From: a virus
Taxonomy: Duplodnaviria > Caudoviricetes
Length of the DNA stretch: 59,374 nucleotides
Strand: one strand, 5' to 3'
IMG/VR virus record: IMGVR_UViG_3300046010_004673
Location: 1-59,374 of that record
How positions within the stretch are numbered: position 1 is the stretch's first letter; every line of letters starts with the position of its first letter. Positions 1 through 59,374 of this stretch are shown one piece after another. The notes under the pieces are model-generated. The model saw only the letters and a program-made list of their open reading frames with translations, did not search any database and was not told the origin of the DNA. Both the position numbers and the translations under genes were made by a program.

Positions 1-32
1 GTTGCGTATTTCCGATGGTGCAGTAACAGGTG
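1..32. repeat. Terminal overlap identical to 59343-59374 (circular assembly join)
   Basis: gttgcgtatttccgatggtgcagtaacaggtg occurs at both ends; the reading frame continues across the join. Confidence 0.95.
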
Positions 33-1114
33 TTGTTTACGCTTCTAGCGGCCCAGCCATGGTTGTTGGAACTACCAGCAATCACCCAACTGTACTTTAT
101 TCCAACAACGCCGAGCGTATGCGTATTGACTCCTCCGGCAACGTCGGCATTGGCGGGACGGCGAGTGCGTTTTGTAAATTGCAGTTGACTGGAACATATC
201 CAACTTCAAGTAACGCGACTCAAGTTATTCGTTTAGATGGCACGATTCCAAGTGGGTCAACTGGCAGTTATCGCAGTGTTTTGTCTCGCCCAGTAACGCA
301 AGCAACAGCGTTTACTTTAACCAATCTCATCCATTTTGAAGCAGACCCTCAAACTTTGGGTGCAGGGTCAGCCGTAACCAATCAATATGGATTTTTTGCT
401 GAATCTAGCCTCACCGGAGCCACCAACAACTACGGCTTCTACAGCAACATCGCCTCTGGCACAAACCGCTGGAACTTCTATGCAGCGGGGACGGCGAATA
501 ACTATTTTGCTGGTAAAGTTGGCGTTGGGACAACAACACTCAATGTTGGTTTTGAAGTCGCTAGTGCCGCTGTTGAAAATGACCGCTCATTAAGAGTGGC
601 TTTTGACACAACGTATTACTTTGAAATAAGAAATCTCGGCGCGTCTGGCGCGCGATTGCGTAGTAACAACGGTGAAATGTCTTTCAACATCACCGGGACG
701 GATTACGCCCGTTTAACAACGGCGGGCGAATTTATTACTGGTGGAACCACCGACCAAGGCGCATACAACCTGCAATGCAACGGCACAGGCGTATGGGGTG
801 CTGGCGCTTACGTCAACGGTTCTGACGCACGGCTGAAAGACAACATCCAATCGCTTGATTCGGGGCTTGATGTTGTCAAGGCCATTCGTCCCGTGACGTT
901 CCAGTACAAGCCGGAATACAGCAAGGATCAGAGCGTACAACCCGGTTTCATCGCGCAGGAATTGCAGACTGCGATGGCGGGTAAAGCCTACCTTGAAGGC
1001 GTGGTGCAGGAAGGCACAAACCACTTAAATGTGGCGTACCAAAATATCATCCCGATATTGGTCAAAGCGATCCAAGAATTGGAAGCCAAAGTCGCCGCAT
1101 TGGAGGCAAAATGA
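2..1114 (+). CDS. Long tail fibre, 3' part, with C-terminal peptidase S74 intramolecular chaperone
   Basis: ERMRIDSSGNVGIG repeat; SDARLKDNI...RPVTFQY...GFIAQE...LVKAIQEL is the S74 chaperone signature. Confidence 0.88.
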   Translation: MRISDGAVTGVVYASSGPAMVVGTTSNHPTVLYSNNAERMRIDSSGNVGIGGTASAFCKLQLTGTYPTSSNATQVIRLDGTIPSGSTGSYRSVLSRPVTQATAFTLTNLIHFEADPQTLGAGSAVTNQYGFFAESSLTGATNNYGFYSNIASGTNRWNFYAAGTANNYFAGKVGVGTTTLNVGFEVASAAVENDRSLRVAFDTTYYFEIRNLGASGARLRSNNGEMSFNITGTDYARLTTAGEFITGGTTDQGAYNLQCNGTGVWGAGAYVNGSDARLKDNIQSLDSGLDVVKAIRPVTFQYKPEYSKDQSVQPGFIAQELQTAMAGKAYLEGVVQEGTNHLNVAYQNIIPILVKAIQELEAKVAALEAK

Positions 1115-1260
1115 AACTAGAACTTACACACGAGGAAGTGCAGGCCATCCTGCAAGTATTGGGGCAGTTGCCCACTAGCAGCGGCGCGTGGCCGTTGTTG
1201 GTCAAAATTGACGCGCAAGTAAAGGCGCAGACGGAACAGAAGGAGACGGACAATGGCTAA
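1111..1260 (+). CDS. Small tail-associated hypothetical protein (49 aa, not in ORF track)
   Basis: ATGA overlap with the fibre stop; MKLELTHEEVQAILQVLGQLP...; upstream GGAGG. Confidence 0.65.
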   Translation: MKLELTHEEVQAILQVLGQLPTSSGAWPLLVKIDAQVKAQTEQKETDNG

Positions 1261-1561
1261 TTGGAAAATTGAACAGATGATCGTGAATCCGCAAACCGAC
1301 TTGCACACCGATGTGGTGGTGACGGCGGCATGGCGCTGCACGGCGGTGGATGGCGAACACAGCGCATCCAACTACGGCAGCATGGGCTTTGCCTCACCAA
1401 GCGGCGACTTCATCGCTTATCCCGATCTGACCGAGGACACCGTGCTGGGCTGGATTTGGGCAAACGGCGTGGACAAGGCCGAGGTTGAGGCGAACGTGGC
1501 GCGTGAACTCGATATGCAGGTCAACCCGCCGACGGTGGCGAAGCCGTTGCCTTGGGTTTAA
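1253..1561 (+). CDS. Tail-fibre-associated protein
   Basis: AGGAG RBS; FIAYPDLTEDTVLGW...PLPW pattern typical of small genes that follow fibre genes. Confidence 0.65.
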   Translation: MANWKIEQMIVNPQTDLHTDVVVTAAWRCTAVDGEHSASNYGSMGFASPSGDFIAYPDLTEDTVLGWIWANGVDKAEVEANVARELDMQVNPPTVAKPLPWV

Positions 1562-1571
1562 ATAGTCTTTC

Positions 1572-2201
1572 ATGTTCGGTTTCGTCCCATTTGCCGCTGG
1601 TCCGTTCTCTGCGGAGAGTCAGGTCTTTGCGGATGTGGACGTTACCGGCGTTGAGGCGACCGGTGCGGTTGGCGATGTATTCGTTGTCACCGACCAGATT
1701 TTGGTTGTCACCGGGCTTTCGGCTACAGGCGAAGTTGGCACCGTTACAGTTGCTGCTAACGCGACGGTCGAAGTCACCGGGGTCTTTGCGACAGGCGAAC
1801 TGGGCATTGTCACTGTCGCAGCCAATGCGACGGTGGAACCCACTGGGGTTTCAGCCACAGGTCAGATCGGAACCGTTTCGGTCATTACCGATCAGATCTT
1901 CTCGGTCACAGGGGTATCAGGGACTGGCGAAGTTGGCACCGTATTTCCGGTCACAGATCAGGTCATTCTGGTCACCGGGGTATCTGGCACCGGGTTGGTG
2001 GGAACCCCCCTCATCTGGAGCATTATCAATGATGCCCAGAATCCAAACTGGGTTCCTATCGATGCTCGTCAAATTGACCCAGTCATTAGTTCAATCCCCT
2101 TTGCAGGCGGCACCTTTGCGGACGAAACCGGCATTGGATCACCTGCTTGGAATAATATATCCACTACCCAGAATCCAAACTGGACTCAGATAGCGGCTTA
2201 G
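1572..2201 (+). CDS. V/T/G-rich repetitive virion protein
   Basis: N-terminal MFGFVPFAAGPFS; six ~22-aa repeats of VTGVSATGEVGTV; position in the tail module. Confidence 0.65.
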   Translation: MFGFVPFAAGPFSAESQVFADVDVTGVEATGAVGDVFVVTDQILVVTGLSATGEVGTVTVAANATVEVTGVFATGELGIVTVAANATVEPTGVSATGQIGTVSVITDQIFSVTGVSGTGEVGTVFPVTDQVILVTGVSGTGLVGTPLIWSIINDAQNPNWVPIDARQIDPVISSIPFAGGTFADETGIGSPAWNNISTTQNPNWTQIAA

Positions 2202-2211
2202 AGGTTTAAAC

Positions 2212-4128
2212 ATGTCTAGTACATACTCAACCAACCTTGCCATCGAATTGATCGGCACAGGCGATCAGGCAGGTGCATGGGGTAACACCACCAACACCAA
2301 CCTCGGCACTTTGATCGAGCAGGCTATCTCTGGGTATGTCACTCAGGGCGTGACTACGGGCAACACCACCACAATCACCATCCCAAATGGCGCGACGGGT
2401 GTTGCTCGTAACATGTTCATTGAACTCACGGGGACAGGTGGAACGAACACCTTCCTTGAGGTTCCTGCCAACAAGAAACTTTATTTTGTTTACAACAACA
2501 CCACCGGAGCGGTGACGGTTCGCGTATCAGGCCAGACCGGTGTTGCTCTTGCTGTTGGCGAAAAGAAGATTCTGGTTAGCAATGGCACGGACATCGTCGA
2601 AGCGACGACCTACATTATCAGTGGTGGTAGTGCCAACCTGACCACCCTGACCGCGACCAGTGCCAATATCACCACCCTGACTGGAACCACGTTCGGCGAC
2701 ACTGGAATCACCCAGTTGCGCGGGGCCAGCGGCAACATCACGACCTTGACTGGTAGTGTTTTTGGAACGGTTGCTACAACTCAGTTGCGCGGCGCGAGCG
2801 GTGTTATCACGACCCTTGCATCAACCAATGCAACGGTCACTAACCTTTCTGTAACCAGCGCCAACATCACGACACTTACTGGCACTACTTTTGGCGATAC
2901 CTCAACAACTCAGTTGCGTGGCGCGAGCGGTGTCATTACCACTCTCACGGGAACCACGGCTACCTACTCTGATGTTAGAGGAACCAGCGCAAATATCACG
3001 ACGCTGACCGGCACTACGGTTACTTATGCATCCGGAAATATCGGCCAGTTCGGCGCTACATCCGCCAACATCACAACGCTGACTGGTACAAACTTTTCCG
3101 CCACTAGTCTAACTTTGACCAATGCTCTCAAGATCGGTCAAGGTGGAACTGGTCTGTCATCAACTCCGACTAATGGTCAATTGCTGATCGGCAACGGGTC
3201 TGGTTACACACTTGCTGCATTGACCGCTGGATCTAATATCTCAATCACTAACGGCGCTGGCTCGATCAGTATTGCAGCCACTGGCGGGTTGACGGGAACA
3301 ACAAGCGCAAATCTAACTGCTTTGGGCGTTGGTGCTGCGGCAAGTTTAACCAGCGGATCAAGCAATACATGTGTTGGATATAACGCTGGGAATTCTATCA
3401 ACACTGGCAGTTTCAACACTTTAGTTGGGCATGCCGCAGGAGACTCGATCACTGATTCAAATTGGAATTCAATGGTCGGATATTTTGCTGGAAACAATGT
3501 AACCACCGGAACGGCAAATAGTTTTGTCGGTTATTTCGCCGGAAACGGCGTTTCCACTGGTGGCTTAAATTCTGCTCTTGGTGATAGTGCATTTTTCACC
3601 GGTAACCATACCAACTCTGTTGCTCTGGGTTATGACGCACAAATAACTGGAAGCAATCAGGGTCAAATTGGAAACGGAAACGTAGACGTTTATGCCAAGA
3701 GTTTTAATAACACTTCAGATCTCAGAGATAAGGCTGATGTTCAAAGCACTAACCTTGGCTTAGATTTTGTTATGCAGTTGCAACCTCGTATGTTCCGCTG
3801 GGATATGCGCGAGTTTTATCGGCCACAAAAGCCCGGCCCGAATGCAACGCAAGCAGAACGAGATGCTTACAACGAAGCCAGTAAATTGGCGAATTTGACA
3901 CATAACGGCACACACAAACGTAATCGCTTTCATCAAGGCTTGATAGCGCAAGAAGTCAAATCGGTGATGGATAGTATGGGCGTTGACTTCGGTGGCTTTC
4001 GTGATGCCTCAGTCAGCGGCGGCGATGCCCAGATGGGATTGGAATACACCCAGTTCATTGCCCCGCTAATCAAGGCGATCCAAGAACTCAAAGCCGAGTT
4101 TGATGAATACAAGAGGACTCATCCATGA
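2212..4128 (+). CDS. Second tail fibre with peptidase S74 chaperone
   Basis: N-terminal MSSTYSTNLAIELIGTGDQAGAWG anchor; SANITTLTG repeats; N-x-x-VGY-x-AG beta-roll repeats; SDLRDK...HQGLIAQEV...LIKAIQEL. Confidence 0.85.
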   Translation: MSSTYSTNLAIELIGTGDQAGAWGNTTNTNLGTLIEQAISGYVTQGVTTGNTTTITIPNGATGVARNMFIELTGTGGTNTFLEVPANKKLYFVYNNTTGAVTVRVSGQTGVALAVGEKKILVSNGTDIVEATTYIISGGSANLTTLTATSANITTLTGTTFGDTGITQLRGASGNITTLTGSVFGTVATTQLRGASGVITTLASTNATVTNLSVTSANITTLTGTTFGDTSTTQLRGASGVITTLTGTTATYSDVRGTSANITTLTGTTVTYASGNIGQFGATSANITTLTGTNFSATSLTLTNALKIGQGGTGLSSTPTNGQLLIGNGSGYTLAALTAGSNISITNGAGSISIAATGGLTGTTSANLTALGVGAAASLTSGSSNTCVGYNAGNSINTGSFNTLVGHAAGDSITDSNWNSMVGYFAGNNVTTGTANSFVGYFAGNGVSTGGLNSALGDSAFFTGNHTNSVALGYDAQITGSNQGQIGNGNVDVYAKSFNNTSDLRDKADVQSTNLGLDFVMQLQPRMFRWDMREFYRPQKPGPNATQAERDAYNEASKLANLTHNGTHKRNRFHQGLIAQEVKSVMDSMGVDFGGFRDASVSGGDAQMGLEYTQFIAPLIKAIQELKAEFDEYKRTHP

Positions 4129-4610
4129 TGACTCTCGTCAGCACATTCCTATCATTCCTTGCAGGTGGACTTCCCAAGATCCTGTCAATCTTCCAAGACC
4201 GACAGGATAAGAAGCATGAACTTGCTCTCGTCGCTGCTCAGAAGGAGCGTGAGTTGGCTTTGGCTGAACGGGGCTTTCTGGCGCAGGCACGGGTAGAAGA
4301 GATTAAGTTGGAGCAGATCCAGACTCAGACCGCTGCCGAGGAACGTCAGGCTCTCTATCAGCACGACATTGAGATTGGCAAAGGCGCAAGCCAGTGGATG
4401 ATCAATCTTCGTGCCAGTGTGCGCCCTGTTGTGACGTACATCTTCGTGCTGGAGTTGGTGGCACTGAATATCGCCGGAGTCTGGTATGCCTATACCACGG
4501 GCATCCCGTTTGCGATTGCAATGGAGAACGTCTTCTCGGATGACGAGATGTTGATTCTGAGTTCAATCATCGCGTTTTGGTTCGGGACGCAGGCGTTCAA
4601 TAAGAAGTGA
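4125..4610 (+). CDS. Putative holin (3-TM type)
   Basis: Hydrophobic segments; LRASVRPVVTY and IIAFWFG motifs; directly upstream of the lysozyme. Confidence 0.65.
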   Translation: MMTLVSTFLSFLAGGLPKILSIFQDRQDKKHELALVAAQKERELALAERGFLAQARVEEIKLEQIQTQTAAEERQALYQHDIEIGKGASQWMINLRASVRPVVTYIFVLELVALNIAGVWYAYTTGIPFAIAMENVFSDDEMLILSSIIAFWFGTQAFNKK

Positions 4611-5095
4611 AAGTCAGCCCGGCCACAATAGAACTCATCAAACACCACGAGGGTGTGCGGACTAAGCCATATCGTTGTCCGGCGCTTTTGTGGACGGTGG
4701 GGTGTGGCCATGTTATTGACCCTACCCATGCGGCAGTAAAATATGAGGAGCGCAAGAGTCTACCGATACCCGCAGGCTGGGATCGCGTCCTACCGATGGG
4801 AGAGGTGGATACTATTCTTGCTCAAGACCTTGGCCGGTTTGAGCGTGGTGTTCTTCGACTTTGCCCTGCTTCTGCTGGCAATCAGGGAATCTTCGATTCT
4901 CTGGTCAGTTTTTCCTTCAACGTGGGCCTCGGCAATCTGCAACGTAGTTCGCTGCGGATGAAGACCAACCGAGGGGAACTGGAAGAAGCGGCTGACGAGT
5001 TCCTGAAATGGACCAAGGCTGGCGGCAGGGTCTTGCCGGGATTGGTTAAACGGCGCAATGATGAACGTGCGCTGTACCTATCTGGAGTCAGGTAA
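4607..5095 (+). CDS. Endolysin, GH24 phage lysozyme
   Basis: HEGVRTKPYRCPALLWTVGCGH (E-8x-C-5x-T); FDSLVSFSFNVG; LPGLVKRRNDE. Confidence 0.92.
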   Translation: MKVSPATIELIKHHEGVRTKPYRCPALLWTVGCGHVIDPTHAAVKYEERKSLPIPAGWDRVLPMGEVDTILAQDLGRFERGVLRLCPASAGNQGIFDSLVSFSFNVGLGNLQRSSLRMKTNRGELEEAADEFLKWTKAGGRVLPGLVKRRNDERALYLSGVR

Positions 5096-7407
5096 TGCCC
5101 CTGAAGAAAATCATATTCAACCCCGGTGTGAACCGAGAGACCACCAACTACGCAGGAGAAGGTGGGTTCTTTACCGTTGATAAGGTTCGGTTCCGTGGCG
5201 GATTTGCCCAGAAGATTGGCGGTTGGGTCAACGCATCTTCGGTTGCAGGCCAAACCTTCAAGGGGGTTGCTCGTTCCCTTTGGAACTGGGTCACGATCCA
5301 GTCTCAGAACCTTCTTGGCGTGGGAACCAACCAGAAGTTTTATGTGGAACTGGGCGGTCAATACAATGACATTACCCCATTAGCCGGAACCTCCCTGACC
5401 CTTGGGGATAATCCTTTCTCAACCACATCCAGTAGCAAGACTATTGTTGTCACTTCCACTGCTCACGGAACCACCATCGGATCTTTCGTCACATTCTCCG
5501 GCGCAACGACAGTCGCTAGTCTCAATCTCAACGGTGAGTTTGAGATTATCTCGGTTCCCGGCTCAGATACTTTCACCATCATCAGCCCGACAGCGGCCAA
5601 CACAACTGTGGTTGGCGGTGGGTCTTTGGTCATTGCCAGTTTCCAGATTGATGCAGGAACCGCCGTTTACACGACAACGGTTGGTTGGGGCGGACCACCG
5701 TGGGGCGCTGGTGGATGGGGGTCCAATATTCCATCTGGTGTTCCGTTGCGGCTTTGGTCGCAGTTCAACTATGGCGATGACCTGATCTTCGCAGAGCGAT
5801 CTGGCGATATTTATTACTGGACGAAGGATGTCACCACTTGGACTCGCGCCACGACGCTTGAGACCAAGTCCAACTCTTTGGTTAAGTTCTCGACCGCAGC
5901 CACCTTTGCATCTGGAACTACCACCATCGTGGTGGCCAACGCGACTGGGATTAACACCGGATCTGTGGTTTCTGGAACGGGCATCCCCTCTGGAACTTAT
6001 GTCTTGGCATCATGGGGCGGCGGCATTTCAGTCACCTTGTCTGCTGCTACAACCGCTTCGCTTACGGCTTCAGCAGTGTCTTTCAGTTATGCCGGTCGCC
6101 ATGTTCCCAACGAAGTGAATCTGGTTATTGGCTCGCCAGTTAATGACTTTACCATTTGCCTTGGTTCCAACCCATACAGCCCAGTCAACTTTGGAACGGA
6201 CTTTGATCCGCTTCTGGTTCGTTGGTCGGATCAAGACAATCCCTATGAATGGGTTCCCGAAGTCACTAACCAGTCTGGCGAACAAAGGGTTTCCAGCGGG
6301 TCGGAAATTGTTACTGGTATCTCTACTCGTCAGGAAATTTTGGTTCTGACGGATACTTCGGTTTATTCGATGCAGTATTTGGGTCCGCCGTTTGTGTGGG
6401 GATTCAATCTGCTTGATCAAGATATTTCGATTGCCTCTCAGAACGCCATCATTGCTGTAGACAACAACGTCTATTGGATGGGCAAAGACAAGTTCTATGT
6501 CTATAACGGTCGCGTTCAGACTCTTCCTTGCTCAATCCGTCAGCACATCTACAGCACCTTAAACGGCGATCAGTTGGCGCAGATCGTGGCTGGAAGCAAC
6601 GAGGCTTACAGTGAAGTCTGGTGGTTCTATGCCAGCACTGGAAGTTACGTCAACGACACGGTAGTGATCTACAACTACCTTGAGAACACATGGTCATACG
6701 GAAGCATGAATCGCACGGCCTTTGCGCCACAGTCGATTCGTCAGTATCCGATGGTCGCGCTGAGTACTCAGCAGTCCTATCTTGATACCAATATCAATTC
6801 GTCTGTAACGACTATCTCTCTCATCAATGGATTGTCATATCCAGAAAGTGGGACAGTGGTTATCGATTCTGAATACATCACCTATACAGGCATCGCTGGA
6901 AACACGCTGACTGGTTGCACTCGCGGAGCGCATGATCAAAACGGAGTTGCTACCACTGCGGCCTCTCACACCGCTGGAACTTCGGTCACATTGCTGGCCC
7001 CTAATCAGGTCTTGTTCCATGAGATAGGGTGGGATGACGTATCAACCGGTATCGCCAGACCCATTGAATGCTTCATTGAGTCTTCAGACTTTGACATTGA
7101 GGACGGAGAAAACTTCGCGTTTGTATCGAGGATCATCCCGGACATGAAGTTCTTGGGTTCCACGACATCCACTCCGTCTATCACGCTAAGTCTCTACCCG
7201 CATAACTACCCCGGCTCGGCTTATGGAACCCCCGATGTGGATCAAGTTCAGGCCAGCCAAGTACTCCCTATTGATCGCTACACAGAGCAGGTCTATACCC
7301 GTATTCGGGGGAGACAATTGGCACTGCGAGTTTCGTCCAACGGACTTGGTGTGGCATGGCAGATGGGCGCGATGCGTTTAGACATTCGCCCTGACGGTAG
7401 ACGCTGA
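5095..7407 (+). CDS. Tail nozzle / packaged-DNA stabilisation protein (P22 gp10-like)
   Basis: PG...DKVRFR N-terminus; VRWSDQD; VYWMG; C-terminal RIRGRQ...WQMG.MRLDIRPDGRR; podoviral gene order. Confidence 0.7.
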   Translation: MPLKKIIFNPGVNRETTNYAGEGGFFTVDKVRFRGGFAQKIGGWVNASSVAGQTFKGVARSLWNWVTIQSQNLLGVGTNQKFYVELGGQYNDITPLAGTSLTLGDNPFSTTSSSKTIVVTSTAHGTTIGSFVTFSGATTVASLNLNGEFEIISVPGSDTFTIISPTAANTTVVGGGSLVIASFQIDAGTAVYTTTVGWGGPPWGAGGWGSNIPSGVPLRLWSQFNYGDDLIFAERSGDIYYWTKDVTTWTRATTLETKSNSLVKFSTAATFASGTTTIVVANATGINTGSVVSGTGIPSGTYVLASWGGGISVTLSAATTASLTASAVSFSYAGRHVPNEVNLVIGSPVNDFTICLGSNPYSPVNFGTDFDPLLVRWSDQDNPYEWVPEVTNQSGEQRVSSGSEIVTGISTRQEILVLTDTSVYSMQYLGPPFVWGFNLLDQDISIASQNAIIAVDNNVYWMGKDKFYVYNGRVQTLPCSIRQHIYSTLNGDQLAQIVAGSNEAYSEVWWFYASTGSYVNDTVVIYNYLENTWSYGSMNRTAFAPQSIRQYPMVALSTQQSYLDTNINSSVTTISLINGLSYPESGTVVIDSEYITYTGIAGNTLTGCTRGAHDQNGVATTAASHTAGTSVTLLAPNQVLFHEIGWDDVSTGIARPIECFIESSDFDIEDGENFAFVSRIIPDMKFLGSTTSTPSITLSLYPHNYPGSAYGTPDVDQVQASQVLPIDRYTEQVYTRIRGRQLALRVSSNGLGVAWQMGAMRLDIRPDGRR

Positions 7408-8006
7408 TGACAGTCCCTCGCGGTCTAGCGCCACCCAACCTTCCTATTGCACCGGATCTGTATGGGCGGCGTTATCAAGACCAATTGTCAAACGTCTTGC
7501 GATTGTTCTTTACACAATTAACAAATCGCCTCAATTCTCCCACGTCACATGCGTCTTATTTCGACACAACCACTCAAACCAACCCGGTAGCAGATCAAGT
7601 CAATCTGTTTACTTATAACTCAGTGGTATCTGAGTTTCAGGTTACCCGTGGTGTACCGACATCCCAAATTTTTGTCGCCAATACCGGGGTTTATAACTTT
7701 CAGTTTTCGGCGCAGTTGGATAAGGCCGGCGGTAGTGCCAGTGCCGTGTACATTTGGCCAAGGGTCAACGGAGTCAATCTCCCAGATTCGGCCACCAAGA
7801 TAGTGATCGACGGCCCTAACAACGAAATTGTGGCCGCTTGGAACTTTGTCCTCGTCTTAGAGGCGGGAGACTATTTCGAACTGGCATGGCAGTCTTCAGA
7901 TACGGACGTAGTTATCCCGTATGTGACTGCTAGCGGAAACATCCCAGCCATCCCATCGATCATCTTGACGGTGACATGGGCATCCAACTACGAGGCAAAT
8001 GTATGA
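7407..8006 (+). CDS. Tail-associated protein
   Basis: Coupled to the nozzle gene; PPNLPIAP N-terminus followed by a beta-sandwich-like GVYNFQFSAQL domain. Confidence 0.55.
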   Translation: MTVPRGLAPPNLPIAPDLYGRRYQDQLSNVLRLFFTQLTNRLNSPTSHASYFDTTTQTNPVADQVNLFTYNSVVSEFQVTRGVPTSQIFVANTGVYNFQFSAQLDKAGGSASAVYIWPRVNGVNLPDSATKIVIDGPNNEIVAAWNFVLVLEAGDYFELAWQSSDTDVVIPYVTASGNIPAIPSIILTVTWASNYEANV

Positions 8007-8011
8007 CCTCG

Positions 8012-8040
8012 TTGAAATTTAAACGCTGTTACAACAGAAT
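8012..8040 (+). promoter_or_regulatory. Possible sigma70 promoter for the internal virion genes
   Basis: TTGAAA-17 nt-CAGAAT in an intergenic gap; overlaps ATTTAAAC. Confidence 0.35.
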
Positions 8041-8078
8041 CACGGGAACCGTGGCTCCCAACAGGTATAGGAGTTGCC

Positions 8079-9602
8079 ATGTATAACGCGCCATATAAGG
8101 GAGTTGCGGACGAACTTGCTAAGTACGGCAGGTTCGGTGACTCGGAGTTAGTGCATTTAAACCCGATTGAGGTGGGGATCTTGGCATCCCTGTCTCCAAC
8201 TGGGCAGTTGACTATCAACCCAGTCACGGGCCAGAAGGAAGCCTTCCTCCCGTTCCTTGCTCCGCTGCTCGGATCGTTCCTAGGAAGTGCATTCTTGCCG
8301 AGTGTCATCCCGGCACTGGCCGGAAAAGCCGCATTGGCTGGAGCAATTGGCTCTGGTCTTGCCACTACCGCAGCCACCGGAGATCTCAAGGAAGGCATCA
8401 TCTCCGGCATCACCGGGTTCGGGTTGGGCAAAGCATTTGGCGCAGCCAGCGATGCATTGAAGGGCGCTGGGGAAGTTGGCAAAGCGGCAGAAACTGCAAC
8501 CAAGTTCGCAGATATTCCGACCAATATCGACATCCCTCTGTCTAGCATGGCTTCGCAGACCCCGTCAGCGTTGACTGGGATGCCGACCATTGCCAGCACA
8601 GCAGGCGGTGGCATGGGATCAGCGATTGCTCCAGTCACTCCACCGACTACGGCATTAGCCCCCACTCAAGCACTTAGTGCCCCGTTCGAACAACCCGGCG
8701 CTTTCTTAAATCAACTGACTCAGCCCGGATCTTTCCTTCCCATCTATGCTGGAACCAGCACTACAGAGAGCATGCGCCAGCAGGAAGATATGGAGAAACT
8801 GGCCAAAGAGCAGGGCCTCAGCGAGGAAGAAGCCAAGCGTAAGTACGAGGAAGATGCTCGTCGCGCCATTGAAACAGCGCAGCGTCTTTACCCGCAGATG
8901 AGACCGAAGGGTATGTACGCAGGGGGTCAAGTTGAAGGCTATCAAGAAGGCGGCATGTTTGGACAAAACCCATTTGGCGATCAGTACGGTTTAAACAATA
9001 TGTCTGGCGGGTTCTATGACACCCAGTTTGGCCAGACCAGTCCGTCCGATATTCAAGGTCGTCTGCGTGGGCCTGTCAGTGTGGCGGCTCCGTATGCGAG
9101 TTACGGCGCATTGGATGTCGGTGGTAGCGGATATCTCCCCGGTATCGCCCCTGAGTTCCAGTACTTCCGTCAGCCAGAGGAAGTGTATCCGCAGCCTCCA
9201 ATAACCATGGGTCGCGGTAAAGGGGGTGGGTTCGGTGGCGGTATGGGCGGCGGCAGAGGCAGGATCGGCGGCATGCCCGGTGGCAAAGGCGGCGGATTTG
9301 ACGGCGGCTACTCGGGTCCGGGCTTTGGCCAATATGACCCGTATGGCTACGGCGGTGGCTATGGCGGCTATGACGATTATGGTTATGGCGGCGGCTATGG
9401 TGGTGGCTACGGCGGCGGATACAGCAGCATGCCGAGCAAGGGCGGCTACGCCAATCCCCGTAACTCCATGGGATACGGCGGATACAACACTGGATTTGAT
9501 GTCTACAACCAGCCCTACAGCGGCGGTTACGGCGGCTATAGCAATCCGTATGGCGGCGGCTATGGCGGATACAGCGACTCGTTCGCGAGGTTCATGCCAT
9601 GA
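8079..9602 (+). CDS. Putative internal virion protein with Gly/Tyr-rich low-complexity C-terminus
   Basis: GRFGDSELVHLNPIE...TINPVTG N-terminal motif; hydrophobic G/A segment; YGG repeats. Confidence 0.6.
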   Translation: MYNAPYKGVADELAKYGRFGDSELVHLNPIEVGILASLSPTGQLTINPVTGQKEAFLPFLAPLLGSFLGSAFLPSVIPALAGKAALAGAIGSGLATTAATGDLKEGIISGITGFGLGKAFGAASDALKGAGEVGKAAETATKFADIPTNIDIPLSSMASQTPSALTGMPTIASTAGGGMGSAIAPVTPPTTALAPTQALSAPFEQPGAFLNQLTQPGSFLPIYAGTSTTESMRQQEDMEKLAKEQGLSEEEAKRKYEEDARRAIETAQRLYPQMRPKGMYAGGQVEGYQEGGMFGQNPFGDQYGLNNMSGGFYDTQFGQTSPSDIQGRLRGPVSVAAPYASYGALDVGGSGYLPGIAPEFQYFRQPEEVYPQPPITMGRGKGGGFGGGMGGGRGRIGGMPGGKGGGFDGGYSGPGFGQYDPYGYGGGYGGYDDYGYGGGYGGGYGGGYSSMPSKGGYANPRNSMGYGGYNTGFDVYNQPYSGGYGGYSNPYGGGYGGYSDSFARFMP

Positions 9603-11191
9603 GTAAGGGTGGTTTCCAAAACCCCAAGTACGCAAACCAATCCGGCACTACGAGCGGATATGGTTCCCAAGGGAACTTTGGGATGGGGTACACGCAGCCT
9701 TATGGTTCTCCGGGTACTGGAACCTATGACCCGATGCTCGGCTTCGGCCAAGCCTCTGGCATGGGAACCACTTACAACTACCCCACTCGATACACTGCCG
9801 ACTACACGCGATATGCCCAAAGCGGCCAAGCGTTTAACCCGGCTGTGATGGGGTACAACTCGTACGGCCAGATCTTCGCGCAGCCGCAGCGTCCGCCTCC
9901 GAGCATGGGCAAAGGCGGTGGTGGGTTCCGTCCGCAGCCCCCTCCCATCATGGGAGGCGGGAAAGGTGGATACGATCCTAATCGACGCATGCAGGCAAAT
10001 CCGGGATTTGACACACCGTTTGGGAATTTCCCACAGCCTCGCAGACCTGAGCGCCGTACCAATCAGTTGGGGTTAAACCAGCGTAGCGGTCCGGGTTATG
10101 GACCCCCTGTTTCTGGCGGTGGTATGCGTACCGCTGATTTGCAGGATAGTAATCTCGACGGAATCGATGATCGAGATCAAGGGCCGCGAACTGGCGGTCC
10201 GGGAGCGACCCCTCCTCCTCTTACTGCTGGCGAATTTTTTGAGCCGGGATCTCAGCCCCCCACTATTGGTGGTAAAGGTGGCGGTGGGCAAACTGATAAC
10301 ATCACGACTCGTAGACCCAGTGTTGGATTTGATCCAGAAGGTCGTTTCCGCAATCGTCAAAATAATCCTCCTAGCAATATCCTCAAGCCACCGCCTGTTG
10401 GCGCTGTTGTTGGTCCTTACACGGGAGGTTTTGGCAATAACGTGCCAGAGCCTATGTTTGATATGAACCAAGAGTTCAGATCTTATCCGGGCGGTAGCAC
10501 ACCAAGAGGAGGAGTGGGGCAGTCACTTCCCCCAGATATTTCTGGCAGTCCGTTTGGCCAGTTGCTTGGTGGCGGCTTAGGTGGAATGCCTACTGGCGGT
10601 CCTCAGATTCGCGCAGACTATGAGCCAATAGGCGGAAGAAACTTTGACATGTTGCCGACCGTTGTGCCGGATAACTACATTCCTCGCTTTGGAAACATGG
10701 GTTTTTTCCAAGAAGGCGGTCAGGTTCCCCCTGATGCCAACATGGAAATGATGATGGCCGAAACCGCACAGCCTGAAATGGCTGGCGAATATGACCGGCT
10801 TATCCAGATGACGATGCAGGCGATCTTGGGTCAAGTCGAGAACCCGGATGAAGTGATCCAGATGTTCATCGATGAGTTCGGTGTTGATTCGTTTAGACAG
10901 TTGCGTGACGCAGTCCTGAAGCAGCAGGTTCCCAACGCCCAAACCGAAGGAATGGTCGATGGCAACGGCGGCGGCATGGACGATCAAGTGATGGGCATGA
11001 TCGGTAACCAGCGTCCGGTGGCAGTGTCGCCGGGTGAGTACATTGTGCCTGCTGATGTGGTGTCAGGTCTTGGCGATGGGAGTTCCAAGTCAGGCGCAGA
11101 CATCCTCGATGAATTGAACCAAGCCGTTCGCATGGCTCGTACGGGAACCCCTGAACAGCCCCGTCCGCTGATGGAGACTCTGCAGCAATGA
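9599..11191 (+). CDS. Putative internal virion protein, G/P-rich and disordered, with conserved C-terminal domain
   Basis: ATGA overlap; C-terminal GEYIVPADVVSGLGDGSS.SGA..L motif. Confidence 0.6.
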   Translation: MSKGGFQNPKYANQSGTTSGYGSQGNFGMGYTQPYGSPGTGTYDPMLGFGQASGMGTTYNYPTRYTADYTRYAQSGQAFNPAVMGYNSYGQIFAQPQRPPPSMGKGGGGFRPQPPPIMGGGKGGYDPNRRMQANPGFDTPFGNFPQPRRPERRTNQLGLNQRSGPGYGPPVSGGGMRTADLQDSNLDGIDDRDQGPRTGGPGATPPPLTAGEFFEPGSQPPTIGGKGGGGQTDNITTRRPSVGFDPEGRFRNRQNNPPSNILKPPPVGAVVGPYTGGFGNNVPEPMFDMNQEFRSYPGGSTPRGGVGQSLPPDISGSPFGQLLGGGLGGMPTGGPQIRADYEPIGGRNFDMLPTVVPDNYIPRFGNMGFFQEGGQVPPDANMEMMMAETAQPEMAGEYDRLIQMTMQAILGQVENPDEVIQMFIDEFGVDSFRQLRDAVLKQQVPNAQTEGMVDGNGGGMDDQVMGMIGNQRPVAVSPGEYIVPADVVSGLGDGSSKSGADILDELNQAVRMARTGTPEQPRPLMETLQQ

Positions 11192-11634
11192 ATGCAGCAG
11201 TAGAGGAAATGCAAGTCTATGTGTCGTTGGTTCCGCCCATGCACATTGAGGATGCTTGGCCTTCACTGGTGTCTTATTTGGAACCTGCTGTCGAAAGATC
11301 TAACGGCAGATGGACTATGGATGCTCTGAAGATCTGGGCATTCAATGGTGAAAAGCAGATCTGGATCATCTTCGATGACAATAAAACGATACACTGTGTG
11401 GCGGTCACACAGAATGTCGTTTACCCGGCCAGCAAAATGCTCTCCATCGAGTTCCTCGGTGGTGCTGGCTTAGATAAATGGGCGTTTAAACTTCTCGATG
11501 TACTTGGCAGTTGGGCCAAGGACAGCGGATGCAATGGAATAGAAGCCACCGCAAGGATCGGCTTCTGGAAATGGCTTGAGAAAGACGGTTTCGATAAAGC
11601 CTACACCGTATTCGAGAAGAGGTTTGAACAATGA
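11188..11634 (+). CDS. GNAT-like protein among the internal virion genes
   Basis: FLGG...WAKDSGCNGIEATARIGFWK...GF motif; such genes commonly sit beside podoviral ejection genes. Confidence 0.6.
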   Translation: MNAAVEEMQVYVSLVPPMHIEDAWPSLVSYLEPAVERSNGRWTMDALKIWAFNGEKQIWIIFDDNKTIHCVAVTQNVVYPASKMLSIEFLGGAGLDKWAFKLLDVLGSWAKDSGCNGIEATARIGFWKWLEKDGFDKAYTVFEKRFEQ

Positions 11635-13742
11635 GTAAGGGCAGTAAAGCACCTGCTGTTCAAGAGAGCAGGGTTACCCAGAGTAACCTTCCTCCGTACG
11701 CTGAGCCGTACTATCGATCAGCCCTTGAAAGGGCGATGTTTGAGAGTGCGCGTCCCTACGAGCCGTACCTCAATCAACGCCTCGCTCAGTTTGCACCCGA
11801 AGAAACCTTTGCCCAGCGTGGCATCATGGCGATGGGCCGCCCGACTCAGATCGGAGAAGCCACCGATATCTTTCGTCAAGTCGCAGGGATGCGTGGTCCA
11901 TCAGGGATGGATATCGCGGGTCAGTTCAACCCGCAAGCAATCTCCCCGCAATACCGTGGCAGAGAGTTCCAGACGGGGTATGCGCCCGGTCAGTTCGGAT
12001 CTGAGTACACCGCTGGTGGCATTGGCGATCTGTATCGTGCGGGAACCTATGCTCCGGGATATACGCCCGGTCAAATTGTGTCCACCTACCGACCCGGTCA
12101 GTTTGCGCCGGGGTTCCAAGCACAGACTTATACTTCTGGCTATCAGCCCACTCGGTTCCAGAGTAACTATCAGGCCAGAGAGATCACTCCGGGATATCAG
12201 GCCGGTCAGTTCACGGATCGGTATCGCGCAGGTCAGATCACGCCAGAATATCAGGCTGGAACTTTCGATCCCGGCTATCAGGCATCACGTTTAAATGCTG
12301 GATTCGAAGCCGGTTCACTTGCGGCACCGGGCGCTATCGAGCAATACATGTCTCCGTACCAGCGCATGGTTACGGATGTGGAGAAGCAGGCTGCGGTTCA
12401 GGCTTCTCAGATGCAGGGTTCCCAAGAAGGTGCTGCTGCAGCCCGTGCTGGAGCCAAGGGCGGTACCCGTGAGGCGTTGATCCAAGCCGAGAGACAGAAG
12501 GGTCTGTCTCAACAGTTGGCTGGTATCGAAGCCCGTGGCGCACAGAGTGCGTTTGAACAGGCTCAGAGAGCCTTTGAAGCGGATCGTGCTGCCAGATTGC
12601 AGCAAGGTCAGTTCGGCATTCAGGCGTTCCAGACTCAGGAAGGCGCACGTCAGCGTGAGGCTGAGATGCGCTTTGGCGCACAGCAGGCCGGTGAGCAGGC
12701 ACGTCAAGAGGCCGCTCGTATGGGCATGACTGCTCAACAGCAGAACGAAGCCGCCCGTCAGGCTGAGGCTGACTTCAGTCTTCGCGCATTCCAAACTCAG
12801 GAAGGGGCGCGTCAACAACAGGCGCAGTTCTCGCTTCAGGCCCAGCAGGCTAGTGAGCAAGCGCGTCAGGAAGCAGCCCGAATGGGCCTCTCGGCACAGC
12901 AGCAAGAAGATGCTGCCCGTCAGGCTGCAGAGCAGTTCCGTCAGCGAGCCTTTGGCATGGGAGCAGAGGAGCGCCAATTCCAAGCGACCATTGGCATGCA
13001 GGCGCAGCAGGCTGCAGAGCAGGCGCGTCAACGTGCTGCAGAAATGGGCATGACCGCCCAGCAACAGAACGAAGCGGCTCGTCAGGCTGCAGAAGAGTTC
13101 CAGTTGCGCGGGTTCCAAGCCCGAGAGTCCGCTCGTCAGCAGCAAGGTCAGTTGGGACTGGGCGCATTCCAAGCCCAAGAAGCGGCTCGTCAACAGCAAC
13201 AGCAGTTCCGGTTCCAAGCACAACAGGCTGGAGAACAAGCCAGACAAGAAGCCGCTCGTATGGGTCTCACTGCACAGCAGCAAAGCGATGCTGCGAACCG
13301 CGCTGCACAAGAGTTCTTGTCAAGGTCTCAAGAGTTCAACGTCGAGCAGCAGAGACAGCGAGCATTGCTTGGATTCCAAGGCATGGAGGCAGATCGTGCT
13401 GCACTGGAGCAACGACTCCGCGCAGCAGAACTTCTTCGTGGAACCGGTTTGTCACAGCAGGAATCGGATCTGCAGAGACTGCAAGCCCAGTTGGGTATTG
13501 GTGGTCAGCGCCGCGATCTCATGCAGCGTGGACTCGATATCGGCTACGAAGACTTCCTGCGTCAACAGGCGTTCCCGCGAGAGCAACTCGCATTCCTCAG
13601 CAACCTCCTGCAAGGCGTTCCGGTACAGCCGGGTACGACAGTGGCCACCTATGGTCGTCAGCCGACACCGACCCAGCAGTTACTGGGCGCAGGCTTAGGT
13701 GCAGCAGGTCTATACCGCACACTCGGCGGGGGGCAGGGTTAA
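11631..13742 (+). CDS. Putative DNA ejection/pilot protein with 9-aa and 18-aa repeats
   Basis: Q/A/R-rich helical repeats; C-terminal QLAFLSNLLQG...QLLGAGLGAAGLY. Confidence 0.6.
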   Translation: MSKGSKAPAVQESRVTQSNLPPYAEPYYRSALERAMFESARPYEPYLNQRLAQFAPEETFAQRGIMAMGRPTQIGEATDIFRQVAGMRGPSGMDIAGQFNPQAISPQYRGREFQTGYAPGQFGSEYTAGGIGDLYRAGTYAPGYTPGQIVSTYRPGQFAPGFQAQTYTSGYQPTRFQSNYQAREITPGYQAGQFTDRYRAGQITPEYQAGTFDPGYQASRLNAGFEAGSLAAPGAIEQYMSPYQRMVTDVEKQAAVQASQMQGSQEGAAAARAGAKGGTREALIQAERQKGLSQQLAGIEARGAQSAFEQAQRAFEADRAARLQQGQFGIQAFQTQEGARQREAEMRFGAQQAGEQARQEAARMGMTAQQQNEAARQAEADFSLRAFQTQEGARQQQAQFSLQAQQASEQARQEAARMGLSAQQQEDAARQAAEQFRQRAFGMGAEERQFQATIGMQAQQAAEQARQRAAEMGMTAQQQNEAARQAAEEFQLRGFQARESARQQQGQLGLGAFQAQEAARQQQQQFRFQAQQAGEQARQEAARMGLTAQQQSDAANRAAQEFLSRSQEFNVEQQRQRALLGFQGMEADRAALEQRLRAAELLRGTGLSQQESDLQRLQAQLGIGGQRRDLMQRGLDIGYEDFLRQQAFPREQLAFLSNLLQGVPVQPGTTVATYGRQPTPTQQLLGAGLGAAGLYRTLGGGQG

Positions 13743-13745
13743 ACC

Positions 13746-15380
13746 ATGAACATTCTCCAGATGGAAGACATGGTCAAAGGTCTTCCGGATCAAGTATTGA
13801 TGCAGGAAGCGCAGATGCCTTCCGGTCAGATCCCCCAGTTCTTGGCGTTGTCGGAAGTGCAGCGCAGAAAGGAGATGCGGGATAAGTTCCAAGCCCCGCC
13901 ACAAGCCACTGTAGCCGATCAGATTCTGCAGAGTGGTATCGCTGCAGCCATGCCTCAGCAGCCGCCCCAAGGCGGTATGGCTCCGCCACAGGGCATGCCG
14001 ATGGGTCCAGAGATGGGTCCGCCTCAGGGTCCACAAGGTGCGCCGGTCATGGCGTACGGCGGTGGCCAGATGCCGTATCGGATGTACGGCGGCGGACAGG
14101 TTCCCGGTACCGTGTACATGCAGCAAGGTCAGACGGTTCCCAGAACATCTCGCGCACAACGAGTCAACCAACTGCGCGATCAGATTCAAGCGGCCATTCT
14201 TCAGGGCGCTCCCAAAGAGCAGGTTGATGTATTGCGTAGTCAGTTAGAAATACTGACTGCTCCTGCGCCATTGACTCCGCAGGCTCAGGATTATCAGACG
14301 TTCCAAAGGATTCGTGAGGCTGGTGTATTCCCGCAACTCACTACCCCAGCGTTGGAGATGGCAGCACCTGATTTCTCGGCACAATTAAATGCTGCGATGC
14401 AGCCTGCTGCTGCGCCAGATGTTGCTGCTCCGAATGCTGCTCCAGCCATGGCACCTACTGCCGACACAATGCAGGCTCTGCCTGCAACAGACATGGCTTC
14501 TATGTTTAACCAGTTCCGTGCAAACATTGGCACTGGTGGTGGAATGCCACGAAATCTTGGTCAAGCGATTCAGCCTTTCGAGCAGTACTTTGCCATCGAC
14601 CAGAATGCTCCTGCGTTGCAAGCCACTGATTTCAGCCCATTGATTCAGCAGGCTGAGAAGCGTGGTGCAGAACGTGCGGCGAGTTACGCCGAGACCATCA
14701 AGGGCATTGAAAACGAGATGAAGCGGGAGCGCCTTGGCGCTGTCCTGACTACACTCGGTGCCAACCTGATGGCCGGTGAAGGCGCGGCTGGCCTTGAGAA
14801 GGCTGGCGTTTTGGCCCAGCAGATGGGCAAGGAAGCGCGGCAGGAAATTTCTGCAGAGCGTCGTGCTGCAAGAACTGCAGAAGAAGCCACCTCAGATCGT
14901 ATCTTTGCATTGAATGCACAGCAGTTGACTTCCGACAAGGAAGCGCAACGAGCCATCTTCAATGCACAGCAAGGCGTGAAGGAAAAAGCCTTCAATGCTT
15001 TGAGCAAGCAGATGGAAAACCAGCAGCAGGCTGCACAGGCTGCAAGCCAGTTGGCTGCTACGCTCACCGTTGGCGCGGTCAACAGCATGCGCGACAAGAT
15101 TGTCACCGAAGGTGCCAACGCTCGCGCTGTTCTGGACTTCGCCAAGGAACAAGCAAGGTCGCTCAAGGACACATTGGGAACTTCGACCGTTGGCATGGCT
15201 GCTGCTGATATTCAGAAGTTGGTGGAAGAAACATTGATCAGTGGAATCATCACTGGTTACAAAGCAATCGGTCAGGCTCCGCCGAAAGGGTTTGAATCAC
15301 AGATCCGTGCCGCTGCCGCCACCACTGGAGGAACGAAAGGAACTGCGTCAGAATCAGATCCTCTTGGACTTCGTCAATAA
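13746..15380 (+). CDS. Putative internal virion / ejection protein
   Basis: Coiled-coil, A/Q-rich; lies between ejection-like genes. Confidence 0.55.
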   Translation: MNILQMEDMVKGLPDQVLMQEAQMPSGQIPQFLALSEVQRRKEMRDKFQAPPQATVADQILQSGIAAAMPQQPPQGGMAPPQGMPMGPEMGPPQGPQGAPVMAYGGGQMPYRMYGGGQVPGTVYMQQGQTVPRTSRAQRVNQLRDQIQAAILQGAPKEQVDVLRSQLEILTAPAPLTPQAQDYQTFQRIREAGVFPQLTTPALEMAAPDFSAQLNAAMQPAAAPDVAAPNAAPAMAPTADTMQALPATDMASMFNQFRANIGTGGGMPRNLGQAIQPFEQYFAIDQNAPALQATDFSPLIQQAEKRGAERAASYAETIKGIENEMKRERLGAVLTTLGANLMAGEGAAGLEKAGVLAQQMGKEARQEISAERRAARTAEEATSDRIFALNAQQLTSDKEAQRAIFNAQQGVKEKAFNALSKQMENQQQAAQAASQLAATLTVGAVNSMRDKIVTEGANARAVLDFAKEQARSLKDTLGTSTVGMAAADIQKLVEETLISGIITGYKAIGQAPPKGFESQIRAAAATTGGTKGTASESDPLGLRQ

Positions 15381-15392
15381 TCGGAAGGTCAC

Positions 15393-18300
15393 ATGGCAAC
15401 TATCGCGGATATTCGTAAGAAGTATCCTCAGTACAATGACCTTTCTGACCGGGAACTTGCAGAAGGCTTTCATCGAAACTTCTACAGCGATATCCCGTTC
15501 GACGATTTTGCACAACGGATTGGACTAGAAGAGCGCACTGTCCTTGGCCAGATAGGTCAGACGTTTAAAGCGGTCCCGCGTGGCATTGCCAACACGGTTC
15601 TGTCCACTGGCGAGGGTCTGGCGGAACTGGCTGACGCAGCCACCAACTTGGTTGGCGCGGAAGGTCTGATTGATTCCGGCGATGAGAATGCTTTGGTCAA
15701 GGCTTCTCGGGAAGGCCGTGACTGGATTGCGAACAGCGCACTTGGCGCAGATCCCTCCTACCAAGATGCTTGGTTCACCAAGTTCGGTGAAGGCGCTGGA
15801 TCGATGCTCACGTTCCTCGCCCCGGTGGGAATCCTCCGTGGACTGGGGGCAGCAGGCAAAGCGATCCCCAAACTTGGTACTTCGGCACGGGAACTGGCTC
15901 TGACGGGAACCCTTGCAACAGGCTCGGGCGCAGGCGAACAAGCGCAGCGTGTTGAAGCAGCGCGGGCGCAAGGACTCGAAGTTACCCAAGGCGAAGAGGA
16001 CGCAGCCGTTGGACTTGGCGGATTGATCGGGCTATCTGAGATTGCCCCGATTGCATCGATCCTCAAGCGGGTTCCCAAGAATGTCACGCCTGCACAGAAG
16101 TCTCGGATACTGGATCTTCTGCAGAAGTCCATCCGTGGTGGTGCAGAAGAAGCGGTGCAAGAATCTGCTGCAGGATTGCTGCAGGACTTCACCGAGAAAG
16201 GAATCTACAACCCTGATCTCGCTGTCGGAGAATCGTTCTGGGACGATCTGACCGTTGGTGGTGCTGTCGGTGCGTTCGCAGATTTCGTGGTCAATGCTGC
16301 CGCAGGACGGCGCAGTTTCATCACCACCGAAGCACAGCGTGAGTACGAGGCTCAAGCCCGTCAACGTGAACAGGCGAACATCGAGAAGATCCGCCAGTCT
16401 CTGGCTACCGAGGCGGAGCGCAGAGCAAACATACAGGCTGACCCGGAAGGGTTCACTAAAGCCGCCGCACAGGCTCAGGCAGCGGCTGCAGGGGTTGCTC
16501 CGCCAACCGGTGAAGGTCCGCCAGTACAACGCGGTGGAGCCTATGCCCGTGCGATCTCCAATCAGTTGGGCGACTATTTCCCAACCAACACTAAGTTTGA
16601 AGTTAAGCCGGGTCCGTCAAAGCAAGGGCCAGAAGGTCAGACCTTAACCACCCATGTGGTAGTGGACTCAGCCGGGAATCAATACGGCCAAGCACTCGAC
16701 AGTTACGAAGAAGCCATTGGTCTTGCCTATGGTTTAAACACAGAAGTAATAGATCAACAGGTTCGGGGCCAAGTTCTCAATACCCTTGAGACTTCGGGTC
16801 AGGCTTACGATCAGGTCACTGCAGACACCCTGACCCGGTACGGTGTCCAGATCCTGAGTCCTGATCGGAACCTCATCACTTCCGCTGCCATCAACGAGGC
16901 TGCTGGAACCACTGCCGACAAAGGCTACATCGAGAACTACGGTTTCCAGACCATTCTCAATGGCGAAAAGACCAAGGATGGTTATGTTGTTCAAGGTCCG
17001 AATCAACGGCCCGTCACAGTTCCCGGACTGACGCTCTCTCAACAGATCAACCAGAAGCGTAAAGAGCAGGGACTGCCTGAGACCCAGACCTTCACTGTGG
17101 ATGAAGCCCGTGAAGCGTTGGGCGATAAGTTCGAGCGATTGACCGACATCAATGTCGCAGCGATCCCGGACAACTTGTCTTACACCGCGACTGTTATCAA
17201 CGGCAAACCCTCTGTTGTCAGCGCAGCCAACGAAGTTTTCACTTCCCGTTTTGCCAGCGCAGAAGACAGCGAGGCTTCTGGCAAGAACGAAGACGGCACA
17301 CCGAAGATCAAGGTGGGTCAGAAGATTGAACTGAAGTCCTTGGAAGATGCTCAGGCTTTTGCTGAACGCAAGAACAAAGAAGCCGCCAAAGGACAGGGTT
17401 TGTCCACACAGGAAATCAACGAAATCCTGAAGGGCAAGAAGACACTGAACGATGAGATCACTCGGCTGCTCAAGTCGAAGAACATCGGATCAGAAATTGA
17501 TACACCCGAAATCAAGACGCTGTTTAAATCAATTGTCGGGAAAGAATCACTGGCCGACATGTCGTTCGGTGAACAGCGGTTGTTGTACGCCCGTCTGCGT
17601 ACGCTCCCCATGTTCGAGGCGACCACCAAGTTGCCGGTGTTCGAGGCCAAGCCGTACACCCGAGACAACTTCCTTGCGGCATCCAAGTTCGTGCAAGACG
17701 CGAACTCGTTGGGTCAATCAATCACTGACGATCAGATCGCACAGGCTGCGGGCATTCTGCCCAATGACGAACGCAAGGATGTCAAGGTCGAAGCGATCAA
17801 GGCTGAACTTGTCAAGCAAGGGGTTCCCGTAACCAAAGCGGTCAAGCCTGTTCTGGCTCTGCCTGCTCCGACTGGAACCACTGACACCTACAACTTCCTG
17901 CGAGAAGAAATTCGCAAGAAGATGAAAGGGTTCGGGTTGGACGATATCGCTACCCGTATCGATCAGACCCTGCTCAACTTCGGTGACCCTGTCCGATACA
18001 TGCAGGAGATGGGCGCTGAAACGGAAGGCTATTACAACCCGTTCCTGCGCGAGATTACCTTGGCGGTGGATCGTATTGATCCGCAGAAGACGCTGACTCC
18101 AGAGCAGCGCGTCAATGCGTTGGCCGATGTACTGAACCACGAGATCGTTCACCCTGTACGGGAACTGGATCTGTGGACGGGGCAGGAATGGGACACGTTG
18201 TCCAATGCTGCAGCCAGACTGAAGCGTAAGGACGAACAGGGCAAAGACACCGGCCAGACTTATCTGGAATGGGCGCGTCAGAACTACGCTGATCAAAGTC

Positions 18301-21300
18301 CGTTGGTGCAGGAAGAAGAGTCAGTAGCAGACCTGTCACGTCAGGCCAAGAAGTTTGGTGCCAAAGCGGTCGCGGGCAAGCCCAAAGTTCTGGCTGACAA
18401 ACTGTTTAAATTCTTCGACCGACTCGACAACTCGTTCCGTGGTGCTGGGTTCCAGTCGTACTCCGACATCTTGGATCGTCTGCAGTCCGGTGAAGTGGGT
18501 GCGCGTACCCGTGGCGAAATCAGAACGCTCCGTGCTACGGAAGCAGAGATGGCGCAGCAGGGCGTGTTGCCTGAGCGGTTCAGTGACTACCAGCCGATCC
18601 TTGCCACCCCGGTGGTGCGGAACCAAGAGCGCGAGAAGAAGAAGGTCGAGGTCCAACAGAAAGCACAGGCTGCTGGTGTCACCGACTTCAACCCGAATGC
18701 CCTCGAAGGCGCAGCGATTCGTGAGTCTCGACGCGCTATCGAGAACATCCCGAAGACTATCGATGTCGATGGGGTGGTTAAACTCACTGACGACTCAGAA
18801 GGTAGGGCTATCTATTCCGGTTACGAAGGACCGGAACTGTTCGGCATGGAAACCGCGCCGACACAGCAAGGGTTGCGTAACTTCTGGAACTGGTTTGGCA
18901 ACAGCAAGGCTGTAGATAATTCCAAGCGCCCACTGGTTTACTACCATGGAACCGCTGGCGATATCACAGCGTTCCGTCCGAAACAGGCAGGATCTGTATT
19001 CATCACTCGCAATCCAGAGTTTGCAAAAACATTCTCTGATTTGTCTAGCGAGTACATGATCGATAACTTCACTGATTTTATAAGTAATCAGGAAGTTTTG
19101 AATGTACTGAATGAATCGATGCGTAGTAGCACTACGCCAAAGTTCTACGACAAACTTGAAGCCATCCAAAAGAAAGTATCTGCCGCTGTTCAAAGCGGAC
19201 AGCCTTTAAGTGGAAATCTGCTTTCTGATATTAAGGATCTTTATCAGACATCTGGCGTTAGTTCGAAGATGGTAGAGAGCATTAAGTCAAGAATGCCTAC
19301 CAACGCCAACATAGTTCCGGTGTATGTCAAAGCAGAGAATCCTTTTGATTACGAAAACAAGCAGCACATTAGAGATGTTCTGAAGAAGATCGATGAAACT
19401 TCTGCACTTGAATTGGATTCAGGCCAGATTGAAGGATTGAAGAAAGGCGACTGGACTGCTGTTGAAAGCCCTGTGATTCTTAATGCAATTAAGAGTCTTG
19501 GATTTGACAGCATGTATGTCGAAGAGATGGACGAGAAGAACCTCGCCGTCTTCGACCCCAGTCAAGTTAAGTCTGCCATTGGCAACAACGGACAGTTCGG
19601 CCCCACTCCCAGCATTCGGGAGTCGCGTATCTCTTCTCCGGGCCTGTTTGAACAGGCTGACATTGGGATCAATGTTCGATCTGATCAAAAATCAGGCTTG
19701 CGTTATGCGGACGAAATTATTGATGGGAATAAAAAATACGAGACTAGAGACAGCGATTCATTACGACCTTATGTCGGCAAACGTATTGCGATTGTCCGTA
19801 CTGGTGAAGGCACGGCAAAAGCCATAGGAGAAGTCACAGTTGGAGAGCCGATCCTTGTAAATGAGACGCAGTTTAACGAAATGCGTTCAGAGCATTTAGT
19901 TCCTGCCGGTAGCACTTTTGACATTAAGCCCGGATCTAAAAAGTATCTGTATCCGATGCTAAATCCTGTGCGCTTTGATGAAGAAAAAGATGTTGGTGCA
20001 GGGATCGTTGCTCGTAAGGTTATTGATAAAAGTGCCGGCATTCGCGAGTCTCGCCGCAGTCCCAATGTTGTTAGCCTGATGAGCAATCAGGAGCAGCCGC
20101 CTCGCAAACTTACCGGCAAGACGCAGGTTGCTCAGTTCCTGCAAGACCGTGCGCTGGAAGCATTGGGCGGTCGTCCGCGTAATTTAAACAACGAAACAGA
20201 TCGCGATGCTATTGCTGATGATCTCGTTGAGGAAGCCCTTTACGAGATGGAAGCGCAGAAGAATGCGTTGGAGTGGTACGACTCCACCATCGAGCGCACC
20301 ATTGAAATGATGTCGCTCCGGCATCCGGAGATTAAGACTGACCCCAATGCTCGCACTGCATTCCTTGTCAGCCTTGCGGTGACTTCGCAGAACCTCGCGG
20401 TTCCTGACAACCTCAAGTACTCCGAGGAAGTTTACAACCACTTCAAGCGTAACCGCCGGTTCCCAGAGAAAGGGTTCGGATCTAAGGCGGGTTCCATCAA
20501 GCGCAACTTCGAAAAAGCAAATATGCTGATCGATGAGTTGGGTTCGATGGAAGCGTTCACTGATTTCCTGCAGACCGAGTTCACCGTTGGTCAGTTGAAT
20601 CCCATCCTCAAGGGACACCTTGGAAAGAAAGCCAAGGTCGGTGGCGAACTGGTTGGCGCAAAGGTCTATGGCTCTGCAGTCTTCGGACCCAAGATCGGCA
20701 ACGGTTTCTACACCAATCTTCGCGGCGACTTCAGCCCGGTCACCATCGACATGTGGTTCATGCGAACCATTGGTCGCTTGCGCGGCAAGGTCATGGACTT
20801 CGATGAGAAGAAGTTCGGCAAACAGTTGGAGCGTCTTGCCAAAGCGGAGGGCATGGAAGGCGCATCAGTAGATGACTTGGTTGCGCGAGCCACTCAACTG
20901 CAGAAGCAGCATGAGAAGGACTTTAAACAGTTCCGCGCCGAGTACGATGCGGGCATTCGCAAGAAGTCGGAAGCCACAAACGCTGCCATCACCATTGTCA
21001 AATCGCTGAAAGCGACTCGTGATGCTCCTTCTACGGGAACCGAGCGCGATCAACTTCGTGATATCGTCAATCGTGCGGTCAATAAAATGCGTGACCGTAC
21101 CGGACAGGATATTTCACCTGCTGCATTTCAAGCGTTGATCTGGTATCCTGAGCAAGATTTATATAAGAAACTTGGTGTCAAGTTAAAACACGTCAGGCAG
21201 GACTATGCAAATAGCACAAAGCAATTTCTCCGCCGAGAAGGAATCGATGAGCGAGAACTCAAGCGAGCCGAGGATCGGGTTCGGAGCCGCCGACAACGTG

Positions 21301-24242
21301 GAGCAAAACGAGTTCGACCGGGAGCAGTTGGAGATGTCGAAGCCGCAGTTGCGCCAACAGGTGAAGGAGTTGGTGCGCCTCTACAAGGCGCAGAAGCAGC
21401 CCCGTTAATTCGTGAATCCCGCATTGCCCCTCGTCCAGAGGTGCAGTTGCAGGATGCAGCGAAGAAGGCTCAGGCCAACATCGACCGCACCCCCACTGGT
21501 GCGATCCCACTCTACAATTTAAACGCATCGCCTGATGCGCTGTATGTTGCCCAGAATCCTGAGGCTGGCGAACAGTTCGATGCACAAGATTTGATTCGTT
21601 ACTCGCGAACAAACACGCCGCAGTACAGCACTGGCGTACAACAGATCATCGACAAGTTAGCGACTGCCCCGCCAAATCAAACGCCGGGACAAACGGTGAT
21701 TGGTGCAGTGCAGTTGCCGCCACTTCGAAACATGATCGATAAGTTTCGACAGAACTGGATCTTCAACTACTCACGTCTTGAGTATTACAACCAGATGCAT
21801 CCAAGCCTGATCAACAATCTGGCGGATGTCAGTTCGTTGGCTGGCGCTGAGATGGCAGATCGCAGCAAAGCGATCACTGCTTCTGCGATCACAGATGGGG
21901 TTCCCGTATACCGTAATGGAACGGTTCGTGTGGAACCCTTTGTCCATAACAATCGTGAGTACAAAGGACTCATCGATGTGATGGCTCCTCTGTTCAATAA
22001 CCCTTACGGCAACTTGGAAGAACTCGCTCAGTCTTACGCGATCATGGTTCGCAGCATGAGACTGAAAGCGGAAGGCAAACAAGCGCCCGGTGATCCGGCA
22101 GACTTCCCAAGGTTGCAAGCAGAGGTTCGCAGGTTCACCAATCCTGCGACCGGGAACTCGATCATCGAAGAATGGTATGACGCATGGCAGGCGTACAACG
22201 CCTACACCGTGCAATTCCTGCGCGATACCGGAATGATCGATGATGCTGGCGCACAGTTGTGGCTGCAGCAGTCTGACTATGTTCCGTTCTATCGTGAGAC
22301 GGCAGCAAACGCCAAGACTTTCCCGAAGATCTTCGGTGGTTTAACCGCGACCACCCATCTCAAGGCTGTAGGTAAAAGCGAAGAAGCCATTAACATTCCT
22401 TTGCTTGAAGCAGTGCTGACCAATCTTGATGCCGCGATTGGCATGGGCATGAGGAACGTGGCACAGCAGCGCATCGTTCGCGACATGATCCAGATTGGTA
22501 TGGGCCGCATGGTGCAGCCCGGTCAGGCTATCGAAGGTCAGAACACTGTCACCTTCAAAGTTGCAGGCAAGAAGTACACCGCGTTCATTGATGATCCGTT
22601 GATCTTCGAATCCATGCAGGCCATGCCTGACATGGGTGCAGCAGGTCTTCTGGAAGATGTATTCAGGGTTCCCGCAACCGTACTCCGCGAACTGATTGTG
22701 CGTGAGCCGGGATACATGATCGCCAACATGCTGCGCGATACCGCATCTGTAGCCCTGACAAGCGGCGCAAACATCATCCCTGTCTACGATACGGTTCGCA
22801 ATTTCAACAGCGGCCTAGAGAATCTGCGTCGGTATGGCGTGGTCGGTGGCTATGACTTCGCCCGTGATCCTGAAGATATGGTTTCGTATCTGGCTGATGA
22901 AGCCAAGAAGCGCGGACATCAGATCCCGGTGGACTACGACAGCAAACTGAAAGGCTTTGCGAAGTCCAAGTACATGCGCCCGTTGATGGCAGCATGGGAT
23001 GCACTCGGTGGAATCTCCGACAAAGCCGAAGCATCAACCCGTAACGCTGTGTATCAGGACACACTGAAGCGCACAGGCAACGAAGCCGAAGCGGTATATC
23101 AGGCTTTGTCTGTGATCAACTACGGACGGCGCGGAAGATATCCTGCAATCAGAGCCATCACTGCATCGGTTCCATTCTTGAATGCTCGCATCCAAGGTCT
23201 CGATAAGTTGTATCAGGCTGGCACTGGAACATCTGGAAAGTTTAAAGATCGCCGCAAAAACATTGGCAACTTTGCATTCCGTGCTGGACTCATGGTTGGA
23301 CTCACGGGTTTGTACTATGCGCTCGTCTCTGACGATGAAGAGTACAAGAACGCCAACCCTGAGGTAGTGGATAACTACTACATCTTGCCGGTGAAGAACG
23401 GCGACCCCGCGAAGGGTGAGAAAGGTCTGGCGATTCGTATCCCGATTCCGTTCGAAGTGGGTCTGTTGTTCAAGACTATCCCCGAGCGAATCATGCGTCG
23501 GTACTACGATGTCGATGTGGCACGGGACACAGAACAGTCACTGAAACGTGCTGTGTTTTCTACTCTTGCGTTTAACCCTGTTCCGCAGGCGGTGCTGCCG
23601 ATTGCGGAAGTCATTGCCAATTACGATACGTTCACGGGTCGAACCATCATCCCCCCGTACATGGATGAACGAATGGCGGCTGAGTATCAGGCTCGGTTTG
23701 GAACCAATGAGTTTGCCCGTATGTTGGGCGAAGCCACTGGCTTCTCTCCCATCAAGATCGATCATCTGATGAATGGTTACTTGGGAACCATCGGTACTTA
23801 CACACTGGATGCTATTGACCATGTGTTGCGTGACACTGATCGGATGTATCCGACACGGGAACCCTATCAGTATCCGTTCGTGCGTCGGTTCTTTGCAGAC
23901 AGCAATCAGCCGGGACTACAAACTCAGTACTACGATCTTTACAAGGAAGTGGGCAAGGTCACCAACACCATTCGTTCGCTGCGAGAAGACGGGCGCGTCG
24001 ATGAACTGAATGCCTATCTCATGGAGAACCAATCCATACTTGGCATCAAGTCAGGGGTGGATGTCCTCAACAAGCGGATGAAACAGTATCGCGATCAGAA
24101 GGAAGCGGTACTCAAATCCACGCTTGATCCTGAGGTGAAGAAGGAACTGATCGATGATCTGGATGCCAGCATCAATCAGACCCTGCAAGTGGTTCCCATC
24201 CTGAAGAGAGCGGCATACAGTGAGCAGAGACAAGCAGGCTAG
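15393..24242 (+). CDS. Large polyvalent protein (2949 aa): zincin HExxH, ART-like, ASCH-like, HhH-glycosylase-like and LPD38-like domains
   Basis: HEIVH at 18138; PLVYYHGT...VPVYVKAENP...AVFDPSQVKSAIGNNG; ADEIIDGNKKYETR; GPKIG...VTIDMW; IRIPIPFEVG...ANYDTFTGRTI...SPIKIDHL. Confidence 0.75.
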   Translation: MATIADIRKKYPQYNDLSDRELAEGFHRNFYSDIPFDDFAQRIGLEERTVLGQIGQTFKAVPRGIANTVLSTGEGLAELADAATNLVGAEGLIDSGDENALVKASREGRDWIANSALGADPSYQDAWFTKFGEGAGSMLTFLAPVGILRGLGAAGKAIPKLGTSARELALTGTLATGSGAGEQAQRVEAARAQGLEVTQGEEDAAVGLGGLIGLSEIAPIASILKRVPKNVTPAQKSRILDLLQKSIRGGAEEAVQESAAGLLQDFTEKGIYNPDLAVGESFWDDLTVGGAVGAFADFVVNAAAGRRSFITTEAQREYEAQARQREQANIEKIRQSLATEAERRANIQADPEGFTKAAAQAQAAAAGVAPPTGEGPPVQRGGAYARAISNQLGDYFPTNTKFEVKPGPSKQGPEGQTLTTHVVVDSAGNQYGQALDSYEEAIGLAYGLNTEVIDQQVRGQVLNTLETSGQAYDQVTADTLTRYGVQILSPDRNLITSAAINEAAGTTADKGYIENYGFQTILNGEKTKDGYVVQGPNQRPVTVPGLTLSQQINQKRKEQGLPETQTFTVDEAREALGDKFERLTDINVAAIPDNLSYTATVINGKPSVVSAANEVFTSRFASAEDSEASGKNEDGTPKIKVGQKIELKSLEDAQAFAERKNKEAAKGQGLSTQEINEILKGKKTLNDEITRLLKSKNIGSEIDTPEIKTLFKSIVGKESLADMSFGEQRLLYARLRTLPMFEATTKLPVFEAKPYTRDNFLAASKFVQDANSLGQSITDDQIAQAAGILPNDERKDVKVEAIKAELVKQGVPVTKAVKPVLALPAPTGTTDTYNFLREEIRKKMKGFGLDDIATRIDQTLLNFGDPVRYMQEMGAETEGYYNPFLREITLAVDRIDPQKTLTPEQRVNALADVLNHEIVHPVRELDLWTGQEWDTLSNAAARLKRKDEQGKDTGQTYLEWARQNYADQSPLVQEEESVADLSRQAKKFGAKAVAGKPKVLADKLFKFFDRLDNSFRGAGFQSYSDILDRLQSGEVGARTRGEIRTLRATEAEMAQQGVLPERFSDYQPILATPVVRNQEREKKKVEVQQKAQAAGVTDFNPNALEGAAIRESRRAIENIPKTIDVDGVVKLTDDSEGRAIYSGYEGPELFGMETAPTQQGLRNFWNWFGNSKAVDNSKRPLVYYHGTAGDITAFRPKQAGSVFITRNPEFAKTFSDLSSEYMIDNFTDFISNQEVLNVLNESMRSSTTPKFYDKLEAIQKKVSAAVQSGQPLSGNLLSDIKDLYQTSGVSSKMVESIKSRMPTNANIVPVYVKAENPFDYENKQHIRDVLKKIDETSALELDSGQIEGLKKGDWTAVESPVILNAIKSLGFDSMYVEEMDEKNLAVFDPSQVKSAIGNNGQFGPTPSIRESRISSPGLFEQADIGINVRSDQKSGLRYADEIIDGNKKYETRDSDSLRPYVGKRIAIVRTGEGTAKAIGEVTVGEPILVNETQFNEMRSEHLVPAGSTFDIKPGSKKYLYPMLNPVRFDEEKDVGAGIVARKVIDKSAGIRESRRSPNVVSLMSNQEQPPRKLTGKTQVAQFLQDRALEALGGRPRNLNNETDRDAIADDLVEEALYEMEAQKNALEWYDSTIERTIEMMSLRHPEIKTDPNARTAFLVSLAVTSQNLAVPDNLKYSEEVYNHFKRNRRFPEKGFGSKAGSIKRNFEKANMLIDELGSMEAFTDFLQTEFTVGQLNPILKGHLGKKAKVGGELVGAKVYGSAVFGPKIGNGFYTNLRGDFSPVTIDMWFMRTIGRLRGKVMDFDEKKFGKQLERLAKAEGMEGASVDDLVARATQLQKQHEKDFKQFRAEYDAGIRKKSEATNAAITIVKSLKATRDAPSTGTERDQLRDIVNRAVNKMRDRTGQDISPAAFQALIWYPEQDLYKKLGVKLKHVRQDYANSTKQFLRREGIDERELKRAEDRVRSRRQRGAKRVRPGAVGDVEAAVAPTGEGVGAPLQGAEAAPLIRESRIAPRPEVQLQDAAKKAQANIDRTPTGAIPLYNLNASPDALYVAQNPEAGEQFDAQDLIRYSRTNTPQYSTGVQQIIDKLATAPPNQTPGQTVIGAVQLPPLRNMIDKFRQNWIFNYSRLEYYNQMHPSLINNLADVSSLAGAEMADRSKAITASAITDGVPVYRNGTVRVEPFVHNNREYKGLIDVMAPLFNNPYGNLEELAQSYAIMVRSMRLKAEGKQAPGDPADFPRLQAEVRRFTNPATGNSIIEEWYDAWQAYNAYTVQFLRDTGMIDDAGAQLWLQQSDYVPFYRETAANAKTFPKIFGGLTATTHLKAVGKSEEAINIPLLEAVLTNLDAAIGMGMRNVAQQRIVRDMIQIGMGRMVQPGQAIEGQNTVTFKVAGKKYTAFIDDPLIFESMQAMPDMGAAGLLEDVFRVPATVLRELIVREPGYMIANMLRDTASVALTSGANIIPVYDTVRNFNSGLENLRRYGVVGGYDFARDPEDMVSYLADEAKKRGHQIPVDYDSKLKGFAKSKYMRPLMAAWDALGGISDKAEASTRNAVYQDTLKRTGNEAEAVYQALSVINYGRRGRYPAIRAITASVPFLNARIQGLDKLYQAGTGTSGKFKDRRKNIGNFAFRAGLMVGLTGLYYALVSDDEEYKNANPEVVDNYYILPVKNGDPAKGEKGLAIRIPIPFEVGLLFKTIPERIMRRYYDVDVARDTEQSLKRAVFSTLAFNPVPQAVLPIAEVIANYDTFTGRTIIPPYMDERMAAEYQARFGTNEFARMLGEATGFSPIKIDHLMNGYLGTIGTYTLDAIDHVLRDTDRMYPTREPYQYPFVRRFFADSNQPGLQTQYYDLYKEVGKVTNTIRSLREDGRVDELNAYLMENQSILGIKSGVDVLNKRMKQYRDQKEAVLKSTLDPEVKKELIDDLDASINQTLQVVPILKRAAYSEQRQAG

Positions 24243-24576
24243 TCGGTACCTTGGCAAGGTCAAGGAACTCGACTGCGCTCTGTGTACGCTCTTGGGTCAA
24301 GGCCAGACCTCTGTCACCGAAGCCCACCACATCCGCACAGGGCATGGACTCGGCGACCGCGCAAGCGATTACCTGACTGTCGCTCTGTGTGTGGAATGTC
24401 ACCGTGGAACCCATGGATTCCATGGCACCAAAGCACTGATGAAGATCGCCAAACTATCCGAACTGGATCTGTTGGCTGAAACGATCCGCATGCTGGATGA
24501 AAAAAAGGGGGCTGGATTACAGCCCCCGAACTTTGCAGAAGATACCAACATGGACAGAGGAGCAACCGCTGTCTAG
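24220..24576 (+). CDS. Ref-like HNH/Zn-finger nuclease (recombination enhancement function family)
   Basis: CALC...EAHHIRTGHG...RASDYLTVALC..CHRG..GFH. Confidence 0.7.
   Translation: MSRDKQASRYLGKVKELDCALCTLLGQGQTSVTEAHHIRTGHGLGDRASDYLTVALCVECHRGTHGFHGTKALMKIAKLSELDLLAETIRMLDEKKGAGLQPPNFAEDTNMDRGATAV
24500..24527 (-). terminator. Intrinsic terminator for the leftward operon
   Basis: On the minus strand GGGGGCTG-taatc-CAGCCCCC followed by a T-tract, at the convergence point. Confidence 0.7.
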
Positions 24577-24583
24577 ATTGAGT

Positions 24584-24916
24584 CTAATCTGATTGTTCAG
24601 ACCACACAACATCGTGGTCGATACCGAACGCAATGATCATGTCGATCATGTCCGCCATCTCTTGCTTGGACATGCCTGAGGTAGGTTCCCCAAGGAACAC
24701 CATGCCTCCCTCGATCCCCGGCACCATCCGCTGTTTGCGTAGTGCTGCAGTGAAGATCCATTTCCAATCCCGTTTAGACAGTCTCTGTCCGTACCATTCG
24801 ACCTGATCCGAGATATCCCCCAGCATCGCCCACATCATGGCGTTCTGACCAAGTGTTCTACGGTTCTTCTTGATGACTGTCCCGATCAAGGACTCCAAGT
24901 TCTGTTCCATGGTCAT
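24584..24916 (-). CDS. ninB: NinB/Orf-family recombination protein
   Basis: RTLGQNAMMWAMLGDISDQVEWYG...DWKWIFTA...VPGIEGG...TSGMSKQEM; start chosen from the ATGA overlap. Confidence 0.75.
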   Translation of the reverse strand: MTMEQNLESLIGTVIKKNRRTLGQNAMMWAMLGDISDQVEWYGQRLSKRDWKWIFTAALRKQRMVPGIEGGMVFLGEPTSGMSKQEMADMIDMIIAFGIDHDVVWSEQSD

Positions 24917-25461
24917 GTCTCCGCAGAGAACCAATCGGTTTGCCTCTTCAGGAACTTCGGCCATTCCGGTTTTGCAAAAGACTTGTCATGCATCAGAAGG
25001 TGGTTAGTCGGCTGTGCAGTGAACCTTCCAAGGCTGGGGAGTGAGAAGAAATAGAACTCCTTAGCCTGTTCTGGTTCAGCACTGAACCCGTCCCCGATAG
25101 GGACAAGGGTAAAGAGGTAATCACCTATCACCTCTAACCGATTCTGGAGGCGCACAGTGGCTTGCATGCCCGAGACGAAGGGGTACTCAAGGGTCGAGAA
25201 CTGCCAGCCATAAGCGTCCCATGTTGCAGCATCCGCAGGTTCCCAAGGCACCGCTTTGGGGGACAGCGCCAACTGGTGCAGCCCCACGTTCCTGTAGATG
25301 GCACCGCATTCGAGCATGACATGGCAACCAAACGCCCGTCCCGGCCATACGTTTAAACCAAACCAGACAGCCCGCATCCAGTCATGTTCCCCGCAAGCGT
25401 TGGGTTCCAGCCAGACGTACTGGTGTTTGGGTAATGGGCCTGAGCCTGTGGATAACGTCAT
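24913..25461 (-). CDS. Hypothetical protein
   Basis: Translationally coupled ORF; CHVMLECGAIYRN motif. Confidence 0.6.
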   Translation of the reverse strand: MTLSTGSGPLPKHQYVWLEPNACGEHDWMRAVWFGLNVWPGRAFGCHVMLECGAIYRNVGLHQLALSPKAVPWEPADAATWDAYGWQFSTLEYPFVSGMQATVRLQNRLEVIGDYLFTLVPIGDGFSAEPEQAKEFYFFSLPSLGRFTAQPTNHLLMHDKSFAKPEWPKFLKRQTDWFSAET

Positions 25462-25655
25462 TGCTGACTCTCTTTCCAGATCTGGATGTCGTACTTCTTG
25501 ATGCCGCGCCGCAGTGCTGTGCCAAGGACTGATTGGCTGATGCCCCATGCATCACGCAGATCCTTGTATTGCACCCGCTCTCCGTACTTCTCGGCTTCCG
25601 CTTTGCGTTGCATAAGTTGTTTGTATTGTTCCAGTGTGAGCCGTGGTTCTTTCAT
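25458..25655 (-). CDS. Small HTH-like protein
   Basis: YKDLRDAWGISQSVLGTALRRG resembles a helix-turn-helix. Confidence 0.5.
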   Translation of the reverse strand: MKEPRLTLEQYKQLMQRKAEAEKYGERVQYKDLRDAWGISQSVLGTALRRGIKKYDIQIWKESQQ

Positions 25656-25888
25656 GTCTCACCCCTCGCCCGAATTGCGGCGGCTATCTCAAATGCATTC
25701 TTGTCATCAATATCAAAATTACCTAGCAGCACTTCTATACATTTCTCTCGTTCTGCAGCGGCAACGAGGGCGGCGAAGCGTTCAAGGTTTTCTAAGTTTG
25801 GAATACGCACAACGTATCCAGCGCCGTCTTTAACGCGCTCATGCAAATCAGCCTGTCGCGCCATGCGGATGATGTCGTCGCGGGTCAT
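25652..25888 (-). CDS. Hypothetical phage protein
   Basis: MTRDDIIRMA...LERFAALVAAAEREKC...AAAIRARG; coupled overlaps at both ends. Confidence 0.65.
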   Translation of the reverse strand: MTRDDIIRMARQADLHERVKDGAGYVVRIPNLENLERFAALVAAAEREKCIEVLLGNFDIDDKNAFEIAAAIRARGET

Positions 25889-26076
25889 CTTGGTTTCCTC
25901 TTGCGCTTTAGTTTCTGATTTTCTTCTCGCAAATACCTGATCTCTTGGGCGCACCGTTTAAGCAGTTCGCTAATCAAGATAAACTCTGTTTCAGTGGTGA
26001 TGGCGTTGATGGTGTTCTTGTCTTCTTCGCACCAGCCAAGAACCTCAAGAATATCTTCGCGCTTCCAGTTCATCAT
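25885..26076 (-). CDS. Hypothetical protein
   Basis: Coupled ORF in the operon. Confidence 0.5.
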   Translation of the reverse strand: MMNWKREDILEVLGWCEEDKNTINAITTETEFILISELLKRCAQEIRYLREENQKLKRKRKPR

Positions 26077-26273
26077 TCTTTGTTCCGCAGATGCTCTATC
26101 TCAGCCTTCAATGTGTTGATTTCCTGCGCCAATACATTTGCTTCGAATGACATTCCTGCTTTGCGAATCGCAGCCAGACATTCATCGATCTTCACTTGCT
26201 GGGAATATCGCCACGGCATTCTCGCCATTTCTTGCGCCCATGATCCCGGCGGTGAATCGTTGTCAATTGTCAT
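26073..26273 (-). CDS. Hypothetical protein
   Basis: Coupled ORF in the operon. Confidence 0.5.
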   Translation of the reverse strand: MTIDNDSPPGSWAQEMARMPWRYSQQVKIDECLAAIRKAGMSFEANVLAQEINTLKAEIEHLRNKE

Positions 26274-26718
26274 TGTGCTTCCAAGTATAAGTCAGTATGT
26301 TGTTCTTTTCACCAGTCAATTGGAAACCCATTTTTTCATGCAGTCGAATAGATGGAATGTTGTCCTTCCAAATTTCTGCAATCAACACAGGATATTCCTC
26401 CTGCGATTCTTTGATCATTTGTTTGGCAATGCCTTTGTTTCGATACTTCTCATCCACCACTTCCGTGATGAATGCCGCGCTTTTGAACTGCCCTTCAGAT
26501 ACAACAATCGTTCTTTTAATCAGCATGTACCCAGAAATCTTTTTGTCTGTGAATGAAACAAAGACATGAAAATTTTTAGGCTTAAATAAAAAGAACTTGA
26601 TCTGCTCTAGCAAACCAATCTTTCTACGAGTGCCAGTCAAGTTCTGAAAGTTTGCGTTACGAATCTTTCTGATCTTCAGGTATTCGCCCAATAGGATTGC
26701 CGGAACAATGACGGTCAT
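26263..26718 (-). CDS. GNAT N-acetyltransferase (PseH/WecD-like context)
   Basis: VDEKYRNKGIAK (motif A); NIPSIRLHEKMGF. Confidence 0.85.
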   Translation of the reverse strand: MTVIVPAILLGEYLKIRKIRNANFQNLTGTRRKIGLLEQIKFFLFKPKNFHVFVSFTDKKISGYMLIKRTIVVSEGQFKSAAFITEVVDEKYRNKGIAKQMIKESQEEYPVLIAEIWKDNIPSIRLHEKMGFQLTGEKNNILTYTWKHNDN

Positions 26719-27620
26719 GACTGCCCCTGAAGATAATTCTTTACGTCCAACTTAAAGTAGTCGAAGAAGTTCACATCGCCACCGATCTTCGCCTTCATGG
26801 TTCCTTTCTTAAAATGAAACAAGTAAGGCTTGCCCTTGAGATAAAAGAACTCCGGCTTGAAGATATCCTTGAGGTACGACAACAGGAACTTGTGTGTAAA
26901 CACATCGGAGTCTTTGGCAAACACATACTCCAAAGCCTGATGGGTCATGCCGTACTTCTTGGGGAACGATGTCACCTCATGTCCGGTGTCCATCCAGTTC
27001 AATGAGCCAAGAGGCATGTTCAGTTCTTCTGCCATCTCATTGGTGTTGATGAATCTGAAAGGCAGGTTCTCTGCGTTCAAGAAATCATCGAACCTTGTCA
27101 CAGGACCATCACTTAGAACGCGGTTCAACGAAGTGCAGCGGATCGCAAAGAACCCAAGGTTAGGAATCCCTTGATACTTCCGCATCTTCTGCATGGCAAT
27201 CCATGGTGCGAGTCCATCGGTGGGATCTTTCGCAAACCCCAATTCAATAGGCGCATAAGGTGTACCGAAGAAATCATGGATAGCCAACACATCCCGTATA
27301 TCATCGTCCCAACCTTTCTTCAGGAACGCCATGTCGTAGTCTGAGAAGATCACGATGTCGCCCATCGCCTGTCTTGCCAGTACATTGATGGCAGAAGAAT
27401 GGTTAGCCGAAGCCACGAACGGACCCTTCGAATAAGCCGGTGCTTGGATAGTGGCATCGGGCTGATTCTTCATGGCAAGGATCGCCGCAAGATCATGGTC
27501 TGTGTGGTAAGACACCGTGACTTTGACGGGCTGAGAAGCAAGGCTGCGTAGGTTCTGCAGATAGAAGTCGAGGCAATGGATGCCATCGGCTACCGCAGGG
27601 ATACAGAGTTCGATGTTCAT
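26715..27620 (-). CDS. Putative GT-A glycosyltransferase
   Basis: HSSAIN...IVIFSDYDMAFL (DxD); C-terminal HFKKG; cluster context. Confidence 0.55.
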   Translation of the reverse strand: MNIELCIPAVADGIHCLDFYLQNLRSLASQPVKVTVSYHTDHDLAAILAMKNQPDATIQAPAYSKGPFVASANHSSAINVLARQAMGDIVIFSDYDMAFLKKGWDDDIRDVLAIHDFFGTPYAPIELGFAKDPTDGLAPWIAMQKMRKYQGIPNLGFFAIRCTSLNRVLSDGPVTRFDDFLNAENLPFRFINTNEMAEELNMPLGSLNWMDTGHEVTSFPKKYGMTHQALEYVFAKDSDVFTHKFLLSYLKDIFKPEFFYLKGKPYLFHFKKGTMKAKIGGDVNFFDYFKLDVKNYLQGQS

Positions 27621-28759
27621 TACCATCCTCCGCGAATCACTTCGCAGATCCGGCTGACATCCTTTTCATCCATCTTGGTATGAAGGGGCAGGATCAAATA
27701 GTTGTCATCGATGGAGTCCATACGCGGGAACTCGCCTTGGGAACCAAAGACCGAGTACCGATCATTGCGGTAATGGGTTTGACCAGACTCGATCCCATGC
27801 TCGCGCAACTTGAGTTGTAAGTTTAAACGGTCTTCAGCAATGATCGTGAACAGCCACGCTGCATGGAATTTCCGTGGGCTGTAGTCGTCCACGATCCTGA
27901 TCCCGCTGACCGTTTTGAGTTCGTTCAAGTACTGCTTGTAGAGAAAGCGACGGTGATACAGCACTTCGTCTATGCCCTGAAGCCCCGCTAAACCGATTGC
28001 AGCAGAGATGTCGGTCATCTGGTACTTGTACCCCACCTCGTGGATGTCGTTCTCCCAAACGCCTTTCTGCTTGTCTTCGCGGTTGATCCCGAACCAACGG
28101 AGCCGCTTGGCCAAAGGTTCCAGCGAAGCGTCCTTGAAGGTCAGCATGCCGCCGTCCCCGGTGGTCATGTGCTTGATCGCTTGGAACGAGTACATGGTGA
28201 ACTCAGAGAGGTTCCCCACAGGGATGCCATCGAACGCTGCGCCCAGCGCATGGGCTGCGTCTTCGATCACCGGGATACCCCAGTCATCTGCCACTATCCG
28301 GATCTCTTCCATGTCGCAGGGCAGACCACCGTAATGCACCACCACAATCGCCTTGGTGCGGCTATTGATCTTGTCCCGAAGATCGGTGACCGACATGTTC
28401 AAGGTCAGCGGATTCACGTCCACGAACACCGGCTTGGCCCCGATATAGAGCAGCGGCAGATTGGTCGCAGTACAGGTGAAGAGCGGACACAGCACCTCAT
28501 CGCCGGGGCCAATGCCCGCCATGAGATAGGCAATGTGCAGCGCGTCAGTCCCGGAACCCACTGCAATGCACGGTCCTTGCTGTCGGAACTTATGTTTAAA
28601 CTCTAGTTCGAACTGATCAACCTTCGGACCTTGGCCGATCCACCGGGTATTCAGTACCTCGGTCACCATCCTCGATGCGTTACGGGGAACGTGCGGATGG
28701 AACAGCACTACGCCCTCTGAGGTTTGCATCAGGGGCATATCGTTCTTGGGTTCAGCCAT
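27620..28759 (-). CDS. DegT/DnrJ/EryC1/StrS PLP-dependent sugar aminotransferase
   Basis: GSGTDALHIA; VIEDAAHALG; YSFQAIKHMTTGDGG (PLP lysine); ILPLH. Confidence 0.93.
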   Translation of the reverse strand: MAEPKNDMPLMQTSEGVVLFHPHVPRNASRMVTEVLNTRWIGQGPKVDQFELEFKHKFRQQGPCIAVGSGTDALHIAYLMAGIGPGDEVLCPLFTCTATNLPLLYIGAKPVFVDVNPLTLNMSVTDLRDKINSRTKAIVVVHYGGLPCDMEEIRIVADDWGIPVIEDAAHALGAAFDGIPVGNLSEFTMYSFQAIKHMTTGDGGMLTFKDASLEPLAKRLRWFGINREDKQKGVWENDIHEVGYKYQMTDISAAIGLAGLQGIDEVLYHRRFLYKQYLNELKTVSGIRIVDDYSPRKFHAAWLFTIIAEDRLNLQLKLREHGIESGQTHYRNDRYSVFGSQGEFPRMDSIDDNYLILPLHTKMDEKDVSRICEVIRGGW

Positions 28760-29045
28760 TGTTCTTTGCCTCGTATTCAGCGCGGATTCTGGCCATCGCT
28801 TCTTCACGCACAGTGTCACGGACCAGTGCAATCAGTTTGCACATGACATGGCTTTCGGTTTTCTCTTGGTTTGCTTTGGTCAGTTCATCGAACTGTGCAG
28901 CGAACGCATCAACCATCTGCCAATCGATGTATTCGAGTTGCAGGTTGTCACCGATCCTTGCCCACACCGTTTCTTGTGCGGGAACCTTGATCTTGTCTTC
29001 TTCTTTGATGTCGAGGTAAGAGACATCATCATCTTGATCAGCCAT
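28752..29045 (-). CDS. Hypothetical protein
   Basis: MADQDDDV... with AGGAG RBS; overlaps both neighbours. Confidence 0.55.
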   Translation of the reverse strand: MADQDDDVSYLDIKEEDKIKVPAQETVWARIGDNLQLEYIDWQMVDAFAAQFDELTKANQEKTESHVMCKLIALVRDTVREEAMARIRAEYEAKNNG

Positions 29046-29718
29046 CTGTAATCTCCTTTGCAAGTTGGGTCCATTCGTTTGCGTACTCGACATCCGCCCA
29101 ATCCTTGAACCATGGACCACCACGGGTGAAGTGGACAGCCTGAGGATTGGGGCAATCGTTCTTGGTGTGCCAGCCTTCCAGATAGTTATAGGCAATGGGC
29201 AGTTCACCAATGTTCTCGTCACTCGTCCAACGGAATCGATGCAAGTACATCCCTGTCGCAATGCTCACGGTCTGCGGTGTCAGAATGTTTTTGACATCAG
29301 GGTGATCGCAATTGATCAGCATCAACGATGACCAGTTCTTTCTGGGGTACTGAGTCTGGACTGCACCGTCCATCTTGGAAACTTCTTTGGGCTTGTACTT
29401 GTGTTTAACCACCATCACAGCCTTGGAGTTGTCTTGGTAGTCCAGCAACGCAGCCACATCACCGCGCCACATGAAGTCGCAGTCCATGAACAATGCCCAG
29501 CCTTTGTATCCGTTTAAATACGGAGTTAAAAAACGGGTGAACGAAAACTCTGTGGACGACAAAGGATCATGCTCACGCCAGTACAGATTCTTTTCTCGCA
29601 TCTCGAACTGCCGTATGGGAAAGATGTCGAGCGGTTGTGTGGTGTATCTCCACAGAGATTTGCAGCAGACCCGATAAGCCAGATCCTCTCTGCTGTCCCA
29701 GCCCACAAAGATCCTCAT
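29038..29718 (-). CDS. GT-A (GT8-like) glycosyltransferase
   Basis: IFVGWDSRE; STEFSFTRFL; ALFMDCDF (DxD); RKNWSS; HFTRGGPWF. Confidence 0.85.
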   Translation of the reverse strand: MRIFVGWDSREDLAYRVCCKSLWRYTTQPLDIFPIRQFEMREKNLYWREHDPLSSTEFSFTRFLTPYLNGYKGWALFMDCDFMWRGDVAALLDYQDNSKAVMVVKHKYKPKEVSKMDGAVQTQYPRKNWSSLMLINCDHPDVKNILTPQTVSIATGMYLHRFRWTSDENIGELPIAYNYLEGWHTKNDCPNPQAVHFTRGGPWFKDWADVEYANEWTQLAKEITDG

Positions 29719-30926
29719 TGAATCTCCTTGAATGCATCCGTGATGAAAGTGACTTGATCGTGCATCTCCTTGAGTGCATCCATGACAAGCGCAACTTGAT
29801 CATCCCAAGGCGCGATCATGTTCTTGCGCGGGAACAATCTGACTGACGGATACCAAGTACTGCGATCACCTTCTTTGCAGTTCCAGTACCAGAGTTTGTT
29901 GGCATCGAACACCAGTACAGGTTTGCCCATGCCGCCTGCCAGATGCACGTTCGCGTTGCTGCAGGCCACCACCACATCGCAGTTCTCAATGATCGCTGCC
30001 ACACCTTCGAGATCGAAGAACGTGTTGACGAAAGACTGATGAACCCGTTTGCCTGTCGATTTCTCAAAGTCATCGATCTCTTTCTTGGGTTCCCCGTATT
30101 GCAGGTTCACCACCTTGACGTTCGGAAGATCGAAGATCGGTGCCAGATCCTTGAGCGCAATGCTTTTGTGTACGCCGACACGGGGAGCAGTGCTAGCCCA
30201 TGACAACCCCACCACAAAGTCATCTTCGTTGATGCCAAGTTCTTTGCGTACTGCAGCAGCACGATCAGGGTTTGCTTTGACATGGTGGATGGCACGGTAC
30301 TTGGGAACATCCTCGAACGAATGAATGAACGCGCTACCCAAACTGCCAATCGGAATCTGTGATTGGTATTCAGAGTTCTTGATCTTGGCTTCGTGGCTGA
30401 CGAACTTGATTCCCGGCATACCACGGGCAAATAGTTTAAGCAGACGGCCATCGACCATCGCGGTCACATTGGGAGTGATCTTCTGCAACGCAGGGAGCAA
30501 TGATCCATAGATGATTTGATCGCCTATCCCCTGCTCACACCACACCAACACTGACTCATAGCCTTTGTCAGGTTCCCAACGAGGAAGTTTGGTCTTGAGT
30601 TTGGGTGATTTAAACGCATCGCTTTTCCAGCGCCATTCGTAACCCGCCCAGCCTTTCGCGAAGTCGCCCATCTGCAGGGTGATCAGGCCCACTGTCCAGT
30701 TTGCATCGGCTGAATCAGGCTTCATGCGAAGACTAAGTTCGAAGTCCTTGATGGCTTCGTCCCAACGTCGCATCTCCCAGTTCGCTCGACCCCGTTGAAT
30801 GAAAGACAGATGCATCAAGTCATAGAGATTGATGATGGGGTTGAGGCTTTCAATCCCACGGTCGTATTCGTCTTTGTCGAATGCGTGAACCGCTTTGTTG
30901 AACAGATCTTGAATGCTCTTGCTCAC
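29715..30926 (-). CDS. TPR + GT-B (GT9-like) glycosyltransferase
   Basis: N-terminal TPR helices; EQGIGDQI; VGLSW; VNLQYG; VHLAGGMGKP; WYPSVRLF. GTG start at 30926 after GGAGG. Confidence 0.82.
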   Translation of the reverse strand: MSKSIQDLFNKAVHAFDKDEYDRGIESLNPIINLYDLMHLSFIQRGRANWEMRRWDEAIKDFELSLRMKPDSADANWTVGLITLQMGDFAKGWAGYEWRWKSDAFKSPKLKTKLPRWEPDKGYESVLVWCEQGIGDQIIYGSLLPALQKITPNVTAMVDGRLLKLFARGMPGIKFVSHEAKIKNSEYQSQIPIGSLGSAFIHSFEDVPKYRAIHHVKANPDRAAAVRKELGINEDDFVVGLSWASTAPRVGVHKSIALKDLAPIFDLPNVKVVNLQYGEPKKEIDDFEKSTGKRVHQSFVNTFFDLEGVAAIIENCDVVVACSNANVHLAGGMGKPVLVFDANKLWYWNCKEGDRSTWYPSVRLFPRKNMIAPWDDQVALVMDALKEMHDQVTFITDAFKEIQ

Positions 30927-31039
30927 CAGTAATCCCTCCCGCCACGCTTCGATGCCCACTCCGGCGGCGGCACATGCGCCCACTCAGTGTGTCTGCGCCA
31001 CTTCCAATCTCGGTACGCTCGCCTGATCCATTCGATCAT
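30923..31039 (-). CDS. Small Trp-rich hypothetical protein (38 aa, not in ORF track)
   Basis: MIEWIRRAYRDWKWRR...; GGAGG upstream; GTGA overlap with the GT gene. Confidence 0.45.
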   Translation of the reverse strand: MIEWIRRAYRDWKWRRHTEWAHVPPPEWASKRGGRDYW

Positions 31040-31086
31040 GTGTGTCCCCTCCCGGCGACACCCGAAGATGCCGCCGGGGATTGTGG

Positions 31087-31302
31087 TTACAGCAGTTTGT
31101 TCAGGTCATCAATGAACTGAGAGACCAGTGCTTTGATGCGGACTTTCTTGCTAAGTCCTTTGGCTTTCACTACATGCTTTTTGTTTCGTTTAAATACTGA
31201 GTGAACCAACTGTGCGCTGTACCCAGTCTTGCGAACGACTTCTGATTTGGACAAACCTTTGTTTGCCCATTCACGAATGGTGTCTGATTTAGAACGGCGC
31301 AT
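31087..31302 (-). CDS. Small basic HTH-like protein
   Basis: KGLSKSEVVRKTGYSAQLVHSV. Confidence 0.55.
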   Translation of the reverse strand: MRRSKSDTIREWANKGLSKSEVVRKTGYSAQLVHSVFKRNKKHVVKAKGLSKKVRIKALVSQFIDDLNKLL

Positions 31303-31555
31303 CGGCTTCCTCCCCGCGCTCCACCCACTGGCTTGCCGCCAACGAGATGTACTGGTTGCCTGCCTTCGAGGTGTTGTTCCATGCAGAGATGGACAACTTC
31401 GCGGGCTTGCCTGCTTTCACTGCGTCAACCAACTGCCGCAGCAGATCCTTGGTCAACGTCAGTTCACCACGCATCGCGGGTGACTTCTCAGACTTCATGG
31501 TCTTGCTCTTGAACAGAGCGCCCGTCGAACGATCATCACGATTGTAATCAGCCAT
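31289..31555 (-). CDS. Putative ssDNA-binding protein
   Basis: GALFK...P..RG...ISAW...G.QYISL; acidic tail ending APF; follows Sak. Confidence 0.6.
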   Translation of the reverse strand: MADYNRDDRSTGALFKSKTMKSEKSPAMRGELTLTKDLLRQLVDAVKAGKPAKLSISAWNNTSKAGNQYISLAASQWVERGEEADAPF

Positions 31556-32270
31556 TGCTAGTTGCTCCTTCGTACTTCGATTTCAACTCAATAAACGCCG
31601 TCTTCAACGCCTCGTACTGCTTCGGGTAGTTGCTGTCGAGGATATCAATCAACTGTTTGTTCTCGCTCCAGAAACCACGCAGCGAGTTGGTGTCCTTGCA
31701 GAACTGCTTGGCAAACTGCAACAACTTCTCGACGATTTCTGCTGCGCCTTCCTCAGAAGGAATGTCATTCGGCCCCTGCTTGGTGGGAACCTTTCTCTTC
31801 TGTTTGACTGCTGGGGTTTCATCGATGAGCGGACCTTCATCCAACTCAGCGACAGACTGCTGGATCTGTTGATCCGTTTGCACCGGAGCAGACTGGATGT
31901 CTTCACCGGCATAGATGCCATGGCCCAATCCAAGCATGCTGATGCACTTGACAAGGCAACGCATGCGGGTGTCGCTGATCTTGCGAGCATCCGGATTCTT
32001 GATCGCGTTGTTCTTGTAGTCCATCACCGGAAGCCACATGGATCTGTAGCACGGTCCAATGCGAACAGTGCAATGCACGGTGACCGTGCCATCGTTGTGG
32101 ATCTCGTGCGGATCAAACTCATAGGTCGCGTTGGGGAACTCTTCCATCAAGACTCCCCATGCCCACGCCCACGAGAGATAGGTCAGACCGTTCTTCTTTT
32201 CGACGTGCTTCGAGACATCGACTTTGACTAAGGTCTGCCAAATGTTTTCGTAGGTAATCACTTCAGACAT
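31548..32270 (-). CDS. sak: Sak-like (DUF1071) single-strand annealing recombinase
   Basis: VDVSKHVEKKNGLTYLSWAWAW...LPVMDYKN...MRCLVK...GLGHGIYAGED. Confidence 0.85.
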   Translation of the reverse strand: MSEVITYENIWQTLVKVDVSKHVEKKNGLTYLSWAWAWGVLMEEFPNATYEFDPHEIHNDGTVTVHCTVRIGPCYRSMWLPVMDYKNNAIKNPDARKISDTRMRCLVKCISMLGLGHGIYAGEDIQSAPVQTDQQIQQSVAELDEGPLIDETPAVKQKRKVPTKQGPNDIPSEEGAAEIVEKLLQFAKQFCKDTNSLRGFWSENKQLIDILDSNYPKQYEALKTAFIELKSKYEGATSNG

Positions 32271-32320
32271 ACGTTGCTCCTTTGTTATGTCTTGGTATTG
32301 TACACAAGTCAACGAAGCAA

Positions 32321-33199
32321 TCAATACCCTGCTTCATTGGCTTCACGTTCACGCTGGTACTGTGAACACCATGCGTTTACACGGCACCAGTTGGCTGTGC
32401 ATCGGGTCGGTTCCCCACGACGGAATTCAATCTCTTGACCCGACAACAGATCTGCTTTCGCAGAGGCTTCGTTGTCATAGAGTTTGATGGCCCGCTTGTT
32501 GCCGATCTTTTTGACAGCCCACACCGAAGGCTTTTCCCAGCGTTCTTCAGGGGAACACTCCGGAAGTTCTGCGCCAGTGAGTCGGTCGAACTCTGCGTTC
32601 TGATGCAGTTCAACACGGCTGTCAAGATAGGTGTCTTGATCGGAGTCAGACCACATCGGGATATCGATCTCGACGATAGGGGCTTTGGGATAGTCTGCTT
32701 TGTCGAGCGCATCACGAGAACGCCAGTCACGCAGGATCGCAATGACCTTGAGTCCTTTGACCTTCGCGCCTTTCGCACGTCGCAGCAGTGAAGCATAGCA
32801 ATTCAACTGCCGTTCCCATTCGACCTTGCCCAAGATCACAGACCAGACCGAGGTGGTCTTGTAGTCCATGATGGTGATGCCGTCATCCTCGATGCGCTGA
32901 ACATCGATAGCACCACTGACAACCCAGCCATCGATCTCCAGAAAGATACGTTCCTCGCTGACATGCTTGTCGTCTGCGGTGTCCTCGAACATCTTGTGTG
33001 CAGCAGTTCCCATGACGGCCCACATCTTTTCGCTGACATCTTCTTCGAGTTCATCCCAATGTTCTTGACGCAGGATGCGGACACGAGGTGCATCGATGAG
33101 TTGTGTGATCGAACGATTGCTTTCGCCTTTGCTGTACTCACTGCGAGTCAGTGCTTTAACTACGGGGTCAGGCAACCCGAACTTGTTGGTAAGTTTCAT
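32321..33199 (-). CDS. PD-(D/E)XK (Cas4-like) exonuclease
   Basis: GTAAH; SGAID; IMDYKTTS; QLNCY; C-terminal Cys cluster. Confidence 0.8.
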   Translation of the reverse strand: MKLTNKFGLPDPVVKALTRSEYSKGESNRSITQLIDAPRVRILRQEHWDELEEDVSEKMWAVMGTAAHKMFEDTADDKHVSEERIFLEIDGWVVSGAIDVQRIEDDGITIMDYKTTSVWSVILGKVEWERQLNCYASLLRRAKGAKVKGLKVIAILRDWRSRDALDKADYPKAPIVEIDIPMWSDSDQDTYLDSRVELHQNAEFDRLTGAELPECSPEERWEKPSVWAVKKIGNKRAIKLYDNEASAKADLLSGQEIEFRRGEPTRCTANWCRVNAWCSQYQREREANEAGY

Positions 33200-33441
33200 C
33201 GTCTCCAGATCCTCACGCCATCGCCTTTCTTGTCAAGGCTGGAACTGAACTTGTACTTGGGATTGCGATTTGAGAATCTGCTGAGTCTCACACGCACAGT
33301 ATGCAACACCTTTTGCATTTCTTCCTGAGAACATTCAACCAGTATGCTGTCACCGGGGTTCAAATCTTTGAGTGGTAACGGACCTATGCTGACTCTGTTC
33401 GCTATGCGCGGAGGCAGCGAAACATTTTTATCAATCTTCAT
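33196..33441 (-). CDS. Small putative DNA-binding protein
   Basis: MKIDKNVSLP...PLKDLNPGDS...GVRIWR; GGAGG RBS. Confidence 0.6.
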   Translation of the reverse strand: MKIDKNVSLPPRIANRVSIGPLPLKDLNPGDSILVECSQEEMQKVLHTVRVRLSRFSNRNPKYKFSSSLDKKGDGVRIWRR

Positions 33442-33486
33442 GGTTCCTCCTGTTTTAAAACCTAACGAGAGTGTAGCATTGTGATC

Positions 33487-33855
33487 ATGAAAACAGAAAT
33501 ATTTTTTACGGTGTTAGGCGAGCCAGCAAGCAAGGCTAATAGCCGACAACTTGTGCGTTTAAATGGCAGGCCCGCGTTCATCAAGTCCAAGAAGGCAAGG
33601 GACTATGTGAACGCATTCAAACTGCAGTGTCCGAAGATGTCCGAGTTGATGCAGGGAGATCTGTCTGTGTCGATCAAGATCTTTTATGCATCACGCAGAC
33701 CTGACTTGGATGAGTCAGTGATACTGGATGCCATGCAAGGGCTGGTGTATGAGAATGATCGGCAAGTAAAGGAGAAGCATGTCTACCATGGACTCGACAA
33801 GCAAAACCCCAGAGCAGAAATCAAAGTCTCTCAAGTCTCCGGAGCAGGCGCTTAA
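33487..33855 (+). CDS. rusA: RusA-like Holliday junction resolvase
   Basis: GEPASKANS; RRPDLD; ILDAMQG..YENDRQV; NPRAEI. Confidence 0.85.
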   Translation: MKTEIFFTVLGEPASKANSRQLVRLNGRPAFIKSKKARDYVNAFKLQCPKMSELMQGDLSVSIKIFYASRRPDLDESVILDAMQGLVYENDRQVKEKHVYHGLDKQNPRAEIKVSQVSGAGA

Positions 33856-34042
33856 ACGCTACCAGTGGCTTTGGCAGCGGCTCTACAGAATCAATCGGGT
33901 CGATCCACCAATTTGGAAAGCGCGGCGCAGAAGTCTTTTCCGTCGGGCGAATGAGGCATGGGCTGAGTATTTAGACTCAGTCCAAATTCAACATGGCGAA
34001 AAAGAAAAAGCCCCCGACAGAAGAACTCCGCCGGGGGCTTGA
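33779..34042 (+). CDS. Possible hypothetical protein
   Basis: ORF overlapping the rusA 3' end; no recognisable motif. Confidence 0.3.
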   Translation: MSTMDSTSKTPEQKSKSLKSPEQALKRYQWLWQRLYRINRVDPPIWKARRRSLFRRANEAWAEYLDSVQIQHGEKEKAPDRRTPPGA

Positions 34043-34044
34043 CC

Positions 34045-34360
34045 GTCTGGGTGAGGGGACGGTAGTCTCAGAGGTACTAGCAACGAGACGGGCGCGATCC
34101 TATCTGGATCTCCCCAGACTATCAAGTCCGTCCTCGTCAGTCGTCTCAAGCCGGGTGCAAGTTCCGGTGTGCAGTGGTGCGCTTTCCATCGTCCACTGTG
34201 CGGGTTGAAAGTGCTGAGGACGTTAAAAAATCAGACAGGCGTGATGCGATGGCTGGCTCCGTCCAGTATGGCGCTTCCGATCCCATGTCTCATGGGGTTT
34301 AGGGGGCGCTTTGCTCCTGCTTCACCATCCAGTATGGGTATATCTCTAGATATATCCTCG
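34045..34360. other. Structured non-coding region upstream of the primase-helicase (origin or ncRNA candidate)
   Basis: Many complementary segments; see findings. Confidence 0.45.
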
Positions 34361-34391
34361 GGGTTTTAACCAACAACTACAGGGTGATTGA

Positions 34392-36080
34392 ATGAATCAA
34401 GAACTAGCAGAACTGATATCCAAACAAACAGAAACAACCAGAATCCGTTGTCCGGTATGTGCGGATGACCGAAAGAAATCTCACCTGAAATCCATGGGTG
34501 TTAGCGTCGAAGAGAACCGTGTTGTTTACCAGTGCTTTCACTGTGGAACCTCCGGTGCAGTCAAGAAAGATCGATTTATGTACCAAGTGAAAGAACTCAC
34601 CAAGAATGTTGTCGTCATCCATCCACCGGCAGAAGTCCAGCCACAGATTGTCGAGAAGTTCCTGCGATCACGGGGGATAGACCCCGAGACAGTGCAGGAC
34701 TACCCGTTGGTCGGGGGAACCAAGTGGTTTGGGGAGATCGGCAAAGAGGTGGACGCAATCGGGTTCATCTACGGTGATCCGAAAGCCCCTCATGCCATCA
34801 AGTGGAGAGCAGTCGAAGACAAAGCATTCACTCAGCAGGGATCTGCCAGATCCTTCTTCGGTTTAAACCAGTTACCACCTGAAACAAAAGACTTGATCAT
34901 CTGTGAAGGCGAGATGGATGTACTCGCTCTTGCTGCAGCCGGTATCCCTGCTATCGGTTGCCCGAACGGCGCACCCCAGAAGATCAGTGATCGGAAGGTG
35001 GACCCCAAGGATGATGGCAAGTACTCGTTTGTGTGGGACTCACGGGAACTGATCGAGAAGTCAGAGCGGGTGGTGTTCTTCGGGGACCAAGACGAACCGG
35101 GAGAAGCACTCGTCGAAGAACTCGCGAGGCGTATTGGCAGGGCCAAGTGCTGGAAGGTCACGCTCCCAGAGAAGGATGCCAACGAGACCCTCCTGAAGCA
35201 TGGCCCTGAGGCTTTACGAGAAGCCCTATTGGCGGCTCAACCCCTCCCACTGCAGGGTGTGTATACCCCCAGCGATTTCGAGACCCAGATCATGTCCCTG
35301 TACGACGATGGGATTGTGAAAGGGGCCAGCACTGGCATGCACAGCCTCGATACCCTGTACACCATCTTGCCGGGACAGTTGTCGGTGGTCACCGGATTGC
35401 CGGGATCAGGCAAGTCCGAACTGATCGACCAGATATGCGTCAACATTGCCATGCAAAAGGGGTGGCGATTTGCGATAGCGAGTTTCGAGAACCCTCCGCA
35501 CATGCACATTGCGAAGTTGTGCGAGAAGGTCATCGGGAAACCTTTCTTCGGACCCCATCGTATGGACTCAGACGAACGGGACTACGCATTGCAGTTTCTG
35601 AACCAACATTTCGTGTTCCTGCAGTCCCATGACGGCGCACCAGCCACAGTCCAGAGCATCATCGACCGAACCAAACAGGCGGTCATGCGGATGGGGGTTC
35701 GAGGGTTGATCATCGATCCCTACAACTACCTCGACATGACCGGATCAGACTCCGAACACCAAGCGATCAGCAAAATGCTGACCGATATCGTGTTGTTCTG
35801 TAAGTCGCATGATCTGCATGCATGGTTCGTCGCTCACCCCGCCAAACAACTGCCGGACAGTGGTCCACCGAAGGGCCAGCACATCTCTGGATCGGCAGCA
35901 TGGTTTGCGAAAGCGGACTGCGGGGTCACGGTCCACCGCAACGGCGACCAGACTGAGGTGCATGTCTGGAAGAGTCGGTTTAAATGGGTCGGCAGAGTTG
36001 GAAAGATTGAACTGAATTATGATCTGCCGACAGGCCGGTACTCAGATCTTGCGCCCGAAGCATGGGATGTTGAACTGTGA
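34392..36080 (+). CDS. T7 gp4/Twinkle-like primase-helicase
   Basis: Zn finger CPVC...CFHC; TOPRIM CEGEMD and DQDEPG; Walker A GLPGSGKS; IIDPYN; VAHP. Confidence 0.92.
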   Translation: MNQELAELISKQTETTRIRCPVCADDRKKSHLKSMGVSVEENRVVYQCFHCGTSGAVKKDRFMYQVKELTKNVVVIHPPAEVQPQIVEKFLRSRGIDPETVQDYPLVGGTKWFGEIGKEVDAIGFIYGDPKAPHAIKWRAVEDKAFTQQGSARSFFGLNQLPPETKDLIICEGEMDVLALAAAGIPAIGCPNGAPQKISDRKVDPKDDGKYSFVWDSRELIEKSERVVFFGDQDEPGEALVEELARRIGRAKCWKVTLPEKDANETLLKHGPEALREALLAAQPLPLQGVYTPSDFETQIMSLYDDGIVKGASTGMHSLDTLYTILPGQLSVVTGLPGSGKSELIDQICVNIAMQKGWRFAIASFENPPHMHIAKLCEKVIGKPFFGPHRMDSDERDYALQFLNQHFVFLQSHDGAPATVQSIIDRTKQAVMRMGVRGLIIDPYNYLDMTGSDSEHQAISKMLTDIVLFCKSHDLHAWFVAHPAKQLPDSGPPKGQHISGSAAWFAKADCGVTVHRNGDQTEVHVWKSRFKWVGRVGKIELNYDLPTGRYSDLAPEAWDVEL

Positions 36081-36562
36081 GGCCGGTCATCGAACTCAGC
36101 CCATGGGAATACGAATGGGCAAGTCATGTCGGTGCGCGTCGGTTCATTGAGAACTGGGGCAGAGGTAATGCATTGCATTACGACAGTTCCAGAATGGAAG
36201 ATGATCGAACAGCACAGGTCGCGGCGTGTGTCTGTGAACTCGCGGTCGCCAAGTACGCAAACCGATATTGGTCCGGTCATGTTTGGCCTGCCGCACAGCA
36301 CGACAAACACAAACACATGGCTGACGTGGGAACCAACATCGAGGTGCGAAGACTGCGGACACGGGATCGTGCTGCAGTGAGGCGTAAACAATTGGGGAAA
36401 GGCTTGGTGCTGTTCGCAGCCAAGCCGCACATGCCTGAGTTACGGTTCGTCGAGATCTATGGGTTCATCGACTACGACAAAGCATGGCAACTCGCTGTGC
36501 CATCGGACTACGATCCAGAAAACACACGCGAGATTTCTCCAGAGCATTTGAGGTTGCTATGA
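36077..36562 (+). CDS. Hypothetical protein (possible nuclease-like fold)
   Basis: ELAVAKY...DVG.NIEVR; coupled to the helicase gene. Confidence 0.55.
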   Translation: MRPVIELSPWEYEWASHVGARRFIENWGRGNALHYDSSRMEDDRTAQVAACVCELAVAKYANRYWSGHVWPAAQHDKHKHMADVGTNIEVRRLRTRDRAAVRRKQLGKGLVLFAAKPHMPELRFVEIYGFIDYDKAWQLAVPSDYDPENTREISPEHLRLL

Positions 36563-36786
36563 AGACCTACATTCACGTCAATCAGCATGTAATCAGAGCA
36601 AACAAAAAGACCGGGCAAGATAACCCAGTCATCACGGTTAAACATGGGAAGAAGAACACCTATTGCAGACGGGTCTACATCCATGGACCCAGTGAGGTGG
36701 TGTACGGTGGTAACGAGAAGCCGCTGCTGCCGTGCGGGGCGCGTGTTGCGGTGGTTACCGAAGCCGAGGTCGAGATTCTGGAATAA
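36559..36786 (+). CDS. Hypothetical phage protein
   Basis: MKTYIHVNQHVIRANKK...PLLPCGARV; ATGA overlap. Confidence 0.65.
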   Translation: MKTYIHVNQHVIRANKKTGQDNPVITVKHGKKNTYCRRVYIHGPSEVVYGGNEKPLLPCGARVAVVTEAEVEILE

Positions 36787-36820
36787 AAAAAACCCGACAC
36801 CCTGTGACAGGTGCCGGGGT
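36785..36820 (-). terminator. Intrinsic terminator at a convergent junction
   Basis: On the minus strand CCCGGCACC...GGTGTCGGG followed by T8. Confidence 0.7.
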
Positions 36821-36837
36821 TGTGCCTCCCTCAATCG

Positions 36838-37026
36838 TCAGACGCGGATGGTCAACGGGCAGAGTTCAGTGGACCGCATGGTGCGGACATACTCACTGCC
36901 CAAGTAGTCATACACGCACTGCTTGGTCATGCCAGTGACGCGCTCGTACTTGAAGAACGCAACTCGGTTCTGAGCGAGAGCCGAAGCACTCGCCACCAAC
37001 GCAATCAACACGATCAACTTTTTCAT
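36838..37026 (-). CDS. Small exported protein with signal peptide
   Basis: MKK, hydrophobic core, ALA cleavage site; two Cys in the mature part. Confidence 0.7.
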   Translation of the reverse strand: MKKLIVLIALVASASALAQNRVAFFKYERVTGMTKQCVYDYLGSEYVRTMRSTELCPLTIRV

Positions 37027-37214
37027 ACGTTACTCCTTGCTACAAAATCATCAGCCCATTTAAACACTTGATCACGGGAACCCTTGCAGTATTCAAACTC
37101 AGTGCTGTTGGCAAAGGCAACCCATCGATCCTTCCATATCCTGCCGGGAGAGGGGAACACCCACACAAGGATGTCCCCCGCCGGTCCACGAAACTCAGTG
37201 ATCGGATCGGACAT
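37023..37214 (-). CDS. Hypothetical protein
   Basis: MSDPITEF...; coupled ORF. Confidence 0.5.
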   Translation of the reverse strand: MSDPITEFRGPAGDILVWVFPSPGRIWKDRWVAFANSTEFEYCKGSRDQVFKWADDFVARSNV

Positions 37215-37518
37215 GGCCCAACTTCCCAAGCATGACCTTCGTAACATACGCGGCAATGCTTTGCAGTTCCTCGCGCTCGTCATCGTCATCGGTCTCGAAC
37301 GAACGCTCGACCAATGACGCACAGAAGTGGGCAAAGATTCCGAACACTTCTGGTGCTTTGACATCCATGCGCTCGATGTTCTCGACCTTGATATCGAACC
37401 CCATCACGTTACCGAATTCCACATACTCGATAACGGTCGCGAGGTCGATGTTCTGGCGGTGGTAGTACGACTCTGGATGCAGGTCGCCCGTTGCAGGGTC
37501 AACGAATTGTCGTTCCAT
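37195..37518 (-). CDS. Hypothetical acidic protein
   Basis: AGGAG RBS followed by tttaaacATG. Confidence 0.6.
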   Translation of the reverse strand: MERQFVDPATGDLHPESYYHRQNIDLATVIEYVEFGNVMGFDIKVENIERMDVKAPEVFGIFAHFCASLVERSFETDDDDEREELQSIAAYVTKVMLGKLGHVRSDH

Positions 37519-37531
37519 GTTTAAACTCCTA

Positions 37532-37735
37532 TCAAAAGGGAGGGTCTTTGAGGTCAGCCGGTTCAGACGAGTCCCATTTGACTGGCTTGATGATCACCGA
37601 CTGCTCGATGCGATTAATCTTTTCCATCATGACTGACAGGTCATGCTGAATCCGCATCAATGCGTAAGCCACCGCTGGATTCAACTGCAACTGCTTGACT
37701 TCGCGCTCAAGCATTTCGATATCTGCTTCGTTCAT
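37532..37735 (-). CDS. Hypothetical protein
   Basis: GGAGG RBS; coupled ORF. Confidence 0.55.
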   Translation of the reverse strand: MNEADIEMLEREVKQLQLNPAVAYALMRIQHDLSVMMEKINRIEQSVIIKPVKWDSSEPADLKDPPF

Positions 37736-37920
37736 ATTCCCTCCTGCTTTGCACGTTGGTATTCAAAATACTTTCGGGTCAACAGATCCGCAGTGTCGCT
37801 GATCTTTTTGTTGTGCTGCTTTCGCAGCAGTTCGAACGCATTCACCTCGCGTTCCATCTGTGCCTTGAGTTCACGGTACTCAGAGTACAACTGATCAGAG
37901 TAAATCTTTAGTCCTGCCAT
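37732..37920 (-). CDS. Hypothetical coiled-coil protein
   Basis: MAGLKIYSDQLY...; GGAGG RBS. Confidence 0.55.
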   Translation of the reverse strand: MAGLKIYSDQLYSEYRELKAQMEREVNAFELLRKQHNKKISDTADLLTRKYFEYQRAKQEGI

Positions 37921-38003
37921 GTTGCAATCCTCCACGCTACGAACATGAACACCGCGAACAACAGCATGCGTGGGAGCATGAATAAAAAATAATCCCAAGT
38001 CAT
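37908..38003 (-). CDS. Very small single-TM protein (31 aa)
   Basis: MTWDYFLFMLPRMLLFAVFMFVAWRIATWQD; ATGA overlap. Confidence 0.45.
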   Translation of the reverse strand: MTWDYFLFMLPRMLLFAVFMFVAWRIATWQD

Positions 38004-38206
38004 TGGCAGTCCTCGCACACGTTGATTTGCTCCCATTCTTCGTCGGTCGTGCCTGTTACGATGAACTCCCGGTCTGCCGGGGACAGGTAAGGGAACACGT
38101 TCTGTATCAACTCCCCTCCCTGCCACCGTTCAATCTGCTCAGGGGTTACGTCGAGGTCGCGCTGCCGCACGATCCCACTGATCACACTCTTGCGTTCGAT
38201 GATCAT
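38000..38206 (-). CDS. Conserved hypothetical phage protein
   Basis: RKSVISG...LIQNVFPYLSPADREFIVTG.T.EEW. Confidence 0.7.
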   Translation of the reverse strand: MIIERKSVISGIVRQRDLDVTPEQIERWQGGELIQNVFPYLSPADREFIVTGTTDEEWEQINVCEDCQ

Positions 38207-38415
38207 GCTGCCTCCAAAATCTGAATGACTCTGTTCTTGCACCGGGCAACTGCAATTTCAGACAACGCCTTCGACAGGTCTTCTGCAACGGCGGTTGCCT
38301 CACTGGAACCACGCTCGTCGGATGCCGTGATGGCAAGCACGAGGGCGAGGGTCAGTGCATCTTCGGTGGTGTTAGGTTCTGGCAATTTGAGTTTGGTGAA
38401 ATCTATTTTTCTCAT
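38203..38415 (-). CDS. Hypothetical protein
   Basis: ALTLALVLAITA; coupled ORF. Confidence 0.6.
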   Translation of the reverse strand: MRKIDFTKLKLPEPNTTEDALTLALVLAITASDERGSSEATAVAEDLSKALSEIAVARCKNRVIQILEAA

Positions 38416-38428
38416 GATGCTCTCCCGT

Positions 38429-38608
38429 TTAAATGCTGATCGTTTTCTGATCGATGACCACGGTCACGCCAAGATCTTTGATGTCGAAAAAGTTTCGGGC
38501 ATCGAAGGTCTTTTGCTTCATTAAGTCCGCGAACTTCTGCGCGAGGTCGTTGACCGGGTAGAACTTGATGCTCCCGTACACGCTGCGTTGTTCCACGATG
38601 ACGTTCAT
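38429..38608 (-). CDS. Hypothetical protein (59 aa, not in ORF track)
   Basis: MNVIVEQRSVYGSIKFYPVNDLAQKFADL...; GGAGG RBS. Confidence 0.6.
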   Translation of the reverse strand: MNVIVEQRSVYGSIKFYPVNDLAQKFADLMKQKTFDARNFFDIKDLGVTVVIDQKTISI

Positions 38609-38775
38609 GACTGCACCTCCATGAGTCGCTGCTCGTTGAGTTCGTTGACGATCTCGGGCTGCTGCAGAAAGCCAGTCACCGCATCGAACAACTCGCGCCG
38701 TTGGTTGGGGTCACCAACATGCTGACTGATGAAACGCTCGATGATGTACATGGCATCCAGTTGGTTCTGATTCAT
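38605..38775 (-). CDS. Hypothetical protein
   Basis: MNQNQLDAM...; GAGGAG RBS. Confidence 0.55.
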   Translation of the reverse strand: MNQNQLDAMYIIERFISQHVGDPNQRRELFDAVTGFLQQPEIVNELNEQRLMEVQS

Positions 38776-38785
38776 GACTGTCTCC

Positions 38786-39001
38786 TCAGTATTCGGGCAG
38801 GTAATAATTGGCAGCGGCGTATGACACTGAATCGATGTATCGATTGCGATCCAGTGCATCAGCATCGATCCATTCCAAGATTGCAGCAGCATCGACTTTG
38901 TCTTGGATCTGGTACCAAGCACTTGCAATGGGCGACATGGCTGCAAAGATGGTCATGTCTTCGATGGTCATAAGGCTGTTTAAATTACGTCGCACGTTCA
39001 T
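38786..39001 (-). CDS. Hypothetical protein
   Basis: Coupled ORF. Confidence 0.5.
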   Translation of the reverse strand: MNVRRNLNSLMTIEDMTIFAAMSPIASAWYQIQDKVDAAAILEWIDADALDRNRYIDSVSYAAANYYLPEY

Positions 39002-39660
39002 GCTGCCTCCGTCTTAGTCTTGTTGAGATACGCATCCAACTCTGCATTGCTGCTCTCGATATGGCTCGACACATACCCCGCGCCTTTTGCCACGTCCTCG
39101 TATCGCGCAATGATCTTGGCGCGAGCGGCCTCATCGATGACGATGGGCGTGTGGTTGATAAGCGCAGTCAAGATGGCTCCGTAAACATTGGCGGACTCGT
39201 ACTGCATCGAGTCCTTCGCAGCCATGTCATAGCCCTCGCGCACGATCTGAACTCGTCGCTGCTCGATGCCGCCTGCCTCCTCAATCTGCCTCGCGATTCG
39301 CTCATCGCGGGTACGATTTGCAAAATCTTTCTCAGCCTGTATCTCCGCCATCTTTTTGAGTCCTGCGGCCACGGTCTTGGCGATCCACTCGTTGACGTAC
39401 TTGACCATGGAGGCACGATCAGAGAGGCTGAATTCTTTGTCGCGCTTGGTCTGCGGCGCGAGTCCAACTGTTCGCACGTTGTAGGCGTATGGCTTGTCGT
39501 TATGGTACGAGTTGGTTCTCTCCCAAATTTTGACGTAGGCCAGATCAGCCCAGATTCCGGAAATGTGAAGCCCATGCAGGGGCTGACCTTCGCTGCGAAG
39601 GCTAAGTTTGAAAGGGATCGGAGTGTCGATGTTGATCGACGGGATATTGATTTGATTCAT
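38998..39660 (-). CDS. Hypothetical early protein
   Basis: AGGAG RBS downstream of a sigma70 promoter. Confidence 0.65.
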   Translation of the reverse strand: MNQINIPSINIDTPIPFKLSLRSEGQPLHGLHISGIWADLAYVKIWERTNSYHNDKPYAYNVRTVGLAPQTKRDKEFSLSDRASMVKYVNEWIAKTVAAGLKKMAEIQAEKDFANRTRDERIARQIEEAGGIEQRRVQIVREGYDMAAKDSMQYESANVYGAILTALINHTPIVIDEAARAKIIARYEDVAKGAGYVSSHIESSNAELDAYLNKTKTEAA

Positions 39661-39687
39661 GATTGTTCTCCTGCTTCGATGTTGTGA

Positions 39688-39717
39688 ATTATAGTTGATA
39701 ACGTGTTAGCAAGTCAA
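39688..39717 (-). promoter_or_regulatory. Early sigma70 promoter
   Basis: TTGACT-18 nt-TATAAT on the minus strand. Confidence 0.7.
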
Positions 39718-39736
39718 CAGCCCGGAGAGGGGCGGC

Positions 39737-40528
39737 TCATGCCGCCGCCTCATTCCAGAGTTCCTGCACCTTCGCGATGGCTTGATCACGATCCCCGTAG
39801 GTCACGCGATCCGTGCCAATGGCGCGGAGGTTTAGGTCGCTCGCCTTGAGCGCATCGTCGTAGTGAGCGCAGCGGCCATAGCCGCTCAAAAATTGCGGGT
39901 ACAGCCACTCGACCACACGAAAGGCACAGCGGCGTAGCATCGATGGATGCGCGAGCGCAAAAGCCACTCGATCCATGTCGATGGGTTCCTCGGGACGTTT
40001 AACCGTGACCGACATCAGAATCCGGTCGTTGCCGCGACCCTCGATATGGCAGAACGCGACCAGTTCCACGCGCTGCCCCTCGCTCTGGATTTTGTCGATC
40101 AAAGCGACGACCGCAGCGCCGCGATTGATGATGTCCTGCGGGTCAACCCATCCGCTGCAGACGATGTTGACCGCGACTCGCACGATAGGTTTGGAGTTCG
40201 CAGCGCCGTCCTCAAGGGGAACGAACATGTCTTCGGGAACCCCCGCAGCGTAAGCAGGGATGCACGGGAACGCGCCCACTGGAGCGGACTCCCATGTTGG
40301 CCCTGCTTCGAAGGTCACCTTGACCGCAGCGGACTCGACCTGCTCAGTGGTGATGCGATCACCCTGCTCGGCCAGTTCGAGGCATTTTTCCCACGATGTC
40401 GAGCGGGTGAATTCGAAGCCGCCTTTGATGGATGACTGCTTGCCGTGCCATGCGGGTTGCACCGCACGGTCGCGCAAGTCACGCAGGAACTCATCCCATG
40501 AGTCCGCCGTGTAAACGTATTCGGTCAT
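39737..40528 (-). CDS. VWA-like partner of the AAA+ ATPase
   Basis: GAFPCIPAY.AG.PEDM; RGAAVVALID; VTVKRPEEP.D; HPSMLRR; degenerate MIDAS; coupled to the AAA gene. Confidence 0.55.
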   Translation of the reverse strand: MTEYVYTADSWDEFLRDLRDRAVQPAWHGKQSSIKGGFEFTRSTSWEKCLELAEQGDRITTEQVESAAVKVTFEAGPTWESAPVGAFPCIPAYAAGVPEDMFVPLEDGAANSKPIVRVAVNIVCSGWVDPQDIINRGAAVVALIDKIQSEGQRVELVAFCHIEGRGNDRILMSVTVKRPEEPIDMDRVAFALAHPSMLRRCAFRVVEWLYPQFLSGYGRCAHYDDALKASDLNLRAIGTDRVTYGDRDQAIAKVQELWNEAAA

Positions 40529-41538
40529 GATGCTGCCCTCCATTGATTTTCCTGCATGGTCGCCTTGACTTTGACGATGTCCGCCTCAGTCATCGACTTC
40601 CAGATGAGCGACTGCTCGACCTCTTCGCGAGAGAGTCCGGCACTCAGCAACTTGCCGCCCTTGATCGATGCGCGGGGACTGATGACATGCCGCAACTTGT
40701 GAGCGCGGACCGCCTTGCGAACCGCCTGCACATAGCGCGTCCACTCGTCGTTGCTGCTGATCGCGAGTTCCAACTTCTCGTCATAGTCCATGGTGATGAA
40801 CATGAATCGGTCGAGGAACGCATCGTCAAGTTTGACGCGACCGACATACTGCGCGTCAGCACCGTTCCCGAAGGTATTCGCAGCGGCGATGCAGACAAAG
40901 TCGGGGTGCTTTTTGACCGTGCCGTTGGGGAACGCTGCAACGTCATTGGAGAGAATGGCGTTGAAGGCGAGCAGTGCTTGAGTGGATGAGGCATCGACCT
41001 CGTCGAAGAGGAACACGCCGCCGCCCACATAAGCGCGGTACAGGTCAGTCTCCATGTACTTGCCTTCGGGGTTGATGAACCCCTGCAGTTGGTAGGCCAT
41101 GCCAACCGCGCCGGTCGAGTAGAACGGCAACCCAAGTGCCTCAGCGGCTTGAGTCGCGATGGTGGTTTTGCCGGAACCGGCAGGGCCAACCAGATACACG
41201 TTCTCGCGAACGGCCAGCGTAGTTAGAACCTTGGCGAACACCGGGTGACGGTGAGCAGTGGGCAGGACTTTGATTTCAGCACCCTGCTTGATTTCGATGC
41301 GAATCGGGCGATGCACTTCGACCGCAGCCACCGCAGCCTTGATGGCATCCTGCCGAATGCCCTCGATGGTCGCGGCGTCGAGTGAAGCGGCAGCGACCGG
41401 AGCGGGATCGACCCCGTTCCAGATCGCGAGCAGCACGTCATCCGGGCTGTTGGGCGACTTGCCCTGTCGCACCGCATGCATTTTGAGGTATGCGCGGTCA
41501 CTGTCGGACAGCGGCAGGGAGAATGAACGCTTTTCCAT
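40525..41538 (-). CDS. MoxR/CobS-like AAA+ ATPase
   Basis: GPAGSGKT; FLFDEVD; AANT; LDDAFLDRF; SPR. Confidence 0.85.
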   Translation of the reverse strand: MEKRSFSLPLSDSDRAYLKMHAVRQGKSPNSPDDVLLAIWNGVDPAPVAAASLDAATIEGIRQDAIKAAVAAVEVHRPIRIEIKQGAEIKVLPTAHRHPVFAKVLTTLAVRENVYLVGPAGSGKTTIATQAAEALGLPFYSTGAVGMAYQLQGFINPEGKYMETDLYRAYVGGGVFLFDEVDASSTQALLAFNAILSNDVAAFPNGTVKKHPDFVCIAAANTFGNGADAQYVGRVKLDDAFLDRFMFITMDYDEKLELAISSNDEWTRYVQAVRKAVRAHKLRHVISPRASIKGGKLLSAGLSREEVEQSLIWKSMTEADIVKVKATMQENQWRAAS

Positions 41539-41540
41539 GA

Positions 41541-42152
41541 TCAAGCCTCCAATTTGAGTGAGCCAACCGCAATGCAAACCGGGCAGGTCGATGCGGCGTG
41601 CAAACGATTGCCCTGCAGGGCTGAAACGCGAGCGGTCCAACCGCAGTCGCTGCATTGCAACTTCAGCAGGCGAGTGCCTTGTTTTTTGCGGGCGTTGGGA
41701 TCGACTTTGGCATGGGGGTACACGCCGAGGTCATGCACGATGCGTTGCAGGGTGCCGCGCAACTCGTCACCGGGAACCGTCGCAGTCATAGCGCCGACAA
41801 GGCCAATTGCACGGGCGACGGTGGCGAAGCGGCCACGGTGACCGCACTGAATGCCCGCCTCGACGTGGATCAACTCATGCGCGAGAACCGCGATGACATC
41901 GACCGGGTTGTCGAGGATCGGGTTGATGAACACCTCCATCGTGCCGTCCGCACTGATCGAGGGATCGAACGCCTGCCCAAGCGTCACCTTGCCGGTGCGC
42001 GAGCCGCGATACCCAATCGGGAACCCGCATGACACGCGGTACTTGTGACGCTCCCACGAAGCGGCATCGATACCGGCGACCGGGAAAACCTCATGCTGCA
42101 GCATCACTGCCGCAGCGGCGAGCCATGACTCGCGTTCGCTGAACTTCTGCAT
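41541..42152 (-). CDS. SprT-like zincin metalloprotease with Zn ribbon
   Basis: VLAHELIH...GHRGRF; CSDC...CPVC. Confidence 0.75.
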   Translation of the reverse strand: MQKFSERESWLAAAAVMLQHEVFPVAGIDAASWERHKYRVSCGFPIGYRGSRTGKVTLGQAFDPSISADGTMEVFINPILDNPVDVIAVLAHELIHVEAGIQCGHRGRFATVARAIGLVGAMTATVPGDELRGTLQRIVHDLGVYPHAKVDPNARKKQGTRLLKLQCSDCGWTARVSALQGNRLHAASTCPVCIAVGSLKLEA

Positions 42153-42184
42153 GTTGGAACCTCTTCGGTGTTGGTATGTTGCGA

Positions 42185-42214
42185 AGTGTAATCGACAACC
42201 TGTTAGGCTGTCAA
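42185..42214 (-). promoter_or_regulatory. Early sigma70 promoter
   Basis: TTGACA-18 nt-TACACT. Confidence 0.6.
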
Positions 42215-42274
42215 CGTGTAAACGGTCTCGTCAGTACCCGCATCACGGGCAGACCGGCTCACGCCGGTTTCGAC

Positions 42275-42547
42275 CTAGTTGATGTACTGAAAAACGAACG
42301 CATACCCGCTGCCGCCGGGATTGCTGTCGTAGCCGAGCAGCCGCAAAAGTCCCTTTTGGTTGTTGCGGTCGAGCAGTTCCCATGCGGCCTCCAAGTGCCG
42401 CTCCATCGAACCCAAGGCGTGGTTCGCGGGAACCGTTGCCTTCTTGCGGGTAAAGTTCGCAACCGATGCACCGATTCGCGAGCCGAGAACATTCGAGGGT
42501 GCAATGAACTTGGTGTAGATGATGACCAAATTGCTGTCGTGTTCCAT
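42275..42547 (-). CDS. Hypothetical early protein
   Basis: IYTKFIAPSN..GSRI.A...GYAFVF; GGAG RBS. Confidence 0.65.
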   Translation of the reverse strand: MEHDSNLVIIYTKFIAPSNVLGSRIGASVANFTRKKATVPANHALGSMERHLEAAWELLDRNNQKGLLRLLGYDSNPGGSGYAFVFQYIN

Positions 42548-42565
42548 TGTGTTTCTCCATCAGTT

Positions 42566-42840
42566 GGTGACTCAGTGCAACGCACCGCAGTGCGCTCCAC
42601 TCAATCATCAAGCATCGAACCCGTCACTTCGCATCGAGCGCCTCGTGGCGGGGCGGTGTATCGCGTGACGGGAGGGCCGTGCGTCCGGCATCACAGCCGG
42701 AAGGTGTCGGGACTCGCAAGCCGTGTCAGCGGCTCCACCTTTCGCGATCCTTTCGGGCCGGGGAGTTTTCACTCACTTGCGGTTGCCGTGGATCACTTCC
42801 ACCGGGGCGGTGCTTTTCGCTGTTCTCGCCGCCGGTGAAG
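42566..42840 (-). ncRNA. Candidate structured ncRNA or long 5' leader
   Basis: Several stems closed by GAAA and cUGCGg tetraloops in minus-strand sense, downstream of a promoter. Confidence 0.55.
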
Positions 42841-42843
42841 CGA

Positions 42844-42872
42844 ACTATCCGGATTTCATGGTCACATGTCAA
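42844..42872 (-). promoter_or_regulatory. Early sigma70 promoter
   Basis: TTGACA-17 nt-GATAGT. Confidence 0.55.
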
Positions 42873-43056
42873 CGTCTAAACAGCACCAAAATGGCACATG
42901 TTGCCTAAGTGATTGATTATCGGTCGAATTTAGTTTGAAAAAAATTGCGTTTACACGCTCCAAGGGGTAGGTTTCGGGGGTGGTTTTGGAGCAATTTCAA
43001 TCGCCACACAGTCAAAGATTATCAAAGTCACGGGAAAACAAGGGTTAAACGCGCAC

Positions 43057-43593
43057 ATGGCAGGTATCACTGACGAGTACGGGCTGACCGAAAAGCAGCG
43101 GAAATTCGCGGAAAACGTGGTTTCGGGTATGTCGATTGCGGATTCCTACAGGTATTCGTATGACGCGGGCGCAATGCAGCCTGCGACCGTGCAGCGTAGG
43201 GCGGCTGAATTGATGGTGAACGGCAAGGTCAAGGCATGCATGGAGGCGCTGGCAGCGGTTAGGAGGCGGCAGAGTGAGGCAACCACGGTCTCTGATCGGG
43301 ACATGCTGGTCACTCTGCTACGCAAGTGGAGTAAAGGGGACGAGTCTGCTACCAGTTCCCAACTGCGGGCCGCTGAACTGCTAGGCAAGGCATGCGGCCT
43401 CTACCGTGATGTCGTCGAGGATCACCGGGAACGCCCCGCCTCATTAGTAGCGGCAGAGTTGGAGGCGCGGCTTGCATCACTGCTGCAGCCTGTGCCGGTT
43501 GCTGCCCATTTAAACGTCGCTGATGCAGTGGAACAGGTTCCAGCAGAGCAGGTTCCCGTCGAGAATCACGGTCAATCTAGCCTAAGTCATTGA
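43057..43593 (+). CDS. terS: Terminase small subunit
   Basis: LTEKQRKFAENVVSG....DSYR.SY...AAELM.N.KV; AAELLGK..GLY. Confidence 0.8.
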   Translation: MAGITDEYGLTEKQRKFAENVVSGMSIADSYRYSYDAGAMQPATVQRRAAELMVNGKVKACMEALAAVRRRQSEATTVSDRDMLVTLLRKWSKGDESATSSQLRAAELLGKACGLYRDVVEDHRERPASLVAAELEARLASLLQPVPVAAHLNVADAVEQVPAEQVPVENHGQSSLSH

Positions 43594-43821
43594 ATTTAAA
43601 CGGGGTCTAGGGGTTAATTCCGGGCCGATTCTGGCCGAAAAAGTCGATGCCAGCCCCCCTTTTTGCGTAACGGTACCGCGTGATCCGTATACATGCGATT
43701 CCGCTCAAACGATCCCCTACTTTTCCCACTACTGTTGCGCCAAAACAACACGCACTGTTGTTAGGTTCCCGTTGTTCCCATGGGATTTTTTTAGAATTTG
43801 GTGCAGGAGTCTCTTGCCCAA

Positions 43822-43841
43822 AAATTTTTTGCAAAAAATTT
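43822..43841. repeat. Perfect 20-bp palindrome AAATTTTTTGCAAAAAATTT between terS and terL
   Basis: Read directly from the sequence. Confidence 0.85.
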
Positions 43842-43853
43842 AGCGTTTTTCTC

Positions 43854-43882
43854 TTGCTCTTCCCGATTAAATATGATAAAAT
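43854..43882 (+). promoter_or_regulatory. Possible promoter for the terL/morphogenesis operon
   Basis: TTGCTC-17 nt-TAAAAT with an extended -10 TG. Confidence 0.5.
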
Positions 43883-44053
43883 CGGATTATTCTTTAGGTA
43901 AGTTTAAATGATTAGGTAAGAGTATATCGGTACTTGGGGTGTGTTCGCCACACTCCAAAGGGTGTGGCTCCCGATATACGATGGGTGGGTTCAAGAGATC
44001 TAGAATATGATGAAACGGGGGCTATTGTCCCTGCATTTTGAGGATCATTCATC

Positions 44054-45553
44054 TTGAACATCACTCCCGAAATACTGAATAGAGTCAAACAGTTACCGTT
44101 TGATCAGCAAAAAGAGATCTTGAGGCTTCTTGAGGAGTACGAAGGAGCCAAATCCAAGGAAGAGTGTCGGGATAAGTTCATTCCGTTTGTGCAGAAGATG
44201 TGGCCGGGGTTCATTTCTGGTCGTCATCACAAGATCATGGGGGAGAAGTTTGAGGAAATCGCTTCAGGGAAACTGAAGCGGTTGATCATTTGCATGCCGC
44301 CTCGGCACACCAAGTCAGAATTCGGTTCTTATCTGTTCCCGGCGTGGTTTTTGGGTAGGTTCCCGCAGAAAAAGGTGATTCAGACCTCCCACACCGCAGA
44401 ACTTGCGGTGAACTTCGGTCGAAAAGTGCGTAACTTGGTGGATTCTGATGACTACCACGCTGTTTTTCCGGATGTTGGACTGAGAGCAGACAGCAAAGCG
44501 GCGGGTCGCTGGAGTACTTCCAAAGGAGGGGAGTATTTCGCCATCGGTATCGGTGGTGCGGTGACCGGAAAGGGTGCAGATCTGCTCATTATTGACGATC
44601 CCCATGATGAACAAGAGGGTCAGTCCGCTGATCCCACCGTGTTTGACCATGCTTATGAGTGGTACACCTCCGGTCCTCGCCAGCGTTTGCAGCCGGGAGG
44701 CGCGATTGTGGTGATCTGTACCCGTTGGTCGAAAAGAGACCTCGTTGGACAAGTACTAAAAGCGGCTTCCTTGAGAGAAGGCGTGGATGAATGGGAGGTC
44801 ATCGAGTTCCCAGCCATACTTCCGTCTGGGAACCCGCTTTGGCCGGAATTCTGGCCGCTTGCAGAACTCGAAGCCATCCGCAACGAAATCCCCATTCACA
44901 AATGGCAGGCCCAGTACCAACAAGATCCGACCAGTGAAGAAGGCGCACTGATTAAACGCGAGTGGTGGCAGATCTGGGAAGAACGAAACCCACCACAGTG
45001 TCAGTTTTTGATCCAGTCATGGGACACCGCGTTCCTGAAAAAGGAACGTAGTGACTACTCCGCTTGCACCACTTGGGGGGTGTTCTATCACCCAGACCAA
45101 AATGGAGCCATGCAACCAAATCTTATTCTCATGGATGCCATGAAAGAGAAGATGGAGTTCCCCACCCTGAAGAAACGGGCATGGGAGTTGTACCAATACT
45201 GGAAACCCGAGAGTTTGATCGTCGAAGCCAAGGCTGCGGGAACCCCTCTCATCTTCGAGTTAAGAGCGATGGGCATCCCGGTTGCCGAATACACCCCTTC
45301 CCGTGGGAACGACAAGATCGCCCGTGTAAACGCGGTGTCGGATCTCTTTTCGAGCGGCAGGATCTGGCGACCCCAGACCCGATTTGCTGAAGAAGTGGTG
45401 GAAGAATTTGCATCATTCCCCGCTGGGGAGCATGATGATTATGTAGACTCAGGCACTCAGGCTCTCCTGAGATATCGTCGTGGCGGTTTCCTACCTTTGG
45501 ACACCGACCTCAAAGACGAACGGATGTACAGACGTAAAGTGGAGTATTACTGA
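44054..45553 (+). CDS. terL: Terminase large subunit
   Basis: MPPRHTKS; GKGADLLIIDDP; QSWDTAF; DYSA; HDDYVD. Confidence 0.95.
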   Translation: MNITPEILNRVKQLPFDQQKEILRLLEEYEGAKSKEECRDKFIPFVQKMWPGFISGRHHKIMGEKFEEIASGKLKRLIICMPPRHTKSEFGSYLFPAWFLGRFPQKKVIQTSHTAELAVNFGRKVRNLVDSDDYHAVFPDVGLRADSKAAGRWSTSKGGEYFAIGIGGAVTGKGADLLIIDDPHDEQEGQSADPTVFDHAYEWYTSGPRQRLQPGGAIVVICTRWSKRDLVGQVLKAASLREGVDEWEVIEFPAILPSGNPLWPEFWPLAELEAIRNEIPIHKWQAQYQQDPTSEEGALIKREWWQIWEERNPPQCQFLIQSWDTAFLKKERSDYSACTTWGVFYHPDQNGAMQPNLILMDAMKEKMEFPTLKKRAWELYQYWKPESLIVEAKAAGTPLIFELRAMGIPVAEYTPSRGNDKIARVNAVSDLFSSGRIWRPQTRFAEEVVEEFASFPAGEHDDYVDSGTQALLRYRRGGFLPLDTDLKDERMYRRKVEYY

Positions 45554-45554
45554 A

Positions 45555-45782
45555 ATGAAAGGTCGTACTGCAAAGACCGAGATGATGGAAGCCCCGAAGT
45601 CTCGGAAACAGCCCAAAGACAAACTCAAGGGCAAGATGAAAGACATGGGTAAACCCGTGATGGTTGCCGGTGCCAAGCGTCCAAAAGCGATGTATGGCGT
45701 TGGCGGTCAGGTCATGGGAACCAAGGGCGTTGCCCGTGGGATGGGTGCTGCCGTTAAAGGCGGTAAGTTCACCGATCTCTAA
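45555..45782 (+). CDS. Small basic K/G-rich protein
   Basis: MKGRTAK...YGVGGQV...ARGMGAAVKG. Confidence 0.6.
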   Translation: MKGRTAKTEMMEAPKSRKQPKDKLKGKMKDMGKPVMVAGAKRPKAMYGVGGQVMGTKGVARGMGAAVKGGKFTDL

Positions 45783-45793
45783 GGAGATTCGCT

Positions 45794-48262
45794 GTGGCGG
45801 TTGATCGAGCGTTAATGCCCTTCATGACGCAAGGGCAAGGGATGGAGATTGATGTTCTTCCTCCAGAGGATGATTCCTTCACTGTGGAACTTCCGGATGG
45901 CGGAGTAGAAATCAATCTTGGTCCCGAACAACAGCAAGCCGCCCATGATGACAATCTTGCGCTCTACATCGACGACAACACTCTATCGTCGATAGCCACC
46001 GAGTTGGTGACTCTGTTCGATGCGGATAAAGATTCCCGCAAAGAATGGGAACAGACCTACATGAAAGGTCTCGATCTTCTCGGATTGAAGATCGAACAAC
46101 GAACACAACCATGGGACGGAGCCTGTGGTGTGTTCCACCCGATGCTCTCGGAAGCGGTGGTTAGGTTCCAAGCGCAGTCGATTCAAGAGATTTTCCCGCC
46201 CCGTGGACCCGTGATGACCAAGATTCTCGGGGAACAAACCCCAGAGAGAATCGCACAGGCCGCTAGGGTCGAAGAGTATTTAAACTATCTCTTGACCGAG
46301 AACATGAGTGAGTATCGATCCGAAACGGAGAAGATGCTGTTCTCGTTGGCGATAGCAGGTTCTGCGTTCAGGAAAGTCTATTACGACCCGAACCTCGGCA
46401 GATTCGTGTCGATCTTTGTTCCCGCAGAAGATTTTGTGGTGTCCTATGGAACACCCGATCTCTACACCTGCGAACGCTGCACCCATGTGATGAAGAAGAC
46501 CCCGAACGAAGTTCGTAAACTTCAGGTCTCTGGGTTCTACTCGGATGTGGAACTGCCGCCATCGACTCCGGATATCACCGATATCCAAAAGAAGTACGAC
46601 AAATTGAACGGCGATGCGGCTATCGACATGGATAGCCGACATACCCTTCTTGAAATATTGGTGGACTACGATCTGCCGGGATTTGAAGATAGTTTAAATG
46701 GTGAACCGACCGGCATTGCGTTGCCGTATGTCATCACCATCGACAAGTCTTCAAGGACCATTCTGTCAATTCGCCGTAACTGGTACGAAGGCGATCCGCT
46801 CAAAAAGCGCCGTCAGCACTTCGTGCATTACACCTATTTACCCGGACTCGGGTTCTATGGGTTCGGGCTTGTTCATATTGTCGGGGGTCTCGCGAAATCA
46901 GCGACTTCGATCCTCAGACAATTGGTGGACGCGGGAACCCTCTCCAATCTTCCCGGCGGATTGAAAACTCGCGGATTACGCATCAAGGGCGACGACACCC
47001 CCATCATGCCCGGTGAGTTCCGTGACGTAGACATTCCGTCGGGAACCCTGCGCGATAACATCACGTTCCTCCCCTATAAAGAACCTTCACAGGTTCTCTA
47101 TAGTTTGCTTGGGAACATTGTTGAAGAAGGCCGTAGGTTCGCTTCTCAAGCGGACATGAAGGTCGCGGACATGAACAACGAGGCTCCGGTGGGAACCACC
47201 CTAGCCTTGCTCGAAAGATCGATGAAAGTGCAAAGTGCTGTGCAAGCCCGTTTACACGCATCGATGAAGAAAGAACTGAAGATCCTCGCGACCTTGGTGA
47301 AAGACTACGGACCCCAGCAATATCCGTACGAAGTCAAAGGAAAAGAGTTGACGGTCCAAGACTTCGATGACCGCATTGATATTGTGCCGGTATCTGATCC
47401 GAACGCAGGCACCATGGCCCAGCGGATCATGAAGTACCAAGCGGCCCTGCAGTTGGCAGCCAGTGCGCCCACCATGTACAACATGCCGCTGCTTCATAGA
47501 CAGATGCTCGATACCTTGGGTATTCAGGACGCTGAAGAGATCGTCAAAACGCAGCAAGAACTGCTGCCAACCGATCCAGTATCCGAGAACATGGGCTTTC
47601 TCAACAACATGCCGACCAAGGCATTCATCTATCAGGACCACGAAGCCCACATCCAGACCCACATGTCGTTCATCCAAGACCCGAAAATCCAGCAGATGGC
47701 GGGTCAGTCTCCGAACGCACAAGCCATGCAAGGTGCCATCACCGCGCATATTGCGGAGCATCTGGCTTTTCAATACCGCATGGAGATCGAAAAGCAGTTG
47801 GGAGTCAAACTGCCTCCTCCGGGGGAACCTCTCCCAGAGGACATCGAATACCGCATTTCCCAGTTGGTGGCCCCGGCTGCAGCCCAGTTGCTGCAAAAGG
47901 ATCAGGCCGAAGCCCAGATGCAAAAGCAGATGCAAGAGGCTCAAGACCCTGTGCTGCAGATCGAGATGCAGAAACTGCAACTCCGCGCACAGGAAATCCA
48001 GCAAAAGGCCGAGGCCGAAATGGCCAAAGTCCAAGCGGATATGCAGAAAGCACAGATGCGCCTGCAGTCCGAACAAGAGCGTCTCAAGGCTCAAGAGCGT
48101 ATCGAAGGGGCGCGACTTGGCGTTCAGATCGCTGCCACCAACACCCAAGCCGAACTTCAGAGCAAAGAGATCGCTTCACGCGACCAAGTCGAAGGCGCGA
48201 AGTTGGGCGTACAAATCGCACGGGAAATGATGAATGCAGAGCAGTCACCAAAATCTCGCTGA
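45794..48262 (+). CDS. Portal protein
   Basis: Position after terL; PWDGACGVFHPMLSEAVVRFQA; LRQLVDAGTLSNLP; long Q-rich C-terminal helix. Confidence 0.88.
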   Translation: MAVDRALMPFMTQGQGMEIDVLPPEDDSFTVELPDGGVEINLGPEQQQAAHDDNLALYIDDNTLSSIATELVTLFDADKDSRKEWEQTYMKGLDLLGLKIEQRTQPWDGACGVFHPMLSEAVVRFQAQSIQEIFPPRGPVMTKILGEQTPERIAQAARVEEYLNYLLTENMSEYRSETEKMLFSLAIAGSAFRKVYYDPNLGRFVSIFVPAEDFVVSYGTPDLYTCERCTHVMKKTPNEVRKLQVSGFYSDVELPPSTPDITDIQKKYDKLNGDAAIDMDSRHTLLEILVDYDLPGFEDSLNGEPTGIALPYVITIDKSSRTILSIRRNWYEGDPLKKRRQHFVHYTYLPGLGFYGFGLVHIVGGLAKSATSILRQLVDAGTLSNLPGGLKTRGLRIKGDDTPIMPGEFRDVDIPSGTLRDNITFLPYKEPSQVLYSLLGNIVEEGRRFASQADMKVADMNNEAPVGTTLALLERSMKVQSAVQARLHASMKKELKILATLVKDYGPQQYPYEVKGKELTVQDFDDRIDIVPVSDPNAGTMAQRIMKYQAALQLAASAPTMYNMPLLHRQMLDTLGIQDAEEIVKTQQELLPTDPVSENMGFLNNMPTKAFIYQDHEAHIQTHMSFIQDPKIQQMAGQSPNAQAMQGAITAHIAEHLAFQYRMEIEKQLGVKLPPPGEPLPEDIEYRISQLVAPAAAQLLQKDQAEAQMQKQMQEAQDPVLQIEMQKLQLRAQEIQQKAEAEMAKVQADMQKAQMRLQSEQERLKAQERIEGARLGVQIAATNTQAELQSKEIASRDQVEGAKLGVQIAREMMNAEQSPKSR

Positions 48263-48431
48263 TTTCCTGAGGAAATCCCTCAGAGACCAGATGAACGAGA
48301 TGGCCGATCACATCGCAGGTGGGGGCTGTTCTGATTACGCCGATTACAAACGCTGTTGTGGGGTCATCCATGGTTTGGCCATGGCTGAACGAGAACTGCT
48401 TGACCTCACAAAGCAAATTGATGATGATTAA
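48234..48431 (+). CDS. Small head-module protein
   Basis: DY..YK...G.I.GL..AE motif after the portal gene. Confidence 0.65.
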   Translation: MQSSHQNLADFLRKSLRDQMNEMADHIAGGGCSDYADYKRCCGVIHGLAMAERELLDLTKQIDDD

Positions 48432-48515
48432 ACAACGTCACAGGTATCTGTGATGCAACACTGCATGGCGCAGTGCGCGTGACTCCAAGCACGTTTAAAC
48501 TTGGTGCGAGGGAAT

Positions 48516-48863
48516 ATGTCTGACAAATTAGCGAGTCAATTACCCAAACCCACGGGGTACAAACTACTCATTGCACTTCCAGACCCTGAAGAAAAGACCG
48601 AAGGGGGCATCCTCAAGGCTTCTCAAACTCTTCAAGCCGAAGAGATTGGAAGCATCGTCGGGTTCGTCCTAGAGATGGGACCAGACGCATACAAATCCCC
48701 GGACCGTTTTCCTTCAGGACCGTACTGCAAGAAAGGAGACTGGATCATGATGCGGTCTTATTCTGGTACGCGCTTCAAGGTACATGGCAAAGAGTTCCGT
48801 TTAATCAACGATGACAGCGTAGAGGCTGTGGTCGAAGATCCGAGGGGAGTGGCTAAAGTATGA
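48516..48863 (+). CDS. groES: GroES-like co-chaperonin
   Basis: PTGYKLLI...KTEGGIL...GP...GD...YSGT...RLINDDSVEAVV. Confidence 0.85.
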   Translation: MSDKLASQLPKPTGYKLLIALPDPEEKTEGGILKASQTLQAEEIGSIVGFVLEMGPDAYKSPDRFPSGPYCKKGDWIMMRSYSGTRFKVHGKEFRLINDDSVEAVVEDPRGVAKV

Positions 48864-49828
48864 GCGAATTACAGACATCACAAGAAGACAAGTTTTTCGG
48901 AGTGACTTACCAAATGCAGGCTCCTGAAAAGGAGATCCAGCAGGCGGAAAAAGACGACGTTGAACTTGAAATCATCGACGATCTGCCGCGCAAGCCCGTC
49001 AAGGTCGATGCACAGGTAGAGCAGGACGATGAAGAGTTGTCGGGCTATTCGAAGAAAGTCCGCGACCGCATCAACAAGTTGAAGTATGAACAGCATGAAG
49101 AGCGTCGGCAGCGCGAAGCCGCCGAGCGCATGCGCGAAGAAGCCGTTCAGTTCGCACAACAACTTGCACACAAGAATCAGGCTTACGAGAGCCTCATTCA
49201 GCGTGGCGAAGGCGCTCTTGTACAGCAGATTAAATCCAAGGCGCAGATCGCCCTTGAGCAAGCCAAATCCCGTTACAAAGAAGCCTATGAGCAGGGTGAC
49301 GCTGAAAAGATCATCGCTGCTCAAGAAAGTCTGTTGAATGCACAGACGGAGTTTCGGGAGGCTGAAAGGTACGAACGTAACATTCAGTCTCGACCCAAGC
49401 CCCTGCCGCAGGAACAAGTGGTTCCTCAGCAGACTTATCAGCCGGTGCCTTTGCCGCAGCCGTCTGCGAAAACGATGGCATGGACCCAAGAGAATCCGTG
49501 GTTCGGCAAGAACCGCGAGATGACTGCTCTGGCCTATGCCACGCATGAAACACTCATTCGGGAACACGGCGTAAAGCCTGACACCGATGAGTACTACGAG
49601 AAGATCAACGCGACCATGCGTTTGAGATTCCCGGACTTCTTCGAGGAAGAAGCCCCCGCTTCTGCCCCGAAGCGCCCTTCGACGGTCGTAGCGCCCTCCA
49701 ATCGGAGCAACGGCGCGAAACCCCGCAAAATCCAGTTGACTGCCACACAAGTTTCTCTCGCCAAGAGACTTGGCTTGACCCCGGAGCAGTACGCCAAACA
49801 ACTCATCAAGGAGAGTTCAAATGGCTAA
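48860..49828 (+). CDS. Putative scaffolding protein
   Basis: Acidic N-terminus; coiled coil; W..ENPWF; C-terminal LAKRLGLTPEQYAK. Confidence 0.7.
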   Translation: MSELQTSQEDKFFGVTYQMQAPEKEIQQAEKDDVELEIIDDLPRKPVKVDAQVEQDDEELSGYSKKVRDRINKLKYEQHEERRQREAAERMREEAVQFAQQLAHKNQAYESLIQRGEGALVQQIKSKAQIALEQAKSRYKEAYEQGDAEKIIAAQESLLNAQTEFREAERYERNIQSRPKPLPQEQVVPQQTYQPVPLPQPSAKTMAWTQENPWFGKNREMTALAYATHETLIREHGVKPDTDEYYEKINATMRLRFPDFFEEEAPASAPKRPSTVVAPSNRSNGAKPRKIQLTATQVSLAKRLGLTPEQYAKQLIKESSNG

Positions 49829-50267
49829 TGAGCGCAGCGTTCGTATCGAACGGCAGAACGAGACTCGCCCTGACGATTCTTGGATGCCGCAATCTTCGCT
49901 TCCGGTCCCCGAGCCGAGAGATGGCTGGGTGTTTCGCTGGATTCGCACTTCTTCTTTGGGGCGTTCGGATAACACCAACGTCTCGCGTCAGTTCCGTGAG
50001 GGCTGGGAACCTGTTCGGGCAGAAGATCATCCTGAGTTGAAGATCATGTCTGACATCAATTCTCAGTTCAAAGGTAATGTCGAAGTGGGCGGTTTGCTGC
50101 TTTGCAAGGCTCCCCTTGAGAAGATGAAGAAACGAGAGAGACACTTCCAAGAAGTTTCGGATCGTCAGATCGAAGGCGTGGATCATAACTACTTGCGTCA
50201 GAATGACCCGCGTATGCCGCTCCTTGAACCGGAGCGTTCTACCCGTAGCACATTCGGACGCGGTTGA
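49821..50267 (+). CDS. Head-module hypothetical protein
   Basis: GWVFRWIR...REGWEPVR...VGGLLLCK. Confidence 0.65.
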   Translation: MANERSVRIERQNETRPDDSWMPQSSLPVPEPRDGWVFRWIRTSSLGRSDNTNVSRQFREGWEPVRAEDHPELKIMSDINSQFKGNVEVGGLLLCKAPLEKMKKRERHFQEVSDRQIEGVDHNYLRQNDPRMPLLEPERSTRSTFGRG

Positions 50268-50306
50268 TTTATCATCCCGTTTAAACTTTTAGTGAGGTAA
50301 TCACAC

Positions 50307-51152
50307 ATGGCTTCTGGAACAGACGTATCAGCCCCCTACGGGCTGAAGCCGATCAACTTGATCGGCGGGCAGGTGTTCGCGGGTTCGACCCGTTCCCTGC
50401 CGATTCAATATGGGTACTCCACGGACATCTTTTACGGCGACTTCGTAAAGGTTCTTCGTGGTTCTGTCACTCGCGCTTCGGTTTCTACGGGAACCGGTTC
50501 GGCGCAGTATGACGGTATCTTCTTGGGCTGTGCTTACACGGACCCGGTCACCAAGGATCGTCGCTTCTCACAGTACTGGCCTGCCTCTACGCTGGCTGGT
50601 GATGCGGTTGCGTATATCGGTGATGACCCGGATACCGTGTACAAAGTGGTGGTTTGCTCTGCCAGTGCGGCGGTTGCTTCAGGTTCGTACGCCCTTGTGG
50701 GTGCCAACCTGTCGATGATCAACAACACGGGCAATGTAAGCACCGGCAATTCGAAGAATGCCGTTCTGGCCCCGACTGCCACCCCGGTCACCACGATCCT
50801 CCCGGTTCGTTGTGTCGGCGTGGTTGAGGACACCGCGTACAGTTACACGGCGACCGGTTCGTCGGAAGCAGCGACCCTGACCCTCACGGGTGCTGGTCTG
50901 ACTGCGGCGCTTCCTGCGGGAGCCAGTGTGGCGTACTACGCTTCGAATGGTCAGTTGATCCAGACCGGCTCGTTCTTGCCGACCGCTTATGCGGCAGGCT
51001 CGACCTCGCTGGTCCTCAACGCGGCCATTGCTGCGGCTGGTGTCACGTCCATCCCGTCTGGTGCGACTGTTGTGTTTACCGTGTTCCCGGAGATCTTGGT
51101 GAAGTCCAACCTCCTTGTGCATGCGTATTACAGCAGCACGTCCGGGCAATAA
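50307..51152 (+). CDS. Capsid decoration / minor capsid protein
   Basis: APYGLKP...IFYGD.V...GIFLGC.YTDP...DDPD; directly upstream of the major capsid gene. Confidence 0.6.
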   Translation: MASGTDVSAPYGLKPINLIGGQVFAGSTRSLPIQYGYSTDIFYGDFVKVLRGSVTRASVSTGTGSAQYDGIFLGCAYTDPVTKDRRFSQYWPASTLAGDAVAYIGDDPDTVYKVVVCSASAAVASGSYALVGANLSMINNTGNVSTGNSKNAVLAPTATPVTTILPVRCVGVVEDTAYSYTATGSSEAATLTLTGAGLTAALPAGASVAYYASNGQLIQTGSFLPTAYAAGSTSLVLNAAIAAAGVTSIPSGATVVFTVFPEILVKSNLLVHAYYSSTSGQ

Positions 51153-51178
51153 GGCCACGGTTTAAGGAGATTTAGAAA

Positions 51179-52087
51179 ATGGCTATTTCACGCGCACAAA
51201 TGTTGAAGGAACTCCTGCCGGGGCTGAATGCTCTTTTCGGCTTGGAGTATGCCAAGTATGAGGATGAGCATACGCTCATCTATGAGACTGAGACTTCGGA
51301 GAAAGCATTCGAAGAGGAAGTCAAGTTGTCGGGTTTTGGTACTGCCCCGGTTAAGGCCGAAGGCGCTGCCATTGCTTATGACAACGCTCAGGAGGCGTTC
51401 ACGGCTCGTTACAACCACGAAACGATTGCCATGGGTTTCTCGATCACGGAAGAGGCCATGGAGGACAACCTCTATGACCAACTCTCTGCTCGTTACACCA
51501 AGGCTCTCGCCCGTGGTATGGCGAACACCAAGCAGGTCAAGGCTGCTGCGCTCCTGAACAATGGCTTCACGACCTTCCAGTCAGGCGACGGTGTGACGCT
51601 GTTCAGCACGGCTCACCCCCTTGTCTCTGGTGGCACGAACGCCAACCGCCCGACCGTTGCGGCTGACCTCAATGAGACCTCGCTCGAAGACGCGATCATC
51701 ACGATTGCGAACTTCGTTGACGAGCGTGGACTCCTCATTGCGGCTCGTCCGCGTCGGCTCCTTGTTCCGACCAGCCTGATGTTTGTGGCCGAGCGCCTGA
51801 TGGAGACCACTCTCCGTACGGCGACTGCGGACAACGACATCAACGCGATCCGGAACATGGGCGCTATCCCGGAAGGCTATGCGGTCAACCACTATCTGAC
51901 CGACACCAACGCCTTCTTCATCATCACCGACATCCCGAACGGCATGAAGCACTTCGTCCGTACGCCGATGACGACTGGTATGGATGGCGATTTCGATACC
52001 GGCAACGTGCGGTACAAGGCTCGCGAGCGTTATTCGTTCGGTGTCTCTGACCCGCTTGGCATCTATGGCTCACCGGGTTCAACCTGA
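51179..52087 (+). CDS. Major capsid protein
   Basis: MAISRAQMLKELLPGLNALFGLEY; GDGVTLFSTAHP; DFDTGNVRYKARERYSFG; followed by a terminator. Confidence 0.88.
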   Translation: MAISRAQMLKELLPGLNALFGLEYAKYEDEHTLIYETETSEKAFEEEVKLSGFGTAPVKAEGAAIAYDNAQEAFTARYNHETIAMGFSITEEAMEDNLYDQLSARYTKALARGMANTKQVKAAALLNNGFTTFQSGDGVTLFSTAHPLVSGGTNANRPTVAADLNETSLEDAIITIANFVDERGLLIAARPRRLLVPTSLMFVAERLMETTLRTATADNDINAIRNMGAIPEGYAVNHYLTDTNAFFIITDIPNGMKHFVRTPMTTGMDGDFDTGNVRYKARERYSFGVSDPLGIYGSPGST

Positions 52088-52128
52088 TATATAGTCAGGC
52101 TGACCTAGAGAGAGTTAGGCTAGCAATT

Positions 52129-52163
52129 GGGGCTGCAGGCGTAAAAACCTGTAGCCCCTTTTT
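52129..52163 (+). terminator. Intrinsic terminator after the major capsid gene
   Basis: GGGGCTGCAGG-loop-CCTGTAGCCCC-TTTTT. Confidence 0.85.
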
Positions 52164-52165
52164 CA

Positions 52166-52194
52166 TTGCATGTTTAAATTGATAAGGGTATAAA
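52166..52194 (+). promoter_or_regulatory. Possible sigma70 promoter
   Basis: TTGCAT-17 nt-TATAAA; the spacer begins with GTTTAAAT. Confidence 0.5.
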
Positions 52195-52205
52195 TCCCCT
52201 GTATT

Positions 52206-52276
52206 CCGGGAAAACCCAGTCCATCAGACAGACCCGGCTGACGACATGCAGACTGATGGACGACTCGCATGTGAGG
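52206..52276 (+). ncRNA. Candidate pseudoknotted 5' leader RNA
   Basis: Three interleaved complementary pairs ending at the GAGG RBS. Confidence 0.5.
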
Positions 52277-52284
52277 ATATTGAA

Positions 52285-52503
52285 ATGGCTCAGACAAAAT
52301 TTTCGGGACCAGTGGTTTCTAATAACGGCTTCATTGGCAATGTGTCCGCCACGTTGGTGACCGCGACGACCCTTGTGATTGGCGCGACGACGATCACGAC
52401 GGGCAACGTCTCTGGCACGGTGTCGGCTCAGGTCGGCTACATCCCGGTCAAAGTTGGCGGTACGACCAAGTACATCGCGCTGTACAGCAGCCTGACTCCG
52501 TAA
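52285..52503 (+). CDS. Small virion protein (capsid fibre/decoration-like)
   Basis: MAQTKFSGPVVSNNGF...; GAGG RBS. Confidence 0.6.
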   Translation: MAQTKFSGPVVSNNGFIGNVSATLVTATTLVIGATTITTGNVSGTVSAQVGYIPVKVGGTTKYIALYSSLTP

Positions 52504-52549
52504 GATTTTCAGGGGGGCGTAAGCCCCCTTAACCTAATGGAGATTCAGC

Positions 52550-53137
52550 ATGCAATACGATGTATGGGCTGTTACCCCTGACAGCGACGATAACTACTTC
52601 TTCGATTCCGCCACTATCTCGACCAGCGGGGCGATCAGCCTGTTGGCGAATAATCTCGGTGTCAACGGAACCGGATATAAGGTTTCCATTACTTCCAACG
52701 GAAATGACTCTGGCGTGACCTTCGGGATCACCGGAGTCAAGGTTGGCGCAGTGGGTTATGACGGTGTGGTGAGTGAGTCGGTCACCGGCCCTAACAACAC
52801 CACTGTTTACTCAGCCAACTACTACACCAGCATCCGATCCATCACGACCACTGCCGGTTCTACCGGTGGCGTGAAGATTGGTTACGGCGGCGATTTGGCG
52901 TTCCCACGAACCCGCATCAAGGGTGTGTATTTCGTGACGAACGGAAACACGGGGGCGATCACTTTTGTCGCCAAGCCTACCAATACAACTCTGTTGAAGT
53001 TGGTGACCCCGAGTGGTGTTGTGTCTCAGGACATGATCATTCCGGGTGAAGGCATCCTCACCACGAAAAGCGCCAACACTGATTTCGCCGTGCTGGTCAC
53101 CAGCAGCGTGATTTCGGTCACTGTAGTTTGCGGGTGA
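52550..53137 (+). CDS. Putative virion structural protein
   Basis: T/G/S-rich; RTRIKGVY...IPGEGIL. Confidence 0.6.
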   Translation: MQYDVWAVTPDSDDNYFFDSATISTSGAISLLANNLGVNGTGYKVSITSNGNDSGVTFGITGVKVGAVGYDGVVSESVTGPNNTTVYSANYYTSIRSITTTAGSTGGVKIGYGGDLAFPRTRIKGVYFVTNGNTGAITFVAKPTNTTLLKLVTPSGVVSQDMIIPGEGILTTKSANTDFAVLVTSSVISVTVVCG

Positions 53138-53140
53138 TCC

Positions 53141-53410
53141 ATGGCAAAGAGTCCTGCTTGGCAGCGATCTGAAGGCAAGAACCCAAAGGGCGGTTTAAAT
53201 GCCGCCGGTCGCGCTTCTTACAACAGGGCAAATCCGGGCAAACCGGGATTGAAGCCGCCTGCTCCCAATCCAAAAACGGATCGGGATGCGGCGCGGCGTA
53301 AATCCTTCTGCGCGAGAATGACTGGAATGAAGAAGCGGCTGACCAGCAAGAAGACAGCCAATGATCCTAATTCCCGTATCAACAAGTCACTTCGGGCATG
53401 GAACTGCTAA
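53141..53410 (+). CDS. Small basic conserved phage protein
   Basis: AWQRSEGKNPKGGLN...RRKSFCARM...SRINKSLRAWNC. Confidence 0.7.
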   Translation: MAKSPAWQRSEGKNPKGGLNAAGRASYNRANPGKPGLKPPAPNPKTDRDAARRKSFCARMTGMKKRLTSKKTANDPNSRINKSLRAWNC

Positions 53411-53413
53411 TCC

Positions 53414-53668
53414 ATGGAAATGATGATTTGGAACATGATCCTGACGTTCATCGTCGCGATCTTGGGGTGGGTTGTGAAGGACAAGTTCGCTGAACTTCAG
53501 CGTCTTGGAATCCTTCTCAACAAAACCCGTGAAGAGGTGGCAAGAGATCATGTCACCCGTGCTGAAGTCCGGGCAGATAATCAGGCTTTGATGGACCGAT
53601 TGGATCGTCTGGAACAAAAGATCGACCGCATTGCAACTAACGTACTTGCAGGTGAACGCCGTGGCTAA
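53414..53668 (+). CDS. Single-TM plus coiled-coil protein
   Basis: N-terminal hydrophobic helix; LDRLEQKID. Confidence 0.65.
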   Translation: MEMMIWNMILTFIVAILGWVVKDKFAELQRLGILLNKTREEVARDHVTRAEVRADNQALMDRLDRLEQKIDRIATNVLAGERRG

Positions 53669-53846
53669 AGCAAAAAGCAAAGTCAACGCAGCCGGTAACT
53701 ACACCAAGCCTGAGATGCGTAAAGCATTGTTTAACCAGATCAAGGGCGCTGCTGTACAGGGAACCAAGGCTGGTCAGTGGTCAGCCCGCAAAGCACAACT
53801 CTTAGCCAAGAAATACAAGGAGAAGGGCGGTGGATACCGCGACTGA
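53661..53846 (+). CDS. Basic protein, DUF5872-like N-terminal half
   Basis: YTKPEMRK...GQWSARKAQLLAKKYKEKGGGY. Confidence 0.65.
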   Translation: MAKAKSKVNAAGNYTKPEMRKALFNQIKGAAVQGTKAGQWSARKAQLLAKKYKEKGGGYRD

Positions 53847-54243
53847 TCTCGAATTATTCAAGGCTCAAGTTCAAGCCGAACTGAATCGGCTTGAAGCCAA
53901 AGCCTCTGCCAAAACGGTGGCAGGGAAAGCCATTGGCAAAGATGGTCTCAAGTACATCACGGCCATTGTGGTGATTGGCGTTGTATCCAGTTTGTTCTTG
54001 GATAACGACAAGATCGCGGCGGTGATGGGGTTGCTTGGCGCTTCGTTGACGGCGTTGATTTCCATGTTGAATGGGATCGCGGGAACCGTTGAGAAAGAAG
54101 AGAAGCCCGAGTATGCGGTCATCAAGGAACTCATTGCCAAACTGGATCGACTGGATCGGAAAGAAATGCCGATGCGGGTCGATGTCGAGGGCGATCATGT
54201 GACCGTCACCAAAGGTGATGATGTGGTGAAGGCCAGTCGATGA
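53830..54243 (+). CDS. Two-TM membrane protein
   Basis: Two hydrophobic helices; overlaps both neighbours. Confidence 0.6.
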   Translation: MDTATDLELFKAQVQAELNRLEAKASAKTVAGKAIGKDGLKYITAIVVIGVVSSLFLDNDKIAAVMGLLGASLTALISMLNGIAGTVEKEEKPEYAVIKELIAKLDRLDRKEMPMRVDVEGDHVTVTKGDDVVKASR

Positions 54244-54485
54244 AAGCCCCTCAACAGTCATTAAAGGCTTGGACGCAGCAAAAGTGGAGAACTAAGAGTG
54301 GTAAACCATCTAGTCAAACGGGCGAAAGATATCTTCCAGAGGCTGCGATCAAGGCTCTTTCCCCAGCCGAATACGCCAGAACCACCGCAGCCAAGCGAGC
54401 CGGAAAAGCCCAAGGCAAGCAGTTCGTCGCGCAGCCGAAAGGTATCGCGAAAAAAGTAAGACCGTTTAGACAACGAGGTAAATGA
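54240..54485 (+). CDS. Basic protein, DUF5872-like C-terminal half
   Basis: QQSLKAWTQQKWRT...ERYLP...KR.GK.QGKQFV.QP. Confidence 0.65.
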   Translation: MKAPQQSLKAWTQQKWRTKSGKPSSQTGERYLPEAAIKALSPAEYARTTAAKRAGKAQGKQFVAQPKGIAKKVRPFRQRGK

Positions 54486-54486
54486 C

Positions 54487-54726
54487 ATGGCGATGTCCCG
54501 TGCGAACATGGGTCAGCAGATCACCAAACCCGGCCAAAAGAAGAAGGTCGCGTCGGTGATGCGTGAATTCAAGGAAGGCAAATTGCATTCGGGTAGCAAG
54601 AAAGGCCCAGTGGTTACGAACCCGAAACAAGCGGTAGCGATTGCGCTATCGGAAGCCCGTGCTGTCAAAAAGGCAGTCGGCGGTCGTATCGATGGCTGCG
54701 CGATGCGCGGTCTCACGAGGGGTTAA
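54487..54726 (+). CDS. Small basic protein (DUF6496-like)
   Basis: KVASVMREFKEGKLHSG...NPKQAVAIALSEAR. Confidence 0.65.
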   Translation: MAMSRANMGQQITKPGQKKKVASVMREFKEGKLHSGSKKGPVVTNPKQAVAIALSEARAVKKAVGGRIDGCAMRGLTRG

Positions 54727-54728
54727 TC

Positions 54729-55094
54729 ATGAAGAAGATGAAGCGTTATCAGGAAGGCGGTTCCACCAGCGTCGAGGTGGAGAAGAAGTCTGTTCTGGAC
54801 GATATCGGTCTCAAGGGATTGCCGCTTGGCATCATGGGTCAGGGCTTGGTAAGAGCCTTGGAAGACGGTGATCTTGGCGGTCAGGGTCTTCTTGGCATGT
54901 TGGTAGGTCGCAAGAAGAAGCGCGAAATGGGCATGCCCGGAACCCCAGAAGATGGTTCCATCACCAAGATTGAGATCGAGAAGTCCAAGGGCATGGGCGA
55001 TGACATGATGGGCGGTGGTCCTATCGGCTACAAAAAGGGCGGTCGCATTGATGGCTGCGCCATCAAGGGCAAGACCAAAGGCACTTATCGCTAA
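54729..55094 (+). CDS. Small K/G/M-rich protein
   Basis: YQEGG...YKKGGRIDGCAIKGKTKG. Confidence 0.6.
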   Translation: MKKMKRYQEGGSTSVEVEKKSVLDDIGLKGLPLGIMGQGLVRALEDGDLGGQGLLGMLVGRKKKREMGMPGTPEDGSITKIEIEKSKGMGDDMMGGGPIGYKKGGRIDGCAIKGKTKGTYR

Positions 55095-55798
55095 TGGCCA
55101 CCAGCGGCACAGCGACGTTTAACCCGGACTTCGCGGAGATCGTCGAAGAAGCGTACGAACGCGCCGGATTGGAAATGCGGACAGGCTATGACCTGAGGAC
55201 CGCTCGTCGCTCCATGAACTTCATGGCGCAGGAATGGCAGAACCGAGGCATCAATCTGTGGACGGTAGAGACGGGAACCCAAGTCCTGACTCCGGGAACC
55301 TATACCTACACCATGCCTGCCGATACGATTGATCTCATTGAGCATCAACTTCGTATCTACGACGGCAACACCACGCAACAAGCGGACTACAGTCTGGCCC
55401 GTATTTCGGTATCGGACTACGCCATGCTCAACAACAAGTTGACGCAAGGGCGACCGCTACAGATCTATGTGGATCGTCAGCGTGACGCGCCGATTGTGTA
55501 TCTGTGGCCAGTCCCGGATAACGTCCAGACCTACACCTTGGCCTATTGGTACATCCGTCGAATCCAAGATGTGGGTTCTGGCGGAACCAATACCATGGAC
55601 GTTCCGGCCCGGTTCCTTCCCTGTTTAGTGGCCGGATTGGCCTACTATATTGCTATGAAGAAGCCGGAGTCGGCAGACCGGATTCCATTGCTGAAGTCCG
55701 AGTACGAGGCTCAGTTTGAACTGGCGGCAGGCGAAGACCGTGACAAGGCGGCTTCTCGGTTCCTCCCCTACATATCGAGTGTGACCGGCGGGTTCTGA
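55094..55798 (+). CDS. Head-tail connector/adaptor protein
   Basis: EIVEEAYERAG...ARRS.N...WQNRGINLW; LWPVPD; LVAGLAYY. Confidence 0.7.
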   Translation: MATSGTATFNPDFAEIVEEAYERAGLEMRTGYDLRTARRSMNFMAQEWQNRGINLWTVETGTQVLTPGTYTYTMPADTIDLIEHQLRIYDGNTTQQADYSLARISVSDYAMLNNKLTQGRPLQIYVDRQRDAPIVYLWPVPDNVQTYTLAYWYIRRIQDVGSGGTNTMDVPARFLPCLVAGLAYYIAMKKPESADRIPLLKSEYEAQFELAAGEDRDKAASRFLPYISSVTGGF

Positions 55799-55799
55799 T

Positions 55800-56153
55800 A
55801 TGAGCCAGCCGTTCTCATCTGGCAAACATGCAATTGGTTTCTGCGATATGTGCGGATTCCAGTTTAAACTGCATGATCTGCGGAAAGAGATCTTTGACCA
55901 GATCTGGACGGGGAACCTCGTCTGCGATGAATGTCTGGATGTGGATCAACCGCAGTTGCAGTTGGGCAAGATCCCCATGGACGATCCGCAAGCACTCAAG
56001 GACGCACGTCCTGATCAGTCGCTTATCGCGAGCCGGGATATTCAGTGGGGATGGAACCCAGTTGGCGGCGGACAGGCTTATGATGATCCTCTGACCCCAA
56101 ACACCCTTGTGGCTGTTGGGGGCGTGGGAACCGTGACGGTATCAACGACATGA
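55800..56153 (+). CDS. Zn-finger-containing hypothetical protein
   Basis: CDMCG...VCDEC.D.DQPQL...DPQAL..ARP. Confidence 0.65.
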   Translation: MSQPFSSGKHAIGFCDMCGFQFKLHDLRKEIFDQIWTGNLVCDECLDVDQPQLQLGKIPMDDPQALKDARPDQSLIASRDIQWGWNPVGGGQAYDDPLTPNTLVAVGGVGTVTVSTT

Positions 56154-56791
56154 ACTACACACAGTTATCTCAGTACATTCAGGATTATTGCCAGTCCACT
56201 GAAACGAGTTTCGTGGCGAATATTCCTGTATTTGTTCAGTTGGCTGAGGAACGGATTTACAACTCGGTCCAGATCCCGGCAATCCGCAAGAATGTCACGG
56301 GAACCATGTCTTTGGGGAACCAGTACATGGCGTTGCCAAGTGATTGGCTTTCCACCTTCTCATTCGCGGTAATCGACCAGTCAACTGGGGCCTATGAGTA
56401 CTTACTCAATAAGGATGTGAACTTCATCCGAGAGACGTACCCGACAGCGACCTCAACTGGCACCCCTAAATACTATGCAATTTGGGATGATACCTCGATG
56501 ATTCTGGGGCCAACCCCGAACGCGAACTACACCGCCGAACTGCATTATTACTATTACCCGGCTTCCATCGTCACGAATGGCACATCGTGGCTGGGCGCGA
56601 ATTTTGAGACTGTCTTGCTTTATGGCTCACTGCGTGAGGCATATATCTACCTCAAGGGAGAGCAGGACATGATGAACTACTACGAACAGAAGTATCAGGA
56701 GTCATTGGCTCTGCTTAAACGCCTTGGCGATGGATTGGATCGTCAGGATGCGTATCGTTCTGGTCAGGCTAGGATTCCGGTGACATCGTGA
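56150..56791 (+). CDS. Head-tail adaptor-like protein
   Basis: FVQLAEERI; GTPKYYA; LGPTP; LLYGSL.EAY.YLKG. Confidence 0.7.
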   Translation: MNYTQLSQYIQDYCQSTETSFVANIPVFVQLAEERIYNSVQIPAIRKNVTGTMSLGNQYMALPSDWLSTFSFAVIDQSTGAYEYLLNKDVNFIRETYPTATSTGTPKYYAIWDDTSMILGPTPNANYTAELHYYYYPASIVTNGTSWLGANFETVLLYGSLREAYIYLKGEQDMMNYYEQKYQESLALLKRLGDGLDRQDAYRSGQARIPVTS

Positions 56792-57036
56792 ATTTTTCTG
56801 CTACATCTGAGATTGGGCAAGTGTTTGTCCAAACCACGAACCATCGTGGCCACACGGTCGAAGAGATTGCTGAACGTGCGGCTAACCGGCTTTTGTCTGT
56901 AGACAGCAAAGAAGCATTGAACCATTGGTTGGTGCAATACCTTCGCGAAGCACAAGAGGCGGAGCGGCGGTCGATATGCAAGAAGTTGACTGACAAAGGC
57001 TATGTTGAAATCGCACAACTTATAGGAGATTTGTAA
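56788..57036 (+). CDS. Hypothetical protein
   Basis: TTNHRGHTVEEIAE; coupled ORF. Confidence 0.6.
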   Translation: MNFSATSEIGQVFVQTTNHRGHTVEEIAERAANRLLSVDSKEALNHWLVQYLREAQEAERRSICKKLTDKGYVEIAQLIGDL

Positions 57037-57497
57037 TGGCCATTAGCCAAGCAATGGTGACCTCGTTCAAGGTAGAGATCTTGAACGGCGTTCACGCATT
57101 CGGCACGTCTGTGACTCGCGCCACGACGAATGCCGATACATTCAAGATCGCCCTGTTCACTGCCTCAGCCACGCTGAGTGCAACGACGACGGCGTACACC
57201 AGTACGCTTTCTGATCAGGTGTCATCCTCTGGAACCAATTACACCACTGGCGGACAAACGCTTACGGTATCGCAGGTTCCCACATCGACCAGTACCACCG
57301 CATGGTTGGACTTCGACGATGTGACATGGCCGTCTGCCACGATCTCTGCGGCAGGCGCATTGATCTACAACGAGACCCAAGGGAACAAGGCCGTGGCCGT
57401 GCTGGATTTCGGAGGCACCAAGTCTTCGACCGCCGGTAACTTCACGATCCAGTTCCCCACCGCAAACTCTACGAGCGCAATTCTGAGAATTGCCTGA
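57036..57497 (+). CDS. Tail-associated structural protein
   Basis: SFKVEIL.G.H...FKIALFT...ALIYN...AVAVLDFG...FTIQFP. Confidence 0.65.
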   Translation: MAISQAMVTSFKVEILNGVHAFGTSVTRATTNADTFKIALFTASATLSATTTAYTSTLSDQVSSSGTNYTTGGQTLTVSQVPTSTSTTAWLDFDDVTWPSATISAAGALIYNETQGNKAVAVLDFGGTKSSTAGNFTIQFPTANSTSAILRIA

Positions 57498-57507
57498 GGA
57501 CGTTTAA

Positions 57508-59374
57508 ATGGCACTTGCAGTTGCTGATCGGGTCAAGGAGACCTCCACCACCGCTGGTACTGGAACCCTGACGCTGCTCGGGGCGGTATCCGGCTATCAA
57601 TCCTTTTCGGCTATCGGCAGCGGCAATACCACCTACTACTGCATCGTCGATGACAACACGGGCCAGTGGGAAGTTGGCGTAGGTACTTACACCAGCCCTA
57701 ACCAGTTGTCCCGCGACAGTGTGTTGTCGTCCTCCAGCGGCGGCAGTGCCATCACGTTCCTTGGGAACATCAAGCAGGTGTTTGTCACCTATCCTGCGGA
57801 ACGCTCGGTCTACGAGAACGCGGCGGGTAGTTTGGTGCTGAGTAAGGTGGAAGCCACCACCGGAGAGATTACCAATCTCACTTCAACCTCTGCAACGATC
57901 ACCAATCTCTCGCTGACCAGTCTGACCCTGAGCAATTTAAACATTGCTTCAGCCAACATCACGACGCTTACTAGCACCAACGCCACTGCTGCAAGCCTCA
58001 CCGTATCCACCGGCAACCTCACCTTCTCGTCCACCGGCCAGCGCATCACGGGCGATATGTCCAATGCGACGATTGCCAATCGGCTGGGGTTTCAGACTAG
58101 TACGACGAACGGCAATACTGATTTGCAAATTATTCCAAATGGAACGTCGGTTACTTCTGGAATCCGTTTGAACAATAACTCCGATACAACCAACGCTGGT
58201 TATGTTCGGATGTCCTTAAATTCTACAGAAGCAAGCATTTCCGTAGACAGAAACAGCGTCAGCGGAACATATTTGCCGTTAGGTTTTAATACCGGCGGCA
58301 GCGAGCGTATGCGGCTGGATACGTCGGGCAACGTCGGCATTGGCACTGCGTCGCCTGTAACTACGTTTGGAAAAAACCTTACGCTTTATAACGATGCAAA
58401 TACGGGAACCGTTGCATCAAACACGTATTTACTTGTTCAAAGTTTAAACAGAAATGGCGTAATAGACATTGCCAGTTCAGCAACTGGCACAGGTAGTTTG
58501 AATTTTGTAACAACCCCCGGCACCACTCTTGCTGGAATTGCTGGAGATATAGCAAATAGTGCGTTGGCGTTTAGAACGGGTGGTGCCACCGAACGCATGC
58601 GTATTGACTCCAGCGGCAACGTCGGTATTGGTACTGCGTCGCCTTTTACCACGATTGATGTCAACGGCTACTTTACGGCTGGTGTAAGAAACACAACGAA
58701 TATTTCTTTAACTAGCGGAACGCATTATTTTGGCTCTAGCCCGTCAGATTTAGTACGCAATAATATTGTTGGAAGCATAAATGCTGACAGCACAACGCCA
58801 GTTAGATTGCGGTTTTATAAATCACGAGGAACATCTGCATCACCAACCGCTGTAAGTTCTGGCGATCAAACTAACGATATTCAAACTTATGCCTATGATG
58901 GCTCTAGTTTTATTCAAGCCACCGCTATACAAGCGTCTGTCACAGCAACGCCTTCAGCAAATAATGTTTCTTCTGCGCTTTCATTTTTCACAAACGGAGG
59001 ATCAAGTTCGCCCACCGAGCGCATGCGTATTGACTCCTCCGGCAACGTCGGCATTGGCAAAATCGCAGCGTCGGGCGTAATCCTTGACGCAAATGGCGTA
59101 AGCCGTTCAACGCAGATTCAGATGCCCAATAGTGCGGGAACGTACACCGCTAACGTCGCAGGCTTCCACCTGTTTGGTTTCTCCGACAACAACCTGTACT
59201 TCAACTGGTTTGACGCAGGCGCAATCGTATTCCGTAATAACGGCGCCACCGAACGCATGCGTATTGACTCCTCCGGCAACGTCGGCATTGGTACTGCGTC
59301 GCCGGGGACAAAACTGGATGTTGTTGTATCTACCAATAATGGGTTGCGTATTTCCGATGGTGCAGTAACAGGTG
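57508..59374 (+). CDS. Long tail fibre, 5' part (missing from the ORF track; continues into 2..1114, ~982 aa total)
   Basis: ATG at 57508 (MALAVADRVKETSTTAGTGTLTL...). Translated by hand with no stop to the window end; 59344 corresponds to position 2 in the same frame. Contains repeated ERMRIDSSGNVGIG fibre motifs. Confidence 0.88.
   Translation, partial: MALAVADRVKETSTTAGTGTLTLLGAVSGYQSFSAIGSGNTTYYCIVDDNTGQWEVGVGTYTSPNQLSRDSVLSSSSGGSAITFLGNIKQVFVTYPAERSVYENAAGSLVLSKVEATTGEITNLTSTSATITNLSLTSLTLSNLNIASANITTLTSTNATAASLTVSTGNLTFSSTGQRITGDMSNATIANRLGFQTSTTNGNTDLQIIPNGTSVTSGIRLNNNSDTTNAGYVRMSLNSTEASISVDRNSVSGTYLPLGFNTGGSERMRLDTSGNVGIGTASPVTTFGKNLTLYNDANTGTVASNTYLLVQSLNRNGVIDIASSATGTGSLNFVTTPGTTLAGIAGDIANSALAFRTGGATERMRIDSSGNVGIGTASPFTTIDVNGYFTAGVRNTTNISLTSGTHYFGSSPSDLVRNNIVGSINADSTTPVRLRFYKSRGTSASPTAVSSGDQTNDIQTYAYDGSSFIQATAIQASVTATPSANNVSSALSFFTNGGSSSPTERMRIDSSGNVGIGKIAASGVILDANGVSRSTQIQMPNSAGTYTANVAGFHLFGFSDNNLYFNWFDAGAIVFRNNGATERMRIDSSGNVGIGTASPGTKLDVVVSTNNGLRISDGAVTG

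Follow-up and report, generated by a model that had tools for sequence, protein, structure and literature searches.

The repeats analysed here have a counterpart in form in HIP1 of cyanobacteria, an octamer palindrome whose deviations fall mostly at the first and last letters and which, in the parts of the literature drawn on here, is present at about 1000-2000 copies per Mb without a fixed link to promoters (PMC5861425, PMC4390886). The alternate HIPs described there have GC-rich sequences, and under Elhai's repair model a site is expected within about 1000 nt (PMC5861425, PMC4390886). The repeats that we describe resemble HIP1 in these respects of form and are likewise still unexplained, but they sit in a virus. 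Our window was the complete genome of a phage from lake water (59 kb; 59,374 nucleotides), the GC content of which was measured as 53.1%, somewhat lower than the 55% assumed in a preliminary description.

An exact base-level count identified GTTTAAAY at 38 sites in the genome, comprising 13 copies of GTTTAAAC, 15 of GTTTAAAT and 10 of ATTTAAAC, and the preliminary description, which had listed about 38, had located every one of them correctly. It had also reported no ATTTAAAT and about four further TTTAAA hexamers. Indeed, ATTTAAAT is absent from the whole genome (about 4 expected, P = 0.013), and of 42 TTTAAA hexamers exactly four lie outside the motif, in GTTTAAAG (15564 and 23241), CTTTAAAC (20922) and TTTTAAAA (33454). 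However, while these sites are real, the motif is wider than first described: it consists of the palindrome GTTTAAAC with at most one mismatch confined to one half, which gives a degenerate family of 66 sites (a set defined after the counts had been seen) that had been overlooked together with its even spacing. The sites are listed below, with their retention in two relatives, G1 (75% DNA identity) and G2 (72% DNA identity); no strand is assigned to the palindrome itself.

1556..1563, plus, core GTTTAAAT, over the stop codon of gene 1253-1561
2204..2211, no strand, core GTTTAAAC, between GAGG and ATG of gene 2212-4128; retained in G1 and G2
3344..3351, plus, variant GTTTAACC, in CDS
5044..5051, minus, variant GGTTAAAC, in CDS; retained in G1 and G2
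5665..5672, plus, variant GTTTACAC, in CDS; retained in G1
7376..7383, plus, variant GTTTAGAC, in CDS; retained in G2
8017..8024, minus, core ATTTAAAC, intergenic; retained in G1 and G2
8155..8162, minus, core ATTTAAAC, in CDS; not retained
8989..8996, no strand, core GTTTAAAC, in CDS; not retained in G1
9832..9839, plus, variant GTTTAACC, in CDS
10071..10078, minus, variant GGTTAAAC, in CDS
10891..10898, plus, variant GTTTAGAC, in CDS
11484..11491, no strand, core GTTTAAAC, in CDS; G1 has ATTTAAAC at the same position
12289..12296, plus, core GTTTAAAT, in CDS; not retained
13737..13744, minus, variant GGTTAAAC, gene junction 13742/13746; retained in G2
14504..14511, plus, variant GTTTAACC, in CDS
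16732..16739, no strand, core GTTTAAAC, in the 2949-aa gene; retained in G1 and G2
17522..17529, plus, core GTTTAAAT, in the 2949-aa gene; retained in G1 and G2
18404..18411, plus, core GTTTAAAT, in the 2949-aa gene; retained in G1
18776..18783, minus, variant GGTTAAAC, in the 2949-aa gene
20182..20189, minus, core ATTTAAAC, in the 2949-aa gene; retained in G1 and G2
21517..21524, minus, core ATTTAAAC, in the 2949-aa gene; retained in G1 and G2
22339..22346, plus, variant GTTTAACC, in the 2949-aa gene
23570..23577, plus, variant GTTTAACC, in the 2949-aa gene; retained in G1 and G2
24772..24779, plus, variant GTTTAGAC, in CDS, NinB-like gene
25351..25358, no strand, core GTTTAAAC, intergenic by our own gene calls; GGTTAAAC in G1
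26894..26901, minus, variant GTGTAAAC, in CDS
27821..27828, no strand, core GTTTAAAC, in the aminotransferase gene
28594..28601, no strand, core GTTTAAAC, in the aminotransferase gene
29403..29410, plus, variant GTTTAACC, in CDS; retained in G2
29512..29519, plus, core GTTTAAAT, in CDS; not retained in G2
30608..30615, minus, core ATTTAAAC, in CDS; not retained in G1
31188..31195, plus, core GTTTAAAT, in a 71-aa gene
32375..32382, plus, variant GTTTACAC, in the exonuclease gene; retained in G2
33557..33564, plus, core GTTTAAAT, in the RusA gene (R-L-N); retained in G1, ATTTAAAC in G2
34861..34868, no strand, core GTTTAAAC, in the primase-helicase gene; retained in G1 and G2
35978..35985, plus, core GTTTAAAT, in the primase-helicase gene; retained in G1 and G2
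36636..36643, minus, variant GGTTAAAC, in CDS
37058..37065, minus, core ATTTAAAC, intergenic; not retained in G1
37519..37526, no strand, core GTTTAAAC, between AGGA and ATG of gene 37195-37518 (minus)
38427..38434, plus, core GTTTAAAT, contains the TAA stop of gene 38429-38608 (minus)
38978..38985, plus, core GTTTAAAT, in CDS
39997..40004, plus, variant GTTTAACC, in CDS; retained in G1 and G2
40509..40516, minus, variant GTGTAAAC, in CDS
42216..42223, minus, variant GTGTAAAC, intergenic; octamer retained in G1 and G2
42874..42881, minus, variant GTCTAAAC, intergenic, upstream of terS; GGTTAAAC in G2
42949..42956, plus, variant GTTTACAC, intergenic, upstream of terS; GGTTAAAC in G1
43043..43050, minus, variant GGTTAAAC, immediately ahead of the terS start; retained in G2
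43508..43515, minus, core ATTTAAAC, in terS; not retained in G1
43594..43601, minus, core ATTTAAAC, directly 3' of the terS stop; retained in G1
43902..43909, plus, core GTTTAAAT, about 20 nt downstream of TTGCTC-17-TAAAAT, upstream of terL
45324..45331, minus, variant GTGTAAAC, in terL; retained in G2
46278..46285, minus, core ATTTAAAC, in the portal gene; retained in G1 and G2
46692..46699, plus, core GTTTAAAT, in the portal gene; not retained
47250..47257, plus, variant GTTTACAC, in the portal gene; retained in G2
48493..48500, no strand, core GTTTAAAC, intergenic; not retained in G2
50279..50286, no strand, core GTTTAAAC, intergenic; not retained in G2
52172..52179, plus, core GTTTAAAT, in the spacer of TTGCAT-17-TATAAA, after a terminator-like hairpin
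53193..53200, plus, core GTTTAAAT, intergenic; retained in G2
53729..53736, plus, variant GTTTAACC, in CDS; retained in G2
54464..54471, plus, variant GTTTAGAC, in CDS; retained in G2
55117..55124, plus, variant GTTTAACC, in CDS
55862..55869, no strand, core GTTTAAAC, in CDS; not retained in G2
57502..57509, plus, core GTTTAAAT, between ribosome-binding site and start, overlapping the ATG of gene 57508-59373
57935..57942, minus, core ATTTAAAC, in CDS
58442..58449, no strand, core GTTTAAAC, in CDS

Earlier remarks on position hold for the sites at 2204, 37519 and 57502 (between ribosome-binding site and start codon), at 1556 and 38427 (overlapping stop codons) and at 52172 (in a promoter-like element); only the placement of 33557 had to be corrected, to within the RusA gene. 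Among the GTTTA pentamers, 79 of 119 fall in only five octamers, and a half-site table shows at least one perfect half in 66 sites and two imperfect halves in only 2. Together with the missing ATTTAAAT, these half-site counts form the pattern that a symmetric reader with a binding threshold would be predicted to leave. No information content was detected in the flanks of the sites. The asymmetric variants point with transcription in 22 cases and against it in 20 and display no polarity along the genome; the sites are thus neutral to transcription direction. A second over-represented word in the genome is GGGAACC.

A set of 100 dinucleotide shuffles yielded a mean of 2.65 strand matches (sd 1.99, maximum 10) compared with 51 observed, a number reached in none of them, and the reversed, non-complemented pattern used as a control does not occur in the genome. 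Markov models of orders 0-3 predict 0.5-2.3 occurrences on both strands, whereas 26 (GTTTAAAC) and 25 (GTTTAAAT) were observed. At orders 5-6 the expectation climbs to the observed count; this null is circular because its hexamers and heptamers are abundant only through the motif, and the fifth-order comparison suggested in the preliminary description is therefore no valid refutation. The codon-shuffled comparison suggested alongside it left the enrichment intact: using genes from our own simple caller (72 genes, 92.3% coding, 4562 noncoding bases), 24 core sites lie wholly within genes compared with a mean of 2.04 (sd 1.32, maximum 6) in 300 synonymous-codon shuffles, and shuffling of codon order also gave about 2. 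A further 11 core sites are intergenic, plus 3 at gene edges, compared with 0.18 (maximum 2) in 2000 shuffles of the noncoding bases. Noncoding DNA has 2.4 sites per kb and genes have 0.44, a difference of about 5-fold. For the 66-site family, 47 sites are in genes (5.4 expected) and 15 are intergenic (0.56 expected). One dipeptide with its normal codons does not account for the in-gene sites, which involve two different dipeptides, occur in two frames and run in either orientation: TTT-AAA encodes F-K in 11 of 33 cases (4.3 expected) and TTA-AAY encodes L-N in 23 of 78 (4.7 expected). TTA is a rare codon (83 in all, 6% of Leu codons), and the motif accounts for 16 of them. The sites use non-preferred codons, and codon choice is bent to the motif, which can be accommodated in only two of the three reading frames. 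Collectively, the sites constitute one family that is selected at the DNA level both within genes and between them.

Along the chromosome, the 66 sites have a gap coefficient of variation (CV) of 0.57, whereas sites placed at random give 0.98 and none of 5000 simulations came as low. Their mean density is about one site per 0.9 kb, and every gap is below 2.5 kb, the longest measuring 2456 bp (P = 0.001). Eight sites are spaced along the single 8.8-kb gene (2949 aa). When the unbiased set of all octamers with at most one mismatch (84 sites) was used, the CV was 0.63 (P = 0.0003), and the two close relatives, which are not independent replicates, gave 0.63 and 0.70 (P ≤ 0.0003). The lowest CV among 65 control palindrome families was also 0.63. 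Spacing is hence more even than random, although the evenness is less extreme than at first sight. Six sites cluster in the terS region (42874-43902), and both relatives have such a cluster at the corresponding position, but random placement often enough produces a maximum of 5 sites per kb (P = 0.43-0.74).

In G1, 12 of 22 aligned core sites are unchanged, compared with 16.0% of all other octamer windows (P = 4e-5), and in G2 10 of 20 are unchanged, compared with 12.6% (P = 6e-5). Variant sites were retained as the same variant in G2 in 12 of 20 cases (P = 8e-7) and in G1 in 4 of 15, which is not significant (P = 0.21); two sites are altered in sequence yet still within the motif class in the relatives. 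The same enrichment, which the preliminary description had suggested looking for in related phages, is present in the whole records of close relatives, which contain 37 and 45 strand matches and none of the reversed control. In DSL-LC04, a lake phage that is related and equal in GC content, there is 1 site in 50 kb, the enrichment is absent from HTVC027P, and more distant relatives carry either no palindromes or other ones, mostly intergenic, which are longer and located almost only between early genes. The motif is specific to a close clade of freshwater phages.

We favour the explanation, with a probability of roughly 0.4, that the motif is under selection as a duplex-DNA signal of the HIP1/USS type, whose reader would be a protein with two-fold symmetry that needs to reach the phage chromosome in its entirety. 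Every site would be read as duplex DNA by a dimeric, sequence-specific protein and would serve as a loading or nucleation point for a process that needs access every 1-2.5 kb of the phage genome. Such a process would mark or handle phage DNA globally, for instance by coating, scanning, packaging recognition or the licensing of repair and recombination, and would not control single genes. The selected DNA signal postulated in the preliminary description is supported by codon-aware enrichment, orthologous conservation in two relatives, orientation neutrality and over-even spacing, and the likeness to a HIP1-type iterated palindrome holds in form (an octamer with enriched and conserved one-mismatch forms at about 1 site per kb).

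It is possible, though we consider it doubtful, that the palindrome is also iterated in the host chromosome as an 'alternate HIP', perhaps linked there to methyl-directed repair and a methyltransferase specific for TTTAAA, and that the phage acquires or retains sites because it shares the host machinery for replication. The match to HIP1 is close, including retained one-mismatch forms, and the observed spacing fits Elhai's repair model as given in the excerpts used here (PMC5861425, PMC4390886). Pag-Yong1, a phage with the same gene layout, is on record from a culture of cyanobacteria. The 47 frames scanned (Pfam or PHROGs; about 25 mostly late genes were outside the scan) yielded neither a methyltransferase nor a restriction-type nuclease, so a host enzyme would be needed. 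On the other hand, motif enrichment was found in 0 of 725 sampled bacterial genomes (401 Pseudomonadota, 201 Actinomycetota, 121 Verrucomicrobiota and 2 others; Cyanobacteria, the one group known for HIPs, were outside the sample), and none came near phage density: the best motif-to-control ratio was about 2 among genomes with sizeable counts, and two Actinomycetota reached about 7-10 fold at only about 0.007 sites per kb. The idea that the motif could identify the host is thus unsupported so far. A Shine-Dalgarno-like tetramer precedes 56 of 71 genes, as called by a gene caller that favours such genes, and these tetramers at most genes are less typical of cyanobacteria. Moreover, known alternate HIPs are GC-rich, and TTTAAA is absent from Elhai's text (PMC5861425, PMC4390886). 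A reader specified by the phage clade appears to us the likelier of the two, if itself tentative.

Operators of a global transcription regulator, with one phage repressor or activator acting on many dispersed palindromic sites as in mycobacteriophage stoperators, P1 C1 operators or RK2 KorA/KorB sites, are an unlikely explanation. The denser noncoding sites, the positions at gene junctions, in gaps between ribosome-binding site and start, and inside or after promoter-like hexamers, and the early intergenic palindromes of distant relatives would all suit such a regulator, and KorA operator halves resemble GTTTA/TAAAC. However, 47 of 66 sites are in genes, eight of them along one gene, there is neither a fixed distance to promoter elements nor an orientation rule, even spacing irrespective of gene borders would be unexpected, and the 47 frames scanned contain no match to an integrase, a ParB/KorB-type protein or a clear repressor family. 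A Chi-like signal, which would halt degradation of linear phage DNA by a helicase-nuclease of the host RecBCD/AddAB type and feed recombination-dependent replication, is less probable still. Such protection needs the high density and full coverage seen here, and the phage encodes several recombination functions (Sak-like annealing protein, PD-(D/E)XK exonuclease, NinB, RusA and a weak Ref-like HNH match), and the frames scanned gave neither a Gam-like inhibitor nor a DNA polymerase; yet the Chi sequences known are rich in G, lack symmetry and are read from a single strand, whereas the motif is palindromic, AT-rich and symmetric in its mismatches and has no orientation bias, the required host enrichment was unseen in the 725 genomes (Cyanobacteria outside the sample), and GGGAACC looks more Chi-like. 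That the phage nicks or cuts its DNA at the sites, as in T5-like interrupted genomes, or starts packaging there seems very improbable: the crisp short word without flank signal, a weak HNH-type match at 24220-24576 and the densest site group around terS in all three genomes speak for it, but nicking a palindrome on both strands would mean a double-strand break every ~0.9 kb, graded mismatch tolerance resembles binding more than cutting, and the terS cluster is not significant. Scarcely any weight is left for the absence of a DNA-level function, with the motif arising as a side effect of composition, of codon-pair bias, of a peptide motif or of a signal in RNA or translation. The word does hold an out-of-frame TAA (a hidden stop), only two frames are open to it, and UUUAAAC is a known slippery heptamer. 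This reading is largely refuted by the codon shuffles (2 in-gene sites compared with 24), by a symmetric half-site rule without RNA or peptide logic and by the single site in DSL-LC04; the two dipeptides, two frames and both orientations, and the stronger enrichment outside genes, also argue against it.

Returning to the preferred reading of a selected duplex-DNA signal with a symmetric reader, our first guess for its concrete use is nucleation followed by spreading or sliding of a phage DNA-binding protein, and our second guess is recognition of the sites by the small terminase. In form, the palindrome family corresponds to cyanobacterial HIP1 and to uptake sequences, but it is carried by a virus.

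GTTTAAAY occurs in the window as GTTTAAAC (13 sites), GTTTAAAT (15 sites) and ATTTAAAC (10 sites), and these 38 core sites all lie at the coordinates listed in the preliminary description; ATTTAAAT was absent, compared with about 4 expected (P 0.013), and only 4 of the 42 TTTAAA words fall outside the motif. Counted on both strands, there were 51 matches to GTTTAAAY, compared with 2.65 (largest 10) in 100 dinucleotide shuffles, and the reversed pattern, used as a control, did not occur in the window. Markov models of orders 0-3 predicted 0.5-2.3 occurrences where 25-26 were observed. Orders 5-6 reproduced the counts because such models already contain the hexamers and heptamers of the motif itself, and we rejected them as a null for this circularity. 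Within genes, we found 24 complete core sites, compared with a mean of 2.04 (maximum 6) in 300 synonymous-codon shuffles, and a further 11, plus 3 on gene edges, in the 4562 noncoding bases, where 0.18 were expected. The core is thus enriched about 12-fold within genes and about 60-fold outside them, and supplies the top octamers of the genome. When variant sites, which carry one mismatch in one half of GTTTAAAC, are added to the core, the resulting family comprises 66 sites, 47 of which lie in genes, with a higher density between genes than within them. Within genes the word is read either as G TTT AAA Y, encoding Phe-Lys, or as xGT TTA AAY, encoding Leu-Asn; the remaining frame would give a TAA stop. 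TTT-AAA writes 11 of the 33 F-K pairs (4.3 expected), TTA-AAY writes L-N in 23 of 78 pairs (4.7 expected), the motif accounts for 16 of 83 TTA codons, and the in-gene sites are built from non-preferred codons. Shuffles and codon tables together rule out composition, codon usage or a single dipeptide as the cause. The preliminary description, which had proposed a selected signal resembling HIP1, had allowed that the excess might vanish under a codon-shuffled or Markov null or reduce to one dipeptide in its normal codons; given the excess over the codon shuffles and the non-preferred codons, neither explanation holds. A restriction-modification target would be expected as an avoided palindrome, whereas GTTTAAAY is enriched; PmeI recognises GTTTAAAC, and DraI/AhaIII recognises TTTAAA.

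The arrangement of the variants reveals the symmetry of the motif. Counted on both strands, GTTTA occurs 119 times, and 79 of these pentamers fall in just five octamers, namely GTTTAAAC (26), GTTTAAAT (25), GTTTAACC (15), GTTTACAC (8) and GTTTAGAC (5). A half-site table showed at least one perfect half (GTTT or AAAC) in 66 sites and two imperfect halves in only 2, and changes were tolerated at positions 1/8 in 25 sites, at 2/7 in 15 and at 3/6 in 13. This half-site pattern, together with a tolerance that falls from the outer to the inner positions, indicates that the consensus is the palindrome GTTTAAAC with at most one mismatch in one half. No flanking consensus was found, with at most 0.23 bits per column. 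The 66 sites in 59.3 kb comprise 32 in plus orientation, 21 in minus and 13 that are palindromic; asymmetric members run with transcription in 22 cases and against it in 20, without polarity along the genome, and by eye 14 aligned intergenic sites showed no promoter-like fixed geometry. The half-site symmetry is without RNA or peptide logic. Judging by the sequences, the half-site rule and the neutrality of orientation would be expected if duplex DNA were read by a two-fold symmetric partner that has a binding threshold, and the half-site table would predict binding of GTTTAAAC, GTTTAAAT and GTTTAACC and none of ATTTAAAT or GGTTAACC.

We compared the window with two near-complete relatives, G001 (46.7 kb) and G002 (56.5 kb), which share 74.9% and 71.6% DNA identity with it, respectively, over 31-35 kb. 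They contain 37 and 45 strand matches to GTTTAAAY and none to the reversed control. Aligned core sites were identical in 12 of 22 cases in G001 and 10 of 20 in G002, against a background of 16.0% and 12.6% for all other octamer windows (P 4e-5 and 6e-5), and where the word had changed the class could be kept, as at 33557, where GTTTAAAT of the window is ATTTAAAC in G002, and at 11484, where GTTTAAAC is ATTTAAAC in G001. Of the variant sites compared, 12 of 20 kept their variant in G002 (P 8e-7) and 4 of 15 did so in G001 (not significant). About 40-50% of sites are lineage-specific, indicating turnover. The sites are also spaced more evenly than chance would have them: for the 66 sites, a set picked after the counts were seen, the coefficient of variation (CV) of the gaps was 0.57 compared with 0.98 for random placement, a value that low being reached in 0 of 5000 simulations, and the largest gap was 2456 bp compared with 4283 expected (P 0.001). 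An unbiased set of 84 octamers with at most one mismatch from the consensus gave a gap CV of 0.63 (P 0.0003), and 65 control palindrome families had a mean of 1.08 with a lowest value that was also 0.63. The relatives, which are not independent, gave 0.63 (G001) and 0.70 (G002). Eight family sites are spread along a single 8.8-kb gene, so the spacing is independent of gene borders. Six, at 42874-43902, bracket the small terminase gene terS (43057-43593), and the densest cluster recurs at the homologous place in both relatives.

The only other word family above the synonymous-shuffle null in the window was [G/T]GGAACC. GGGAACC/GGTTCCC occurs 63 times (for example at 2000, 8044, 21035 and 44828-58404), compared with 13.6 in synonymous shuffles, and TGGAACC 35 times, compared with 11.5. 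Of the 63, 59 lie in genes, mostly starting from a codon third base (G|GGA|ACC or G|GTT|CCC); GGGAACC has a strand bias of 18:1 in 44.8-58.4 kb, and its spacing is not unusually even (CV 0.87). The family is enriched in close relatives too, and no comparable density of CGGGAACC was found in 401 Pseudomonadota genomes. [G/T]GGAACC looks more Chi-like than the GTTTAAAC palindrome.

The IMG/VR record of 59,374 bases is rated 100% complete and has a GC content of 53.1%. Its ends carry an exact 32-nt duplicate (1-32 and 59343-59374) that looks like the overlap left by assembling a circular or permuted genome, and a gene resembling tail fibres, with 62-nt repeats inside it, appears to cross the record ends (57508-59373 with 2-1114), so the start of the record would be arbitrary. 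No near DNA match was present among 50,697 deposited phage records. By large-terminase protein, the nearest named relatives are the Pelagibacter phages HTVC027P and HTVC023P, 023Pt_psg01 and the lake phage DSL-LC04 (53-55% identity), followed by Pag-Yong1 and MinM2 (45%), and IMG/VR holds more than 599 terminase relatives. Among the matches listed, nearly identical DNA came from 20 runs, which belong to 17 studies of lakes, rivers and drinking water; the record's own source may be among the runs. Our own simple caller gave 72 genes with 92.3% coding, and family scans covered 47 frames, with about 25 genes outside the scan. These 47 frames include tail-fibre, portal and terminase genes, a 2949-aa virion-region protein, a primase-helicase, a CobS-like ATPase, a sugar-modification cluster, and a recombination set made up of a Sak-like annealing protein, a PD-(D/E)XK exonuclease, NinB, RusA and a weak Ref-like HNH match. 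The same frames contained no methyltransferase, restriction-type nuclease, ParB-type protein, integrase, DNA polymerase or repressor family; the window had no tRNA genes and no Rfam matches at gathering thresholds. Individual features are as follows.

15393-24242, plus strand: 2949-aa open reading frame in the virion gene block, with PHROGs matches of unknown function only and no sequence match to a solved structure
24220-24576, plus strand: 118-aa frame with weak HNH-type matches below curated cut-offs (Ref PF16786, E 2.6e-4; DUF968, E 3.8e-4)
26263-29718, minus strand: sugar-modification cluster with a GNAT acetyltransferase, a 301-aa protein without assigned family, a DegT/DnrJ/EryC1 aminotransferase and a weak GT8-like glycosyltransferase
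42548-42860: noncoding GC-rich stretch between the divergent early and late blocks, with no Rfam match
within 43840-43870: sigma-70-type promoter-like pair TTGCTC-17-TAAAAT upstream of the large terminase gene terL
within 52160-52200: sigma-70-type promoter-like pair TTGCAT-17-TATAAA after a terminator-like hairpin behind the gene at 51179-52087

The aminotransferase matches DegT/DnrJ/EryC1 with a Pfam E of 2e-95, and its homologues are labelled perosamine synthetase or dTDP-4-amino-4,6-dideoxygalactose transaminase in their sources. The sugar-modification cluster may act on the host surface, the virion or DNA. The Pag-Yong1 counterpart of the 2949-aa protein has 2773 aa and is annotated as 'large polyvalent protein'. 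The idea that the 2949-aa protein is a virion RNA polymerase using the motif was rejected, the protein's best solved-structure match having an E of 0.23 and a D.D.D motif being absent, which leaves room only for a very divergent enzyme. The minus strand of 42548-42860 folds at -128.5 kcal/mol (z -3.1, equalled by 0 of 100 shuffles) and is possibly a structured RNA or an origin region. The two promoter-like pairs suggest a host with standard bacterial promoters.

Among relatives, the GTTTAAAC family follows terminase identity. Loci with at least 76% identity carry it (for example L009, L016 and L026), some with GTGTAAAC/GTTTACAC or GTTTAGAC as leading variants, and loci at 64-72% are without it. 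Many of the latter contain other repeated palindromes of 14-19 bp that are nearly confined to the gaps between early genes: CCTAACATGTTAGG in L069 (5 of 7 intergenic), CCTAACA-N-TGTTAGG (22 of 22 intergenic across four loci), CTCAAGTCkGACTTGAG (9 of 11 intergenic), and GCGTACGGyWGCCGTACGC in L082, which precedes nearly every gene (18 of 21 intergenic and 3 on an edge). These resemble the window family in being one lineage-specific repeated palindrome in phages related by terminase and gene order, and differ from it in their length, in being hairpin-capable, and in being neither within genes nor genome-wide in the stretches seen. Pag-Yong1, whose gene layout is that of the window, contains GGTTCAG-S-CTGAACC 26 times in 50 kb and lacks TTTAAA altogether. 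No strongly over-represented word was found in HTVC027P or in DSL-LC04 (GC 52%), the latter having 1 GTTTAAAY in 50 kb, and an apparent match in locus L053 proved to be a tandem repeat in a gene. From this distribution, DSL-LC04 and HTVC027P included, we conclude that the family is confined to one freshwater clade and is not an effect of GC content or habitat. A repeated palindrome or hairpin of its own was seen in each of the distant loci L069, L049, L068, L070, L078, L082, L052, L046, L033 and L109 (Pag-Yong1), often directly upstream of the ribosome-binding site, and these could be promoters, operators or RNA hairpins. Over the first 50 kb of Pag-Yong1 (OL906435.1), recorded as a Planktothrix phage, GC amounts to 68.5%. 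Planktothrix GC is far below this value, so the recorded host may merit a second look.

We also compared GTTTAAAY counts with those of the reversed control across genomes of 401 Pseudomonadota, 201 Actinomycetota and 121 Verrucomicrobiota, together with 2 others; 4 of the genomes are marked unpublished and were used in totals only. None of these sampled genomes showed phage-like enrichment, cyanobacteria and other phyla being outside the sample: matches run at 0.47 per kb per strand in the phage, compared with about 0.09 per kb in the top genomes, which are small and have equally high controls, and the best ratio of motif to control among genomes with sizeable counts was about 2. Two Actinomycetota, G471 and G556, had GTTTAAAY at about 7-10 times the reversed control (25/24 versus 1/4, and 21/24 versus 1/5), at a density of only about 0.007 per kb. 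Terminase relatives in GTDB genomes reached at most 67% identity at 15 loci scattered over many phyla, a protein atlas search with a 220-aa early protein gave scores that were all below 0.8, and homologues of the aminotransferase bore no taxon names.

In form, the closest known systems are HIP1 (GCGATCGC) and the alternate HIPs, octamer palindromes enriched many-fold in and between genes. The portions of PMC5861425 drawn on here describe HIP1 as a cyanobacterial octamer palindrome over-represented 15-300 fold, conserved above control palindromes with one-mismatch forms conserved too, not due to codon preference, unrelated to promoters and non-random in distribution. Those of PMC4390886 give alternate HIPs a density of 1000-2000 per Mb, place their deviations preferentially at the end letters and describe a repair model in which a site is needed within about 1000 nt, and a 2026 paper, in the part available, ties HIP1 to type IV secretion. 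As far as these extracts go, the window family has in common with HIP1 the enriched octamer palindrome, conservation above controls (for variants in G002, and not significantly in G001), retained one-mismatch forms, deviations at the first and last letters, the lack of a codon-preference cause or promoter tie, and a non-random distribution at about 1 per kb. It differs in its carrier, a lytic-looking phage instead of a cyanobacterial chromosome, and in its AT-rich TTTAAA core, HIPs being GC-rich words around GATC/CGATCG in the extracts and Elhai's HIP list (PMC4390886), in the part available, containing no TTTAAA word. It differs also in having no cognate methyltransferase in the 47 frames scanned (about 25 genes lying outside), in particular one-mismatch forms as enriched as the perfect word, and in a neighbour spacing of about 0.9 kb, where HIP1 has a period of 10-90 kb. 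The likeness to HIP1 proposed in the preliminary description therefore stands for the form of the signal, and identification of the host by the motif is so far unsupported, since the sampled genomes, cyanobacteria not among them, lack the enrichment; a host signature of HIP type mirrored by the phage is, in our estimate, doubtful. Uptake sequences, the USS of Pasteurellaceae and the DUS of Neisseriaceae, offer another comparison; USS are evenly spaced, and we know of no phage counterpart of a drive by uptake plus recombination. According to the portions of PMC1939737 used here, USS/DUS occur about once per kb, in either orientation, in and between genes, fit into coding frames at low cost and have over-represented mismatched forms, over-representation dropping 80-90 fold from 0 to 1 mismatch. 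The window family agrees with these extracts in density, orientation and placement and lacks the steep loss at one mismatch; USS/DUS are moreover non-palindromic words of 9-12 nt in competent bacteria with an uptake receptor. In the literature searched (supplementary motif tables outside its scope), we found no account of the GTTTAAAY word, nor of any phage with an iterated, evenly spaced palindrome, and the text of the HTVC023P-type genome paper contains none of six terms for repeats and promoters.

Collectively, the window carries a degenerate palindrome family under DNA-level selection that is orientation-neutral, present in genes and denser between them, over-evenly spaced and limited to one clade. 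A symmetric protein would recognise the sites in duplex DNA, its function would need one of them within 1-2.5 kb of any point, and loading, nucleation or marking for a genome-wide transaction would suit this better than single-gene control; we assign a phage-specified symmetric reader with a coverage function a probability of about 0.35-0.4. Dispersed operator sets, such as the stoperators of mycobacteriophage L5, the C1 operators of P1, the conserved inverted repeats of phiC31 and the KorA/KorB operators of RK2, likewise employ one DNA-binding protein at tens of sites over a replicon of 40-100 kb, some at gene junctions, and the RK2 sites are palindromic. Such operators are 12-17 bp long and mostly intergenic, and stoperators are asymmetric and co-oriented with transcription, whereas 47 of the 66 window sites lie in genes, are evenly spaced and obey no orientation rule, and the frames scanned contained no repressor or integrase family; we regard an operator set as unlikely. 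Selection for density and coverage also arises where a nearby site is needed, as with the Dam tetramer GATC, which MutH-directed repair needs within about 1-2 kb and which depends on Dam and MutH, and with Chi, an asymmetric, strand-oriented word that must soon meet a travelling enzyme. No Dam, MutH or Chi-type enzyme was found in the phage frames scanned, and the consensus is palindromic, its asymmetric members (22 versus 20) showing neither orientation bias nor polarity, and Chi-like control of a nuclease seems quite improbable. That the sites serve for T5-like nicking, for cutting or for starting packaging appears very unlikely; the terS cluster was rejected as a pac region, for it recurs in three genomes, yet has P 0.43-0.74 under random placement, and the small terminase is a weak candidate for the reader. 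That the family has no DNA-level function is scarcely credible beside the synonymous-codon shuffles and the half-site rule.

Returning to the phage-specified symmetric reader, it is possible, and we suggest it tentatively, that a lytic freshwater clade keeps its own iterated palindrome independently of the host, and that a phage-specified symmetric binder or modifier marks or coats the chromosome as 'self'; such marking of the whole viral chromosome would serve packaging, protection or recombination. HIP1-type palindromes have been known for thirty years and, to our knowledge, have no agreed function, and HIPs reside in chromosomes of several megabases, in organisms that are slow to work with. 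A HIP1-like pattern, sharing over-representation, conservation, one-letter variants and non-random spacing, is now present in a 59-kb phage genome abundant in many lakes, with a natural series of relatives that carry the motif, other palindromes or none. With the host found, the word's reader and the need for a site within about 2 kb of everywhere would be directly testable. The GTTTAAAC family is a simple metagenome marker for this phage clade and, if the host carries it, would be a signal for host prediction. If the palindrome is indeed phage-specified, it would be the first virus-borne system resembling HIP or USS, and a small, tractable model for iterated palindromes.

Follow-up and report, generated by a model that had tools for sequence, protein, structure and literature searches.

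Between the divergent promoter region of the phage genome studied here and its first early gene lie 300 nt of leader RNA, and the question raised by this locus is what that RNA is and what it does. To our knowledge, few structured RNAs of lytic phages have a known function, and hardly any have been described in the pelagiphage-related podoviruses that abound in water. The original prediction, made from the letters of the DNA, placed a highly structured minus-strand RNA of no recognised family at the start of the early transcript and offered an antiterminator, a decoy or a ribozyme as its role. A non-coding, strand-specific and conserved structured RNA was indeed found at the early 5' end, and none of the roles offered was singled out.

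The leader, its strand and its genome

The window, that is, the whole stretch of DNA analysed (59,374 bp), is a complete phage genome with direct terminal repeats, and the nearest deposited phage by large terminase is Pelagibacter phage HTVC027P at 54% identity. Early-type genes form a leftward block on the minus strand that starts at about 42,850, and the terminase genes are read in the other direction (Table 1). The early block contains the 90-aa ORF (phrog_3199), a 203-aa protein (phrog_6361), a CobS-like AAA ATPase and a DUF7192 protein. The 203-aa protein carries a HELIH motif, with CxxC pairs close to its end. A polyvalent protein of 2,949 aa, encoded at 15393-24242 (+), contains ADP-ribosyltransferase, ASCH and LPD38 domains. 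Two promoter-like sequences were seen inside the early block on the minus strand, TTGACA-18-TACACT at 42185-42214, shortly past the hammerhead described below, and TTGACT-18-TATAAT at 39688-39717, which scores 11/12. Three strong terminator-like hairpins with T runs were seen on the minus strand, at 36793-36818, 34008-34040 and 24507-24527, of which the one at 36793-36818 is probably the end of the early block. A simple consensus scan of the minus strand between the leader and 36818..36793 detected no intrinsic terminator.

Table 1 Features of the leader and the early block in the window, with coordinates given in the direction of reading where written with two dots

Feature	Position	Strand	Remarks
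Small terminase gene, TerS	43057-43593	+	TerL likewise rightward on the plus strand
Sigma-70-type early promoter, TTGACA-17-GATAGT	42872..42844	-	10/12 against the consensus
Class A RNA core, 188 nt	42843..42656	-	covariance model R1: 131.2 bits, E = 4e-39
P1, 5'-terminal hairpin CACCGG...CCGGUG with inner extension	42837..42800	-	helices 1 and 2
P2-P2a-P2b-P3 arm	42796..42744	-	GUG/CGC closing, CGG/CCG, CCG/CGG, tip GAGU-GAAA-ACUC; helices 3 to 6
P3 hairpin GAGU-GAAA-ACUC	42774..42763	-	kept across 17 homologues
P4 arm AGGUG/CACCU	42740..42702	-	encloses a variable insert hairpin; helix 7
P5 hairpin UCCGGC-UGUGAU-GCCGGA	42701..42684	-	helix 8; both-side changes in 2/5 pairs
P6/P6a hairpin CGC-ACGG...CCGU...GCG with invariant AUACAC tail	42683..42656	-	helices 9 and 10; no variation
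P7, optional hairpin CCCGCCAC...GUGACGGG	42652..42620	-	one C-A mismatch in the window; arms covary
T1, long irregular hairpin of ~18 pairs	42607..42568	-	G-G mismatch, 2x2 internal loop; 9 nt upstream of GGAG
GGAG ribosome-binding site	42558..42555	-	serves the 90-aa ORF
First early ORF, 90 aa	42547..42275	-	ATG 42547..42545; phrog_3199 match, E = 1.6e-6
Type II hammerhead, directly after the 90-aa ORF	42276..42223	-	predicted cut 3' of C at 42252
Conserved early trio: 203-aa protein, CobS-like AAA_5 ATPase (phrog_249), DUF7192 protein	39737-42152	-

The promoter from which the leader had been predicted to start, TTGACA-17-GATAGT, was recovered by a promoter scan on the minus strand. Its -35 and -10 hexamers stand at a fixed spacing from P1 in the homologues of the leader, which are referred to as class A, and transcription is inferred from the sequence to start at about 42836-42838 (-). 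Minus-strand RNA 42845..42548 folded at -123.9 kcal/mol (z = -3.02), as well as which none of 200 dinucleotide shuffles folded, and the plus-strand fold of the leader gave z = -1.41 with 17/200 shuffles as good, so the structure exceeds that expected from composition and is stronger in the direction in which the promoter reads. The class A alignment contains 11 G-U cells, which on the complementary strand would be A-C; the minus strand is therefore the folded strand, and the claim of a highly structured RNA in that sense is borne out. Small shares of the sequence were present in three sequencing runs. In an RNA-library run, a 194-nt contig from a relative spanned 42663-42853 only, at a depth of 3.35; this contig extends past the predicted start and may stem from DNA or from an assembly-graph break.

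The leader is non-coding. All three sense frames contain at least one stop in 17/17 class A leaders, and core lengths among homologues (156, 175, 177, 179, 180, 181, 188, 189 and 190 nt) differ by non-multiples of three, so a protein-coding signal across the interval, which would have spoken against the prediction, was sought and not found. Five ORFs overlap the leader, none of which matched a family in Pfam at E <= 0.1 or in PHROGs at E <= 0.01, the one PHROG row having E = 0.054. Rfam 15 was compared with the whole window at gathering thresholds, at which no family matched anywhere, and at E <= 5, which gave no match in the leader; a search of 1 kb at E <= 10 gave nothing inside 42548-42845. 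The impression that it belongs to no known family thus stands as far as Rfam 15 is concerned. Rfam searches of ten relatives' loci returned hammerhead matches only, and no tRNA or tmRNA was found. A packaging RNA of the phi29 type was considered and rejected; Rfam contains a pRNA model, which had no match here, and the genome has TerS, TerL and direct terminal repeats. No published description of the class A RNA was found in those portions of the phage structured-RNA, hammerhead and RAGATH literature that were available.

A conserved fold with compensatory changes

Homologues of the leader were searched in 27 loci that encode a relative of the 203-aa protein and in 28 that encode a relative of TerS, and a pattern made from its most conserved stretch matched 7 viral loci and 12 metagenome loci. 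Eleven of the 12 metagenome loci carry the class A RNA, and the twelfth, L069, is a chance match. A scan of species genomes with the pattern gave three matches of 16-17 bits with model R1, the same as L069, and these were read as chance. A second class A pattern, placed on the P3-P4 junction, returned six loci, all known already. After removal of identical copies, 17 distinct class A sequences were available, one of which ends at a contig edge. In a blastn comparison with 50,697 deposited phages, the class A region and a class B region (see below) were both without a match, so no cultured carrier is known.

The structure model was drawn by eye from the alignment, checked on nine sequences and built as covariance model R1. 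For the main pair count all 17 sequences were aligned to R1, so that 99.2% of 639 cells pairing is a value from an alignment fitted to the proposed structure; the shuffle mean was 92.9%, and none of 500 shuffles reached the observed value. Changes on both sides were found at 12/39 pairs (43 cells), again reached by 0/500 shuffles, although the class A sequences group into few sub-lineages and the independent changes are therefore fewer than the cells counted. Seven of the 10 helices contain at least one compensatory pair. When partners were slid by 1-3 columns as a control, pairing fell to 31-37%, and a plain MAFFT alignment folded with RNAalifold, which is not fitted to the model, gave 30 pairs, 7 of them compensatory. 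The covariation among homologues on which the prediction had been made to depend is thus present. In the alignment 58 of 196 columns are invariant, many of them unpaired, which argues for a specific tertiary fold or partner and against generic stability.

Three of the hairpins named in the original prediction, CACCGG/CCGGUG (P1), GAGU-GAAA-ACUC (P3) and UCCGGC/GCCGGA (P5), are kept in the 17 distinct homologues with compensatory changes at their apical pairs. In P1, both-side changes occur in 3/4 pairs of helix 1, and helix 2 has G-C and G-U. The P2-P3 arm varies at pair 74/99 (CG:8, UA:8 in the 17-sequence alignment) and pair 84/92 (CG:6, GC:5, AU:3). A further predicted hairpin, CC-GAAA-GG (42756..42749), was replaced in the model, since its CCG pairs instead with CGG at 42788..42786 (CG:8, GC:4, AU:3, the tally of pair 67/104 of the P2-P3 arm) and its GG is missing in three relatives. 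The outer pair of P4 is GC:12, AU:3 and GU:2, and the insert hairpin occurs in two forms and is missing in L015. The search pattern fixed the P6 and tail bases, so the invariance of helices 9 and 10 is uninformative on their pairing. A search for complementary covariation outside the nested class A model, as pseudoknots would leave, gave lineage-correlated column pairs only. A 5'-3' closing helix UCGC/GCGA, present in the single-sequence fold, was rejected because its 5' side varies uncompensated; that side probably lies upstream of the transcription start.

Between the core and the message, P7 is present in 11/17 class A members (3 with the short and 8 with the long form) and absent in 6/17. 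A long-range pairing CCCGUCAC/GUGACGGG had been proposed, and the family-wide partner of its 3' arm proved to be the local CCCGCCAC, that is, P7: among the 11 members with P7, full pairing was found in 9/11 for P7 and in 6/11, the window included, for the long-range alternative. In the window (42620-42672, -) and in L066, the P6a strand is a perfect complement of the P7 3' arm, whose local partner has a C-A mismatch in both, and a P7/P6a conformer is a possible alternative, judging from these sequences.

Exchange of modules in the leader slot

The slot upstream of the early genes is occupied in all 19 close relatives with upstream sequence, by class A in 6 and by a second RNA, class B, in 13. 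Class B is about 200 nt long and has an unrelated fold (for example L005:974-1179, and 14 other loci). The nearest relatives by the 203-aa protein differ in this respect, L002 (95%) having class B and L003 (93%) class A. Fifteen of the 16 distinct class B sequences were aligned without fitting to a structure, one truncated sequence being left out; in this alignment 99.0% of cells pair and 11/40 pairs are compensatory, and on this evidence the support for class B is equal to that for class A. A loop-to-stem pseudoknot of CCAGA with UCUGG is possible in class B. The comparison of class B with Rfam gave no family match. Conserved words common to the two classes amount to three 6-mers only, and with no shared motif a common binding partner is not indicated.

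Chimeric leaders, in which a class A-type P1 (CACCGG-GCAA loop-CCGG) is followed by class B, were seen in L002, L019, L060 and L080 and also in L086, L089, L091 and L098; with a class A-type P1 standing ahead of class B cores, P1 behaves as a separate 5' module. In L082, L085, L087, L088, L093 and L099, a sigma-70-like promoter lies about 330 nt upstream of T1 and is followed by class B and T1, and these promoters adjoin a divergent gene and not the usual TerS neighbourhood. At least 8 different, mutually unrelated first ORFs follow class A, which argues against a regulator specific to one gene.

The terminal hairpin T1 had been predicted as an extended hairpin, and this is supported by 21 distinct sequences, found with a regular expression that fixed parts of the T1 arms, in which 95.4% of cells pair and 7/18 pairs are compensatory. 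Its UNCG-type loop, to which the prediction had drawn attention, is unconserved among the homologues. T1 occurs after class A (11/17 members) and also after class B, and no further copies of its arms were found in the window. RNase III sites of the T7 type are irregular hairpins that span some two helical turns, contain an internal loop and lie between transcript segments. T1 has this shape and position and is a candidate processing site, although cleavage of the RNase III type is a guess read from its shape. A scan of viral contigs with the T1 pattern for a third RNA class gave none, with 24 loci found, of which the 12 examined were all class B; of the other 12, 10 lie on contigs already typed as A or B, L097 was assigned by its record name to the contig of L013, and L092 is untyped.

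The separator between core and message differs in kind and keeps its position. After the class A core it is T1 in 11/17 members, another long irregular hairpin (T2) in 3/17 and a type II hammerhead in 3/17. T2 was seen in L064, L074 and L075, 87-133 nt past the core, in the place of T1. What separates class A from the gene of the 203-aa protein is T1 in L066, whereas L018 and L015 have a hammerhead there, which in L018 lies 5 nt past the core. The hammerhead at this junction in L018 and L015 could reflect a mere deletion of the first gene, with no equivalence to T1.

The hammerhead of the window scored 31.6 bits with Rfam RF02276, below the gathering score of 37 (E = 2.8e-4 over 1 kb), and has a complete core of GAAAC, GUC and CUGACGAG. 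It reads GGUC-GAAAC-[CCGGC GUGA GCCGG]-UC/-[stem I]-CUGACGAG-ACC, and the features of type II are all present in the sequence (CUGANGA, GAAA and a UH triplet, with stems I and III capped and stem II open). Among relatives there are 32 distinct hammerheads, whose cores are invariant and whose stems I and III covary; they number 1 to 4 per carrying locus and all lie on the operon strand (e.g. L005 1429-2924). Arrays of type II hammerheads, described beside genes of phage and prophage transcripts, have been proposed to cut polycistronic phage transcripts into gene-length mRNAs (PMC3088659), and the hammerhead array is an already known kind of arrangement.

Possible roles of the RNA

Judged by its context, the RNA is more likely to be a separate, processed molecule than a leader that regulates one particular gene. 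Our preferred reading, to which we give a probability of about 0.45, is a stand-alone early RNA that is cut from the mRNA at T1. Host RNA polymerase would initiate at the sigma-70-type promoter, and the first product would be a many-armed RNA composed of P1, the P2-P3 arm, the branched P4, P5, P6 and, in this phage, P7; this module is tied to the promoter and transcription unit and to no particular gene. A double-strand-specific nuclease of the RNase III type would cut T1 and separate the RNA from the downstream message, and in some relatives a self-cleaving hammerhead would take over this job. This would release a free-standing RNA of some 240-270 nt, with a hairpin at either end, which would act alone soon after infection, most probably through binding to a protein of the host or the phage. 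In this scheme the cut at T1, the build-up of the RNA and its effect in trans are all inferred. In phages of the L018 type the release would follow from hammerhead chemistry, if the ribozyme is active, and in the window it depends on T1 being a site of the RNase III type. A further reading, speculative and in our judgement unlikely, is that A and B are unrelated folds for one protein-independent task in the first moments of infection, exchanged in the manner of anti-defence genes. Such a task could be that of a decoy that disarms a defence or RNA-binding factor of the host, of a new large ribozyme or of a polymerase-modifying RNA, and on this reading the A and B cassettes would be swapped between a common promoter upstream and a common cleavage module downstream.

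The RNA might instead work in cis, much as HK022 put or EAR does: the nascent transcript would act on the elongating polymerase, or would protect the leader from Rho, so that every downstream early gene is transcribed regardless of its identity. A location directly after the early promoter, independence of the identity of the first gene and the sharing of one slot by two alternative folds are all in keeping with such an element, and an untranslated leader as long as this one (~290 nt) is an obvious target of Rho. We nevertheless consider it unlikely, since the simple scan of the minus strand found no intrinsic terminator before 36818..36793, the hammerhead 5 nt past the core in L018 would sever the RNA from the polymerase, and generic shielding from Rho would need fewer invariant unpaired bases. 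The 5'-terminal hairpin in both classes and the processing-type elements ahead of each gene would also suit a plain stabiliser or insulator, which would give the mRNA a protected, context-independent 5' end and leave the cut-off piece functionless. For that purpose a simple hairpin would suffice. The invariance of 58/196 columns, a good many of which are unpaired, and the upkeep of two elaborate folds, each about 190 nt long, make a stabiliser alone rather improbable.

Unrelated folds interchange in one slot among riboswitch classes, and A and B could on that pattern be two aptamer classes for one ligand that gate the early operon; the highly conserved junctions and the two possible partners of the P7 3' arm in the window point the same way. 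We hold this to be very unlikely, given that there is no conserved expression platform (6/17 members lack P7, and T1, T2 or a hammerhead can form the boundary), the minus strand has no terminator-like site after the leader, GGAG is unpaired and hence not sequestered in the predicted fold, and the downstream genes are mutually unrelated and form no single pathway. New ribozyme classes have been met beside hammerhead-associated genes (the RAGATH motifs), and unrelated ribozyme classes replace one another at equivalent sites, so a new self-cleaving or otherwise catalytic RNA has to be weighed as well. No Rfam ribozyme model matches, however, a separate cleavage-type element is already present after the core, and the core exceeds most small ribozymes in size, and we put the chance of catalysis very low indeed. 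That the stretch is structured by chance, codes for protein or acts as a site at the DNA level is extremely improbable: in 10/17 members one antisense frame runs open across the leader, and the window has a 220-aa antisense ORF, but that ORF and the other four overlapping ones have no family match at E <= 0.01, lengths fall off multiples of three, the compensatory changes and slid controls speak for pairing, and the G-U pairs become A-C on the other strand.

The stand-alone RNA preferred here can be set beside several known systems. The early leader of T7 is alike in its early promoter for the host polymerase, its long untranslated leader, the irregular hairpin before the first early gene and first genes that serve accessory or host-takeover functions; it differs in that it is not known to have a conserved multi-helix fold, where a covarying RNA of about 190 nt is found here, and in having further hairpin sites where the present operon has hammerheads. 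The put RNA of HK022 and other RNA antiterminators likewise lie directly downstream of early promoters, consist of RNA only and are bound to the transcription unit, but put has two stem-loops in about 70 nt and is tethered to the polymerase, whereas the RNA here has five arms in about 190 nt, no terminator nearby and, in one relative, a hammerhead directly after it. The CI RNA of P4 and the C4 RNA of P1 and P7 are also small RNAs that are cut from a phage operon leader and act alone; unlike the RNA here, they are antisense immunity RNAs of about 70-80 nt from temperate elements and are released by RNase P. The hammerhead arrays of PMC3088659 are alike in that short genes on one strand are interspersed with several type II hammerheads, and the available part of that source covers ribozymes and no large structured RNA heading the operon (the window copy scores 31.6 against 37). 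In another study, 8,495 short candidate RNAs were predicted from IMG/VR 3.0 (PMC10690425), which resemble the present RNAs in their collection of origin and in resting on covariation in phage intergenic regions; its models are 29-151 nt long, compared with about 190 nt for class A and class B, and some of these candidates may overlap parts of class A, class B or T1.

For this whole phage group, one of two elaborate RNAs would be the very first product of infection, made ahead of early genes that change from phage to phage. If the RNA acts on its own, it would be a new kind of early agent of host takeover or counter-defence, and if it acts in cis, it would be a new RNA-only transcription device. 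Either way, two defined families of about 190 nt are available for work on structure and function, and the operon is a natural example of gene cassettes insulated by ribozymes.
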